Positions 1 through 64,000 of a DNA stretch of 64,000 nucleotides are shown in pieces. Source of the DNA: Hypanus sabinus (taxonomy: Eukaryota); NCBI RefSeq assembly GCF_030144855.1, contig NC_082706.1:154752001-154816000 (forward strand), given 5' to 3'. The translations under genes and the position numbers were made by a program. The notes beneath the pieces were generated by a model, which had not been told where the DNA came from, did not search any database, and saw only the letters and a program-made list of their open reading frames with translations. Every line of letters begins with the position of its first letter. Positions within the stretch are counted from its first letter, which is position 1.

Positions 1-1274
1 AGATTTACCTACATTCATAATCTATCCTTTCGTCCATCTTGAAAGCGTACCATTTATTTCATATTGCCTCTTCTAATTTTTTTCTATCAAAAGGCATTTT
101 GCATGAAAGTTCAACTGTTGTGTGCCCACCCATCTTGAAAAGTTATCTGTACCTTCCTAATGATTTTTCTGTCTACCTAGTTGTTCTTTTGATCTCTAAG
201 TTTCATATCAACTGCAGACATTTAAACTGTATCCTCGCCCAGCTTTTCAATTAGTAAAAATTGACTCATGGTTCTCCTATTGACCTCTCAGCAAATATCC
301 CTCCTGTAAAAAACAATTATTCATCATGATTCTTTTATGCTCCTGGCTTATGCCTGTATTATATCCACGGTATTGGTGTCTTCCTCTATCCCATGGGCAA
401 TAATTGTGATAGTGCGTCTACGTCAAACACTTTTTGAAACTCTCATATGAAACACTAGTATTAGTCCTCTCCATTACTTAATTAAAAGTTCTGAACAAGT
501 AATTCAATGACTATTTACCTTTCACAAGTCCACAAATATAGCATTCATTAGCTTATCCACTTCCAAATATAAATTTTGTTCTGTGTTATTGGTTCTTAAG
601 ACTTTTTCACGTTTGACAGGTGGCTAGCCTGTACTTGGCCAGGTCTCTCCCGTTGTAAACAAGAATATAACATTTACAATCATCCAGTCTTCCTGCATTA
701 TCTCTAAAGGGAGAAATTCTATAATTTCATCCTTCTCTTATGATTATGTAATTAAGTACCTCAATACTTGTAAACCTTTGCCAAATGCAAATTGGCTGCC
801 ATGCTTTCCACTCTATAAAGAAGGCAAATAGCAGATTCCCTCTAGATCATTCAGTACAGCTTCTACTTCCTTAAAAATAAGTAGAGAGAAAAATCACAAA
901 AACATTCATGATTGGGTGGTGGACTTGGAAATATAAAAAACAATATTTATGTTTATAAGACCAAAATAATTCACTAATGGGATCTGGCAGTCATGATTAA
1001 AATCCAAAAGACATCAGACCAAAACAGTCCTCTATCAAGAAAACTGGTGTTAAATTGTACAAATAAGGGAACAACGTGCTGATCAGGTGTTGATTAATAT
1101 TTAAAGGACCATGTAATTAGTAAAAACATTAACGAAACAAAAAAATTAAAGAATTTAAAAGCAGGCAGAATGACTACCCAAGTGAGCTTTCAAGAATACA
1201 ACTTTTAACAAAATTGAGGTTTAAAAAATTAGAAAAGCTGAAGAAATTATGGACAGTTGATGAGTTAAACAATC

Positions 1275-1522
1275 ACAAACAAGAGAGAATCTGTAGATAC
1301 TGGAAATCCAAGCAACACACACACACACAAAATGCTGGAGGAATTCAACAGGTCAGGCAGCATCTATGGAAAAGAGTACAATTGACATTACAGGCCAACA
1401 CCCTTCAGGAGGACACAAATACAAGTCCTGCTGAAGGATATAGGTCTGAAACGTCAACTGTACTCTTTTCCATAGATGCTGCCTGGCCTGCTGAGTTCCT
1501 CCAGCATTTTTGTGCGTTGTGA
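1275..1522. mobile_element. Foldback pair of Penelope-like terminal repeats
   Basis: Arm caaaatgctggaggaattcaacaggtcaggcagcatctatggaaaagagtaca and its reverse complement lie about 100 bp apart. The same repeat abuts the GIY-YIG fragment at 57 kb. Confidence 0.7.
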
Positions 1523-3410
1523 GGAGTTAACCTTTAGCAAGGTGGTTTATTGAAGTAAAATGTATGAATCTGATTCAATGTAAAACTGCATTAACTCTAA
1601 ACAGTTCTTGCTCTTTGATAGAACTCTATCTACCTGCATTTTGAGCAATTGCATTTCTTATATTTCAGTGCTAATCAAAAATATAGTTCAAGTTGCAATG
1701 TACAATAACAAATATTCAGAAACTAGTATACTGATGTATTATTATAGCCAGTAAAAACAAAAATATGATAACAGATTCATAACAAATAGAAGTAGGAGTA
1801 ATCCAATCAGTTCTTCTTGTCTTCATTAGAATCATAGCTGATATTTTATCGCAGTGCAATGAGGTGACACTAATCTCTTAACTTACACAAAACTCTATTG
1901 TTCTTTGCCTTAAATTTACTCAGTGATTGCTCTTTTTCCCTCTTGTGCAGAGCATTTTGCAGGTTCATATATACCAGAGGAATTTCTTCTCATCTTCATC
2001 CGGAATGGCCAGGCACTTATTCTGAGATAGTAAGCCTTGGTTCTAAACATCCAAATCCCTGCACCCACACTTTCAAGTCCAGTAAAAATTCAATTTCAAT
2101 AAAAAAAAGTCACAGGCAAAGGAGGTATAATTGTTTCTCATATAACAAACCCACCATTCTAGAAATCAAACTAGATCAATCTAATAATATTTCCTCTGCT
2201 GCCTCTATGTTCCTCCTTTGGCAAGGAAGCCTAATATTCCCAGATGGCGTGTCACCAATACCCTATATAATTAGAATAAGGGGTCTCTACATATTTACTC
2301 AAATTCTCTCATAATAATGGTCAACATACTTTTCGTCTTCCTGTCTGCTCATTTGCAATTTGAATACCTGCTGATTATTAGTAATACTGTAGTTATATTT
2401 TGTGCTTTACACATCCTTTTATAAATGTACATAATAGATTTATGAAAAATAATGATTGCTAATACAACACCTCCTCAAGTCTGAACTCTTCAAAAAAAAT
2501 TGTGAAATATTTATATTCCTTTATATTAAGGTTTGAAGCCAGTTAGCATTCTTCTCTTGCTCATCCTCTTGATGCTGTTTTTGATGTACACAAATGTATC
2601 AAGTCTGGCCAGAATAATATCTATGGCTACCGATCTGAATATTTCCTCTGTTAATTCATGATATCTGCTGTGGAACTTTTGTCGTCTTAGCTCAATATTC
2701 GAAGGCTATTTTGCAAATATGGGTGCTCCAGTGCTTAATTACATGACTTATCCTTTGTCCAGAGTATAATCACAGCAAGGGGTATCCGTTTGTAGTAAGT
2801 GACATTCAGTTAGATTAAAGAAGTTAGAAAAAGTATTTAAATTAACAGCCATATCTAACAAAATAGAAATATTAATGCCTAAGATTAATGAAGGTGAGCA
2901 TCTCCTCTATAGCATATATCTGAATACACCTTCCTTACTCAGTGAGTTTCCAGTTTCTGTTCTTCATTGTTTGCAAACCTTGCACAGAACAATGTTATAG
3001 TCATAGACTTGAACAGCACAGGAATGACCCCTTAGCCCAACACATGCACGCCAACCTTTATGTTCATCCTCTCTAATGCCATTTGCCTATTTAATAGTAT
3101 TTTAAAAGCCTCTTAAACATCGTGATTGCACGTGATGGCACCTCTTCCTCTGGCATAGTTCCAAATATCAAATATATTGGCCTTCGTACAGTGTAAGGTG
3201 CAATGTTCCTGCTTCTACTGCAGTGCATAGTGCAACGTCCCTGATGCAGTGGCACATTACAACGTCCCAGTCTCTGGTACCCTACTCTGTACACCATCTC
3301 TTCCCCGGTGCTGTGTATAGTGCAATGGTTCAGTGCAAATGTCGCTCTGTCTTATACCGTGTAGCACGCCACGACTATCTTCCAGCCACTGTAGCCTGGC
3401 TACTTCCTAC

Positions 3411-3615
3411 CTCGCTTGTTCTTGGTGCCATTTTTCCGGGCGATCTCCAGCTCTTTTCCAATCCTGCTCTCCAGGTACTCCTGCTTCTTGGTCAACATCT
3501 CCTCCGTCTCTCGCAGACGCTTCAAGGCCTCCTGCGGGCTCGGACCCGGCTTTCTGGAACGGGACGACCTCGAGGAGCTCGAGCCGCCTCGAAAGAAGTT
3601 TGAAAGTTTACTCAT
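3411..3615 (-). CDS. CHMP4C: Charged multivesicular body protein 4C (ESCRT-III, Snf7 family), coding exon 1; the rest of the gene lies left of the window
   Basis: Translation MSKLSNFFRGGSSSSRSSRSRKPGPSPQEALKRLRETEEMLTKKQEYLESRIGKELEIARKNGTKNKR matches the CHMP4 N-terminus (the MSKLxxFF start is 4C-like). Phase-1 GT donor (G|GTAGG) at 3410. Head-to-head with ZFAND1, as in human. Confidence 0.93.
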
Positions 3616-4336
3616 AACGACCAACTGTCGCTACACCGAACAGGGAAAGCGCCGCAGCTCGGGGGTGCCGGTGGTAGTCCACCTGTCACTCAGCGAGGGG
3701 GCGCGGTGGTAGATACCTGACCTGTCACTCACCGTGGGGGCGTGGCTCAACGGCCAATACACGACCGGTCTCTCACAGTGGGGGCGTGGTGGCCGATATT
3801 TGACCTGTCACTCAGCGAGGGGGCCCGGTGGTAGTCCACCTGTCACTCAGCGAGGGGGCCCGGTGGTAGATACCTGACCTGTCACTCACCGTGGGGGCGT
3901 GGCTCAACGGCCAATACACGACCGGTCTCTCACAGTGGGGGCGTGGTGGCCGATATTTGACCTGTCACTCAGCGAGGGGGCCCGGTGGTAGTCCACCTGT
4001 CACTCAGCGAGGGGGCGCGGTGGTAGATACCTGACCTGTCAATCACTGTGGGTGCGTGGCTCAACGGCCAATACACGACCGGTCTCTCACAGTGGGGGCG
4101 TGGTGGCCGATATTTGACCTGTCACTCAGCGAGGGGGCCCGGTGGTAGTCCACCTGTCACTCAGCGAGGGGGCGCGGTGGTAGATACCTGACCTGTCAAT
4201 CACTGTGGGTGCGTGGCTCAACGGCCAATACACGACCGGTCTCTCACAGTGGGGGCGTGGTGGCCGATATTTGACCTGTCACTCAGCGAGGGGGCGTGGC
4301 ATAGCGTAGCGTAGCTGTCCCCTGACAAAATGGCGG
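3616..4336. promoter_or_regulatory. Bidirectional CpG-rich promoter of CHMP4C and ZFAND1
   Basis: About 714 bp separate the two divergent ATGs. GC/CpG-rich. Contains CTGTCA(C/A)TCA, GGGGCGTGG and CCAAT motifs, and a YY1-type AAAATGGCGG overlapping the ZFAND1 ATG (4327-4336). Confidence 0.85.
3670..4297. repeat. Tandem array, 4 x 157 bp, each unit made of four related ~35-45 bp sub-repeats
   Basis: ggtggtagtccacctgtcactc recurs at 3670, 3827, 3984 and 4141. Units are near-identical; units 1-2 and 3-4 share diagnostic variants. Confidence 0.97.
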
Positions 4337-4384
4337 AGTTGGAAATCGGAAAGCAGTGCACTATACAACATTGTCGGCAGTTAG
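4330..4384 (+). CDS. ZFAND1: AN1-type zinc finger protein 1, exon 1
   Basis: MAELEIGKQCTIQHCRQL, resembling human MAELDIGQHCQVEHCRQR. GTAGG donor at 4385. 55 nt. Confidence 0.95.
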
Positions 4385-6371
4385 GTAGGAATCTGGGAGG
4401 GGTAGGGTTAGGAATTTTTACATAGGTGTGTTATTGTTTGTCTTTTCACGCTAAATGTGCAGCGCCTCAGCTTAAGGGCGTCGATTGTGGTTCATGCACG
4501 ATTGCGAAGTATGAGGAAGGGACTTTGATACCGAGGCCACTCTCACCATTGTTACCCAGTGGTCAGAAACTTAATCTTTATCATTAGACAAAATGAGTAC
4601 TAAGCGAAACAATAGAATGAATGACCATCGTTCCCCCTGTACATAATGGCCCACATCTTCTACAGTAAAGTAAAAGTGATAGTGGAATGAACTGGCTGTA
4701 ATTGGTCATTTTCTGGTTTCTGTAGTATACCAAGAGAATTGGAAAACTTTAAATAGAAAGACACAGAAAGCAGGAATTGTGGACCAGTGAGCTTGACGTT
4801 TGTAGTTGGGAATATGTCTATTAATAGCAGAATATTCTAAATTTTAGATGAAGAACTTAAGTGACGGGATATCACAGCTCTAGGGTAATGACTTCAAATA
4901 TCTACCAGTGTCTGAGAGAAAACAAAATTTTATCCTCCGTCATAAATTACCCGCCTCTTACTCTTAAGACTCTGATTTCTGCATCAATGGTCCCCAGTTA
5001 GAGAAAACATAAACAACACTGAGCTCTCTAAGAATCTTACGTTTCGGTAAGAATGTGACGTGGTATTCAAGCTATGCTTCAAGTCTGGAAATTAACATTT
5101 TGCTGGATTTCTTCATTTCCCTACTAATATTAGATCTTTTCAGTTCATCTTCAGTAGTTTCACAGTTATTTGCTTGTGTTACTCATTTTTCTTCCAATAT
5201 TCTAATTTCATCTCTATTTTATTTCATTTGGCACTGTAGTGTCAACTTGCATATTTTACCTAGCTCATTTTATAATTTCTGCAGCAGCAACAGGAGGTTG
5301 GGCAGCATCTGGGCTGGGGGTGGGAGAGAGGGGGGTTGAGGAGGAGAATTGTCGCCATTTTGAGTTGAAACACTGCAGCAAGATTCGGGAGATGCCAGCA
5401 TAAAGAGGAGAGATGGAAGGTGAGACAGGAACCTGAAGTGACAGGTGAAATTTCTGCATTGTATTTCCACTGACTTTCCTTGTTGCATATTGAGTTTTTT
5501 TTTAATAGTTTTTTATTAGATCTCTAAATTTTAATGATTGGAAACTTTTTAAATGATCTTTACTGTGATAATAGGAGGTCCTTGCTCAGAAAAATATCCT
5601 TTCTGCCACACTGATTAAACTTTCTAATATTTTCCTTTTTTAAAGCCATTTATATCTTGCATTTTAGGCTTAGTACCTTTTCACTAAGAGCTTTTGGGTT
5701 GAAGGATTGTGACTTCAAAACCCTTTCTAAGATTTCACAAAAAAACTTGTATATCATGCTTTAAATGAAGTTAATGTAGTTCTATTAAGTTATGTCTTTG
5801 CCTCACTGAAATTATTATTATTCAGATTATATAATTTTATACAGAATTGAAATAAAATGAATAGTTCTGATGTTGATTGAGATTAATTTGTTCGTTACTT
5901 TGAATATGAGTGCCGTCCAGTTCAGTGCTGTTTTCCACATGTCTAATGACTTCCTAACATTTGAAGTGCATTAAATTGTGTTCTCATAGCAATATATTGC
6001 AGGAGAATTAACAAATCAAATTTTCTTTTAAATCAAATAACCATTAGCTTGAACAGAAAGGTAAATTCTGTACATATTAAAAAAAGAAAGAGATGGATGG
6101 AGAAATTTATGAGAACATTTCTTGAATTTGGACATTTAGCAGAAAATCGGTCCAGAGATCCTGAAGAGGGCAGAATCAGGGGAAGTATATTTCCAAATTC
6201 ATACCTTTTATGTGTTTTTATTAAGCTGAAGTCTTAAAAAGTGATTTTAATTCTTCAGAAGTCACTGTATTCCAAACATGAAACTCAGCTGGAAGTGAGA
6301 GAAGTGTTTTGATCTAATTTCCTCTATGTACAGTACACATCCCTAACAGGCTGTAAGTTTGTGTGTTGCTG

Positions 6372-7225
6372 TCATCATCATCATCATCATCACAGCTTGT
6401 CACACCAGACAGCCAGCCACACTAATGCTGTTTGGTTGATGTGGAGCAGGTCCATGTCAGCTAAACCAGGTGAGAGTGGACAGTTCCGCAGAACGTGTTC
6501 AATATTCTGCACCCTTTCGCCATACTCACAGGATTCGCTGGTCTTTAAACCTCACTTCACCATACTGTCTCCCGTCCTACAAACTCCCGCTCTCGCTCTG
6601 TTGAGAGTTCACCACTTCAGCCTGTCAAGCAGTGCCCCATCTGGTAACATTTCTGTGTGGTCTTGCACTGCTTTGTTTGGTGGGGTTCTGGCTTCCGTTT
6701 GTTGCCAATCCTGTATGTTTGGGGGGTATGGTCCATGTGGTAGTTCCTCTACTGTAGCAAAGCTTTTCCTCGATTTTAGGTGGTTGGAAACTGGCACGTG
6801 ATGATGTAGTGGGTGCCGTGGATCCTGTTCTGTTCTGTTTACCTTTTTCAACTTTTGTTATAGTGTGTCTTCGGATCTCTGGGGGAGCAATGCCTGCAAG
6901 TCTGTAAATGATGTTAGTGGGTGTGGAGCGCAGTGTGCCCTTAATTATTTGGCAGGCTTCATCAAGCAACAGATCTGCATGATCTGATCTGCCCCACACG
7001 GGTGCACATTATTCTGCAGCTGCATAGCAGTGCAAGGGCAGTTGATCGAAGTGTGTGAGCATTAGCTCCCCATTTTGTGCCGGCCAATTTTTTTCTTCTA
7101 GAAAGAATTGTGAGAGCCAACATTCCCTCAGAGCTTTTGGATGTGGGTGGCAAATGAGAGCGTTCTATCCAGTGTCACACCCAGGTAAATAGGAGCTGGA
7201 TGGTGTTCGAGCTCCTTCCCACACT
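6372..7225 (-). mobile_element. 5'-truncated non-LTR retrotransposon, Vingi/Ingi-like 3' end with a (GAT)n tail
   Basis: Frameshifted KLAGTKWGANAHTLRSTALAL ... IIKGTLRSTPTNIIYRLAGIAPPEIRR post-RT motifs; (CAT)n microsatellite at 6372-6392. Confidence 0.75.
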
Positions 7226-7527
7226 AGAAGTTGTTGCAGTCAGATTTTATCCTAATTTAATAAATGTTAAGAATATTTATTCAAATATATTAATAATTCT
7301 GCTCCACAACAAATTCATCATATGCTATCAAGTGATCTTTATATTTATTTTATCATAATTTGAGTGTGAATCTATCTCTTTTGAGAAATAACATTTTTTT
7401 CAAAAGGGTGAGAATCATTCCAGGTAAACACTAATGTAATTGGAAATGTCAACATATCTATCAAAAAAAAATGTGAACAGAATAATTAAGTTTTACTCAA
7501 GTAATTTTCTCCTTTACCAACTTTCAG

Positions 7528-7570
7528 ATTTTCTACCATTTGTTTGTGATGCTTGTTCAGGAACCTACTG
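7528..7570 (+). CDS. ZFAND1: ZFAND1 exon 2
   Basis: tttcag acceptor; (D)FLPFVCDACSGTY(C); GT donor at 7571; 43 nt, phase consistent. Confidence 0.95.
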
Positions 7571-7661
7571 GTACAGTATAATACATTATTTTTGGCTACA
7601 TATTGCAAATTGTTATCTCAAATTGTTATCTCAAGCTACTATAACTTTCCTTTTTCTTTAG

Positions 7662-7701
7662 CCTTGAACATAGAAATAAAGATGCTCATGGTTGTTCTGG
7701 G
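7662..7701 (+). CDS. ZFAND1: ZFAND1 exon 3
   Basis: tttag acceptor; LEHRNKDAHGCSG completes the first AN1 finger; GTGAGT donor; 40 nt. Confidence 0.95.
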
Positions 7702-10700
7702 GTGAGTTATTGTGGTCCAAACCCATGTATGTTAACATGGGGTACAGAGGGGCTTCTTTTCTTCTTAAAAATATAACTTAAATTGTTTTCTGTGCCGCAT
7801 TGTTTTGTTGGCTCTATAATGTGTTAGACAGTTTTGAGTAGTAATTAGTTCAATAATTGTTTGTAAGTTGTCTATGTTATATAATTTTTTTGTTCAAAAA
7901 TGCTTTCAGCTCTGTTAAAGCAATATTTCAAACATCTTTTTTATGGTGAATCCTAACGCTCTAAATGTACCAATTAGAACTAAAATATATAATAATTGGG
8001 AAGATTTACTGGGAAACAAAATGTAGTATTTTATTAGTGACATCACCTTTTCTTGTAAAAACACTGTCTCCTTCAAAATGACCTATTTATTTTCTAAACC
8101 ATAAATGAATGGAGGTGAGAGGATCCCCTTGATATAAAGCTGATAGGAAAGATCCAGTTTGTTTCACTTGTAAGTCTACTAATGAGAAACAGGAAACATT
8201 TAGCAGGAAGATAAGAAATTATTACCTAATTTCTCATTTGCTGACAAATGACGTGCATGCAGGAAACACGAAATGGACCTTTTAGTTTTTGGAAAATTAA
8301 AAATGGGAATAACAAAAATGGTTGGCATCTGTCTGTCTTGAAGGACAATGGGTGATGATTATCATCATCACAAGCCTCGGTGGAAGGTATGGCGATTCTG
8401 AGATGCCCAGTCATCAAGATTCCCCCTCTCGGCCTCACCAGTGTAGTCCAAAGGAAGGCTTATGAAGCAATTTGTTTGGCACCAGCTTGGCTGCAGGATG
8501 TTTAATGACATTCAACTGCTTTAGGAGCTCCACTCAGGATTTGCTGTCTGGTTTTCTCTCATTGCCTTTGTCTCTCCAGAGGCTGTCCACAAGGCAGTAG
8601 GGCTACTTACTCATAGCTGAGGATCTGGTTCACAAGCACCAGGGTGTGTCTATGTGCTATGTGTGTAAGGACCAGACCTCCTCCCTGTCCTCTGTAGTTG
8701 AGCCTGGGTTCAAAAGGAGTTCAGTTTCCATGTGTTGCCATCGAGGAGGCACTACATGAGGCTTGCTGTTGGAGAGGCAGGGAAAGGCTTGCACATTCAG
8801 CACTCCTTTTTGCAAGACTGCTAGCCAGCGGTGGAAGCTGAAAGTGAGAGCGACAAGCACTACCCACTGCGCTACCACACGAAACATCACAACCACCATT
8901 TTGATACCAGCAAAAATAAGCATCACATGACTGCTGAGAATTGGCTATATTATCCTGCTATAAACATGATGTCACTTTGATTTGGTAATCTAAAATAAAA
9001 TGTCTACGATATTTGTGTATGGCCATTTACAGGATGCATTGCAGTAAATCACTTAATTTACTTCATGGTACTTAATGATCTCTGACAAAGTAAACCTGAA
9101 CAAGATCATTGGATCACTTCCAAGCCACACTGAGATGTACATTTGTATTTTTTTTATATATTGTTACTGGTCAGTATACTTCAATTCACAGAGCCATCGT
9201 CAGCACAGGAGCAGGGAGGGATCAAGGAAAGTATCCATCACTGTCTCAAAGTCATTTGGAATGAAAATAAATGTTCACTTACCAGTGTCTGTTATTTTAA
9301 AATCAAATGAAATATATAAATATTCTAATGGCTGATTTCATTGAGGCAGAGGCAGAATAACCATAGGAAGGTATGTCCGGGTAGGCACCTGAGTGGAGAA
9401 AATATGTAGCGCCAAACTTCATGTTTGGGTAGATCTTTTAGGAAGTTACAAACCAGTGTGGCTGGATGTGCATATAATTTCACTACAAATAAATAACTAC
9501 CATTGACTAGCGAGTTTGAGCATTAATCTTGTATTGTACCCCTTTCCTCCCAAAACCTTTGATCCAGACTCTTAAAAGACCAATTAATATTCTACAATGT
9601 TGCAGAATTTCCAAGTATCATAATATAATGACGCCAAGCTCCATGACTTTATGCTTTGATTATATTAAAGTTCTGTTCCATATAATTCAAACTGGTTCAT
9701 CACCACAAGGAAAACAAAGACTTTAAGAGAAAGATTCATCACCACCACCATCTCAAAATAGGAAAGCAAAATAAGTATCACATTACTGGTTTAAAACAGA
9801 AGTTATTAAAGATTCTAATTGGTAATTCCCTTTGATAGATTGGTGCTGCCAAAGTCTGATCCAATTAAACATTCTCATTCTGGCTAATACTGTTAATCCA
9901 GAAGGAGAAACTTGCTGTAATATATTATTTCAGTTAGAAGACATGATTTTCAGCGGAATTGGTAAAATTGTGGAATGCAGTTACCATAGCACCAGGAATA
10001 ATAACAGAATGATTTTATAAAAGTTTTGTTATCAGTGTTCATAATTGGAGAGATCATACTTTCAACCTCTTTGCTTTTCAATATGACATTGATTTTCACA
10101 TCTACATTGAGTGGTGTAGAGGTATGTAATGAAGTGGAGTCAGATGCTGCAAAGGAATGGAGTCAACACTTTTCAGCCAGTTTGTCAGCTTTAAACCTGC
10201 CATTACTGACATGAAAATTACTGCCCCTGAGGTTGCTTACTTTAATTACAGTTGTATGGTTAGATGATATTTCTTTCTTTATTTCAATGTATATTTTTAA
10301 ATTAATGGTATATTTTAATAAATTTATCTTCATCACTTTATTTTAAACTTTTATTATCCATTTCAACTGGCTTTAATTGTGCCAAAATTTCAGATATTTA
10401 AAACTAAAAGGTATCTTTGAAAGCAGTGAGCTGTCAAAGGCCCACGGGAATTTTACTTAGGGAAGAGACTTGGGCCTTGTCATCTGAGGCCAGATACCAT
10501 TTGCTATCCATATTGTTTTATGGAAGGGACACAGAATAGGAACCCTTGGCATGGCCTATGCTGATGTTCATATCAAATAAGCACAGAAATAGGATTAGCA
10601 TAGTGGGGTGAATTCTGATGTGGGTTGACTTGACCATAATGTAGCCCAATGTTATGTTTATATAAATCTGCCTTTTTGCTGAGTCATTCAGTTGAAGATC

Positions 10701-10772
10701 AGCCAGTTTCATGTAATAAAGTGCTATAAATAAGGGATCTGAAATAATGAAGGTCTAATATTCAAATTTCAG

Positions 10773-10900
10773 GTATTAATAAGAAAAGAACCAGTTCAGT
10801 CTAAAGGATCTTCATCTTACAGTTGCAGTTTCAAAAGTTGTAAGACAAATGAACTTGTGCCAATAATTTGCCCGGAATGCGATAAACACTTTTGTCTGAA
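10773..10900 (+). CDS. ZFAND1: ZFAND1 exon 4
   Basis: VLIRKEPVQSKGSSSYSCSFKSCKTNELVPIICPECDKHFCL (second AN1 finger); AG acceptor and GTAAGT donor; 128 nt. Confidence 0.95.
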
Positions 10901-10980
10901 GTAAGTATTTGCAGAAGCTGAATTTTGATGAAGGTATTGATTATGATTTGCACTTCAGTATATTGATTTTTTTTGCATAG

Positions 10981-11072
10981 GCATCGACACCAGTCAGACC
11001 ATGATTGTGAAAAGCAACAGGTGTCTAAATCACACTTGGTTGTCATTCAGCAATCAAAAGAAGAGGCTCTTG
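10981..11072 (+). CDS. ZFAND1: ZFAND1 exon 5 (non-canonical GC donor)
   Basis: HRHQSDHDCEKQQVSKSHLVVIQQSKEEAL. The frame-preserving donor is G|GCAAGT at 11073. 92 nt. Confidence 0.88.
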
Positions 11073-11833
11073 GCAAGTATTTACCATATTATAAATAAAT
11101 GGCATTAAAATATATACAGTACACAACCTTTTTTATGGATAATGGATGGATTCTTTTTTAGCCAGCAACTCCATTAAAAAATGCTATCTATCTGAAGCAA
11201 GCATCTGTCATGTTCCAGATTTATAATCTGTAGAATACAGTCTGATGATATACATTGCACTGAATGTCAGGGGACAGTGCGTCTGATCTTCTACAGTATT
11301 TTCATAACACATTGAGCTAAAGGACCAGATGCACTTGATATCTGGCTCCTCAGTAATTGAGCATTCCTCCAATCATTAAAATATGAAAAATATGATGTTC
11401 CCTTCATTTTCTAAATATTTATCTTTCTAAAATTATAAATTTACATAAGGAATTTTAAATGAGTATTCTATAAAAGTACAGTCTAATGGTTTTTAATTAG
11501 TTAAATGTTTTTCAAATATTTCCAATGATTGAAGATCATAGGACAATGGAAAAGGTATTCTGACACCAAAAATCTGTCAGAATGCTGTCAGGGTAGTCCA
11601 GGGCTGCAGTGTTGCAATTCACTGCCTGTACACTCCTTGCCATTTGTGGACTGACTGCAAATATTAGGCCATAAGTGGTTAATGCAAAAGTGATGTGCAG
11701 GTTGAACCAAGCACAATCCATCCCATTATTAAAATGCACACTGTGGATACAGCGTGATTTGTAGTGATTTGAAAGTAAAGGAAAATTATCACACTTTATT
11801 TATGACTTGTTTGATTTTGTTTTAAATCAAAAG

Positions 11834-11952
11834 CCAATCAACCTAACCCAGTGAAGAAAGGAAGAACTGGAGCAAAGAATGATGCAACAGCAGCAAAAGT
11901 TGCTCTGATGAAGTTGAAGCTGCACGCTGTTGGTGACAAGTCCATTCCACAG
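11834..11952 (+). CDS. ZFAND1: ZFAND1 exon 6
   Basis: NQPNPVKKGRTGAKNDATAAKVALMKLKLHAVGDKSIPQ, matching human GAKNSETAAKVALMKLKMHADGDKSLPQ; CAG|GTATTG donor. Confidence 0.93.
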
Positions 11953-12186
11953 GTATTGTCAATTAATCTATTTAAATGAAACCTCATTGAAGTTGCTGTT
12001 CTATCTAGTGTTGTTAATCGATTTTTCCAAATGTGATTTTTAGTGTATTGTTTTTCTTAAAACAGATACATAGTGTAAAAATAAGCAGTGCCAATTGATT
12101 GTTAATCATTTTTTGTGTACATTGGGTATGCAGCAGATGTTCCTGCCTAAAACAAGTGAGAGGTTCATAATATTTAAATAAGACTT

Positions 12187-14438
12187 TAAGACATAAAAGC
12201 AGAATTAGGCTATTTGTCCTATCGAGTCTGCTCTGCCATTTAGTCATGGGTGATCCTGTGTTTACCCTCCTCGGCACCACTCCCTGGCTTTCTCCCGGTA
12301 ACCTTTGATGCTCTGTTCAATCAAGAACATATCAAACTCTACCTTAAAAACACCCAACGACCTGGCTTCCACAGCTGCCTGTGGTAACAAATTCCACAAA
12401 TTCACCACCCACTGGCTAAAGAAAGTTCTCCACATCTCTGTTTTAAATGGATGGCCCTCTATACTGAGGTTGTGCTCTCTTGTCCTTGACTCTCCCATCA
12501 TGGGAAACATCCTTTTCACATCTACTCTGTTTAGGCCTTTCAACATTCAAAAGGTTTCAATGAGATCCCCCCTCATCCTTCTAAGTTCCAGTGAGTACAG
12601 ACCCAGAGCCATTAAACATTTCTCGTATGATAACCCTTTCATTCCCAGAATCATCCTTGTGAATCTCTTCTGAACACTCCCAATTCCAGCACATCTTAGA
12701 ATAGCAGCCAAAAACTGTTCACAGTACTCAAGGTGAGGCCCCACCAGTGCCTTATAAATCCTCAACATCACATCCCTGCTCTTGTATTCTAGACCCCTTG
12801 AAATGAATGCTAACATTACATCCTTACTACCGACTCAATCTGCAAATTAACCTTTAGGGCATTCTTCACAAGTACTCCCAACACCCTTTGCATCTCAGAT
12901 TTGTGGATTTTCTATTTTAGAAAATAATCTGCACACTTAATTCTACTACTAAAGTGCATGACCATGCATTTTCTAACATTATATTTCATTTGCAACTTAC
13001 TTGCCCATTTTCCTAATTTGCCCAAGTCCTTCTACAGCCTCCATGTTTCCTCAATACTACCTGTCCCTCCACCAATCTCCGTATCATCTCCAAACTTGGC
13101 AAAAGCAAACCGTCTATTCCATCATCTAAATCATTGATATACAGCATAAAAAGTGGTCTCAACACTGACACCTGTGGAGCACCACTCGTCACAGGCAGCC
13201 AATCAGAAAAGGATCATTTTATTCCCGCTCACTGCTTTCCACCAATCAGTCAATGTCCTAACCATGCCAGTAACTATCCTGTAATACCATGGGCTCTTAA
13301 TTTAGTAAGCAGTTTTTTAGTTGCTCTCTGTAGGGTTTTAAAAGCTTCCCAATCCTCTACCTTCCCGCTAATTTTTGCTTTGTTGTATGCCATCTCTTCA
13401 GCTTTTACATTAGCTTTGACTTCCCTTGTCAGCCACAGTTGTACTATTTTGCCATTTGAATATTTATTTGTTTTTGGAGTAGATCTATCTTGCACTTTCC
13501 TCATTTTTCCCAGAAACTTATGTTATTGCTGGTCTACTGTCATCCCTACCAGCATCTCCTTCCAATTTACTTTGGGCAACTCTTCTCTCATACCACTGTA
13601 ATTTCATTTACACCACTGAAATTCTGTTTCTGCTTCCTCCCTGTCAAATTTCAAGTTGAACTCAATCGTATTGTTATCACTGTTTCCTGAGGGTACTTTT
13701 ATCTTAAGCTCTCAAATTGCCTCCAGTTCATTACATAACCCCCAAACCAATATAGCTAATCCCCAAATAAGCTCAACAATGAACTGTTCTTAAAAAGCCA
13801 GCTTGTAGGCATTCAACAAAAACTTACTCTCTTGAGATTCATTACCCACCTGATTTTTCCAATCGACCTGCATATTAAAATCTCCCAAGACAATTATCAC
13901 GTTGCCCTTTTGACATACCTTTTCTATTTCCTGTTGTAATCTGTGGTACACATCCCAGCTATTGTTGGGAGGTCTGTATATAACTGCCATCAGGGTCCTT
14001 TTACCCTTGCAGTTCTTAACTCAACCAGCAAGGATTCAATATCTTCTGATCTTATGTCATGTTTTTCTACTGATCTGATGCCATTCTTTGCCAGCAGTGC
14101 CATACCAACCCCTTTGCCTTCCTTCCTCTCCCTCTGATAAAATGTGTAACCTTGGACATTCAGCTCCTAACTACAACATCCTTTAGTCATGCTTCAGTGA
14201 TGTCCACAACATCATCCCTGACAATTTGGAATAGTGCATCAAGAACATGCACCTTATTTGTTATACTCCATGCGTCAAGATATAATACTTGGAGTACTAT
14301 ATTTGCTACCCTTTTTGATCCTGCATCCCTAAAACACTGATACTCATTCTGCTGGCTGCAGTTTTGTCCTGTCATCTGCCTGCCCTTTCTGATAGTCTGA
14401 CTGCACGCTGTTTTTGCTTTTTTACCATCTGTCCTAAA
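12187..14438 (-). mobile_element. CR1 LINE, internally deleted (APE, RT and 3' UTR remnants)
   Basis: Fragments VIYRPPN...VLGDFN (endonuclease), KLRAHGITG, and ALVGPHLEYC...RRMRGDLIETF (RT and C-terminus); many stops and frameshifts. Confidence 0.9.
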
Positions 14439-15832
14439 TAAATAGGAAAATTGGTCATTTTGAGAATATGAATTATCTTAATTTTTAACATGATTAAAGT
14501 TCTTCTTCACCAAACCAGTATTCAAGACATGCCATTTAAGTATCAGAACGTTTATAAATGTAAAAAATGTGATCTGAATTTATTGCCCTTTTTTTTTTCC
14601 AAAATAATTGGTCCCTTCATGCTATATACAAATAGATTTTTTTTTAACGAATAAACATAGTTCCTGTTTAAAAATTTCTGGGTTGTTGGATGTTACCTGC
14701 CATTGTAGGGATCGTCTTTTGATTTAAGAGAGCAGTAATATGTGGATTGTGAGTAATACAATGCTTAGTACTAAAAATCACCAGCCAGATGTGCTTTGTA
14801 TTGGGCCCCATCAACTCGCAGGGTAAACTTAAAATTCAGGCTGAACTGTGGGCAAGGTAGCCAATATTGTAGAAAAATGACATTTATATACAGTGATATA
14901 AAAGCTTACTGCAGAAAAAATGTTGTCCTGGAATTAGGTAGATGGAGCACGAGTCTCGAGAGGGAGTTTAGAGATTCAAGGAACAGGAATTATGTTGATC
15001 TCCTGAAATACAAGATCACCTGATGTGATGAGCCAGCAATGTGAGATAGTGATATTTCAGGTGCTGCAATTTCCACAGTATTGCTGTTTTAGCACAGCAC
15101 TTGCAATACGTGTGAAGGCAGTGTTTCACCAGTATATAGTTATGTTACAGATTGTAAAATGCCCTTCATATCACCTGCACAATAATAGCAACGCTACATG
15201 TAGGTCATTGCAACTCAGAATCTTTTGATCTGTGGATTCTTCTTCCCTACCTTGGGTATACTAATGACATTTTCCAATCTAGGATTCATACAAGATAATA
15301 ATGAATGTACTTTGCTATTTGCGGAATTTATTTATTTTATATTAACTGATCAGTGTTAGAAATTGTTTAAATGTTTTTCCTTATTGCGGTGACATCATCG
15401 TCGAGAATGGCAGCTTAAGTCACTAGCTCCTCTGGAAAAATGTGTATTAAGCCCTGTTAACCCATCAAATATAGTATTTTTCAAAAGTATTTGAACTGAT
15501 AAGAGGGGCAAGAATGGGGAAAAAGAATGGAAATAAAAAAGCAACACTGCGGATCCTGCGGCCGAGAGGAGTGCAGCGAGCGGCTCTCCTACCCGACTGT
15601 GTGGTAGCGAGGCGAATGCTGGGACTTGTTCAGGCAAAGCGGCAAATTTGATTGAAAGTTTGAAAGAGATAAGGGAGTTCCAGAAAGATATAAAACAGCA
15701 GCTACATGATATTAAGTCAGAGCTCGCCAACATCAATCAAAAAATGGCGGTGGCAGAGATTCGCATTGAGAAGGTGGAAAATCGCGTTCAAAACGTGGAA
15801 CGGGTACTAAGTAAGATGATAAAATATTAAGT

Positions 15833-18800
15833 TGTTACTAACCCTGTAACTGGATTACTTACCAGCAAAGATAGAGACATCCGCTGGAGTCTGGTGATAC
15901 TATTTCTAACAGTATTTATTAGCAAAAATACACAAAAATAATATCAATGCAATATACAGATAATATATGTAATCAATACTAAACCTAAAAATGCGGGTAT
16001 AATAATAATCAATAAGAAACAAGCTCTATCGTTGTCTAGGGGATAATGAATTGTCCGATGGAAATCTAAAGTTCGCTGCAGTTCACGCAGGCTGCCGTTG
16101 TTTGGGTGTCGCTGGGTTGCAATTGTTGGAGAGAGAGAGAGAAAGAGAAAAACTTGCCGAGTTTCCTTTATGATTTCGATCCGTCAGGTGTCTCGTTGTC
16201 GTGGCCGTTCAAGTGTGACCTCTCCTTTAGCTAAACCGTTCTTCCATGATGAGCCCGCCACCCAGGCAAGGGAGGATGCACACGAGCTCCCACTGGCTTT
16301 CGCTATAAAACGCTGTCACTGGATTTCTAGTGTTTCTCCTGGTGCGTCTAAAGGGGTTGTTCTCCGAGACCCTCTTTTATCCTCACTCATGGGGTCTTAG
16401 ATGTCAATCAGGTTGGGATGATTGCAATCCCTCAACCAGACCACTCTGGTTGTCCCCTGAGGGGTTTCAATGAATAGTACAGTACTCAATACACAATTCC
16501 GTCCAAGAGACAATGGCAGTAATCAGTGGTTCCGTTCCGCTTATGTCAGGAGACATTCCACCTGGTTGTGTATTCTGTGTGTCTCTCTCTCATTTCCTGA
16601 CATGCTGTGTATCTCTCTCATTTCCTGGGTCTCAGACCCAAAATAATAGTGATCTTGCGATTCTCGAAAGGGGTGGGGGGGGGGCGACTTTGTACCCTTC
16701 GGCCCGTCAGAGTTGCTCCACATTCGTAACACCCCCATCCTTCTAAGGATTTTTTGCCACAGGTAAAAATTGACTAATACAGAGTCTCACAGAATTTCAG
16801 AATCTAACACACTACAAAAGAGTTTTTTTCACTACAGAGTAATACAGTTATACATTCAATTCAGCATCTAAACAGTTAGCGATTACATTGTCACTTCCTT
16901 TAATATCTTAATATCTTGTACCTTAATGAATTCTTGTAGCATCAGACTCCAATTTAATAACTACCTATTTTTATTCCTTTTCTTCAGCAAAACAAAACTA
17001 AAAAGTTGTGATCTTAGCTTACATTTATATTACAAAAGTTTCTGCAAATACTAATCTTTATTTTACTTTCAAACTTAACAGTCAATCTTCCACGGGGTTG
17101 TCTTTATTATTTACATGCATCGTCGAAATCCCTTAAAACCGGATCCAGTTAATTAAAGTGGCATCCCGTGAACCCTCACTCCTTTTCCAGTTAACTCCCA
17201 CGTGGTTAGCTTGCGTACCATTGTGGAATAGGCTTTTGCATGCTCCTTTCATAGGAGTTATTTTATCAACAATGTTTTCCAAACGTAGCCCATTTTCTGA
17301 ACATCTACACAATTCTTTATTTTTAAGCAAGTCATTAGTGTTGTCTTCAGGACCCTTCATTCTATTAGTTTTCAGTTTAATATCTGCAAGCGATCCCTCT
17401 TTGTCCAAACAACATTTCAAACTCTGCCTCTTCACAGCACACCCTTGAATAAAATTAGCGTGTGGGGCACCTTTACATTCCAAATCAAACTGTAATTGAT
17501 TCGCAGGCACCGTGTTAACAAGCCATTGCCCCTTCAGTCTGGTTACTGCTTCTGACACCAATCCAGACTTTAAATTTTCTTCATTCAATTTAGGAACTAC
17601 ACTTTTCCCTTTCCCTTCAATAACAATATCCACATCACCACCTTTTATCTCCTCACTAACTTTTAACACACCTTCGAACACAAACAACTGGGAATTCTCA
17701 CTTCCCACTAGTACCAAGGTTAACCCTTTCTTCACTGAACCAAGTCCATCTGACCCACAAGGACTGCATTCCTTTTTAACTGAATCAAATACCTCAGACT
17801 TTTCCTGAGTTCCATTACTAGGTTCAGTACCACATGCATCCACATCTTGAACACACTCAAACGGGACATCTGCCTCGTCCAGGCTTTCGATACCCGTCCC
17901 CTTTTCAAATTCTAAGTTCCCCTGATCCTCCCAGTTACTCTCTGGGCAACTCCCTTCCGGAGTAAACTCAACCCTGCGGGCTGAAACAACCTCATCTGCC
18001 AACCCAGCAGACTCCTTCAAGATAATGGCATCCTTTTCATCTAGGACTGCCCTCATTTCATTATCGGGAACACCTTTAAAATTTTCAATTTCTTCAAACA
18101 GTTCTGTCAAGCCAGACAGATCATCCATGTCCAACCCTGGACCTTCTAACAGCCTTATCTGTTTCTCATTTTTACTCCGTGTCTCTATAAATTTCCTCCT
18201 GGCTAAGGGTAGGTCTACCTCCTCTCCTTTACTCTCTTTCACCTCCCTATTCTCCGTTTTACCACCTTCTAACCCCTCTTGGTACAGGGTCGGAAAAAAC
18301 GTCTCAGCCAAATCAATACTGGCCTGAATTAAACTGGTCTCTTTCTCAGCTGCCTTTCTCAACATGCTGCGAGTGGTCGCGCATGCGGGACAGATCTTGG
18401 AACCTAGGGGCAGGTCCTCAACATTTACAGGCTGGCTCGTCAGCTCCATGGCTGACCAAACCTCACCCCTGGCTAAATCATTACCCAGAAGGACGTCAAT
18501 GTCGGTTCTCGGAAATTCTGATCGCACCCCTATTTCAACTGGTCCAGATACCACCTCACAACTTATAATGATCCTATGCAAAGGCACAGCTTCTGCCCTT
18601 TTCCTATGCCTCTCAAAGCTACCTCTCCAGTTTCGGGACCAAAATCTAGTACCTTACTGAGAATCAATGACTGCTCAGCTCCAGTACCTCTCCAGGTCTG
18701 CACTGGAACTGGTGTTTCTCCCTCTTTCACCGACACAGTCCCTTCTAAAATCAATTTCTCACGCCCCTCTCGTATTCTATTTACCTTGGGCTTTCTCATC

Positions 18801-21045
18801 GATTTACTGATTAACACAATACACCCTGTAGGGACTGCTGCTTTCCCTTTTCCTGTCTCCTTCCTCAGAGCAAAACACTTCAATACAATATGACCCACCT
18901 TTCCACAATTAAAACAGGTCAAGCCAGGACCCCTCCTGCCATCTTGCCTTTCTTCCTTCTTATTTTTACCACTAGCTCCCGGCTGAATCTCTACCTCAAT
19001 TGGCGGGCTTTCTCTATCGTTTCCACGGTCTTTCTGGTCACTCTTATTCGAGGAAAACTTTGTATTGTGGGTTAGGGCATATTTATTTGCGAACCTGGCA
19101 AATTCGGATATGGACTTATTCGGCTTCTTGTTCAAATACATCCGGATATCATCCGAAACACAACCTTTAAATTCCTTAATCAGAATTAACTCCCTTAAAC
19201 GTCGAAAATCCTCTTCCACCATTTCTGCAGCACACCAACGATCCAAGAGCACACCCTTCTCATAGGCAAACTGCATATGTCTGATTCCACACTTTCTTTA
19301 AATTTCTGAACTTCTGTCTATAGGCCTCAGGTACCAATTCGTAGGTCCGAAGAATGGCCTGCATTACTTCCTCATAATTCTCAGACTCCTCCTTCTCCAC
19401 AGACAACGCCGCATATGCCCGTTGTGCCTTCCCTTTTAACACACTTTGTAACAACGCCACCCACTGATCTCTGGGCCACTTCTGACTCACTGCCACCTTT
19501 TCAAAATGCAAGCAATAACTATCAACATCCATCTCCTCGAACGGAGGTACTAATACTAACCTAAACTCCCTACTAACATTGAACTGCTCCTCTCGTTCTG
19601 GCCCTTGAGCTCTTCGCTCTTTCCTTAACGTCTCCATGTCCAGGTCATGCTGCCTCTGTTTCTCCTTCTCCTCATACTCCCTCTGCTTTTCAGCTCTTTC
19701 CTTTTCCTTTTCAGCTGCTTCCAGCTGTTTTAACCTAATTTCATGTTCCAACCTTAATTTTTCCAACTCTAACTGAGCCATCCCACTAGCTGGTACCTTT
19801 TCAGGGATGTTTTCCAATACCTCAGCCGAAAACACATTCTTCACAATATAACACTGAGTTATGGCCCTCCGCACCTCCCGCTTTTTCATTGACAACCTCA
19901 CCTCTGTGAGATTTAGTCCTTTTGCAATATTTATCAAGTCTGACTTTGTGGCAGCTTCTAGCGCCTCCGGAGTCGGGTTTTTTATAAATTCATCTACGTC
20001 CATCTTTGCTGGTTTCCCGTCTGGTTACCTGCGTAACCAGATCCAAGTTTGGATTTAAAAGCCCGATTTACTGGCCCTCCAATTTGGTATCAAATCTCGA
20101 GACGAGGCCCCAAGTTGTTACGAACCCTGTAACTGGGTTACTTACCAGCAAAGATAGAGACGTCCATTGGAGTCTGATAATACTAATTACAGTATTACTT
20201 TAACAGTATTTATTAGCAAAAATACACAAAAATAATATCAATGCAAATATACAGATAATATATGTCGTCAATACTAAACCTAAAAGTGCGGGTATAATAA
20301 TAATAAGAAACAAGCTCTGTCGTTGTCTAGGGGATAATGAATTGTCCGATGGAAATCTAAAGTTCACTGCAGTTCACGCAGGCTGCCGTCATTCGGGTGT
20401 CGCTGGGTTGCAATTGTTGGAGAGAGAGAGAAAAACTTGCCGACTTTCCTTTATGATTTTGATCCGTCAGGTGTCTCGTTGCCGTGGCCGTTCAAGTGTG
20501 ACCTCTCCTTTAGCTAAACCGTTCTTCCGTGGTGTGCCCGCCACCCAGGCAAGGGAGGATGCACATGAGCTCCCACCAGCTTTCGCTATAAAACGCTGTC
20601 ACTGGATTTCGTTTCTCCTGGTGCGTCTAAAGTGGTGTTCCCCAGACTCCTCTTTTATCCTCACTCACGGGGTCTCAGATGTCAATCAGGTTGGGATGAT
20701 GCAATCCCTCAACCAGACCACTCTGGTTGTCCCCTGAGGGGTTTCAATGAATAGTACAGTACTCAATACACAATTCCTTCTACAAGAGACAGTGGCAGTA
20801 ATCAGTGGTTCCGTTCTGCTTATGTCAGGAGACATTCCACCTTGTTGTGTATTCTGTGTGTGTCTCTCTCTCTCTCTCTCTCATTTCCTGACATGCTGTG
20901 TATCTTTCTCATTTCCTGGGTCTCAGACCCGAAATAATAGCAATCTTGCGATTCTCAAAAAGGAGGGGGGGGGGGGGGGTCGACTTTGTACCCTTCGAGT
21001 ACAAAGCCCGTCAGAGCCCGTCAGAGTTGCTCCACATTCGTAACA
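15833..21045 (-). mobile_element. Ty3/gypsy (Gmr1-like) LTR retrotransposon with gag and protease only
   Basis: LTRs at 15833-16731 and 20116-21045 (TGTTAC...GTAACA). tRNA-Pro-like PBS TGGGGCCTCGTC at ~20095-20112. PPT next to 16732. SCAN-like capsid, CFNCGKVGHIVLKC zinc knuckle, degenerate protease (RGTGA...LLGND). 4-bp TSD AAGT/AAAT with one mismatch. Confidence 0.92.
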
Positions 21046-21791
21046 AAATCAACAAGAAGGTAAACTGCTTGACCTGGAGGGAAGATCACGGCGGAAAAAT
21101 ATCAGAATATACAACGTTCCTGAAGGAGCGGAGGGCTTGTCTATGACGGAGTTTGTCAGAAAGTTGCTGCGGGATGTGCTGGAGCTTCCCTCGACTATGG
21201 AAATTGAGAGAGTGCATTGTGCGTTTGTCCCGAAGCCTACCCGAGATAGAGCAGATAAGCCACGCTCAATAATAATTAAATTCCTTCGATACAGTACCAA
21301 GGCGGAGATTCTACAAAGGGCCTGGGGTAAGAAGAGGGTGTTTTTACACAATAAATTAATATATTTTGACCAAGATTCCCCCCCCCCCCACGCAGTCCTG
21401 CAGAAACGTAAAGAATTTCAAACTTCATACCCTGCTAAACTTCAAGTATTTTATCAAGATGGGATCCAACTGTATCAGACAGTGGAAGAGGTGACTACAG
21501 ACATGAAGGCCAGAGGGTTGCCCGTCAGCGTGATCAAACCAAGGGAAAGCCTGGCAGAGGAATTATCCCACTTCGCTTGGGAAATAGTGCGAGAATCAAG
21601 AAGGCAGAAGACGGGAAGAGGCCGAGAGAAGGATATCAGGAAGAGACCGGGAGTTTTCCAAAGGCAGCCCTCACCCCTTGTAGAAGAGCCATAAGGTTGG
21701 GCTAAATTTAAAAATGTTGAGAAGCTGAACGGAAGCAAAAGTAGACGGTGATGTACCTATCACGATAAATACTTATTATAATGTGGATTTT

Positions 21792-22231
21792 TTTTAATAT
21801 TAGTTTTTTATACATTTTACAAATTAAAAAACCCCAAATCACAATGAGGAACATTCATACAGTGCAAAATTAAGCATACAATGATAATATGATACAAAGA
21901 AAGAGAATTTTTAAAAAAAGCACCTAAATTGAAGACAAGTAAACTTAGTGTCCTCCCCAAGCCCCACAACACAAAAGAAAAACTCCAGACCAACCACAAC
22001 ACAATATAGAGAATATAAATCAGGACAATCAAACTCCCAGACTGTGAATACACTTAGCAACAGAGGATAATAATGCCTACTACCAGAAAAAAAAGGGAGC
22101 TGAAAGCAAGGGACCGAAAAGAAAAAAAACCCTAGTCAAGAGGAAGGTTATGAAAGTACTCGATAAAAGGTCCCCAGACCTTATGGAACTTTAGATCCGA
22201 ATTAAGAACTGAATAATGAATTTTTTTGAGG
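21792..22231 (-). mobile_element. 5'-truncated L1 3' end inserted antisense into the host L1
   Basis: 15-bp TSD TATAATGTGGATTTT at 21777-21791 and 22232-22246. T-rich tail. The minus strand encodes the L1 ORF2 end KIHYSVLNSDLKFHKVWGPFIEYFHNLPLD*. Confidence 0.85.
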
Positions 22232-24243
22232 TATAATGTGGATTTTATATCACTTAGTTGTTATTCTTTATTCGCTCACTTTCTCCTTTTCCCCACCAAA
22301 TTGAGAATATATATATGTGTGCATATATGTGTATGTATGTAATATATATGTATATGTGTGTTCACTGACTTTTATGAGTACTGCAATGGGGGCCCTCAAA
22401 TCACAAGTAGGAGGGGTTATCCCCCACAGCTAGACATTTCCATTAGCTCAATACATCAGACAAAATGAAGGTATCAGGGGAATTACTATTAAAGGGACAG
22501 AGCGTAAATTGCTTGTTAAGCGGATGACATTTTGATCTATCTAGGGCAACCAACATACTCTTTACCTAAATTGATGCAATCCTTTGAACAATGTGGTCAA
22601 TTATCAGGATACAAAATCAACATAGATAAAACCCAATTACTTTCATATTACTGGACAATAATATGCAGGTATCAATGGAAGTGTACCAGTTCACAGAAAT
22701 GGAGGGAGTTCAGATGGAAAAACTTGATAAGGTATTTTATTACACCCTCTCAGAAATCCCATTATGATAGTAACCTCCCTGTTTGCTGGAGAAATTGTGG
22801 AAATCAAAATGCAAATCATTATCATATTTTTCGGGACTGCCTGTTATCAAAGACTATTGGAGGGGGATGCACAATGCCTTACAAGACATCTTTAAGTATG
22901 ACATACCCTTAGAGAGTAAGACCATATATTTTGGATATATACCTCAAGAATGAGATACACCTCAAAAAAGAGATAAATATTTAATGAACATACTGTTAGT
23001 GGCTGGTATAAAGACTCTTACTAGGAAATGGTTATCACAGGAGAGCCCAATTTTAAATGCATGGATGGAAATTACAATGGACATTTACAAAATGGAGAAG
23101 GTAACAGCAAGTGTTAATCATAAGCTGGAACCATTTGATTCATACTGGGAAAAATGGTTTAACTACATAATGCCTCATAGGCCTGATTTTATTCTCACAA
23201 ATCAATGAATAAGTTGTAAAAAAAAATCACTCCCTACTTGTACATAGTTTTTTCCTTTTGCTTGTTTTTTCTCTCCACTCCTCTATAAGTGTATACCTCA
23301 GATAAATACTATGTGGAGATTTGTGACATATATGATTATATGATATGTATGTGCAATGTCTGAAATACATCTTATGGAGATGTTTGATAATGAACTTCAA
23401 TAAAAAAATAAATTACAAAAAAAAGTAAGAGAATGCTGAATGGGTAATTTTTAAAAATAATTTTATCTTGCAATAAGTTTTGTATAATTGATGAAAATTT
23501 GAGCTGTGTAACAAAAGGTCTACTTTCTACTTGCAGTAAGCTAAAATTCAAACAACTCAGTTGTCAAAGTGGTTCAGCAAAGGCTTTGTTTTATCTGATA
23601 TAATTTAATGTTTATGAACTGAGAAAATAGAATTTAATTATAGGAGTTTAAGCTTAAGACAATCTGCATCTTTAAGTCACATAGATGGAGGTAAGGTGGA
23701 ACAGGAAAATTTCTTGGTGTGTATCTATTGTGTTAGCTGTGCCATTTTAATTATTAATTTAAAAAAAGACAAACCATTAAAAAACTAACAGATTCGTATG
23801 CCTTGCAATTCATATTGCAATACTGCATCTCTATCCTCAATGTTTTCATACACCAAAATAAATATAAGCTCTTGGTACACATGGAAATAACATTCAAAAT
23901 TAGCAGTTTGAGGAGAAAGAATAGTGAAATTTCCACTCTCTAAAGATGATCAAATCTAAGTTCCAGATGTTGCTACAAAGTTAATCATTTTAAATACCTG
24001 CAGACTTACTACAATTTTGCATATGGAAGAACTCGTCCAGCTCCCATTTGAATATCTTAATTGAATCTGCCAAACCAGAGATTTATTTTAACAGGGCACT
24101 CCCTACTTTTTAAAGAAAAAAATTTCCTGACATTTAACATGAGTTTGTGTTTGAATAACTTGCAGTTTAATTGCTATAGGCTCACAGCACAAGCAGAAGA
24201 TAAGCTATGAATGTGACAATGCCATAATTCATGTTATTTGCAG

Positions 24244-24399
24244 AGTGAGCGAGTATATTTTCAAGTGTTTTTGCCGAAAGGAAGCAATGAGAAAAGCAGA
24301 CCAATGTTCTTCTGTTCGAAATGGAGTATTGGGAAAGTTGTGGATAAAGCAGCTTCATTGTTGAACCTCAGGAATGACAACAATATTTTGGCATGCAAG
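24244..24399 (+). CDS. ZFAND1: ZFAND1 exon 7 (ubiquitin-like domain, part 1)
   Basis: SERVYFQVFLPKGSNEKSRPMFFCSKWSIGKVVDKAASLLNLRNDNNILACK; ttgcag acceptor and GTAATA donor; 156 nt. Confidence 0.96.
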
Positions 24400-25329
24400 G
24401 TAATATCTGATAAAAATACAAGTTTTGCATAACCTTATTCATAGCAAACCATTTTTGCATTCATTGTCCATTATTTAGTTAACATATTATGCCAATCTAC
24501 TTCATATTAGTAAGCCCAATTTATCCAGTTTCTGACAGAAAACTAACAAAATATACAGTGGTGCAGGAGGCAGAGTAAGGATGACATTCTTCTGTTAAGC
24601 AAATTTCTGGTAATACAGTAAAGTATCAGTGAGAGTGCTGCTAGACAAAATCTGCCATTCAGCTGCATAAAACTACTAGGAAACTTGAACAAAAGCATGG
24701 TCAACGAATGGCATTTTAAAAGTTGCTTCTTAAAGACTAAGACATAGATGGAAAGATCTTGAAAAGTAATTCCTGGGCTGGGCCTAAATAGCTGTAGGCG
24801 TAAGCACTATCAAAAGGGCAAAGGAGATCTAGGACAAACAAGTGCTAGTTCGTAGAGTGTTATGGTGTTGGACAGCAATAGAGAAAGTTGTCGCCATGGA
24901 GAGATTGAAGAGTTGATTTTAAATCAGTAGTTTTGCTTAAAAATGAAAAAAATCCAAAACCACAATGTTTGTAGGTAAGTGGGAATTGATGGAAGGTAGG
25001 AAATAGTCAATGTTTTGGCTGATCTAATGTTTGTGGAAGTTAAAAATAGCTGGGCAGCCAAAAAAAAATTGGAATAGTTATGTCTAGAAGGCCTTGAGTT
25101 TGAATAGTCTTTCTTGTTAAGGAAGTCAACTAAAAATATCCTTTTCAAACTTTTCTTTTGACAAATAAATCCGCTATCTAGGCTGTAGGTCTTAGTGACA
25201 GGAAAAATTGATGCTAGCACAAAAGTAAACAAATATTAAGCAATACTTTTGGTCTAATGAAACATTATAGAATCATAAAATTCTAGAAAAATGATTCTGA
25301 CTATATATCCTGCCTGTGTATATCCCTTA

Positions 25330-26275
25330 TAAGACCATAAGGCAGGCACAGAATTCAGTCCATTGAGTCTGTTGCCATTCCATCATGGCTGATTTATTAT
25401 CTTTTTCAATCCCATTCTCCTGCCTTTTCCTCATAACCTTTAACACTCTGATTAATCAAGAACCTATCAACCTCAAATATACCCAATACACAGTTGTCTG
25501 TGACAGTGAATTTCACAGATTCACCACCCTTTGGCTAAAGAAACTTTTCCTCATCCCTGTTCAAAATGGATGTCTCTCAATTCTGTGTGTCCTCTGGTCC
25601 TAGACTCCTTCATTATAGGAACATCTTCTCCACATCCACCCTATTTAGGCCTTTCAATACTCAATGGCTTTCAATGAGATCCTCCCCAACCCCCCATTCT
25701 TCTAAACTCCAGCAAGTACAAGCCTAGGTCCATCAAATGATCCTCGTATGCTAACCTTTTCATTCCTGGCGTTATCCTCATGAACTTCTCCAATGCCAGT
25801 GCATCTTTTCTTAGATAAGGAGCCCAAACTGCTCGCAGCACTCTTTAAGTGTGGTCTGACTTATAAAGCCTCAGCATTACACCCTTGCTTTTGTACTCTA
25901 GTCCTCTTGAAATGAACGCTAACATTGCATTTGCTTCTTACAACTGACTCAACCTGCAAGTTAACCTTTAGGAAATCCTACATGAGGACTCCCAAGTCTT
26001 CTTCCACCTCTGATTTCTGAATTTTCTCCCCATTTAGAATATAGTCCACGCCTTTATTCTTTCAGCTAAAGTGCATGACCGTACACTTTCCTACACTATA
26101 TTCAATTTGCCACTTCTTTGCCCATTCCCCAATCTGCTTACTTCCTTCTGCAAATGCACTGCTTCCTCAACACCATCCACCTCTCCACCTATCTTCATAT
26201 TGTCTGCAAATCTGGCCACAAAGCTATGTTCCTTCATCCAAATCATTGATGTATAACATGAAAAGAAATAGTCCC
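25330..26275 (-). mobile_element. CR1 LINE 3' fragment
   Basis: RFADNMKIGG RT motif; same 3' end as the 12.2 kb copy. Confidence 0.85.
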
Positions 26276-26284
26276 TATAGTCTT

Positions 26285-26890
26285 TCAGGGCTTGTGAAGG
26301 TAGAGGGTAAAATAAATGCAGCAAAATACAGGGGAATCCTGGAGGAAAACCTGATGCAGTTTGCAAGAGAACTGTGACTTGGGAAAAGATTTGCATTCCA
26401 GCAAGACAATGACTCCAAGCATAAAGCCAAAGCTACACAGAAATGTCCTGGAGTGGCCAAGTCAGAGTCCAGACCTCAATGCAATTGAGAATTTGTAGCT
26501 GGACTTGAAAAGGACTGTTCACTCATGATTCCCAGAGCTTGAGCAGATTTGTAAAGAAGAATGAGGAAGAATAGCGTGTCCAGATTTGCAAAGTTGATAG
26601 AGATCTATCCACATAGACTCAAGGTTGTAATTGATGCCAAAGGTGCATCTACTAAATACTGACTTGAAGGGCTGAATACTTATGCGATCAATTATTTTGT
26701 GTTTTATATTTGGAAGTTAATTTAGATCACTTTGTAAAAATCTGCTTTCACTTTGACACAAAAGAGTTTTTCTGTTGATCAGTGTCAAAAAAAAGCCAAA
26801 CTAAATCCACTGTGATTCAATGTTGTAAAATAATAAAACCTAAATTCTTCTGGGGGGAGGGGGAGGTAAATTCTTTTTATAGCCACTGTA
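26285..26890 (+). mobile_element. Tc1/mariner transposon fragment (DDE domain and right end)
   Basis: GLVKVEGKINAAKYRGILEENL...FQQDNDSKHKAK...EWPSQSPDLNAIEN; ends ...tttatagccactgTA. Confidence 0.88.
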
Positions 26891-26929
26891 AATCACTACA
26901 TGCAGCACAGAGAGTAATCCTTTATAAAT

Positions 26930-27460
26930 AAATCCATTTTTCTTACCTATTTCATTAGTACCAATGTAAAACATAGTATCTGGCTGTTTATCCTCCCCTT
27001 TCCGAATGTACTGCACCAAAATATCATCGACTCTAGCATCAGCAACACACCATGATGGGGTCGGACTCACGGCCATAAAAATACCTGGCAATCTCACTGA
27101 TTATTGAGTCCCCTTTCACTGCTGCTTGACTAGACTTTGTCCATCCTGTTGTATATACAGGCCATTCCCAAACAGCATCCACAGTGCTATACCTTTTAGA
27201 GGGGGAAAATAGCCAGAGGTGACTCCTACTCTGCCTGCCTCTCCTGGTCACCCAGTTCATTTTTGCTGAGTTGCAGTGTGACCAACTCCCTGAAGCTCCT
27301 ATCTATGACACCTTCAGCACCCAATGTGCTTCTTGGTGAATTCAGCTGATTCATGCAGTCAGAAAGGAGCTGAGCTGGTCACCTTTCTTGGAAACATAGT
27401 CATCAAGGATATTTGAATTCTCACTGATCTCCATTTCATATGGGAAGCATATCATTTCAC
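26930..27460 (-). mobile_element. CR1 ORF1 (SGNH esterase) remnant
   Basis: VKGDSII and FYIGTNEIG esterase-like motifs on the minus strand; degraded. Confidence 0.65.
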
Positions 27461-28233
27461 TGCCTACCATTACTAAAGCTCTAGTAACTACTGGGTTAAA
27501 AGAAGAGAAAGACCCTGTCTTGATTTGCCTACCAGATTGCTGCTCTGCTTTGTGAACATTGATAAAGTAAGTAAAACGTACATAAACAGGAAAGAAAGCG
27601 AATATCCAAGAAGATTTAGATTTGTTACGAATATGAGCAGATTAAATGAAATTGTAAAATTTGAAATAATATAAATTGATTAAAAGGCAAGAGAAAAATT
27701 AAATATATAATGAGGTGGATTAAAATAGTAAATGATGAGTTGGAAGGGGGACATTAAAGCTGCAGTAGAGAAATGACTGCCCATGTTGAAAGACAGACCA
27801 CAAGTTTACAGAAATTATGCATTGCATTTGCAAAGCAATATTTCCACTAAAGGAGCACTAGAATTCATTTAAAGAGCAGAAATATCGAGGTAAATGGAAA
27901 TATTAATGAAACTGAAGTGCTGTAATGTAGAAATAGATTGAGTCATATCAAAACATTCAATCCCAATATATGCAAGATAAATATTACTTCAGAGTGTATC
28001 AGGAAGTACAGTTAAATTACATAGAAATTATTAAAAAAGGAAATTTGAAAGTTGCTCAGTAAAACCCTTGCTTGTTACATGTGCTTTGGAATAATCAAAC
28101 AAAAGATAAAGTCTAAAATACAATGAGACTTTTTAATGACTGCTAAGTTGAAACATGACATGAGGACCAGCTTTAAAGGGATCAATATTTTTTTTTTCCA
28201 GCTTGCCTCATGTGTATCTTTATATTTCCACAG

Positions 28234-28404
28234 AAATTGAAACTGTGTCATGGTGAATCTGGAAATGTACTCTCAATGGCAAATACTTTGGAATGGTGGA
28301 TAACAAGTACTAACAGTCTACTACAAAATGGTACAACAGTTATCCTGGAGTATTTAGACAATGATACTTCAATATTAGGAAACACAAGCTCATACATTGA
28401 ATGA
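28234..28404 (+). CDS. ZFAND1: ZFAND1 exon 8 (last coding exon)
   Basis: KLKLCHGESGNVLSMANTLEWWITSTNSLLQNGTTVILEYLDNDTSILGNTSSYIE*. AATAAA at 28415 and 28542. The spliced CDS is 804 nt (267 aa). Confidence 0.95.
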   Translation, partial: KLKLCHGESGNVLSMANTLEWWITSTNSLLQNGTTVILEYLDNDTSILGNTSSYIE

Positions 28405-31400
28405 CCATAAGTATAATAAACAGACTTAATCATTGTGATAGGAAAGAACTTGCTTCTGGTTATGTATACGTTGATGTAATATAATCTTGTCAAAATGCTG
28501 TGTAAGTAAAATATCATTGTATGGCCAGGACTGTGCCTGTTAATAAAAAACAAACCTTTAATCTATCCAAAACAGTTAACTTTATTAAGGGCAATTGTAA
28601 CTGAAGTTGAACTGACGTTATTTGGAGCTGAAAATGGATTTTCAAAAATGATCTCTCGTTTCTATTTTTATAAATTTTGGTGTACCTCTTTAAATCTATT
28701 TGATACCAGTTATTACCGAATATTGTAAATTGGCAATGGTGGTACCCTATCAAAAATATAGATGTCTGTGCTTCAGTTACATCAAATTCTAAAACTGATG
28801 TCAATGATTCTGATTGTTTATAGTCCAGCACCTGATTGATCTGAAGCTTATAGACATTTTAAAAGTCAAACTGCTGTACCAATCTCCAAAACAGAAGTAA
28901 ATCCACCACTCCTGTGAAATCTGAGCTTTACCTTGTACAGTTTGATAGCAACTTAATATATACAAATACTGCCTTTGCCCCAAAGAACAGAGAGGGAGTG
29001 AAACAATCTGAAGCAGACACTAGTTAACCAGTGTGGAGGGGGAAAATGCTTGTTAGTTAAAAAACCTCAAATCAAATCAAGCTTAATCAAACCATATATG
29101 TATACAGCTGAATGAAACAGCATTCCTTTGGGACCAAGGTGTAAAAACATATATGCACGTTCATAATAGCAAGAAAGGAAAAGAACATAGTCACATAAGA
29201 AACCACATTTTTAGTCCAAGACCTTGAGCTCCAAGTACGGCAATTTGATGGTACCCAACAGTCCAGCTTGTAATTCCACTGATCCAACACTGGAGGGCAG
29301 CTCCAACAGGAGAGGCCACAGTACCACCAATCAAGCTTGGACACCATGGTACATTGCTAGCCTGCTTCTTGAGGCCCAGTCCTTGCTACAACCGAAGCAA
29401 CAGTGCTGCCTTGCTGCCTGACCCATCACCAAACAAGGGAAGCAGGCCTGAGAGAATCAATGTCCAACAGGGTCTTGCGATTGTAAAACAATCATCAAGG
29501 CAATCACGATTTCACTACACACTACCTTTGTGCCAACTTGAAGGCACCAACTCTGCTGCCTCTGAGTAGCAGGCAACAGCAAAGTCTTTCAAACCCCATC
29601 CAGCTCCAGGAGCCAAATTGAATCCCTTGGCCCAATGGTCAGACTTGAATCCCTCAGGCCAAAGGCCCAACTCGCCTCCTTTGGACTACTGGCTCTATTG
29701 GCACCCTGACTGGCTACTCCGAACAATGAACACTGATGTGGTAGATCTGCTGTACATGCAGTTATTGGAGTCAAGAATACTTTTACTATGTATAAAAACA
29801 CATTTTACAAAGAAAGTGAACACCTTTGGTTGGCCCCAGAGAGTATATATGCACTGCCATTTTACCTGTATTCCCATGCTGTATTAATTCTTTCTTTGAC
29901 ATACTGTAGTACAAAGTAGTTTATTACATGTTACTCTAGCCTGCTTCAGATAGTTTGTATTTACTGTGTTAATTTGAAATACTAACTTGATGAATGGTAA
30001 ACATTTTAAAGGGTTTTAGAGAGGCTCAGAGATTTCAAGACACAAGACCTAAGCACCTTGGGCATTGGTATCCATCATAAGTAAAGTCAAGGATGTACAG
30101 GGTTTGGAATTGGAGGAACATAGAGACTTTGGGTGGTTTTAGAACTGGAAAAAATTTTGAAAATACGATATCTATTCTGTGAATTGAGAAAACTCATGAT
30201 AAATTTCAACTGTCAGTTTACCAGACCAGCAAGAGGGTGAATGAAACTTGATGCAATAAAAACAAAAAAAAAATGCTCTAAACATTTCCCAACACTCTCA
30301 AAATGCTGGAGGAACAAATGAATAAACAGTCGACAATTTGGGCTAGGACCATTGGGACAGGATAAACACTTAGTGGGTCAGACTACATCTGTGGAAACAA
30401 GAAATAGACTATGTTTCAGGACAAAGACACTCTGCAAGAACTAGAATGAAAGAAAAAGAGTGAGAGGGTAGGAGAGAGATAGCTAGGACCAAAGAAATAT
30501 CTAATAGGGTAAGGCCAGGATTGTGAGAAAAACTTTTGAAATGGTGAAACGGGCACGCATTATTGATCCTCTCCCCACCCCACCCCCCACCAACCTCTGT
30601 GCAACTTAAAAAAAGCTTTTTTTTCTTCTTTCCCAATTATGATAATGTGGCTTTTGATTGGAAACATTAACTCCATTTCCCTTTCTGCAGATGCAGTCTG
30701 ACCTCCTGAATGTTTCCAGCATTTTCTGTTTTTATTTCACATTTTTGGCATCTGCTGTTTCTTAAATTTCAAGATTTGGTGTAGTCATGTTTGAAATAAG
30801 CTCATGATGTAAAACATTTAAAATATTTCAATTCCTGGTTCTTGCCTAAAATTGTATATTAATTTCATGGTTTTGAGTTTAATCTTTAAGCCTTTCCAGA
30901 TTTGGAATATTTAAAACTTGCCTTTAATGTGCTATTTATGGGCTGGCATCATTTGGTAATGTACATTAATATTTGAGTGGATGTTCAACAGTTCTTTCAT
31001 TTACTGCTTAAATTACTGAAGTATTTGAGTTGGCAAAGAAGTCATTTTCAAGCTACATGAAGCCTGATGGTGAAAGCTCTTTTGAAAATGGGTAGGATAC
31101 GAGTAGCAAAATGTTATTTGTATCTCTACACATTTTGTTCAGTTTCATTCCCTTAAACTTGTACATAGAGCAAAATTTTACGTGACAGCAGTAGAGGTTT
31201 GGCAAATGAAGCAGACTTTTTAAAAAAGTGTTCAAAAATACGATTTAATTCGTTTAGCATAACATTGTGGACTGAAAGACCCGTTCGTTCCTGTGCTGTG
31301 CTGTACATTTCAATGCTCTATCATCAGCCCACGGGAAGGTAGATCTGGTGCTTTTAAAAAATTATTTTGTTAAGCATTTCATTGGAATTAGGTTTGTTTT

Positions 31401-31729
31401 GCTTTCACGTTGGTATTTTGGAGAAGGTTTTGTTTGCCAACGGCTTGCTTCCATCACAGAAACCCAATGCTGTCTTAGAGGCACCTTCAGTATTTTGACA
31501 TATCACGGGCCAGGAATTGAATTGATGATAATGTCATAATTTTCATCGGTACTTTGAGAAAATTTTGTCCTGTTTTCTCTATCCTAAAACTCTTTGGACA
31601 TAGAGTTCGGGGTATAATTCTCCTTTCAAGGCACTCTGACCTAACAACCAGAACAACAAACAAAATGAATTCACCAGGTCCGGCAACATTTATAGAGGGG
31701 AATAAACAGTCGAGGTCCTGTTTGAGAGC

Positions 31730-32170
31730 TAGAAGCGCCGTGTTATAGCGTTCGTGTGTTACGCAAAGAGTTACGGTTCTGGATGTGTGAGGTCAGGCTG
31801 CAGCGAAACCGTTCTTCATTGCGCTGTGGCTGCCGATTTGGAGACGGTCCCTGGAAGCGCGCATGGGCAGTGAGAGTCGCCGGAAGGGGTTGGTTCCAGG
31901 GAAGAGCAGCGGCGGCTGGTGTGCGGACGGGAGTGGTAAGAGTGTCTGCTTCTTGCAATCGTCGGGTCTGACAGAGAATTAGCCCAAGGGCCGGTGCCCC
32001 CTTTCCCCAGATCCCGAATGTTACTGGCTTCCGTGGAACTGGAAAGAGTTCCGCCTCACCTTTTGGGAAGGGAATGGGGATTAGGGTCTGAGAAGACTAC
32101 TGCTGCCTACCATCTCACCTCCGGGGGTGGCTGACCTTCACCCGCTTTGGGGCCAGAAGAGTAATCTTAG
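31730..32170 (+). promoter_or_regulatory. IMPA1: CpG-rich promoter and probable non-coding exon 1 of IMPA1 (donor at 31936)
   Basis: The only CpG-rich non-repeat patch upstream of the IMPA1 ATG exon. G|GTAAGA donor at 31935/31936. Human IMPA1 also has a non-coding first exon. No transcript evidence is available. Confidence 0.65.
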
Positions 32171-32470
32171 AGAATATTATCTAGCGCTATAAGAAAGAAT
32201 TTGTATAATATTCACACCACAGTGGTGTCCTTACTGTTGTAACGTAGGAGATCACAGTCATCAGCAGTCAGTTTGTGTGTTTGACAAAATTAACTAGATA
32301 ACGTGGACAAGCTGATCAAAGTGTCATTGCATGGGGAAGAGGCATGAAGATAACTTACTTAAGATTAAAAGGATGTGGAACATCAGCTCTTCTCTGCGCT
32401 TTTGCTGTTTGGATTGTTAGGGAGTCCAGACATGCTGTACAATCATGTTTGTACAATTGTACAAACAAAT

Positions 32471-34721
32471 TGTACAATCGGGCCACAATGGATCCAACAT
32501 ACCCCAGACGTCTGAGAGTGCCCTGGAACAGGGAGTGATGCTGGGGAGGCCCCAGAACCTGCTGGACTCCGTCTGTTCAGGGCAGTGGAGCCGCTTTCTG
32601 CCAATGTAGCTGATCTTGTGGCCCAGACTCGGGTCACTCCAGCTGTCCCAGAGCGCCCATCAACATTCTGTGACTGCACTTTCCTCCTTGCCCTCCATAT
32701 TCTCGCTTACTCCTCCCATCCAAGAACCCCATCTGCCACCTCCAGAAAGGTACTCAGGTGAGCCCGGTACCTGCTGCTCTTTTCTTTCCCAGTGCACCCT
32801 CATTTTTGAATTACAACCGACAACATTTCTGACTGATCGAGCCAAGGTGGCCTACGTCATCACTCAGCTCTCCGGTCACGGGAGAGAATGGGGAACAGCC
32901 ATCTGGGAGGCAGGCTCACCTTTCTGCATCAGTATTTTCAGAGGGAGGTGTTCCAGAGGGTCCCTGGAGGCACTGGGTGAATTCCGAGCTCCTCATCAGT
33001 CTATATTGCCCTGCTGTTTTCCCCATCTACAATTTCCGTTCCAGACCCTGAAGCTATGAAGTTTGCCTGTACCCACCTGACGCCAACTGAAAGACAAAGG
33101 AGAATCAACACCCGCTCCTGTCTGTACTGTGGCCAACCAGGCCCCTTCACCTCCACCTGCCCAGTAAAAGCCAAGCACTCACCAGTACTCTTCGTCCTAC
33201 TGGTGAGTGTGACCCCTGTCCGGCCCTCCTCAATGCCAATCACACTCATACCTGCTTCGGGACTGGGGCGTCCAATGGTGAGCAATCTCCGTCTTGGTCA
33301 ATTCTGGTGTGGAGGGGTGTTTTATCAATTCTGGCTTGGCTGTCCAGTGGGGATTACCCACGTCTGCTCTCTAGTCACCATTGGTGGCCAGAGCCTTGAT
33401 CGATCAGAGACTGGCGAACATCACCCATGTCACGGTCCCGGTGAGTCTCTCAGTGGAAAAGAAGGACAGCTCCCTCTGGGGACTGAATGAAGTCACTGTT
33501 AAGATGTGTTATCCACTTCTACTCGACCTCGGCATTTGAGCTACTGCAAGGAGCCTCAGTTTTCACCAAGCTTGAACTCCGTAATGCCTACCATCTTGTC
33601 CACATCTGCAAAGGGGCAACGCACCTCAGGCCATTACGAGTATCTGGTCTCACCAATGCCGCTGCCGTCTTCCAAACCCTGGTATATGATGTTCTCAGGG
33701 TAATGCTGAACCAATTTGTTTTTGTGTATCTCGATGACATTTTGATTTTTTTCTAAGTCCCTTGCTGAACACACAGGTCACATTTGCAGAGTTCTCCAGT
33801 GCCTTCTGAAAAATCAGTTCTTTGTGAAGGCTGAGAAATGTGAGTTTCATCACAATGCTGTCTCCTTCCTGGGGTATGTAATTTCAAGTGGTTCCATTCA
33901 GATGGACCAACAGAAGGTCAAGATGGTGGTTGATAGGTCCCAACCTTCGACTCATTGGGAGTTTCAACGCTTCTTGGGCTTTGCTAACTTCTATCGCCAT
34001 TTCATCAGAAATTACAGTATACTGGCTGCACCTCTCACTGCTCTTACCTCATCGGCTGTCAGATTCTCCTGGTCCCCTGCTACATTGCCCTGGGTTTTGT
34101 CACCAGTCTTCCCCCGTCTGATTATAACACCACCATTCTCACAGCAGTTGATCATTTCTCCAAGTTTGTATTCTTCATTCCTTTATCCAAACTCCCCTCT
34201 GCCTGTTTTTAAATGACATGTTTTTAAATTACTAGTACTGCATGTTTTTAAATGACATGGTTTAACTGTAACTGTTGTGTCAGACAGGGGCTATCAGTAC
34301 ACATCCAGCTTCTGGAGGGCATTCTGTAATCTTCTGGATGCCTCTGAGTTTGTCTAGAGAATTCCACCCACAGACCAATGGCCAGACCGAGCGGGCCAGC
34401 CAACAGCTAGAGACAGTATTGCGGTGTCTGGTCTCCCAGAACCCCTCTGCGTGGAGGCAGCAGCTATCCTGGGCCGAGTATGCCATAAACTCTCATCCGT
34501 CCTCATTCACTGGTTTGTCCCCCAAGTGCTGCCTTGGCCACCAGCCTCCACTGTTTCCTGCCCAGGAGGGTGAGGTTGGCGTTCCATCTGCCGTTGTCAG
34601 CGGAGGTGGAGGCACACTTGCTCTGCCCCTCTCCATGCCTCTGCTAGGATCAAGCATTTAGCTGGCCACATCGCTCCAAGGCCCCACGTTACCACCAGGG
34701 ACAGCATGTATGGCTTTCAAG
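32471..34721 (+). mobile_element. LTR-less copy of the internal region of the Tf1/sushi-like element at 59885-63533 (inverted duplicate)
   Basis: Gag PERYSGEPGTC...[21 protein letters not shown]...VYLDDILIF and [21 protein letters not shown]. The reverse complement matches 60803-63055 almost base for base. Confidence 0.95.
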
Positions 34722-34758
34722 TATGCTGTACATGTATACTATTAGCATGTATGGACTA

Positions 34759-35152
34759 CTGGTGGACAGGTAGAGTCAGGTGGGGGAGGAGCTGGTGGAC
34801 AGGTAAAGCCAAGTGGAGGAGGAGCTGGTGGACAGGTAAAGCCAAGTGGAGGAGGAGCTGGTGGACAGGTAGAGCCAGGTGGAGGAGGAGCTGGTGGATA
34901 GGTAAAGCCAAGTGGAGGAGGAGCTGGTGGATAGGTAAAGCCAAGTGGAGGAGGAGCTGGTGGATAGGTAGAGCCAGGTGGAGGAGGAGCTGGTGGATAG
35001 GTAGAGCCAGGTGGAGGAGGAGCTGGTGGATAGGTAGAGCCAGGTGGAGGAGGAGCTGGTGGATAGGTAGAGCCAGGTGGAGGAGGAGCTGGTGGATAGG
35101 TAGAGCCAGGTGGAGGAGGAGCTGACGGACAGGTAGAGCCAGGTGGAGGAGG
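34759..35152. repeat. 33-bp G-rich minisatellite, about 12 copies
   Basis: Unit ctggtgga(t/c)aggta(g/a)agcca(g/a)gtggaggaggag; explains the repetitive ORFs at 34706-35367. Confidence 0.96.
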
Positions 35153-35154
35153 AA

Positions 35155-35870
35155 GAGAGTTGAGATTGGGAGGCAATTATGGAAGTTGCTGTGAAAGCAA
35201 GATGGTAAGTGAAACCAGATAACAGGGATGATGGAAAAAAATGGGATCCAGTGGGTTGAGTGTGTGAGTGGGGGAAGGAGACTATAGGTTTGAAAAGGAG
35301 GGAAAGGACTTGGGAGGATTATTAGATAAAAAGAGGATATGTAGGTTACCTGAGTTGGAGAGTTCAATGTCTTTGTCGTTGGATTGTAGACTATTGAAGT
35401 GTTGTTCCTCTAGCATTCACTGGGTCATCATAGCATTGGAGGAGCCCATGGAGAGATAGTTTAGTGTGGGAATGGGGAGGGGAGTAAAATGGCTTGCAAC
35501 CAGGAGCTTAAGGTGGCTGTTGAGGACACAACATTTTTTTTGGGAGAAGTTTGATCTCACTAGTATAGAGGAGGTCTATAGCACTGAATGCAGCAGGTGA
35601 GGTTGAAGAAGGTGGATGTGAGTCTCTGGAACAGCTGTTAGGTCCCTGGATATGATGAAGGAGGAGGTGTACAGAGGGGTGGTACATCTCTTCCAGTTAC
35701 AGGGGAAAGTGTTTGGGGATGAGGCAGGATGGATGGGGAGGGAAATAGCAAACCAAGGACTCACGGGGAGAGTCATCAATGCAGAATGGGATGTGGCATT
35801 GAAGGGCTGGCAAGTTCTTCCAGCAAGTTTTGCTCCAGATCCTAGCACTGCAATCTCTTGTGTGTCCATA
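35155..35870 (-). mobile_element. Penelope-like element remnant (GIY-YIG region)
   Basis: Minus strand FPCNWKRC...YTSS..IQGP...LLYTSEIK resembles the Penelope endonuclease region, as at 57.2 kb; degraded. Confidence 0.6.
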
Positions 35871-36409
35871 ACCAAAGTAGTTCTTGGTTATACCATATCT
35901 TTAGTTATGTTGAGGTACATGAAAAAAATCTACATACTGCATTTCACACTAATTCCATTATGTGTCAATATGGAATGAGTCAAATTCTCTGAAACATGGG
36001 AACAAAATCAAGTGTAAAGTGATGCATGGTTTAGTTTCTTCACTTTTTATGTTTTGGTTTAGTATTTAAGTCACCTTTACCTTGCCTGTGTATACACAAT
36101 ACAAAATTTGGAAGCAATATAAACATTCAGTAAATCATGGCTGATCCTGAGTTGCATTCTCTGTGTTTCTAAACATTTTTAACCAAACCTCTGATTCTAT
36201 TAGGACCTAATTATCTTCTGTTTTCCACCTGAACACACTCAGAAACTGAAGATCTGCAGCTTTCTGTGGTAGACAATTACATAAAGTCATAACTCACTAC
36301 AAAACTAAATGTTTTACTTTTTCATTCTTAAACTGCAGAATCCCTTATCCTGAGATTCTTCCCAATCCAGCTGGATGAATCAGCCCCTCGACATTTTACC
36401 ATGTCAATA

Positions 36410-37281
36410 CAGTCTGCCCTTCTTATCCGCGAGGGATTGGTTCCGGGACCCCCCGCAGATTCCAAAAAATGCAGATGCTCAAGTCCATTATTCAACCTGC
36501 CTCTATGCGGTGAACATTAGGACCCAGCAGAACCCCAGACTTTATTTAACATGTCTCCGTGCGGTGGACATTAGGACCTGGTGGCGCAGTTCTGAATCCA
36601 CAGTGTTTCTGTTCACAAAAATAATCACGATTGAAAATAAAGTGGAAATAATAAAGCGATTGGAAAGAGGTGAAACACCATCGGTCATTGTAAAAGCGTT
36701 AGGCTACAGTCAGTCAATGATCGGAACAATTTTAAAAGAGAAAGGCCCTGCCCCAATGAAAGCTACAATTATTACTAAGCAACGCAGTGGTTTAATTATT
36801 GGGTTTTGGGGTTTTGAGTTTTTGATCCTCCACATCAACCTGGCACGAATGGAGAGCTCTCTCGGTAGCGGTGTGTCACTGGATCGAACCCAGCGCTGAA
36901 ACATACGCTTTTAAGTGTTTTATATGCATAGAAAGGTAAAATATATACTAAGACAAACATTTGACTGACATTAAATAATACCGGATGTACCTGTTCCGAC
37001 TTAGTAAGAGAACCTCCGATTTTTTTTTANNNNNNNNNNNNNNNNNNNNNNNNNNNNNNNNNNNNNNNNNNNNNNNNNNNNNNNNNNNNNNNNNNNNNNN
37101 NNNNNNNNNNNNNNNNNNNNNNNNNNNNNNNNNNNNNNNNNNNNNNNNNNNNNNNNNNNNNNNNNNNNNNNNNNNNNNNNNNNCTCAAACAACAAGCGCT
37201 GGAAGAGCACTTCTGGGTTTTCTTGATTCATGGTTGGTTGAATTCGCAGATGCGGAACTCACGGATAAGGAGGGTTGACTG
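36410..37281 (+). mobile_element. Tigger/pogo non-autonomous DNA transposon (spans the assembly gap)
   Basis: Imperfect TIRs CAGTCTGCCCTTCTTATCCGCGAG / CTCACGGATAAGGAGGGTTGACTG flanked by TA. CENP-B-type HTH remnant KIITIENKVEIIKRLERGETPSVIVKALGYSQSMIGTILK. Confidence 0.88.
37030..37183. other. Assembly gap (154 N)
   Basis: Run of N. Confidence 1.
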
Positions 37282-37901
37282 TACCTCAGAATCCTTGTCC
37301 TTATGACTTCATTTCTCACTCCCAACAAGCTCCAATGAAATATTTAAATGCAAGATCAAGTGGTAATACAGATATGATGGGTTAATAATTTGATTCCGTG
37401 CCACCTAAAGATTGCCTCACTTCAAAATGCAGAATACTGCACCACTGGATTTTGTCCTGCAACTTTGTAGTCAATACTAAATCAGGAATTGGTGAACATG
37501 CACGAAGTCTGTCTGAGAGCATATCTATTAGAATTACATAGAATGTTTAATAACGTGTAATATGAGCATAAAAAGCACTAAAGGAGAATAAAATTATGTG
37601 CTTTCCATTTACAAAAAAAATAGGTATTGAGTAATACTAAATGGGCAAAGCTTTTAACATAAGCAATTATTTTATTTTACCCATCACAGAGTTGCTGACC
37701 TAAAATATTTGACAGTCACATTTTGCAACATCTAGACTAAGCTTGCACATTCAAGCCAGAAGTAGTTCCGTTTCAGTGGTTTTCATCATTTAGTGAAGAT
37801 CTAATATTCTGGAGCTGCATGAATGTATGAGGCAAAGAAATTCTTTCAAATGTCTGTGAAATTTAAAATTCCATTTCTACATAGGAATTTTCAGTAGAAA
37901 G

Positions 37902-37982
37902 ATGGCAACTAACTGTGGAGCCTCTGATCCATGGCAAGAGTGTATGGACGTGGCAGTTGCTGTTGCCCGAAAAGCTGGAGGA
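37902..37982 (+). CDS. IMPA1: Inositol monophosphatase 1, first coding exon
   Basis: MATNCGASDPWQECMDVAVAVARKAGG, resembling human MADPWQECMDYAVTLARQAGE; GTGAGT donor at 37983. Confidence 0.94.
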
Positions 37983-40900
37983 GTGAGTAAATAATGGAAA
38001 TTGAATTTTGTTAACATTTTTATATTCATTTGACCATTCCCGTTGTATATTTTTTCATTTTAAAACATTATTTTAATTGTTCAGATGAAGAATTTGGTAG
38101 AAAACTTAATTTTAAACTCAAGCTTTTTTCTTTTTTTTTATTTCTAGTCCTTGGAAAATACTGTGGGAAAAAGTTGATTGTTTTGAGTAATGATTTTTTA
38201 AAACCAAAAATAAATAACCATGTGTGCAACAATAATTATTGATTATATGTTTGCTGCAGAAAATGCCATTACTTTATTTTTTTTAACCTTTCACCAACTC
38301 CACTGTTGCTCTCATATTGTTTGGTTCCTTTAATTCATTCTCTTTTGGCAGGATTAATTCCATTGTCCACAGCGACCCAGTGGCACATATTTTTTTCCAA
38401 TTGTTCAATTGGCATATCACTATCAGACATAGTTTTACAATTCCAGAATTGTTATATTTGAGTTTCCTGTAAATTAATCATGCTGTACAGTTTCATTGAT
38501 AATAGAAAAGTTTCTGTGTCAGGTTACTTGATGTGCTACAAATTTATTTCTTCCTCATAGCCTTGGTCAAAGTGAGGATAACAGCCCATTATTAACCAGG
38601 AAGCATTTGGGGTAGTGTGCATCAAGGAGCCCTGATAAAACTGGTCAGTTGGAATCAAAGGAAAAACACCCCAATGGCTGGACTCTTAACTGTCAAGGGT
38701 CCATCATTCCTGGATATCACTGTAGGGTTTGCTCAAAGGAGCATCCTAGACCTGGCCATCTTCCACTGCTTCAGTAATGGCCTTCCTTGCACTGTAAGGT
38801 CATAAGTTGGAAGCTTGCTGATGATTGCACAGTGTTAACTGCATTCACAATTTCTGAACAAATGAATTGGCCAATGCTTGCATGCAGTAAGATCCAGACA
38901 GCGTTCGGTACAAAGTGATAAAGTAGAAAGTGACAATTGTGTTGCAAAAATGTCAGGTAAGACTATTTTCAGTAGAGAGGGTAACTTTCTACTCTTGACA
39001 TTCAATAGCTGTGCTTGCCCCATCAGCAGCCTGAGGCGTGTTCATTAACCACAAGCTCATTTGAACAAGCCATGTAAACACTGTGACTGGAAGAGGAGGT
39101 CAGTATCTGGGTATCCAACAACAGTTGAATTAACTCTTGACATACCAAAACCTTTTTAGCACCTGTAAACACATGTCAGGAATGGGATAGTGTACTTTCC
39201 ACTTGACTAGGTGACTCCAGCCCCAAAACCGGTTGACACTAGCTCAGTGTTACCTGCAATAATGTAGCCTGCATGATTAGTTCACCTCCCACCACCACCT
39301 TTATTCACTGTTGGCACATGGTGTTTATATTGTGCCACCCGCAGGAAGTATTGCAGGCCGAGACTTGCTCAGGCTATTCTGACAATACCTTCAAAGTCTC
39401 TGATCTTCTGCAACAAGAAAGACAAAGGATTCTCATGCATGGTATTACCATCAACTGCACGTTCTCTTCCAAGACGCACACCATCCTGATAAGGGAGTAT
39501 ATTATTGCTTCTTATTGTTACTGGCTCAAAATCTCATAAGCCTAACCTAACTGCACTCAGGGACATTTTTACAAGAAGGATTGCAATGGTTGAAATGGCA
39601 GCTCACAGCCACCAGCTTCAGAACATATAGGGAAGGGTGATAAGTGACACCCTTTCCAACAACACCTGTTTTGAAAGCTAAATGAAAAATACTGAACCTT
39701 ACAGCTCATTTATGAGTGGGGTGATTTTCATTAAGCTACTGACAAATTGTAAATTAAGTTGCATATTTGAACTATAATGAGCTTTATATTTTCTTGGTGT
39801 TGTAATACATTATCAAAGCAGACTAATTATAAAACTATTAAAGGTACAGGTGACTGAAAACTTGTTTGATGAAGTGGAGTCAGAGGTAATGTAGGGGTAG
39901 GTTGATTGGTGTCTTAAAGGAGGTGATAATATGTGAAGTTTTGGGAAATAATTCTAGAAATTGGGATCTAAGGAGCAGAAGACAGCTGCTAAATTAAAAT
40001 CGGGAATGTTGACGAAGGATGAACTGGTGTGAATTTGTAGAAGGTTATAGGAGTGCAAGAGAATTGAAATTGAGTATTTATAGATTATGGAATTTACTGT
40101 AGTCAAGTGTAGAGGTAACAAAGATCACATTGGCAGACAAACTGTGGTAGAACTAGAATTAGAAAATGGTGGATATTGACTGTTTTTGCCCAAACAGTTG
40201 GGTTCAGTGTCTGAGCTAGAGAAGGGAGGATTTAGTGGAATGGATCATTCCTGTGTGCTCTGCTGTACAACCCTGGGTGCAGGAAATGTCAATGAATGGA
40301 GAACCCTGAGGCTGAATTTTTAAACTGTGAGCAATAATCAGTGTGACTATGTTCCGTCCATGAGCCTGAGTGTTTCGAAAAAAAGGTTTCAGGTGATGAT
40401 CATTCTGCAATTGGAGTGCAGACCAACAGGGAATGTGTGATTAGCAGAGAGATTAAAAGGGTAAGTGAGGATCCTAAGAGAATTATATTCTCTGATCAAT
40501 ACTCAATCCAGACTAGATCCAGTGTTTCTGATGTAGCAGATATGATTTCAAGATGTTGTTTCCCTTTTGTCAGCTGCAGAAAGTTATGGAGTTAAAGAGT
40601 GAACAACCAAAAAATTTTAGTCCATTTTGGGACTAATGGCATAATCAGAAGAAGATAAAATCTATGAGCATATCTTCAAGGTGTTAGGAAAGAGACTCAA
40701 AAGCAGGTAGGGATCTGTGAATTACTTACTTATCAACACTAGTGACAATAGCAATAATAAGGTAGCACAGCTAAATTTGCAGTGGCGAGGTGGTACAGAG
40801 GGGGGAGGGTTTTTGATCCCTAGTACATTTTGACCATTTCTGAGGAAGATGAAGCTTCTGTGTGCCAGACAGATAGCATTTCCCAGCAAGATTCACTTGT

Positions 40901-41216
40901 GCTTTCGGGGGGACCTTAAATTGATTTGTCTGGGGACTTGGCACAGCAAAACAGCGGTGAAAAATAGTAAATAGATTAGAAAAAGTAGGAAATGGTTATT
41001 TGCAAGGTAAGTGGCATCACAACACGAGAAGTGAAGGTAGCCCTATTGATAAGAGGAGATCATTACAGTGCTGGAGACCATGTCCTGGAACAATCAATAA
41101 CAGAACTGTTTCTAATCAGTCAGCATGGAGTTAGGTCATGGGGGAAATTAAAGGTTTAAAGAAATATTCCATTGTTTTCAGTTCTGATTGTTAAATTGCC
41201 CTTTTTTTCTCTGTAG

Positions 41217-41350
41217 GTTATTTGCGAAGCTTTGAAAAATGAAAAAACTGTTCAGATTAAAAGCTCCCCCGCAGACTTAGTGACTGAGACTGATCAAAAT
41301 GTGGAGAAAATGATTCTGTGTACTTTAAAGGAAAAATTTCCTTCTCACAG
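41217..41350 (+). CDS. IMPA1: IMPA1 coding exon 2
   Basis: VICEALKNEKTVQIKSSPADLVTETDQNVEKMILCTLKEKFPSH; canonical splice sites; 134 nt. Confidence 0.96.
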
Positions 41351-41651
41351 GTAAAGGATTTTTGAAATAATCTGAATACCTTGTGCCCTTAAGTACAAGA
41401 TTAATGACACAAAAAAAGATCTGTCAAGAAGTTTCCAAATGTGTTTTGATTGTGATAGTTTACAAATCCCTTAAAATATTGATCTATATTTGGTTTACTG
41501 TATATGACTTGGAAAAGATTTTGCTGTTATATTCATAAATTAAGGTAAGTGGTAGGAGAATAAGAGAAGAGTTAAGGATTTGTTTCTCCATCCACAGTGT
41601 TGAGAATCTGTGTTTCAGTGCTTGAAAGTGTGATGGGAAAAGAAACACATC

Positions 41652-44600
41652 AGGGTTTAAAATGAAGACGGCCATATCCAGTGGGCAGCAGAGTACGGTG
41701 GCTCAACAGGCTTAGGCGGTAACAAGGCGGGATAGGTTTAACTGTGTTATTTGTGGAATGGAGGTAGTATGAGTGTGAAGCCAGTTTTCTGTGCTCGGTG
41801 TCAGATGTGGGGGGGTCCTGGAGTCTCCCAGCCTCCCGGACGGACATATCTGCACCCGGTGTGTCGAGCTGCAGCTCCTGAGGGACCGAGTTAGGGAACT
41901 GGAGATGCAACTCGATGACCTTCGCCTAGTCAGGGAGAGTGAGGAGGTGATAGAAAGGAGTTATAGGCTGGTGATCACACCAGGCCCACGGGAGACAGAC
42001 GGGTCACAGTCAGGAGAGGGAAGGGGAAGCGTCAGGTACAAGAGAGTACCCCAATGGCTGTACCCCTTGACAATCCTGCTTGGGTAATGTTGGGGGGGGT
42101 GGGGGGACAGCCTGCCCGGGAAAATCGACAGTGGTTGTGCCTCTGGCACAGAGTCTGACCCTGTGGCTCAGAAGGGTAGGGAAAGGAACAGGAAGGCAGT
42201 AGTGATAGGGGACTCTATAGTTAGGGGGTCAGACAGGCAGTTCTGTGGACACAGGAAAGAAACTCGGATGGTAGTTTGCCTCCCAGGTGCCAGGGTCCAG
42301 GATGTTTCGGATCACGTCCAAGATATCCTGCAGTGGGAGGGAGAACAGGCAGAGGGGATGATACATATTGGTACCAATGACATAGGTAGGAAAAGGGAAG
42401 AGGTCCTGAAAAAAGACTACAGGGAGTTAGGAAGGAAATTGAGAAGCAGGACCACAAAGGTAGTATTCTCAGGATTACTGCCTGTGCCACGTGACAGTGA
42501 GAATAGGAATAGGATGAGATTGGAGGATAAATGTGTGGCTGAGGGATTGGAGCAGGGGGCAGGGATTCAGATTTCTGGATCATTGGGACCTCTTTTGGGG
42601 CAGGTATGACCTGTACAAAAAGGACGGGTTGCACTTGAATCCCAGGGGGACCAATATCCTGGCGGGGAGGTTTGCTACAGCGGAGAGTTTAAATTAGAAT
42701 TGTTGGGGGTTGGGAACTGAACTGAAGAGACTGGGGAAGAGGAGGTTGGCTCACAAATAGAGAAAGCTTGTAGACAGTGTGTGAGGGAGGATAGGCAGGT
42801 GATGGAGAAGGGATGCGCTCAGACCGAAGGTTTGAGATGTGTCCATTTTAAAGCAAGGAGTGTTGTGAACAAAGCAGAGGAACTTAGAGCGTGGATCAGT
42901 ACTTGGATATATGATGTGGTGGTCATTACAGAGACTTGGATGGCTCAGGGACAGGAATGGTTACTTCAAGTGCCGGATTTTAGATGTTTCAGAAAGAACA
43001 GGGAGGGAGGCAAAAGAGGTAGGGGCGTGGTACTGTTGATCGGAGATAGTGTCAAAGCTGCAGAAAAGGTGGACTTTTCTGAGGGATTGTCTACGGAGTC
43101 TCTGTGGGTGGAGGTTAGGAACAGGAAGGGGTCAATAACTTTACTGGTTGTTTTTTATAGGCCACCCAATAGTAAAAGGGATATCAAGGAGCAGATAGGA
43201 AACAGATCCTGGAAAAGTGTACTAATAACAGAGTTGTCGGGATGGGAGATTTTAATTTTCCAAATATTAATTGGCATCTCCCTAGAGCAAGGGGTTTAGA
43301 TGGGGTGGAGTTCGTTAGGTGGGTTCAGGAAGGTTTCTGACACAATATGTAGATAAGCCTACAAGAGGAGAGGCTGTACTTGATCTGGTATTGGGAAATG
43401 AACCTGGTCAGGTGTCAGAGCTCTCAGTGGGAGAGCATTCATAATTCTATCTTCTTTACAATAGCATTGGAGAGAGATAGGAACAGACAAGTTAGAAAAG
43501 TGTTTAATTGGAGTAAGGGGAATTATGAGGCTATCAGGCAGGAAATTGGAGGCTTAAATTGGAAACAGATGTTCTCAGGGAAAACTATGGAAGAAATGTG
43601 GCAAATATTCAGGAGATATTTTTGTGGAGTTCTGTATAGGTATGTTCCAATGAGACAGCGAAGTTATGGTAGGGTACTGGAACCATGGTGTCCAAAGTCT
43701 GTAATAAATCTGGTCAAGAAGAAAAGAAAAGCTTACAGAAGTTTCAGAGAGCTAGGCAATGTTAGAGATCTAGAAGATTATAAGGCTAATAGGAAGGAAC
43801 TTAAGAAGGAAATTAGAAGAGCCAGACGGAGCCATGAGAAGGCCTTGGCGGGCAGGATTAAGGAAAACCCCAAGGCATTCTACAAGTATGTGAAGAGCAA
43901 GAGGATAAGATGTGAAATAATAGTACCTGTCAAGTGTGACTGGGAAAGTGTGTATGGAACCAGAGGAAATAGCAGAGGTACTTAATGAATACTTTACTTC
44001 AGTGTTCACTATGGAAAAGGATCTTGGTGATTGTAGTAATGACTTCCAACAGACTGAAAAGCTTGAGCATGTAGATATTAAGAAAGAGGATGTGCTGGAG
44101 CTTTTGGAAAGCATCAAGTTTGATAAGTCGTCGGGATCAGATAAAATATACCCCAGGCTACTGTGGGAGGTAAGGGAAGAGATTGCTGAGCCTCTGGCGA
44201 TGATCTTTGCATCATCAATGGGACAGGAGAGGTTCCAGAGGATTGGAGGGTTGTGAATGTTGTTCCTTTATTCAAGAGAGGGAGTAGAGATAGCCCAGGA
44301 AATTATAGACCAGTGAGTATTACCTCAGTGGTTGGCAAGTTAATGGGAGAAGATCCTGAGAGGCAGGATTTATGAACATTTGGAGAGGTATAATATGATT
44401 AGGAATAGTCAGCATGGCATGCCTTACAAGCCTGATTGAATTTTTTGAGGATGTGTCTAAACACATTGATGAAGGAAGAGCAGTAGATGTAGTGTATATG
44501 GATTTCAGCAAGGTATTTGATAAGGTACCTCATGCAAGGCTTATTGAGAAGGTAAAGAGGCATGGGATCCAAGGGGACATTGCTTTGTCGATCCAGAACT

Positions 44601-45648
44601 GGCTTGCCCACAGAAGGCAAAGAGTGGTTGTAGACAGGTCATATTCTGCATGGAGGTCGGTCACCAGTGGGGTGCCTCAGGGATCTGTTCTGGGACCCTT
44701 ACTCTTTGTGGTTTTTATAAATGACCTGGATCAGGAAGTGGAGGAATGGCTTAGTAAGCTTGCTGATGACACAACAGTTGGAGGTGTTGTAGATAGTGTG
44801 GAGGGCTGTCAGAGGTTACAGTGGGACATTGATAGGATGCAAAACTGAGCTGAGAAGTGGAAGATGGAGTTCAACTCAGATAAGTGTGAAGGTTCATTTT
44901 CGTAGGTCAAAAATTATGGCAGAATATAGTATTAATGGTAAGACTCTTGGCAGTGGGGAGGATCAGAGGGATCTTGTGGTCTGAGTCCATAGGATGCTCA
45001 AAGCAGCTGTGCAGGTTGACTCTGTGGTTAAGAAGGCGTACGGTGTATTGGCTTTAATCACACGTGGAATTGAATTTAGGAGCTGAGAGGTAATGTTGCA
45101 GCTCTATAGGACCCTGGTCAGATCACTTGGAGTACTGTGCTCAGTTCTGGTCGCCTCACTCCAGGAAGGATGTGGAAGCCATAGAAAGGATGCAGAGGAG
45201 ATTTACAAGGATGTTGCCTGGATTGGGGAACATACCTTGTGAGAATAGGTTGAGTGAACCCAGCCTTTTCTTCTTGGAGTGACGAAGGATGAGAAGAGAC
45301 CTGATAGAGGTGTATAAGGTGATGAGAGGCATTGATCTTGTGGATAATCAGAGGCTTTTTCCCAGGGCTGAAATGGCTAACACGAAAAGGCACAGTTTAA
45401 GGTGCTCGGAAGTAGGTACAGGGGTAATGGGTAAGTTTTTTACACAGAGTGCGTGGAATGGGCTGCCGGCGACAGTGGTAGAGGCGGATATGATAGGGTC
45501 TTTTAAGTGACTCCTGGATAGGTACATGGAACTTAGAAAAATAGAGGGCTATGGGTAACCCTAGGTAATTTCTAAAGTAAGTACATGTTCGGCACAACAT
45601 TGTGGGCTGAAAGGCCTGTATTGTGCTGTAGGTTGTCTATGTTTCTAA
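41652..45648 (+). mobile_element. Near full-length CR1 LINE (ORF1 zinc finger/esterase, ORF2 APE-RT), frameshifted
   Basis: CTRCVELQLL, VIGDSIVRG...HIGTNDIG (ORF1); ITETW, YRPPN, YMDFSKVFDKVPH, SGVPQGSVLGP, ADDT, MRRDLIEVYK (ORF2); tctatgtttcta tail. Confidence 0.95.
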
Positions 45649-46029
45649 GATTCATTCAATGATTCTGTACATAGAATCATATTTAAATATGAATTAAAAT
45701 GTAGATATTGGAAAACTGCACAGTCAAACTAAAATTGAAGTAAAATATTTGTAACTTAGTGGATTTTGTTACATCTGTTAAGTTTAGTTGCAGTTCAAGT
45801 GCATTACAATCTTCAGCATGCATTACATGATAAAAGTTCAATTTTTTTAATTTGTTCTGTATCAGAGGAAGAACTCAACCATGTAAGCCTTTCAGATAAC
45901 ATATGTACTGTAGTGGCAACTACTAGCTGCCTAATGCGCAATGGCACTGATAGTGGTAAAGTGAAACTAACAAATTGTTATCTGGCTTACTTTAAACAGA
46001 AAATCATGATCGAGTTAAAACTGGATGAT

Positions 46030-46452
46030 CAACAACACACACAAAATGCTGGTGGAACGCAGCAGGCCAGGCAGCAATCTGTAGGGAGAAGCACTATCAA
46101 TGTTTCAGGCCGAGACCCTTCATCAGGAGTAGATTGAAAAGTTGAAGGGCTAAAGAAATTATAGATGGGGAGCAGCGAGAGAGGGTTTCACTGAACTCCC
46201 GTCGAAGAGAAGATTTAAACTTCTTCAGTGTAGGCATCACTGGCAGAGGCTTTGCAGTGGTGAATTCCAAAAGCAAACACGAGGAAATCTGTAGATGCTG
46301 GAACTTCAAGCCACACACACAAAATGCTGGTGGAACACAGCAGGCCAGGCAGCATCTATAGGGAGAAGCACTGTCGACGTTTCAGGCTGAGACCCTTCAT
46401 CACGACTAGACTAGTCCTGACAAAGGGTCTCGGCCCGAAACGTCAACTGTGT
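46030..46452. mobile_element. Cluster of Penelope-like terminal repeats (tandem plus inverted)
   Basis: cacacaaaatgctggtggaac..caggccaggcagc..gggagaagcact at ~46036 and ~46316, followed by a short inverted copy centred on 46410. Confidence 0.75.
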
Positions 46453-47569
46453 TTGAAGGTTTGAAGGACATCCATTTGGAACAGAGATGCAGAGAAATTA
46501 CTTTAGTCAGAGGGTGGTAAATCTGTGGAATTAGTTGCCACGAGCAGCTGTGGAGGCCAGGTCATTGGGTGTATTTAAGGCAGAGATAGATGGGTTTTTG
46601 ATTAGCCAGGGCATCAAAAGGTATGGGAAAAATGCAGGGGAGTGGGGATGACTGGAAGAACTGGATCAGCCCATGACTGAATGGTGGAGCAGCCTTGATG
46701 GGCCGAATAGCTCACTGCTCCTGTATCTTATGGTCTTTTCAAAAATGTCTTGTATACCATCATTAGCAATGGGAATTAGTTCGCAAAAATAGATTGAATC
46801 TTCTTTTTATTCCTTTATCTGAGCAAATTACCATCATTAAGGACCCCTGCCATCCCGGCCAATCTCTCTTCTTGCTTCTGCTACCATCGGGAGGAACGTA
46901 AGGAAGCCTTAGGCCACACTCCACCATATTCAGGAACAGTTATTACCCTTCAGCCAGCGTGAATAATTTCATTCAGCACAACACTGAACTGATTCCACAA
47001 CCTGTGAACTCACTTTCAATGACTCTACAACTCATGCTCTCAGGATTATTTTATTTGTTGTTTGTTTTTTCTTGTATTTGGACAGTGTCTCTTCTGTTGC
47101 ACATTGTTTGTCAGACTTTGTGTGTAATTTTTCATTGATTCTATTGTATTTCTTTGTTCTACTGTGAATACCTGCAAGAAAATGAATCTCAGAGACGTAC
47201 TTTGATAGTACGGTAAATTTACTTCGAACATTAAACATTACTCTGTGGGACTACAGGAAGGGAAAGAGTATTAGTTATTTAGTATTGGAAAGAGATAAGA
47301 AAGACAAGCTACTTCTGCTTGAGATATCCCAGCTGTTTATTGACAGTTGTAGACATGTCTGCCAATTAATGAGTTTGATCATATGGAAGAGGATAAACAA
47401 ATACGTTGATACTGAAATTCATTCCCGTTTATAAGGCCAAATGCGGTGGCAGAGCACTACATTTCAAAGCTATGCTGATACATAATATATTCAGCACGCT
47501 GACTGGGGCTGAATTTCCGACCTTGAGTTTTTTCTTCTGAATCTTCACAAATAACTTTTCCCACCAGAA

Positions 47570-48921
47570 GTTTGGGATGTGTCTATTTTAATGCAGGAAG
47601 CATCATGAACAAAGTGGATGAGCTTAGGGCGTGGATCAGTACTTGGAGCTGTGATGTTGTGGCCATTACAGAGACTTGGATGGTTCAGGGGCAGGAATGG
47701 TCACTTCAGAGTGCCAGACTTTAGATGTTTCAGAAAGGACGGGGGGGGGGGGAGGCAAAAGAGGTGGGGGCATGGCACTGCTGATCAGAGATGGTGTCAT
47801 GGCTGCAGAAAAGGAGGAAGTCATGGAGGGGTTGTCTACTGAGACTCTTCGGATGGAAGTTAGGAACAGAAAGGGGTCAATAACTCTACCGGGTTTTTTT
47901 AATAGACCATCCAATAGTAACAGAGACATAGAGGAGCAGATAGGGAGACAGATTCTGGAACGGTGTAATAATAACAGGGTTGTCGTGGGGGGAGATTTTA
48001 ATTACCCAAACCTCGATTGGCATGTCCCTAGAGCGAGGTTTTAGATGGGGTAGAGTTTGTTCGGTGTGTTCAAGAAGATTTCTTGACACAATACGTAGAA
48101 TAAGCCTACAAGAGGAGAGGCTGTGCTTGATCTGGTATTGGGAGGTGGTTCATTTTGGTAGGTCAAATATGATGGCAGAATATAGTATTACTGTTAAGAC
48201 TCATGGCAGTGTGGAGGATCAGAGGGATCTTGAGGTCTAAGTCCATAGGGCACTCAAAGCTGCTGTGCAAGTTGACTCTGTGGTTAAGAAGGTATATGGT
48301 GTATTGGCCTTCATCAACCATGGGATTCAGTTTAAGAGCTGAGAGGTAATGTTACAGCTATATAGGACACTGGTCAGACCCCACTTGGAGTACTGTGCTC
48401 AGTTCTGGTCACCTCAGTACAGGAAGGATGTGAAGCCATAGAAAGGGTGCAGAGGAGATTTACAAGAATGTTGCCTGGATTGGGGAGCATGCCTTATGAG
48501 AATAGGTTGAGTGAACTCAGCCTTTTCTCCTTGGAGCGATGGAGGATGAGAAGAGACCTGATAGAGGTGCATAAGATGATGAGAGGCATTGATTGTGTGG
48601 ATAGTCAGAGGCTTTTTCCCAGGGCTGAAATGGTTGCCACAAGAGGACACAGGTTTAATTTGCTGGGGAGTAGATGCAGAGGAGATATCAGGAGTAAGTT
48701 TTTTACTCAGAGAGTGGTGAGTGCGTGAAATGGGCTGCCGGCAACGATGGTGGAGGCGGATATGATAGGGTCTTTTAAGAGACATTTATATAGATACATG
48801 GAGCTTAGTAAAATAGAGTGCTATGTGTAAGCCTAGTAATTTCTAAGGTAGAGACATGTTCGGCACAACTTTGTGGGCTGAAGGGCCTGTATTGTGCTGT
48901 AGGTTTCCTATGTTTCTATAT
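47570..48921 (+). mobile_element. CR1 LINE with a large internal deletion (APE joined to the 3' end)
   Basis: Closely similar to 42830-43395 and then to ~44885-45648; junction near 48143. Confidence 0.9.
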
Positions 48922-49659
48922 TTACTAAGTACCTGAAGTCTGTGGGACCAGAAGTAGGAATGGCTAAAAAAAATCTTTTTTTAAAATTTTGAAGTGTATG
49001 TATGTGCCTGATGGGCAGATTGGGTCCCACCCCCCCCCCCCCCCACTGTATTTATACAGTATAAAGGAAAGGTTTGTTTCCTATAAAATTGTTTTCCTAT
49101 AAATTTATTGTCAGGAAGAGATAGTTGTTGATCTTCAATTTCATCAAAATATTTATCTGATAAAAATCGTCTACCTTTTGTTGTCAGATTAAGTAGATGC
49201 TAAATAACCATTATGTAAAAGGGTTGTGGTTTTATTGTAAAAACGTGGTTATTTGGTCTCTACTAAATCTGACAATGTCAGTAAAAGGAATAGGATGGTT
49301 AATTGATTTTGTTTGCTTTAATTGGGTTCTTTCAGGATTCATGCTTTGTGCCTACCTGTGAGCGAACAAGTCTCAAATTTGTATAATTTATATACTTTTT
49401 AATAAAAAATATACTTGAATCTTGAATTCAATGTGGCTTCACTAAGGATGTCTAAAATGCTGGCTTCCTGGAGTACACTATTTGTGAAGTGCCAGATAAT
49501 CAGAAATTTACAGTATAAGTATAAATCAGAATTTGGATTAGGACTTCCTGGTTTTCCAGCCCGGGATTCGTTATAACGTGCCATCAAATAGTGAAGTATT
49601 GGAAATCGGCAGAATCCAATGAAACTACAAAAGGATTAACTTTTAACATTTTATTTCAG

Positions 49660-49764
49660 CTTTATTGGTGAAGAGTCAGTTGCAGATGGAGCAGCAAGTA
49701 TACTTACAGACAATCCCACGTGGATCATTGATCCCGTTGATGGGACCACTAATTTTGTCCACAG
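49660..49764 (+). CDS. IMPA1: IMPA1 coding exon 3 (metal-binding motif)
   Basis: [34 protein letters not shown], with the GEE and DPxDGT inositol monophosphatase signatures; 105 nt. Confidence 0.97.
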
Positions 49765-49942
49765 GTATGATAATTTAGCTGCAATAGGTTTTATGTTTGT
49801 GGAGAAGTGCGTATCATATGAGCAGACTAGAACTGGTTTGTGTTGCTAAACGTAATAACACAAATTGTTTTGAAATCACTGAAAAGACTTAAATTTGGAG
49901 AAATAGCTATGGGTTGCTCATTTCAGATTTCTTTTTTTACAG

Positions 49943-49988
49943 ATTTCCTTTTGTAGCGGTTTCTATTGGATTTTATGTAAATAAACAG
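49943..49988 (+). CDS. IMPA1: IMPA1 coding exon 4
   Basis: FPFVAVSIGFYVNKQ; canonical sites; 46 nt. Confidence 0.95.
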
Positions 49989-50598
49989 GTAATGCAAATT
50001 TGGTGAACAGAAATATTTACTTTGCAGTATTGCATTATTTGACATTGAGAAATATTTGTGAATAATGGGAGTGTTGTAAAGTTTGCATTCAACTTGAAAA
50101 GGTGAAATTAGATTGTGGAGTACATTCAGTTCTAGTCTTGAAATTTGGCCGCTCCCCCTAACCTATATCATCTTACAGCCTAGCAATTACAGAAATTTAA
50201 ATGCCTACCCTCAATCTTGCAATGTTCTGCTTTAAGTATAGTCTGCATTTGTTCCAATGATAAACACGCTTGCTAATTCCTTTATTGCTGCTATTAACTT
50301 TGCATCTAGCCTTTTAGCCACTAAGCTGAAAATTCTTTCTGAATCCACATATCCTGCATGTTTCTTCCTTTTAAGATGCTGTTTAAATTCTATCTCTTTG
50401 ACTATTAATTTGTCAGAGTCCTTCATTTCAAACAAAGTATTTGTATGATTAGATTCTTGTGAAGCACCTTGCAGCATTTAATTTTGCTAAAGTGGCTCTA
50501 TGACTGCATGTCAATCTCTAATTTTGCTTCCTCAGTTTAATACAGGCTATGAAGCTGATATAGAGTACTGACCATCTTGTTTTCTGTACATCGCACAG

Positions 50599-50707
50599 AG
50601 TGAAATTGGTGTTATATATAGCTGTGTGGAGGATAAGATGTACACAGCTCGAAGAGGGCAAGGAGCATTTTGCAATGGGCACCAGATGTGTGTTTCTAAA
50701 CAGGAAA
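50599..50707 (+). CDS. IMPA1: IMPA1 coding exon 5
   Basis: SEIGVIYSCVEDKMYTARRGQGAFCNGHQMCVSKQE; GTAAGT donor; 109 nt. Confidence 0.96.
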
Positions 50708-52678
50708 GTAAGTTAATGTTCTTCACTTGCTCTAAGATAGCGAGAATGGCAATCTTGGGGCTTTGGCAACAACTATAAAGCAAGACTTTAAGACTCCCTT
50801 GCTTTGCAGGATTTCAAAATAAAACATTATAGAAGTAACAGATGACTGGTGATGAAGAATTAGTGAAGAGAAAATGGGATGTTTATATTGGTTACACATA
50901 GCATATCTGAAAAGTTGCCCAAATTTACTATTCAGTTGATCATAGTGGTCATCATAGTTAATAAAAAAAATCACAATTGATGTATTGCTTTAAAACTGCT
51001 CACTTGAATTGAATTATTTGGAATTGGCACCCTAGATTGATTTTCTCCTAAGACACATTGAATAAACAGGATGCTTAACACGATCTTATCGTGTCGCTTT
51101 TGCAGTGGAAAGGAATATTTCCATTTGAAAATCCACACTGAAATTCAGACACTTGGATCTGATTTGCAATGATTATGTGTAAATTAGCTTTGCCAGGAAG
51201 CTGAAGGAGATGTATTTCTGTAGAATGAGGTCAATGTGCAACTCTTTTCACTGGATTAAAGAAGTCTAATGTATAAAGATGTTCATTCTTTTTTTTTTGA
51301 GGATAACTGACTTTTGCTAAACTCTAGTGACTGGGATTTTGCAAACACTATTTTGCAAAATGATGAGTTAATCAGGAAGTTTATTTAATATTTTGTTTGT
51401 TAGGTTAAACCACTGACAATGTCTTAGTGCTCTGTTTGTGCATTAAGTTTTGTATGTTAATAGTATCCTTTCTAAGTACATATTACTACCCCCCCCCCCC
51501 CGTTACTTTTTAGTTTTTTTAGTTTTTTGATGCTGAAATGTAACACCATGAATATAGGCAATTCTTTAGTAACTTGTGCACATTGCAAGTTTCAGCAAAC
51601 TCTTTGATAGTACTAATCGTTGTAGCCCAATTCAGTCAGCTGAACCAGTGTGTTTTTTGTGCCTGGTCAGCAGGTGGAGAATTCTGGTTGAAGTTTCCAT
51701 ATGGGTTTACTCTCAAATTGTAGTACTCTTGCTGAAACCTGATAATATAACATAAGGCAGAAACCTCGCTTAGTGCAACATTAGGTTATATATTTACCTT
51801 TTAGGGCAAGAGGCATGATTATAACATTTATGTTTGGTCCTTACTGATTTTTCATTCATAATGGACAAATTTTGTAAACATAATGAGATAAAAACAAATC
51901 TTAGATATAATTTATTGGCAGCATCATAGGATTGCAAGAACAGAAAATTTTATAGTTATATATATTTAAATTCAGTGTTGTGCCACATGTGACACTACTC
52001 GTTGAGCTTGCATTGAGTCTCAAGGGAGCTAAAAAGTAAAAATACAAATTAAATGGGGAATTAAAATTCCAGGCAACTCGAGGTTTGTGGTCACTCTTAC
52101 AAATTAAACAGGTATGTACTATGAAGTGTTAGCCAATTCTACATTTGGTTTCCCAGTGTAGAGGAGATAACTAGTGAGCATTGAATGGCAGGTGAAATTG
52201 GAAAAAGTACATGTAAGTTGCTGCCTCACCTTGAAGAAATACCAGGGTGCCTGAATGATGGGAAAGAGCCAAGAGTCTTTTAAGAGTCTCTTATATAGTA
52301 TACATGGATCTATGCGGTAGGGAAATTCGAGGCAGCTTCTGGAGTAGCTTACATGGTTGGCACAACATTGTGGGCCAAAGGGCCTGTAATGTGCTGTAGA
52401 TTTTCTATGCTTCCATGTTTGTGAAAGGGTAGGTGTTGCAATTTGGATAAGATTTGGAAAGTATTTTGAGTCTTGCTGTACTTGGATGTGTGGTCATAAG
52501 CTTCCAATTCCAAATTGTTAACACCTGTAAAAATCTAATAATCCACAAATAATTTGAAGAACATGAAAAGTAATCTCGTAGTATTTTGTTATTATTTTCC
52601 ATTATTGTTGCATAACTGCCATTTATATATCTTAACATGTCATTCTGTGTAGTTGAATAATTACTTTAAATTTTATAG

Positions 52679-52787
52679 ATATAAGCAAAGCTCTTATTGT
52701 AACTGAGCTTGGATCTAATCGCACACCAGAGATTGTGAAGACAGTACTTTCAAACATGGAGAAACTAATTTCTATTCCAAGTCATGG
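52679..52787 (+). CDS. IMPA1: IMPA1 coding exon 6
   Basis: ISKALIVTELGSNRTPEIVKTVLSNMEKLISIPSHG; 109 nt. Confidence 0.96.
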
Positions 52788-52829
52788 GTAGGTATCTTTC
52801 ACAAGTGAAATATAAAACTAATCTATATT

Positions 52830-53140
52830 AAGGTGTGGTACAGTAGTGTAGCACTGAGCGTAACACACTACAGCAGCAGTGATATGGGTTCAATTCCCAG
52901 CACTGTCAATAAGGAGTTTGTGCATTCTCCCCATAATCTAGTAGGTTTCTTTCCACCTTCCAAAGACCTGCAGGCTAGTAAGGGTTAATATGTTGTGGGC
53001 ATGCAATGTTGCTGCTGGAAGCATGACGACATGATCGCAGCCCCCAGCACATCTTTGGACTGTGTTGGTTGTTGATGCAAATGACACATTTCACTCTATG
53101 TTTTGATGTATATTCAACAAATAAAGCAATAAAGCTAATC
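52830..53140 (+). mobile_element. tRNA-derived SINE
   Basis: A-box-like start, B-box GGTTCAATTCC at ~52887, central ggagtttgtgcattctcccc domain, aataaagc tail. Confidence 0.6.
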
Positions 53141-53769
53141 CCTCTAATTTGCTATTCAATGGGATAAGGATTTTCTTAATAGCTAGCAAATGATTGTTTT
53201 GTTTGAAACTCCCAGGATGATTTGAGAAGTTCTATCACTTTTGGAGCCAGTTTTCAAGACTAGTCCCAAATCATTAGCTGTTGTTTATTTAGCCACTGAC
53301 AGGAAAGATCCTCCTTTGAATTGTTTTGGCAGTATCAAATGCAATATTTTGTGCATGGATTTAAAAACAATGGGCTAGAGAGAACTGATATGTCAAGAAA
53401 AACTGAGTAGATCTCATCAAACTTTCAGATTATGAGAGGAATGTTAGATAGTCTTTAAATATGATTTCCAGAAAATGAACTGAGTGGAAGGCAATATCAT
53501 TAGCAAGGACATATCCAAGTACAATTAACTGCTGAGATTACCTGTGGCATGAACTGAGCTTTCTGATTTTTGAGGCCTTGTTTGCCAGCAAGGCTTTGCA
53601 TTACATAATGGAGTCATATAAGCAAGCCCCAATCCTTCAGCAGTTCTCAGCTTTACTACCTGTCAAAACTTTCAATAATTCTTGAAGTTACCAAGATTCA
53701 GAAGGATTTAAAAACAGCTACTGATAATGGAAAACAAAGACTATTCTAAACAGAGAAAATTTAAAAATC

Positions 53770-54440
53770 TAGATGCAAAGGGACTTGGAAGTCCTTGTGC
53801 AGAATTCTGTAAAGGTTAACTTGCAAGGTGAGGTAATGGCAAGCAAGGTAAATATTAGGGATTCTTTTTGAGAGGACTAGAATATAAGAGCAAGGATGTA
53901 ATGCTGAGGCTTTATAACGCATTGGTTGGATGGTTTTGGCACCCTTATCTAACAAAAGATGTGCTGGGATTGGAGGGTTTCCAGAGGTGGTTTACGAGAA
54001 TGCTTCTGGGAACGAAAGGGTTAATATGTGAGTAGTTCTTGATGCCTCTGGGCCTATACTCACTGGAGTTTAGAAGAATGAGAGGAGTCTCATTGAAACC
54101 TATCTAATATTGAAAGACCTAGATTCAGTGGATGTGTAGAGGACGTTTCCTATGGTAGATGAGTCTCGGACCAGAGGACACAGCCTCAGAAAAGATGGAT
54201 GTTCATTTAGAACACAGATAAGGAGGAATTTCTTTAGCTAGAAAGAAATGTGGTGAATCTGTGGAATTCATTGCCATGGACAGCTGTGATGACTAAATCA
54301 TTGAGTTTATTTAAAGTGGAAGTTGATAGGTTCTCGATTAGACAGTGTGTCAAAGGTTATGGGGAGTAGGCAGAAGAATGAGGTTAAAGTGGTTAATCAG
54401 ATATGACATAATGGCCTGCTTCTGCTCAGGTCTTATGATA
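53770..54440 (+). mobile_element. CR1 LINE 3' fragment
   Basis: Same family as the 12.2 kb and 25.3 kb copies, in the opposite orientation. Confidence 0.8.
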
Positions 54441-54596
54441 TCAAAAATAACTAAGGGAAGATGCTTCACTGCATGGGACATATTAACCTCTTACCAGGGG
54501 CACAATTTCACTGTGCACTTTAAAGGAGTTGGGGAGGGGAAATTTTGTGAGGAGAGTTTACATTAAGTTTTAAATTATTTCTTGAATATTTTTCAG

Positions 54597-54748
54597 AATT
54601 CGAGCTTTAGGATCTGCAGCAATAAACATGTGCATGGTGGCATCTGGTGGTGCCGATGCCTACTATGAAATGGGTATTCACTGCTGGGATATGGCAGCAG
54701 CTGCACTCATTGTCACAGAGGCTGGCGGTGTTGTGGTGGATATATCAG
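54597..54748 (+). CDS. IMPA1: IMPA1 coding exon 7
   Basis: [50 protein letters not shown], with the WDxAA...EAGG signature; the [10 protein letters not shown] segment is IMPA1-type rather than IMPA2-type; 152 nt. Confidence 0.97.
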
Positions 54749-55928
54749 GTAGCCTTGAATATTCTGTTTTGTAAATGTAACATATTATTTTTTAGATCAT
54801 GGTTTTCCTAATAAAAGGGTATCTTGTTACATCTACAATCCCAATTCACAATCTTTTCAGCTCTAATCTTTTTAATCCACACGTGTTCTTTGATACCAGC
54901 ATCACTTTTTCTCAATACTGGATCTCGGCCCAAAACATTGACTATCTCGTTGCCTCCACCGATTCTGCTTGGCCTGCTGAGTTTGTTTTCTGGCTGGATC
55001 TCAGCACCTATAGTTGGTGTGCCAGTATTTTGTATTGCATCTCTCAGTTTACTTTGCTGCCTTTCTAATTGTGTTGATGTACATCCAATATCCAATCTCT
55101 GGTCATCGCAATTTCTTACTGTAACAAACTGAATTAATTATTTTTAGCTCCCACACCAGTCATTATCTTTGTCACCGTTTCCACTTTGCTACCTTGCACT
55201 GTTGCCATCTGAGTTAGATCATTAGCATCTTTGCATCCCTTTCTGATTCCATTTGTGCTTTTTTATCTAACCCAAGGAACCACAAGTTTAAAATTCTTAT
55301 TCACATTGGATTCATCTGTCTGTCTGTCAAATCAATTTTAATTGTACACCATCTATATTTTCTCTATATTCCTGACTCTGGTCCTTTATGTATACTCTCA
55401 ACTCATTTCCCCACAATTTTCATCTGTGATTTCGGCTTTTAGGGTCCACTGTCTACAATTCTCTTCCAGAATTACTGCTGCTCTCCACTTCCCAACTGCC
55501 TTTTCCTTTAATACACTTCAAACGTTCATCATTATACATATTTCTGTTCACTTCTGAAGTATTACTTGGTTTAGTGTCAGTTTTATTTTGCTGAAGTCTC
55601 AGAAATGTCTTAAATCCTTTTATTTTAAAGGTGTTGTTCAATTGGATGTTGTTGCTTGCTTATCAAATTCAACTAAATTAAGTTTCATGCTAATGGTACA
55701 AGGTTTATTTTCTGACTTGTTTCCACACGGTCTGTAGAACAAAGACTAAATAAAAGTAGAAAACCTGGAGCTACTTTATGTGCCAGGCAACTCTTGTGCT
55801 TCCTCCAGAGATACTGTTTGAACTCCTGAGTATTTCCAGCAAATCTTCTTTTTATTTTGGATTTCTAGCACTGGTTTGTTTTGCCTTTTACTATTAATAT
55901 TTATTTCTTTTGATGTATTTTATTTTAG

Positions 55929-56044
55929 GAGGCACGTTTGATCTGATGTCACGGAGAGTGATTGCTGCAAGCAGCAAGGCAATTGCAGAAAGGATTGCAC
56001 AGGAAATTCATATAATCCCTTATCAGAGGGATGATCAGGAATAA
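55929..56044 (+). CDS. IMPA1: IMPA1 last coding exon
   Basis: GTFDLMSRRVIAASSKAIAERIAQEIHIIPYQRDDQE*. The spliced CDS is 852 nt (283 aa). AATAAA at 56428. Confidence 0.96.
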
Positions 56045-56959
56045 AGATAATGAAATGTATTTCTTAAACGTTTACTACATGTAATCCAATTTAAATAGAT
56101 TTTCACATTGTCTGCACATGTACTGAGAATATTTGAGCCCGGTAAGTGAAAATGATAAATTAGTCAGGTTCAGTATCTGACATGAATGTGCATGTAGCAC
56201 AGTTTCATTGAATGTTATAAATGTTATCAATATACTACCAAAAAAAAAATCCTGCTTCTGCTGAAGTTGATGGATTAGAGTAATATAATTAAAATTTGGA
56301 CCTTTGCTATCATTTGTTGTATGGGATATTTCCTTGTAATTGAATGGTATACAAAAGCTTATCTTCTTTATATTTAATGAGTGGAAATAAGTACATAAGT
56401 GAAATGCAATTTATACATATATGTAGTAATAAAAGGGGTTGATATAAGTTGAATATTGTTATGCCATGTACTTTTCATGTGGAAAGACTTGGTATTTTTA
56501 TTAGATATATCCAGGTATTTTTTTTAATAGATTTTTTAAAAATTCTATCCATTCTTGCTTGCAGGACATCTGTTATCCTTGGTCAGTGAGCTTCAGATCT
56601 AATTCCTAAATTAATCTTTTTGTCTTTTTCAGCTTTACTTAATTTTCCTCGTTGAACAATTTTAAAATGCTGTGCACCTTTGAGACTGTTTGGTCATATT
56701 ATTTAAATTACATGCTTAGATGAGGAAACTGCTTTGCCGAGCACCTATGCTGGTCTGCAAGAATAAGCAGGATCTCCCAGTGGCCACCCATTTCAATTCT
56801 AACTCTTCTGTTGCCTACAAGTGAACAGGTTAATTAAGTATTGTAAGATCCTCAAGTTTTAAGAATTATTGGACTCTTTTTTGTGGGTATTCATATGTTG
56901 TAAATTATGGAGAGTAGCACAACCTCATGTTTACCAAGAAAGGCTAACAAATGGTGCAA

Positions 56960-57365
56960 CACATATAATATGCTGGAGAAACTCAGCAGGCCAGGCAGCA
57001 TCAATGGAGAAGAATAAACAGTCAGTGTTTCAGGCTGAGACCCTTCATCAGGACTGGAGAAAAAATGAGAAGTTAGAACAAGAAGGTGGACGGAGAGGAG
57101 AACTGACCATGGACTGATATGTCAGGATATGAATGGGAAGTAGAATTAAAATGGGTGGCCACCGGGAGATCCCACTTTTTCTAGTAGATGGAGCATAGGT
57201 GCTGGGCAAAATGGTCTCCTAATCTACAGCGGGTCTCACCGATATACAGGTGGCTGCACTGGGAGCACCTGATCCCAACAGACTCACAGATGAAGTGTCG
57301 CCTCATCTGCAAGGACTGTTTGGGCCCTGAATGGTAATGAGGGAGGAGGTGTAGGGACAGGTGTA
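56960..57365 (-). mobile_element. Penelope-like element 3' fragment with GIY-YIG endonuclease and terminal repeat
   Basis: Minus strand TCPYTSSLITIQGP...CSQCSHLYIGETRCRLGDHFAQHL, followed by the terminal repeat carrying the CTGATGA...GAAA motif. Confidence 0.8.
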
Positions 57366-58677
57366 TTTTGGTGCCAGCTATTTATTCTTAGAAGATATGG
57401 ACTAGAATTAAGAACAGAGCAACTAAAACTAATTCAAATCAAATAAACAATTCCCACTAATGTAATTGTTCCCACCTATTGCACGGTTCAGTTTTGTCAC
57501 TTAACCTTCTGGTTAATTGTATATTCATGGAGCCATCCTTCACCACTGGTTTCAAAAGGGGTATACTTTGGGTGTCTGAAATTTGTATTCAGAGTGGTTC
57601 TGCTAGTTGGGATTTCCTACCATTGTAAATATGTATTGCTGTAAATTTACCCATGTTCAAAATGTTAAAGTTAAGTGATTATAGCAATTAATTGTTTGTT
57701 ATCTTTGATTTGAAGTAGAAAACATCCTGCCAAGAAAGTGAGGTGCTCCTAGACACTCTCAACTGGAGGTTTGCTGTGTAAGTGAAGACTTTTATATTTC
57801 CCAGTTACAGATTCTGTGTGGCTCAGTTTTAGTTGGGCACATGTGAATGCTTGTCTGGGACACACTCATGACCCATCATGTGGCCTGACCTTAACAGTTT
57901 AAGGGATTGAATTTCTTTTTAAGAATAGCATCCCACACTTTGATCTGTTCAGGTCAACAGCCACAGGATCACAAAATATCAAAGAACATGGCAGATAGCT
58001 TAACTGGTAAATATGAAAGTGTGTGTGTGTTTGTCTAAGAGTGAGATTTTCTTGGACTCTCTCCTGGAGGTTTACTGTGTGAATAAAGGCTTTTATATTC
58101 CCAGTCACAACTTCTGTATGGCTCAGCTTTAGTCAGCCACAACGGGAGAAACATCTGAAGGCGGCTCAGTTTACTTCCACAGATCATGGTTTTCTAAAAA
58201 GCTACTGCAGACATAGTAAAATCTAAATACATAAGAAATTGAGACTTTTTAAATTTTATATAAACCTGTGAAAGTAAGATCCAGAATCAGCAAGCAGTCG
58301 GGTTTGTTCATTTGCAGGGGCAACTTATTTCACATTGTTAACTATACAGTATACCAGCTCAGCAAGTGATTTTACAGTCCACGAGGAATAGTCTTACATC
58401 AGTGTGTATCTGATGTACAACTATTTGTGAGAGTTCCATGTAGAATGGCTTCACCTACCAAGGCCTCAAGGTCCAGAATTCCTTCAGCCATGCCTCTTTG
58501 ATTCAATACACCCTTTACCCTGTTGCAGGCAGCCAAACTATCCATCTCTCACAGCTGTGGAAGTCTTCTCTTTAAGCAGATTCCATCATGAACCTATAGT
58601 CTACCTGGAATACTGAATGGCCTCTAACTGAAATCCCAGAAAGGAGTTGAGTCTGGCACTTGTGATGGAACAAGCAA

Positions 58678-59884
58678 ACCCTATTTTACTAAGCTCCATG
58701 TACCTATCCAAAAGTCTCTTAAAAGACCCAATCGTATCCATCTCCACCACCGTTGCCGGCAGCCCATTCCACACACTCACCACTCTCTGAGTAAGAAACT
58801 TACCCCTGACATCTCCTCTGTACCAATTCCCCAGCACCTTAAACCTGTGTCCTCTTGTGGCAACCATTTCAGCCCTGGGAAAAAGCCTCTGACTATCCAC
58901 ACGATCAATGCTTCTCATCATCTTATACACCTCTATCAGGTCACCTCTCATCAGCCTTCGCTCCAAGGAGAAAAGGCCAAGTTCACTCAACCTTTTCTCA
59001 TAAGGCATGCTCCCCAATCCAGGCAACATCCTTGTAAATTTCCTCTGCACCCTTTCTATGGCTTCCACATCCTTCCTGTAGTGAGGCGACCAGAATGAAT
59101 GCTCAGGGCTGATCCATTTGCCAATCTCCTGCCTTCTCACCACTGACTCAACCTGTATGTTACCTTTAGGAAATCTTGCATGAGGACTCACAAGTCCCTT
59201 TCACCTCAGAATTTTGAATTCTTTCCCCCCCCCCCCCCCCCACTTAGATAATAGTCTATGCATTTATACCTTCTACCAATCCACTTGGCCATACACTTCC
59301 CAACACTGTATTCCATCTGCCATTTCTTTCCCGTGCTCCGAAACTGAAGTCCTGCAGCTGCCCTGCTTCCTCAATACTACTGGCTGCTCTTCCCATCTTC
59401 TACTGTCCACAAACTTGGTCAAAAAGCCATCAACTGCATCATCCAAATCATTGACATATAACGTGAAAAGAAGTGGCCCCAACACTGACCCCTGTGGAAC
59501 ACCACAATTCACTGGCAGCCAATCAGAAAAGGCTCCCTTTATTCATACTGTTTGCTTTATATCAGTCAGCCAATGCTCTAGCTATGCCAATGCCTTCCCC
59601 ATAAAACAATGGGCTGTTATTTTGCTAAGCAGCCTCATATGCAGCACCTTATCAAAGGCCTTCTGAAAGTCAAAGTAAACAATATCCACCGATTCACCTT
59701 TGTCTATCGTGCTCGTTATTTCCTCAACCAATTCCAACATATTTGACAGGTAAGATTTCCCTTTGGAAATAATAATTGACTTTGGTCCATTATATGCCTC
59801 CAAGTACCGAACTCATCCTTAACAACTTATCAACCACTGAGGTCAAGCTAACTGGTTTGTAGTTTCCTTTCTTCTGCCTCCCTC
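58678..59884 (-). mobile_element. CR1 LINE fragments (the older one continues at 63534-64000, beyond the LTR insertion)
   Basis: [25 protein letters not shown]...MRGDLIEVYK; CGVPQGSVLGP; YFDFQKAFDKV. Confidence 0.9.
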
Positions 59885-62800
59885 TGTCAGGATGCTGGAA
59901 TGGGGGTCCAATCACAGACCCAGTACTGTGCATACAGTGATATTAATTGAGTAACAAATCCCAAGGTGTAGATCAAGTTAGTGTCAAAGTTCAGGCAGAG
60001 ATCAAAACATCCAGAGAAATCCAAAAACCAGAATCGGGAAACAGGCAGAGTCAATATTCAGACAGACAGAGTTCAGATACAAATGCTGAACAGGCTCAGG
60101 AAAATTCACTGGCACAATCTGGCAACAAACAGGTGAAAACACGGGACTAAAATATACTGAGCAATAAACAGAGAGGCAGATGATAGGTGGAGCGCAATGA
60201 GATGGAAGCGCCAGCAAAAAAGGTAATAATGAGAAACAGGTGAGAGGTGGAGTACTCAGTGATACAGGGGCCGGAGTAGAGCAGGAGCGGGGTCAGGAGC
60301 ACATGGGAATACAAAACCACAGGCTGACAGCGAGGGGGAAAAACACACAAAAAGACAAAGTTCAACTAGAAGTACTGACAGTAACCCCCCACCCATCTCT
60401 ACGGACACCTCCTAGTGTCACAGCAGGTAAAGCTGGGTGCTGCCGATTAAAGTCCCTGATGAGAGAGGAGTCCAGGATGTTACGGGCGGGGGCCCTGGCA
60501 CCTCTCCTCAGGACCGTAGCCCTCCCAGTCCACAAGGTACTGGAGGCCACGACCCCAGCGACAAACATCCAGCAGTTGATGCACCGTGAAGGCTTCTGAC
60601 CCATCGATGAGGAGGGGGTTTGTGGACAGGACACAGGGGTGGCTCATGAAAGGCTTGATGCAGGACACATGGAAGGTGGGATTAATGCAGCGGAGAGTTG
60701 AGGGGAGCTTGAGACAGACTTTAGCAATGGGAAAGGGGCCGATGAAGTGGGGGGAGGGGGGTTGCGAGCTTGTTGGAATCCACCTTGAGAAGCTGGTCTC
60801 GGCTTGAAAGCCATACATGCTGTCCCTGGTGGTAGCGTGGGGCCTTGGAGCGATGTGGCCAGCTAAATGCTTGATCCTAGCAGAGGCATGGAGAGGGGCA
60901 GAGCAAGTGTGCCTCCACCTCCGCTGACAACGGCACATGGAACGCCAACCTCACCCTCCTGGGCAGGAAACAGTGGAGGCTGGTGGCCAAGGCAGCACTT
61001 GGGGGACAAACCAGTGAATGAGGACGGATGAGAGTTTATGGCATACTCGGCCCAGGATAGCTGCTGCCTCCACGCAGAGGGGTTCTGGGAGACCAGACAC
61101 CGCAATACTGTCTCTAGCTGTTGGCTGGCCCGCTCGGTCTGGCCATTGGTCTGTGGGTGGAATTCTCTAGACAAACTCAGAGGCATCCAGAAGATTACAG
61201 AATGCCCTCCAGAAGCTGGATGTGTACTGATAGCCCCTGTCTGACACAACAGTTACAGTTAAACCATGTCATTTAAAAACATGCAGTACTAGTAATTTAA
61301 AAACATGTCATTTAAAAACAGGCAGAGGGGAGTTTGGATAAAGGAATGAAGAATACAAACTTGGAGAAATGATCAACTGATGTGAGAATGGTGGTGTTAT
61401 AATCAGACGGGGGAAGACTGGTGACAAAACCCAGGGCAATGTAGCAGGGGACCAGGAGAATCTGACAGCCGATGAGGTAAGAGCAGTGAGAGGTGCAGCC
61501 AGTATACTGTAATTTCTGATGAAATGGCGATAGAAGTTAGCAAAGCCCAAGAAGCGTTGAAACTCCCAATGAGTCGAAGGTTGGGACCTATCAACCACCA
61601 TCTTGACCTTCTGTTGGTCCATCTGAATGGAACCACTTGAAATTACATACCCCAGGAAGGAGACAGCATTGTGATGAAACTCACATTTCTCAGCCTTCAC
61701 AAAGAACTGATTTTTCAGAAGGCACTGGAGAAGTCTGCAAATGTGACCTGTGTGTTCAGCAAGGGACTTAGAAAAAAATCAAAATGTCGTCGAGATACAC
61801 AAAAACAAATTGGTTCAGCATTACCCTGAGAACATCATATACCAGGGTTTGGAAGACGGCAGCGGCATTGGTGAGACCAGATACTCGTAATGGCCTGAGG
61901 TGCGTTGCCCCTTTGCAGATGTGGACAAGATGGTAGGCATTACGGAGTTCAAGCTTGGTGAAAACTGAGGCTCCTTGCAGTAGCTCAAATGCCGAGGTCG
62001 AGTAGAAGTGGATAACACATCTTAACAGTGACTTCATTCAGTCCCCAGAGGGAGCTGTCCTTCTTTTCCACTGAGAGATTCACCGGGACCGTGACATGGG
62101 TGATGTTCGCCAGTCTCTGATCGATCAAGGCTCTGGCCATCAATGGTGACTAGAGAGCAGACGTGGGTAATCCCCACTGGACAGCCAAGCCAGAATTGAT
62201 AAAACACCCCTCCACACCAGAATTGACCAAGACGGAGATTGCTCACCATTGGACGCCCCAGTCCAGAAGCAGGTAGGAGTGTGATTGGCATTGAGGAGGG
62301 CCGGACAGGGGTCACACTCACCAGTAGGACGAAGAGTACTGGTGAGTGCTTGGCTTTTACTGGGCAGGTGGAGATGAAGGGGCCTGGTTGGCCACAGTAC
62401 AGACAGGAGCGGGTGTTGATTCTCCTTTGTCTTTCAGTTGGCGTCAGGTGGGTACAGGCAAACTTCATAGCTTCAGGGTCTGGAACGGAAATTGTAGATG
62501 GGGAAAACAGCAGGGCAATGTAGACTGATGAGGAGCTTGGAATTCACCCAGTGCCTCCAGGGACCCTCTGGAACACCTCCCTCTGAAAATACTGATGCAG
62601 AAAGGTGAGCCTGCCTCCCAGATGGCTGTTCCCCATTCTCTCCCGTGACCAGAGAGCTGAGTGATGACGTAGGCCACCTTGGCTCGATCAGTCAGAAATG
62701 TTGTTGGTTCAAAAATTCAAAAATGAGGGTGCACTGGGAAAGAAAAGAGCAGCAGGTACCGGGCTCACCTGAGTACTTTTCTGGAGGTGGCAGATGGGGT

Positions 62801-63533
62801 TCTTGGATGGGAGGAGTAAGCGAGAATGTGGAGGGCGAAGAGGAAAGTGCAGTCACAGAATGTTGATGGGCGCTCTGGGACAGCTGGAGTGACCCGAGTC
62901 TGGGCCACAAGATCGGCTACATTGGCAGAAAGCGACTCCACTGCCCTGAACAGACGGAGTCCAGCTGATTCTGGGGCCTCCCCAGCATCACTCCCTGTTC
63001 CAGGGCACTCTCAGCCGACTGGGGTATGTTGGATCCATTGTGGCCAGATTGTACAGCCAGGATGATGGAACAGGGATCTAATTGCAGACTCAGCACTGTG
63101 CACACAGTGATAGTAATTGAGTAACAAATCCCAAGGTGCAAACCAAGTCAGCGTCAAAGTTCAGGCAGAGATCAAAACATCCAGAGATATCCAAAAACCA
63201 GGATCAGGAAACAGGCAGAGTCAAAATTCAGACAGAGTTCAGATACAAATGCTGAACAGGCTCAGGAAAACTCACTGGCACAATCTGGCAACAAACAGGT
63301 AAAAACACAGGACTGAAATACACTGAGCAATAAATAGAGAGGCAGATGATAGGTGGAGCACAGTGAGATAGAAGTGGCAGCAAAACAGGTAATAATGAGA
63401 AACAGGTGAGAGGCGGAGTACTCAGGCCGGAGTAGAGCAGGAGCGGGGACAGGAGCACATGGCAATACAAAACCACAGACTGACAGCTGGGGGAAACATG
63501 CAAAAAGACAAAGTTCAACTGGAGTTATCGACA
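59885..63533 (-). mobile_element. Ty3/gypsy chromovirus (Tf1/sushi group) LTR retrotransposon, internally deleted
   Basis: LTRs at 59885-60380 (TGTCAG...CTGACA) and 63055-63533. 5-bp TSD CCCTC (59880-59884 and 63534-63538). PPT next to 60381. gag-RT-IN remnants and chromodomain [30 protein letters not shown]. Confidence 0.95.
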
Positions 63534-64000
63534 CCCTCCCTTCTTGAAGACTGGAGTGACATTTGCAATATTCAGTTCAATGGAACCATGCTAGAATCTA
63601 TTGATTCTTGAAAGATCACTACTGCCTCCACAATCTTATCAGCGATCTCTTTCAGAACCATTGGGTGTAGTTCAGCTGACTTATTTACCTTCAGACCTTT
63701 CAGCTTCCCAAGCACCTTCTCCCCAGTAATAGCAGCTGCAATCACTTCTGCCCCCTGACATTTGAACTTCTGGCATACTGCCAGTGTCTTACACAGTGAA
63801 AACTGATAAAAAATGTTTATTTAGTTCATCTGCCATTTCCTTGCCCCAATTATTATCTCTTCAGTGTAATTTTTAGGTAATCCAATATCTACTCTTGCCC
63901 CTTTATATATTTGAAAAAAACTTTTAGTATCCTCTTTGATTATTGGGTAGCTTAGCTTCACATTCCATCTTATGGCTTTTCTTAGTAGCCTTTTGTTGGT
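63534..64000 (-). mobile_element. CR1 LINE, continuation of the copy interrupted by the LTR element
   Basis: The sequence resumes CR1 ORF2 (ccttcttgaagactggagtgacatttgc...) right after the TSD. Confidence 0.85.

Follow-up and report, generated by a model that had tools for sequence, protein, structure and literature searches.

A decayed Ty3/gypsy-like retrotransposon and its inverted partial copy bracket the IMPA1 coding exons of the stingray Hypanus sabinus

The window analysed here, a stretch of 64,000 nucleotides of the Hypanus sabinus genome (NC_082706.1, 154,752,001-154,816,000, forward strand), contains an IMPA1 coding sequence of 283 amino acids, which tblastn with P0071 and a splice model place in eight plus-strand exons between 37902 and 56044 (37902-37982, 41217-41350, 49660-49764, 49943-49988, 50599-50707, 52679-52787, 54597-54748 and 55929-56044). 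The frame is intact, AG/GT splice sites are found at all coding exons, and a search of solved structures matches it best to IMPA1 (79 bits) rather than to IMPA2 (63 bits). A CpG island at 31601-32100 (plus strand), the presumed IMPA1 promoter and non-coding exon 1 with a GT donor near 31934/31935, is the sole segment from 20.7 kb to the end of the window with GC of at least 0.5 and a CpG observed/expected ratio of at least 0.6. Contigs of the study P1, which are probably RNA, begin at 31907, and 30797-31584 is free of them except for repeats. Because this sole nearby island lies outside the repeat arms described below, and because exon 2 has an AG acceptor (37883/37884) 18 nt ahead of the ATG, a non-coding exon 1 upstream of both arms is likely.

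All eight coding exons lie in a spacer of 26,081 nt, its length and the relative orientation of its two contigs resting on the scaffold, between two inverted arms, and the upstream arm falls between the presumed promoter and the ATG exon, as an earlier note on this DNA had proposed. This upstream arm (32471-34721, plus strand, intron 1) is the reverse complement of a downstream arm (60803-63055, minus strand), which begins 4.8 kb past the IMPA1 stop codon and 2.7 kb past the last AATAAA (58082). In blastn the arms form a single alignment of 2253 columns at 98.71% identity, with 27 mismatches and one gap (a 2-bp indel), a likeness that assembly polishing could have made greater than it is; similarity breaks off sharply at both ends, in keeping with the repeat pair of about 2.25 kb seen before. 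A repeat search within the window returns the pairs 32815-34721/60803-62709 (1907 nt, 99%) and 32471-32812/62714-63055 (342 nt, 97%), and perfect tracts of 443, 352 and 289 bp are shared between the arms.

The downstream arm is the interior of a parent element of the Ty3/gypsy chromovirus-like kind, internally deleted and lying on the minus strand, where traces of gag, RT, integrase and chromodomain follow one another in gypsy order. In element sense, its 3′ LTR (TG...CA) occupies 59885-60380 and its 5′ LTR 63055-63533, both on the minus strand, and the target-site duplication CCCTC stands on either side (59880-59884 and 63534-63538). The arm itself, with an RVT_1 match, runs from the end of the integrase core back to the base that adjoins the 5′ LTR, and the stretch 60381-60802 (minus strand), with the polypurine tract (reverse complement, 60381-60394), the integrase C-terminus and SH3_Tf2-1 and chromodomain traces, was left uncopied. 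The two LTRs, the only copies of this LTR in the window, differ by 46 mismatches in 479 aligned columns, with 17 gap columns (K2P 0.104); together with the matching 5-bp duplication this identifies, on sequence grounds, a single old insertion, old as the note had judged it from an LTR difference of roughly 10%. Related organisms carry hundreds of copies of the family (in the sample X18, 2800-6300 in bins of the arm versus about 19 for the unique flank).

The upstream arm, in contrast, is an LTR-less partial copy in sense orientation, flanked by unique sequence on both sides, that begins at the LTR/internal boundary to within one or two bases and carries the primer-binding-site side, gag (with a Pfam DUF4939 match), CCHC, an RT fragment and the end of the integrase core. 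This agrees with the earlier view of a later copy of an already decayed neighbour, with LTRs and target-site duplication confined to the downstream element. The arms are also, as claimed, far closer to each other than the LTRs are (1.2% versus K2P 10.4%, about eightfold). The private character of one shared lesion is doubtful: the 17-mer duplicated in each arm (34204/34243 and 61265/61304) had been taken as private, yet its second copy is covered, with one base changed (place 34254), by 20 contigs of a relative's family copies, and it is probably a family feature.

Both junctions of the upstream arm bear additional copies, 10-11 nt long, of the arm ends. The outer filler (32432-32470, plus strand) holds the left copy of a 10-nt direct repeat, ATGCTGTACA, which brackets the insert and recurs in the inner filler (34722-34758, plus strand) at 34723-34732; an extra 11-nt copy of the source's LTR/internal edge (32434-32444); three TTGTACAA motifs, of four in the window, all within the left flank of the arm; and a perfect 22-nt palindrome (32446-32467), the longest in the window. 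The inner filler further repeats, at 34744-34754, 11 nt of the arm's own end (34703-34713), and a minisatellite of twelve 33-bp units (34759-35153) abuts the inner junction; it is shorter in a sister organism, E, and one sample (X19) joins 34873 to 35117. These signatures are non-random: random flanks gave an 11-mer match to the source end in 7 of 3000 trials, and the inner-junction controls succeeded in 9 and 61 of 3000, jointly in none of 3000. Since the first abortive copy (32434-32444) includes two LTR bases, the template ran on into the LTR. The junction copies and the palindrome suggest that the neighbouring element was copied as DNA, by a templated, microhomology-mediated process.

The 28 events by which the arms differ are unevenly spread, 10 in the outer 240 bp, 13 in the following 800 bp and 5 in the inner 1200 bp, which confirms the gradient sketched in the note. 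The best change-point lies at 32819 (likelihood ratio 21.6; 0 of 500 permutations), within a cluster of the 2-bp indel and three mismatches (32810-32819) that divides a diverged outer 350 bp (15 differences, 4.3%) from an inner part of 1.9 kb (13 differences in 1901 bp, 0.68%); CpG density shows no difference between the two sides. Flanks differ by 2.3-2.4% from those of the sister organisms E and G (for E, 62 differences in 2565 nt), and by about 2.8-3.2% beside the outer part. Organism E, too, has a contig across the truncated inner junction (34679-34873); it comprises 43 nt of arm plus 152 nt of flank, and its 5% divergence marks it as E's own DNA. E's left-flank contig breaks off after 29 nt of arm, which is where the passage from unique to repeated sequence would be expected to end it. 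This cross-species evidence comes from short Logan contigs, which drop rare variants and do not make the arms of E and G directly comparable, and the 29 nt on the outer side fall below our 31-nt rule. Because the sister organism, about 2.4% diverged, already has the truncated junction, the upstream copy seems older than the species split, and the homogenisation of the arms that the note had raised as a possibility is the best reading of the gradient. A copy that predates the split should show no fewer than 45.6 differences over the inner 1901 bp, against 13 seen (P ~1e-8), and the low inner divergence relative to the outer fits arm-to-arm gene conversion. Hence, the description of the arms as much younger than their parent holds for the inner part only, and the 4.3% of the outer 350 bp suggests that the copy predates the split. 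At 20 listed sites the arms share a letter unlike that of most family contigs in relatives. At one site, 34272, both arms of the window have C and every contig of two other samples, including those with unique flank, has A; this fits a very recent arm-to-arm copy, though a reference that is wrong in both arms, or a bubble popped when the contigs were built, could produce it as well.

We consider the following history somewhat more probable than not. A Ty3/gypsy chromovirus-like retrotransposon would first have integrated, in antisense, some 3.8 kb beyond the IMPA1 stop codon, and then decayed in place. Intron 1 of the gene may at a later time have held a broken or stalled DNA end that was repaired by microhomology-primed copying, with 2.25 kb of the neighbouring element as template, copied in inverted orientation: the broken 3′ end ...GCTGTACA would have annealed to the palindromic TGTACA where LTR and interior of the element meet, some 30 kb away, and several abortive rounds of priming would have left the short templated copies and the 22-nt fold-back palindrome. 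The copy was presumably in place in the common ancestor of H. sabinus and the sister organism; since the split, non-reciprocal recombination between the arms would have repeatedly homogenised the inner 1.9 kb, halting at the cluster 32810-32819, so that the outer 350 bp would retain its true age. The resulting structure is most likely a neutral by-product. By virtue of their perfect tracts the arms are, to judge by sequence, a competent substrate for inversion by homologous recombination, which would separate the CpG-island promoter and exon 1 from all IMPA1 coding exons.

Two other origins appear improbable, to about the same degree. A recent duplication after the split, without gene conversion and with a gradient due to mutation rates that vary locally, for instance close to the promoter, would be the simplest account of arms that diverge by 1.2% where the flanks diverge by 2.3-2.4% from E and G, and it could draw on the shortness of E's left-junction contig and on a contig of organism G, uninformative in itself, that leaves the window at 32461 for an inverted SINE-like repeat. 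It is, however, opposed by E's 5%-diverged contig over the truncated inner junction, and it demands a tenfold rate gap within 2.25 kb (4.3% versus 0.39%) that neither the CpG density nor the modest divergence of the flank beside the outer part supports. Alternatively, the upstream arm could have started as the capture of a reverse-transcription product, or as a separate, truncated member of the same high-copy family, and have been homogenised later with a chance neighbour. The arm's start at the LTR/internal boundary, where the primer-binding-site side would offer a natural cDNA end, favours such an origin, and under a DNA-level copy that breakpoint has to be put down to the chance position of the palindromic motif. 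Yet the abortive copy includes LTR bases, and the first 9 nt of the arm take in an 8-nt spacer, which trimming of the template at the primer-binding site would have removed. Moreover, an insertion that settles 26 kb from an almost identical source is improbable, except where conversion worked on arms that started about 10% apart, and even the unconverted outer part is 95.7% alike, above most family contigs (mostly below 95%).

The least probable alternative is an assembly artefact, with one arm misplaced or duplicated by the assembler near a gap at 37030-37183. This gap interrupts intron 1 on the stretch from the upstream arm to the ATG exon, 2.3 kb from the arm; the reads covered the sequence as far as 36500, and no single read here spans a whole arm, so that the spacer orientation is that of the assembly. 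The gap, which follows a poly-T run about 700 bp ahead of the exon-2 acceptor, touches neither arm and no reading frame, and the plus-strand exon-1 donor, exon-2 acceptor and ZFAND1-IMPA1 order are consistent with the scaffold orientation. The upstream arm's unique flanks, the structured differences between the arms and the repair signatures oppose an artefact, as do the independent contigs of X1 and X2, two samples from this same organism, which, like that of the sister organism, cross the inner junction at 34721 into the unique right flank (33894-34814 and 34215-34814). Nearly as remote is a functional device kept by selection, be it a flip-flop that detaches the IMPA1 coding block from its promoter or sets it behind the element's 5′ LTR, or a source of long dsRNA. 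The geometry, with the promoter outside and every coding exon inside, suits a device, and the arms have stayed alike across a species split. A flipped coding block would probably read away from the element's 5′ LTR in sense. The dsRNA idea would need read-through past the stop codon into the downstream arm, and of the words of 57800-59884, past the last AATAAA, a fraction of 0.40-0.53 occurs in P1 runs. However, the arms are pseudogenised transposon sequence, their identity is explained by conversion alone, there is no recombinase and there are no short specific sites, and the downstream arm lies outside the predicted mRNA; a circular RNA over the last IMPA1 exon would find no donor site to use. 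The data show one orientation and could not reveal a second, so that an on/off allele is a mechanistic possibility only. Loss of IMPA1 is harmful in mouse and human, and inversion would most probably turn the locus into a null allele.

The structure is of a known kind and bears here no sign of a switch function. In the MMBIR model (PMC2621351), microhomology annealing and low-processivity synthesis lead to repeated template switches, in either orientation and tens of kilobases away, and another report (PMC11724301) describes short fold-back templated insertions. With MMBIR/FoSTeS and synthesis-dependent microhomology-mediated end joining (PMC2621351, PMC2943611, PMC4912351, PMC11724301), the ray locus shares 8-11 nt of junction microhomology, short templated copies from nearby, a fold-back palindrome and an inverted same-chromosome template tens of kilobases off. 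Those models come from human copy-number variants and experimental breaks, whereas the pathway in the ray is deduced from a fossil junction at least one speciation old, and at 2.25 kb the insert is long by the measure of polymerase-theta-type fill-in but short by that of break-induced replication. Sex-chromosome palindromes, those of the primate X included, reportedly undergo arm-to-arm gene conversion, as Rozen et al. are said to have described in 2003, and have arms of 9 kb to 1.45 Mb that carry testis genes. They likewise have spacer-separated inverted arms far more alike than their age predicts, but the ray arm is a 2.25-kb transposon piece and the gene is in the spacer. The FLNA-EMD and F8 intron-22 inversions are human examples mediated by inverted repeats. 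In further polymorphic human inversions of this type (Aguado et al. 2014, PMC3961182), segments of 5-226 kb are bordered by kilobase-scale, highly identical inverted repeats, some of them of transposon pieces. Breakpoints there coincide with the most identical stretches, the study discusses gene conversion and recurrence, and one inversion parts a gene's first exons from the remainder. The stingray arms, a single 2.25-kb retrotransposon fragment in a ray rather than a primate, stand at the small end of that range, in the one orientation of the assembly. In Saccharomyces, a 24-kb flip/flop region documented in both orientations is flanked by a continually homogenised 4-kb inverted repeat with functional genes, older than species splits and nearly identical within a genome, which was read as concerted evolution (Salzberg et al. 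2022, PMC9731477); the ray arms, a dead transposon known in the assembly orientation and homogenised in part only, enclose a spacer of similar size, 26 kb.

The downstream of the two arms (60803-63055, minus strand) is the interior of a Ty3/gypsy chromovirus-like LTR retrotransposon spanning 59885-63533. Its LTRs, lying in direct orientation on the minus strand at 59885-60380 and 63055-63533, are bounded by a 5-bp target-site duplication (TSD), CCCTC, within the expected 4-6 bp, at 59880-59884 and 63534-63538; both end in CA, one starts with TG and the start of the other has mutated to AG. With 46 mismatches over 479 aligned columns, and 17 gap columns, the LTR pair is 90.4% alike on the aligned columns (K2P 0.104). 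ORF fragments on the minus strand follow the order gag, CCHC knuckle, a reverse transcriptase (RT) fragment with YLDD, the end of the integrase core, SH3_Tf2-1 and chromodomain traces, and it is this gag-RT-integrase-chromodomain order, together with the LTRs and the TSD, that places the element in Ty3/gypsy. Among the Pfam matches, the DUF4939 gag domain scored above its cut-off (31.3 bits), with RVT_1 (27.1), SH3_Tf2-1 (26.3) and Chromo (16.9) falling below theirs because the frames are broken. The element has lost its protease, most of the RT, RNase H and the N-terminus of integrase. Adjoining the 3′ LTR is a candidate polypurine tract (60381-60394; GGGTGGGGGG in the element sense), and a TGG 8 nt past the 5′ LTR is a candidate primer-binding site. 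A LINE-type RT fragment (59582-59803, minus strand; weak RVT_1, E 0.0056) lies just before the element's target site.

The upstream arm (32471-34721, plus strand) lies in IMPA1 intron 1. Self-comparison, blastn and global alignment all recovered the two arms that an earlier note, made from the sequence alone, had delimited; its claim that LTRs and a TSD accompany only the downstream copy also holds, for both map there and none to the upstream arm. A repeat search of the window returned the inverted repeat as two pieces, 32815-34721/60803-62709 (1907 nt, 99%) and 32471-32812/62714-63055 (342 nt, 97%), which blastn joins in one alignment of 2253 columns (98.71% identity, 27 mismatches, one gap). 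In a global alignment with 150-nt flanks the likeness ends abruptly on both sides and includes 28 difference events. These thin out inward, as that note had read by inspection: 15 differences (4.3%) in the outer 350 bp (32471-32820), 8 (1.3%) in the middle 630 bp (32821-33450) and 5 (0.39%) in the inner 1271 bp (33451-34721), CpG density being alike in all three segments. The best single change-point falls at 32819 (likelihood ratio 21.6; 0 of 500 permutations as extreme), where a 2-bp indel and three mismatches are packed into 10 bp. Tracts of perfect identity between the arms reach 443, 352 and 289 bp.

The upstream arm is not an integrase-mediated insertion. It shows neither of the marks of a canonical retrotransposon insertion: blastn of the LTR in the window found no LTR sequence near 32471 or 34721, and around the arm there is no 5-bp TSD of the kind typical of the family, the bracket being a 10-nt repeat with filler. 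The arm's first base is the one adjoining the parent's 5′ LTR, and its other end falls within integrase. Its left junction reads, in order, ATGCTGTACA, ATC, ATGTT, TGTACAAT, TGTACAA and ACAAAT, followed by the arm start TGTACAATC; here are found an additional 11-nt copy of the source edge, two of its bases being LTR sequence (32434-32444), three of the four occurrences of the TTGTACAA motif in the window, and a perfect 22-nt palindrome (32446-32467), the longest in the window. At the right junction a T follows the arm, and then come the same 10-mer as on the left, ATGCTGTACA, and 11 nt repeated from the end of the arm itself. In a random-flank control the match lengths were reached in 7, 9 and 61 of 3000 trials, and jointly in 0 of 3000. 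Directly after this inner junction lies a minisatellite (34759-35153; 33-bp unit, 12 copies, 96% matches). The sister organism E has a shorter version of it (contig joint 34873->35117), and in the sister organism G its depth is greater.

The shared stretches of 8-11 nt, the 11-nt copies at both junctions and the 22-nt palindrome are features of templated repair, and the junction pattern agrees with low-processivity template switching via microhomology (PMC2621351); the junctions also fit short fold-back insertions at breaks (PMC11724301). TGTACA is its own reverse complement, and therefore a 3′ end ...GCTGTACA on the plus strand of intron 1 could pair with the plus strand at 63048-63057; backward copying from there would give precisely the inverted arm. 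The LTR bases in the abortive copy at the left junction rule out, as template, a product of reverse transcription that had been trimmed at its primer-binding site; they point instead to the neighbouring DNA or a full-length strand. The 10-nt bracket suggested a LINE-mediated retrocopy, a candidate that we rejected since the arm has no 3′ tail and its 5′ end is not an RNA start. The interpretation in the earlier note is partly supported; the upstream arm is most likely a secondary, repair-made and partly homogenised inverted copy of the parent's interior.

Contigs from four runs, the longest of 921 nt, were aligned to 30600-36500 only: X1 and X2 of study P1, from the same organism as the window, and one run each from E (X19) and G (X18). 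X1 and X2 contigs cross 34721 from the arm into its flank (33894-34814, 34215-34814); the outer junction is absent among the listed contig pieces of these two runs. In E, 62 of 2565 letters of the unique flanks differ from the window (2.4%); one of its contigs (34679-34873) carries 43 nt of arm and the flank before entering the shortened minisatellite, and its left-flank contig stops at 32499, 29 nt inside the arm, as expected at a unique-to-repeat boundary. G, 2.3% diverged, is uninformative on the upstream arm because its contig departs from the window at 32461 into an inverted SINE-like repeat (a copy of 31585-31712), so that in G the outer junction of the arm has either a different structure or an insertion specific to that lineage. 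The element family is high-copy in both sister organisms, the arm bins lying at hundreds of times the unique depth as an order of magnitude only, and its contigs there are mostly less than 95% alike; depth was otherwise discarded as a measure of copy number since all the runs are contigs.

These comparisons yield a relative order of divergence, from the LTRs (0.104) through the outer arm (0.043) and the species split (0.024) to the inner arm (0.004-0.007). At 4.3% the outer block is more diverged than the two species are from each other, which is what an old copy untouched by conversion should show. The inner 1901 bp hold 13 differences versus at least 45.6 expected if the copying came before the divergence of E (P ~1e-8), an expectation that takes the 2.4% divergence to E, whose junction is known from short contigs. 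To the extent that these short contigs can be relied on, the arms appear to differ less than their age as duplicates predicts, which would point to arm-to-arm gene conversion; for dating, arm identity would then mark the most recent conversion instead of the duplication itself. At 34272 (61252, plus strand G) both window arms have C, and all X1 and X2 contigs, including those tied to unique flank, have A, the family's common letter; this suggests either that one arm was copied from the other very recently in the reference individual or that both carry a polishing or reference error. At 20 listed sites the arms agree with each other on a letter that most of the relatives' family contigs do not have, which fits a pair whose members are more closely related to each other than to the rest of the family. 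Sites at which neither G nor E has the letter seen in the window are suggestive only, given that contigs tend to lose rare variants. At 33248/33259 a segregating SNP is the simplest account of the A..T combination. Bubble popping can produce the mosaic letters of the X1 contigs at 32873 and 33791, for which reason these were rejected as evidence of conversion, and a tally of GC-biased conversion over ten sites (4 weak-to-strong versus 2 strong-to-weak) is uninformative.

All IMPA1 coding exons lie between the arms, as had been proposed from the sequence: tblastn with the full-length relative P0071 and a splice-site model give eight, from 37902 to 56044, with AG/GT borders throughout and an intact 283-aa frame. 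Against solved structures the exon-7 peptide scores higher with IMPA1 (79 bits) than with IMPA2 (63 bits); the ray protein reads WDMAAA, which the pattern WD.A[AG]G does not match. The window's single N run (37030-37183), in intron 1 after a poly-T run, interrupts no arm and no exon, and an Rfam scan of the whole 64-kb window gave no match. The exon-2 acceptor lies 18 nt before the ATG and the sole CpG island near IMPA1 is at 31601-32100, so that a non-coding exon 1 is likely located upstream of the upstream arm. X1 and X2, labelled 'DNA?', are probably RNA, since they total only ~236 million letters at a depth of ~10 and, save for repeats, have no contigs upstream of 31907 (30797-31584), exon 1 and intron 1 being covered; if so, IMPA1 transcription would start near 31.9 kb and the upstream arm would lie inside the pre-mRNA.

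Several other repeats were seen around the gene. The CpG island and intron 1 of IMPA1 are flanked by SINE-like short repeats of very high copy number (30600-30744, 31585-31712 and 36408-36500); in each of the four runs their contig depth, when summed, is hundreds to thousands of times the unique depth. A direct repeat of ~0.9 kb (15829-16701/20112-20997, 90%) lies in the region from the ZFAND1 promoter to IMPA1, each copy holding a CpG-rich stretch (16101-16400 and 20301-20700), and self-comparison detects a tandem array of ~157-bp units (3655-4295) in the CpG island at 3301-4500.

Homologous recombination requires a minimum of roughly 200-300 bp of perfect identity. The perfect tracts between the arms exceed this minimum and make recombination between them plausible, and the cassette is thus a potential inversion substrate. 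Such an event would invert 34722-60802 and detach the coding exons from the promoter and exon 1; those exons would then lie, in sense orientation, downstream of the element's old 5′ LTR. The arms hold broken gag/pol frames only, at odds with a programmed switch of the site-specific recombinase type, which would need a recombinase gene and short inverted target sites. All four arm/flank junctions are identical in either orientation of the spacer, so only molecules spanning a whole 2.25-kb arm discriminate between the two.

The geometry also bears on RNA folding. Intramolecular dsRNA would need the two arms in a single primary transcript, and promotion of circRNA would need them in the introns on either side of the circularised exons. 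The upstream arm is in intron 1; the downstream arm is not in an intron: it starts 4.8 kb past the stop codon and 2.7 kb past the last AATAAA/ATTAAA (58082). The P1 runs, probably RNA but possibly DNA, contain 0.40-0.53 of the words of 57800-59884, a share compatible with read-through and with its absence alike. Two further inverted pairs of an older repeat, 48432-48819/58678-59065 (91%) and 45145-45398/58842-59095 (88%), link IMPA1 introns to the region just past its 3′ end, nearer the transcript end; if transcription extends to that point, dsRNA would arise from these pairs sooner than from the 2.25-kb arms. One may also envisage a conserved, conversion-maintained flip-flop that yields a promoter-swap or null IMPA1 allele, heritable or somatic, with a read-through 2.2-kb RNA duplex as a second layer. 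Were this the case, the coding block of the lithium-sensitive inositol monophosphatase would in rays leave its CpG-island promoter for a retrotransposon's 5′ LTR; we regard it as very improbable.

The structure at this locus is of a known kind and does not amount to a novel type of system. Its interest lies in being a clean, datable vertebrate case of a repair-generated inverted partial transposon copy with preserved junction scars, alongside which the arms show partial concerted evolution with a sharp boundary at a small heterology, in a geometry that makes the coding block of the essential gene IMPA1 invertible. Ray populations offer a simple test of the recombination frequency of 2-kb inverted repeats separated by 26 kb, and of any blocking of conversion tracts by heterology. 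Inversion between the arms would parallel the human inverted-repeat-mediated inversions (PMC3961182) and the 24-kb flip/flop of yeast with its homogenised 4-kb repeats (PMC9731477).
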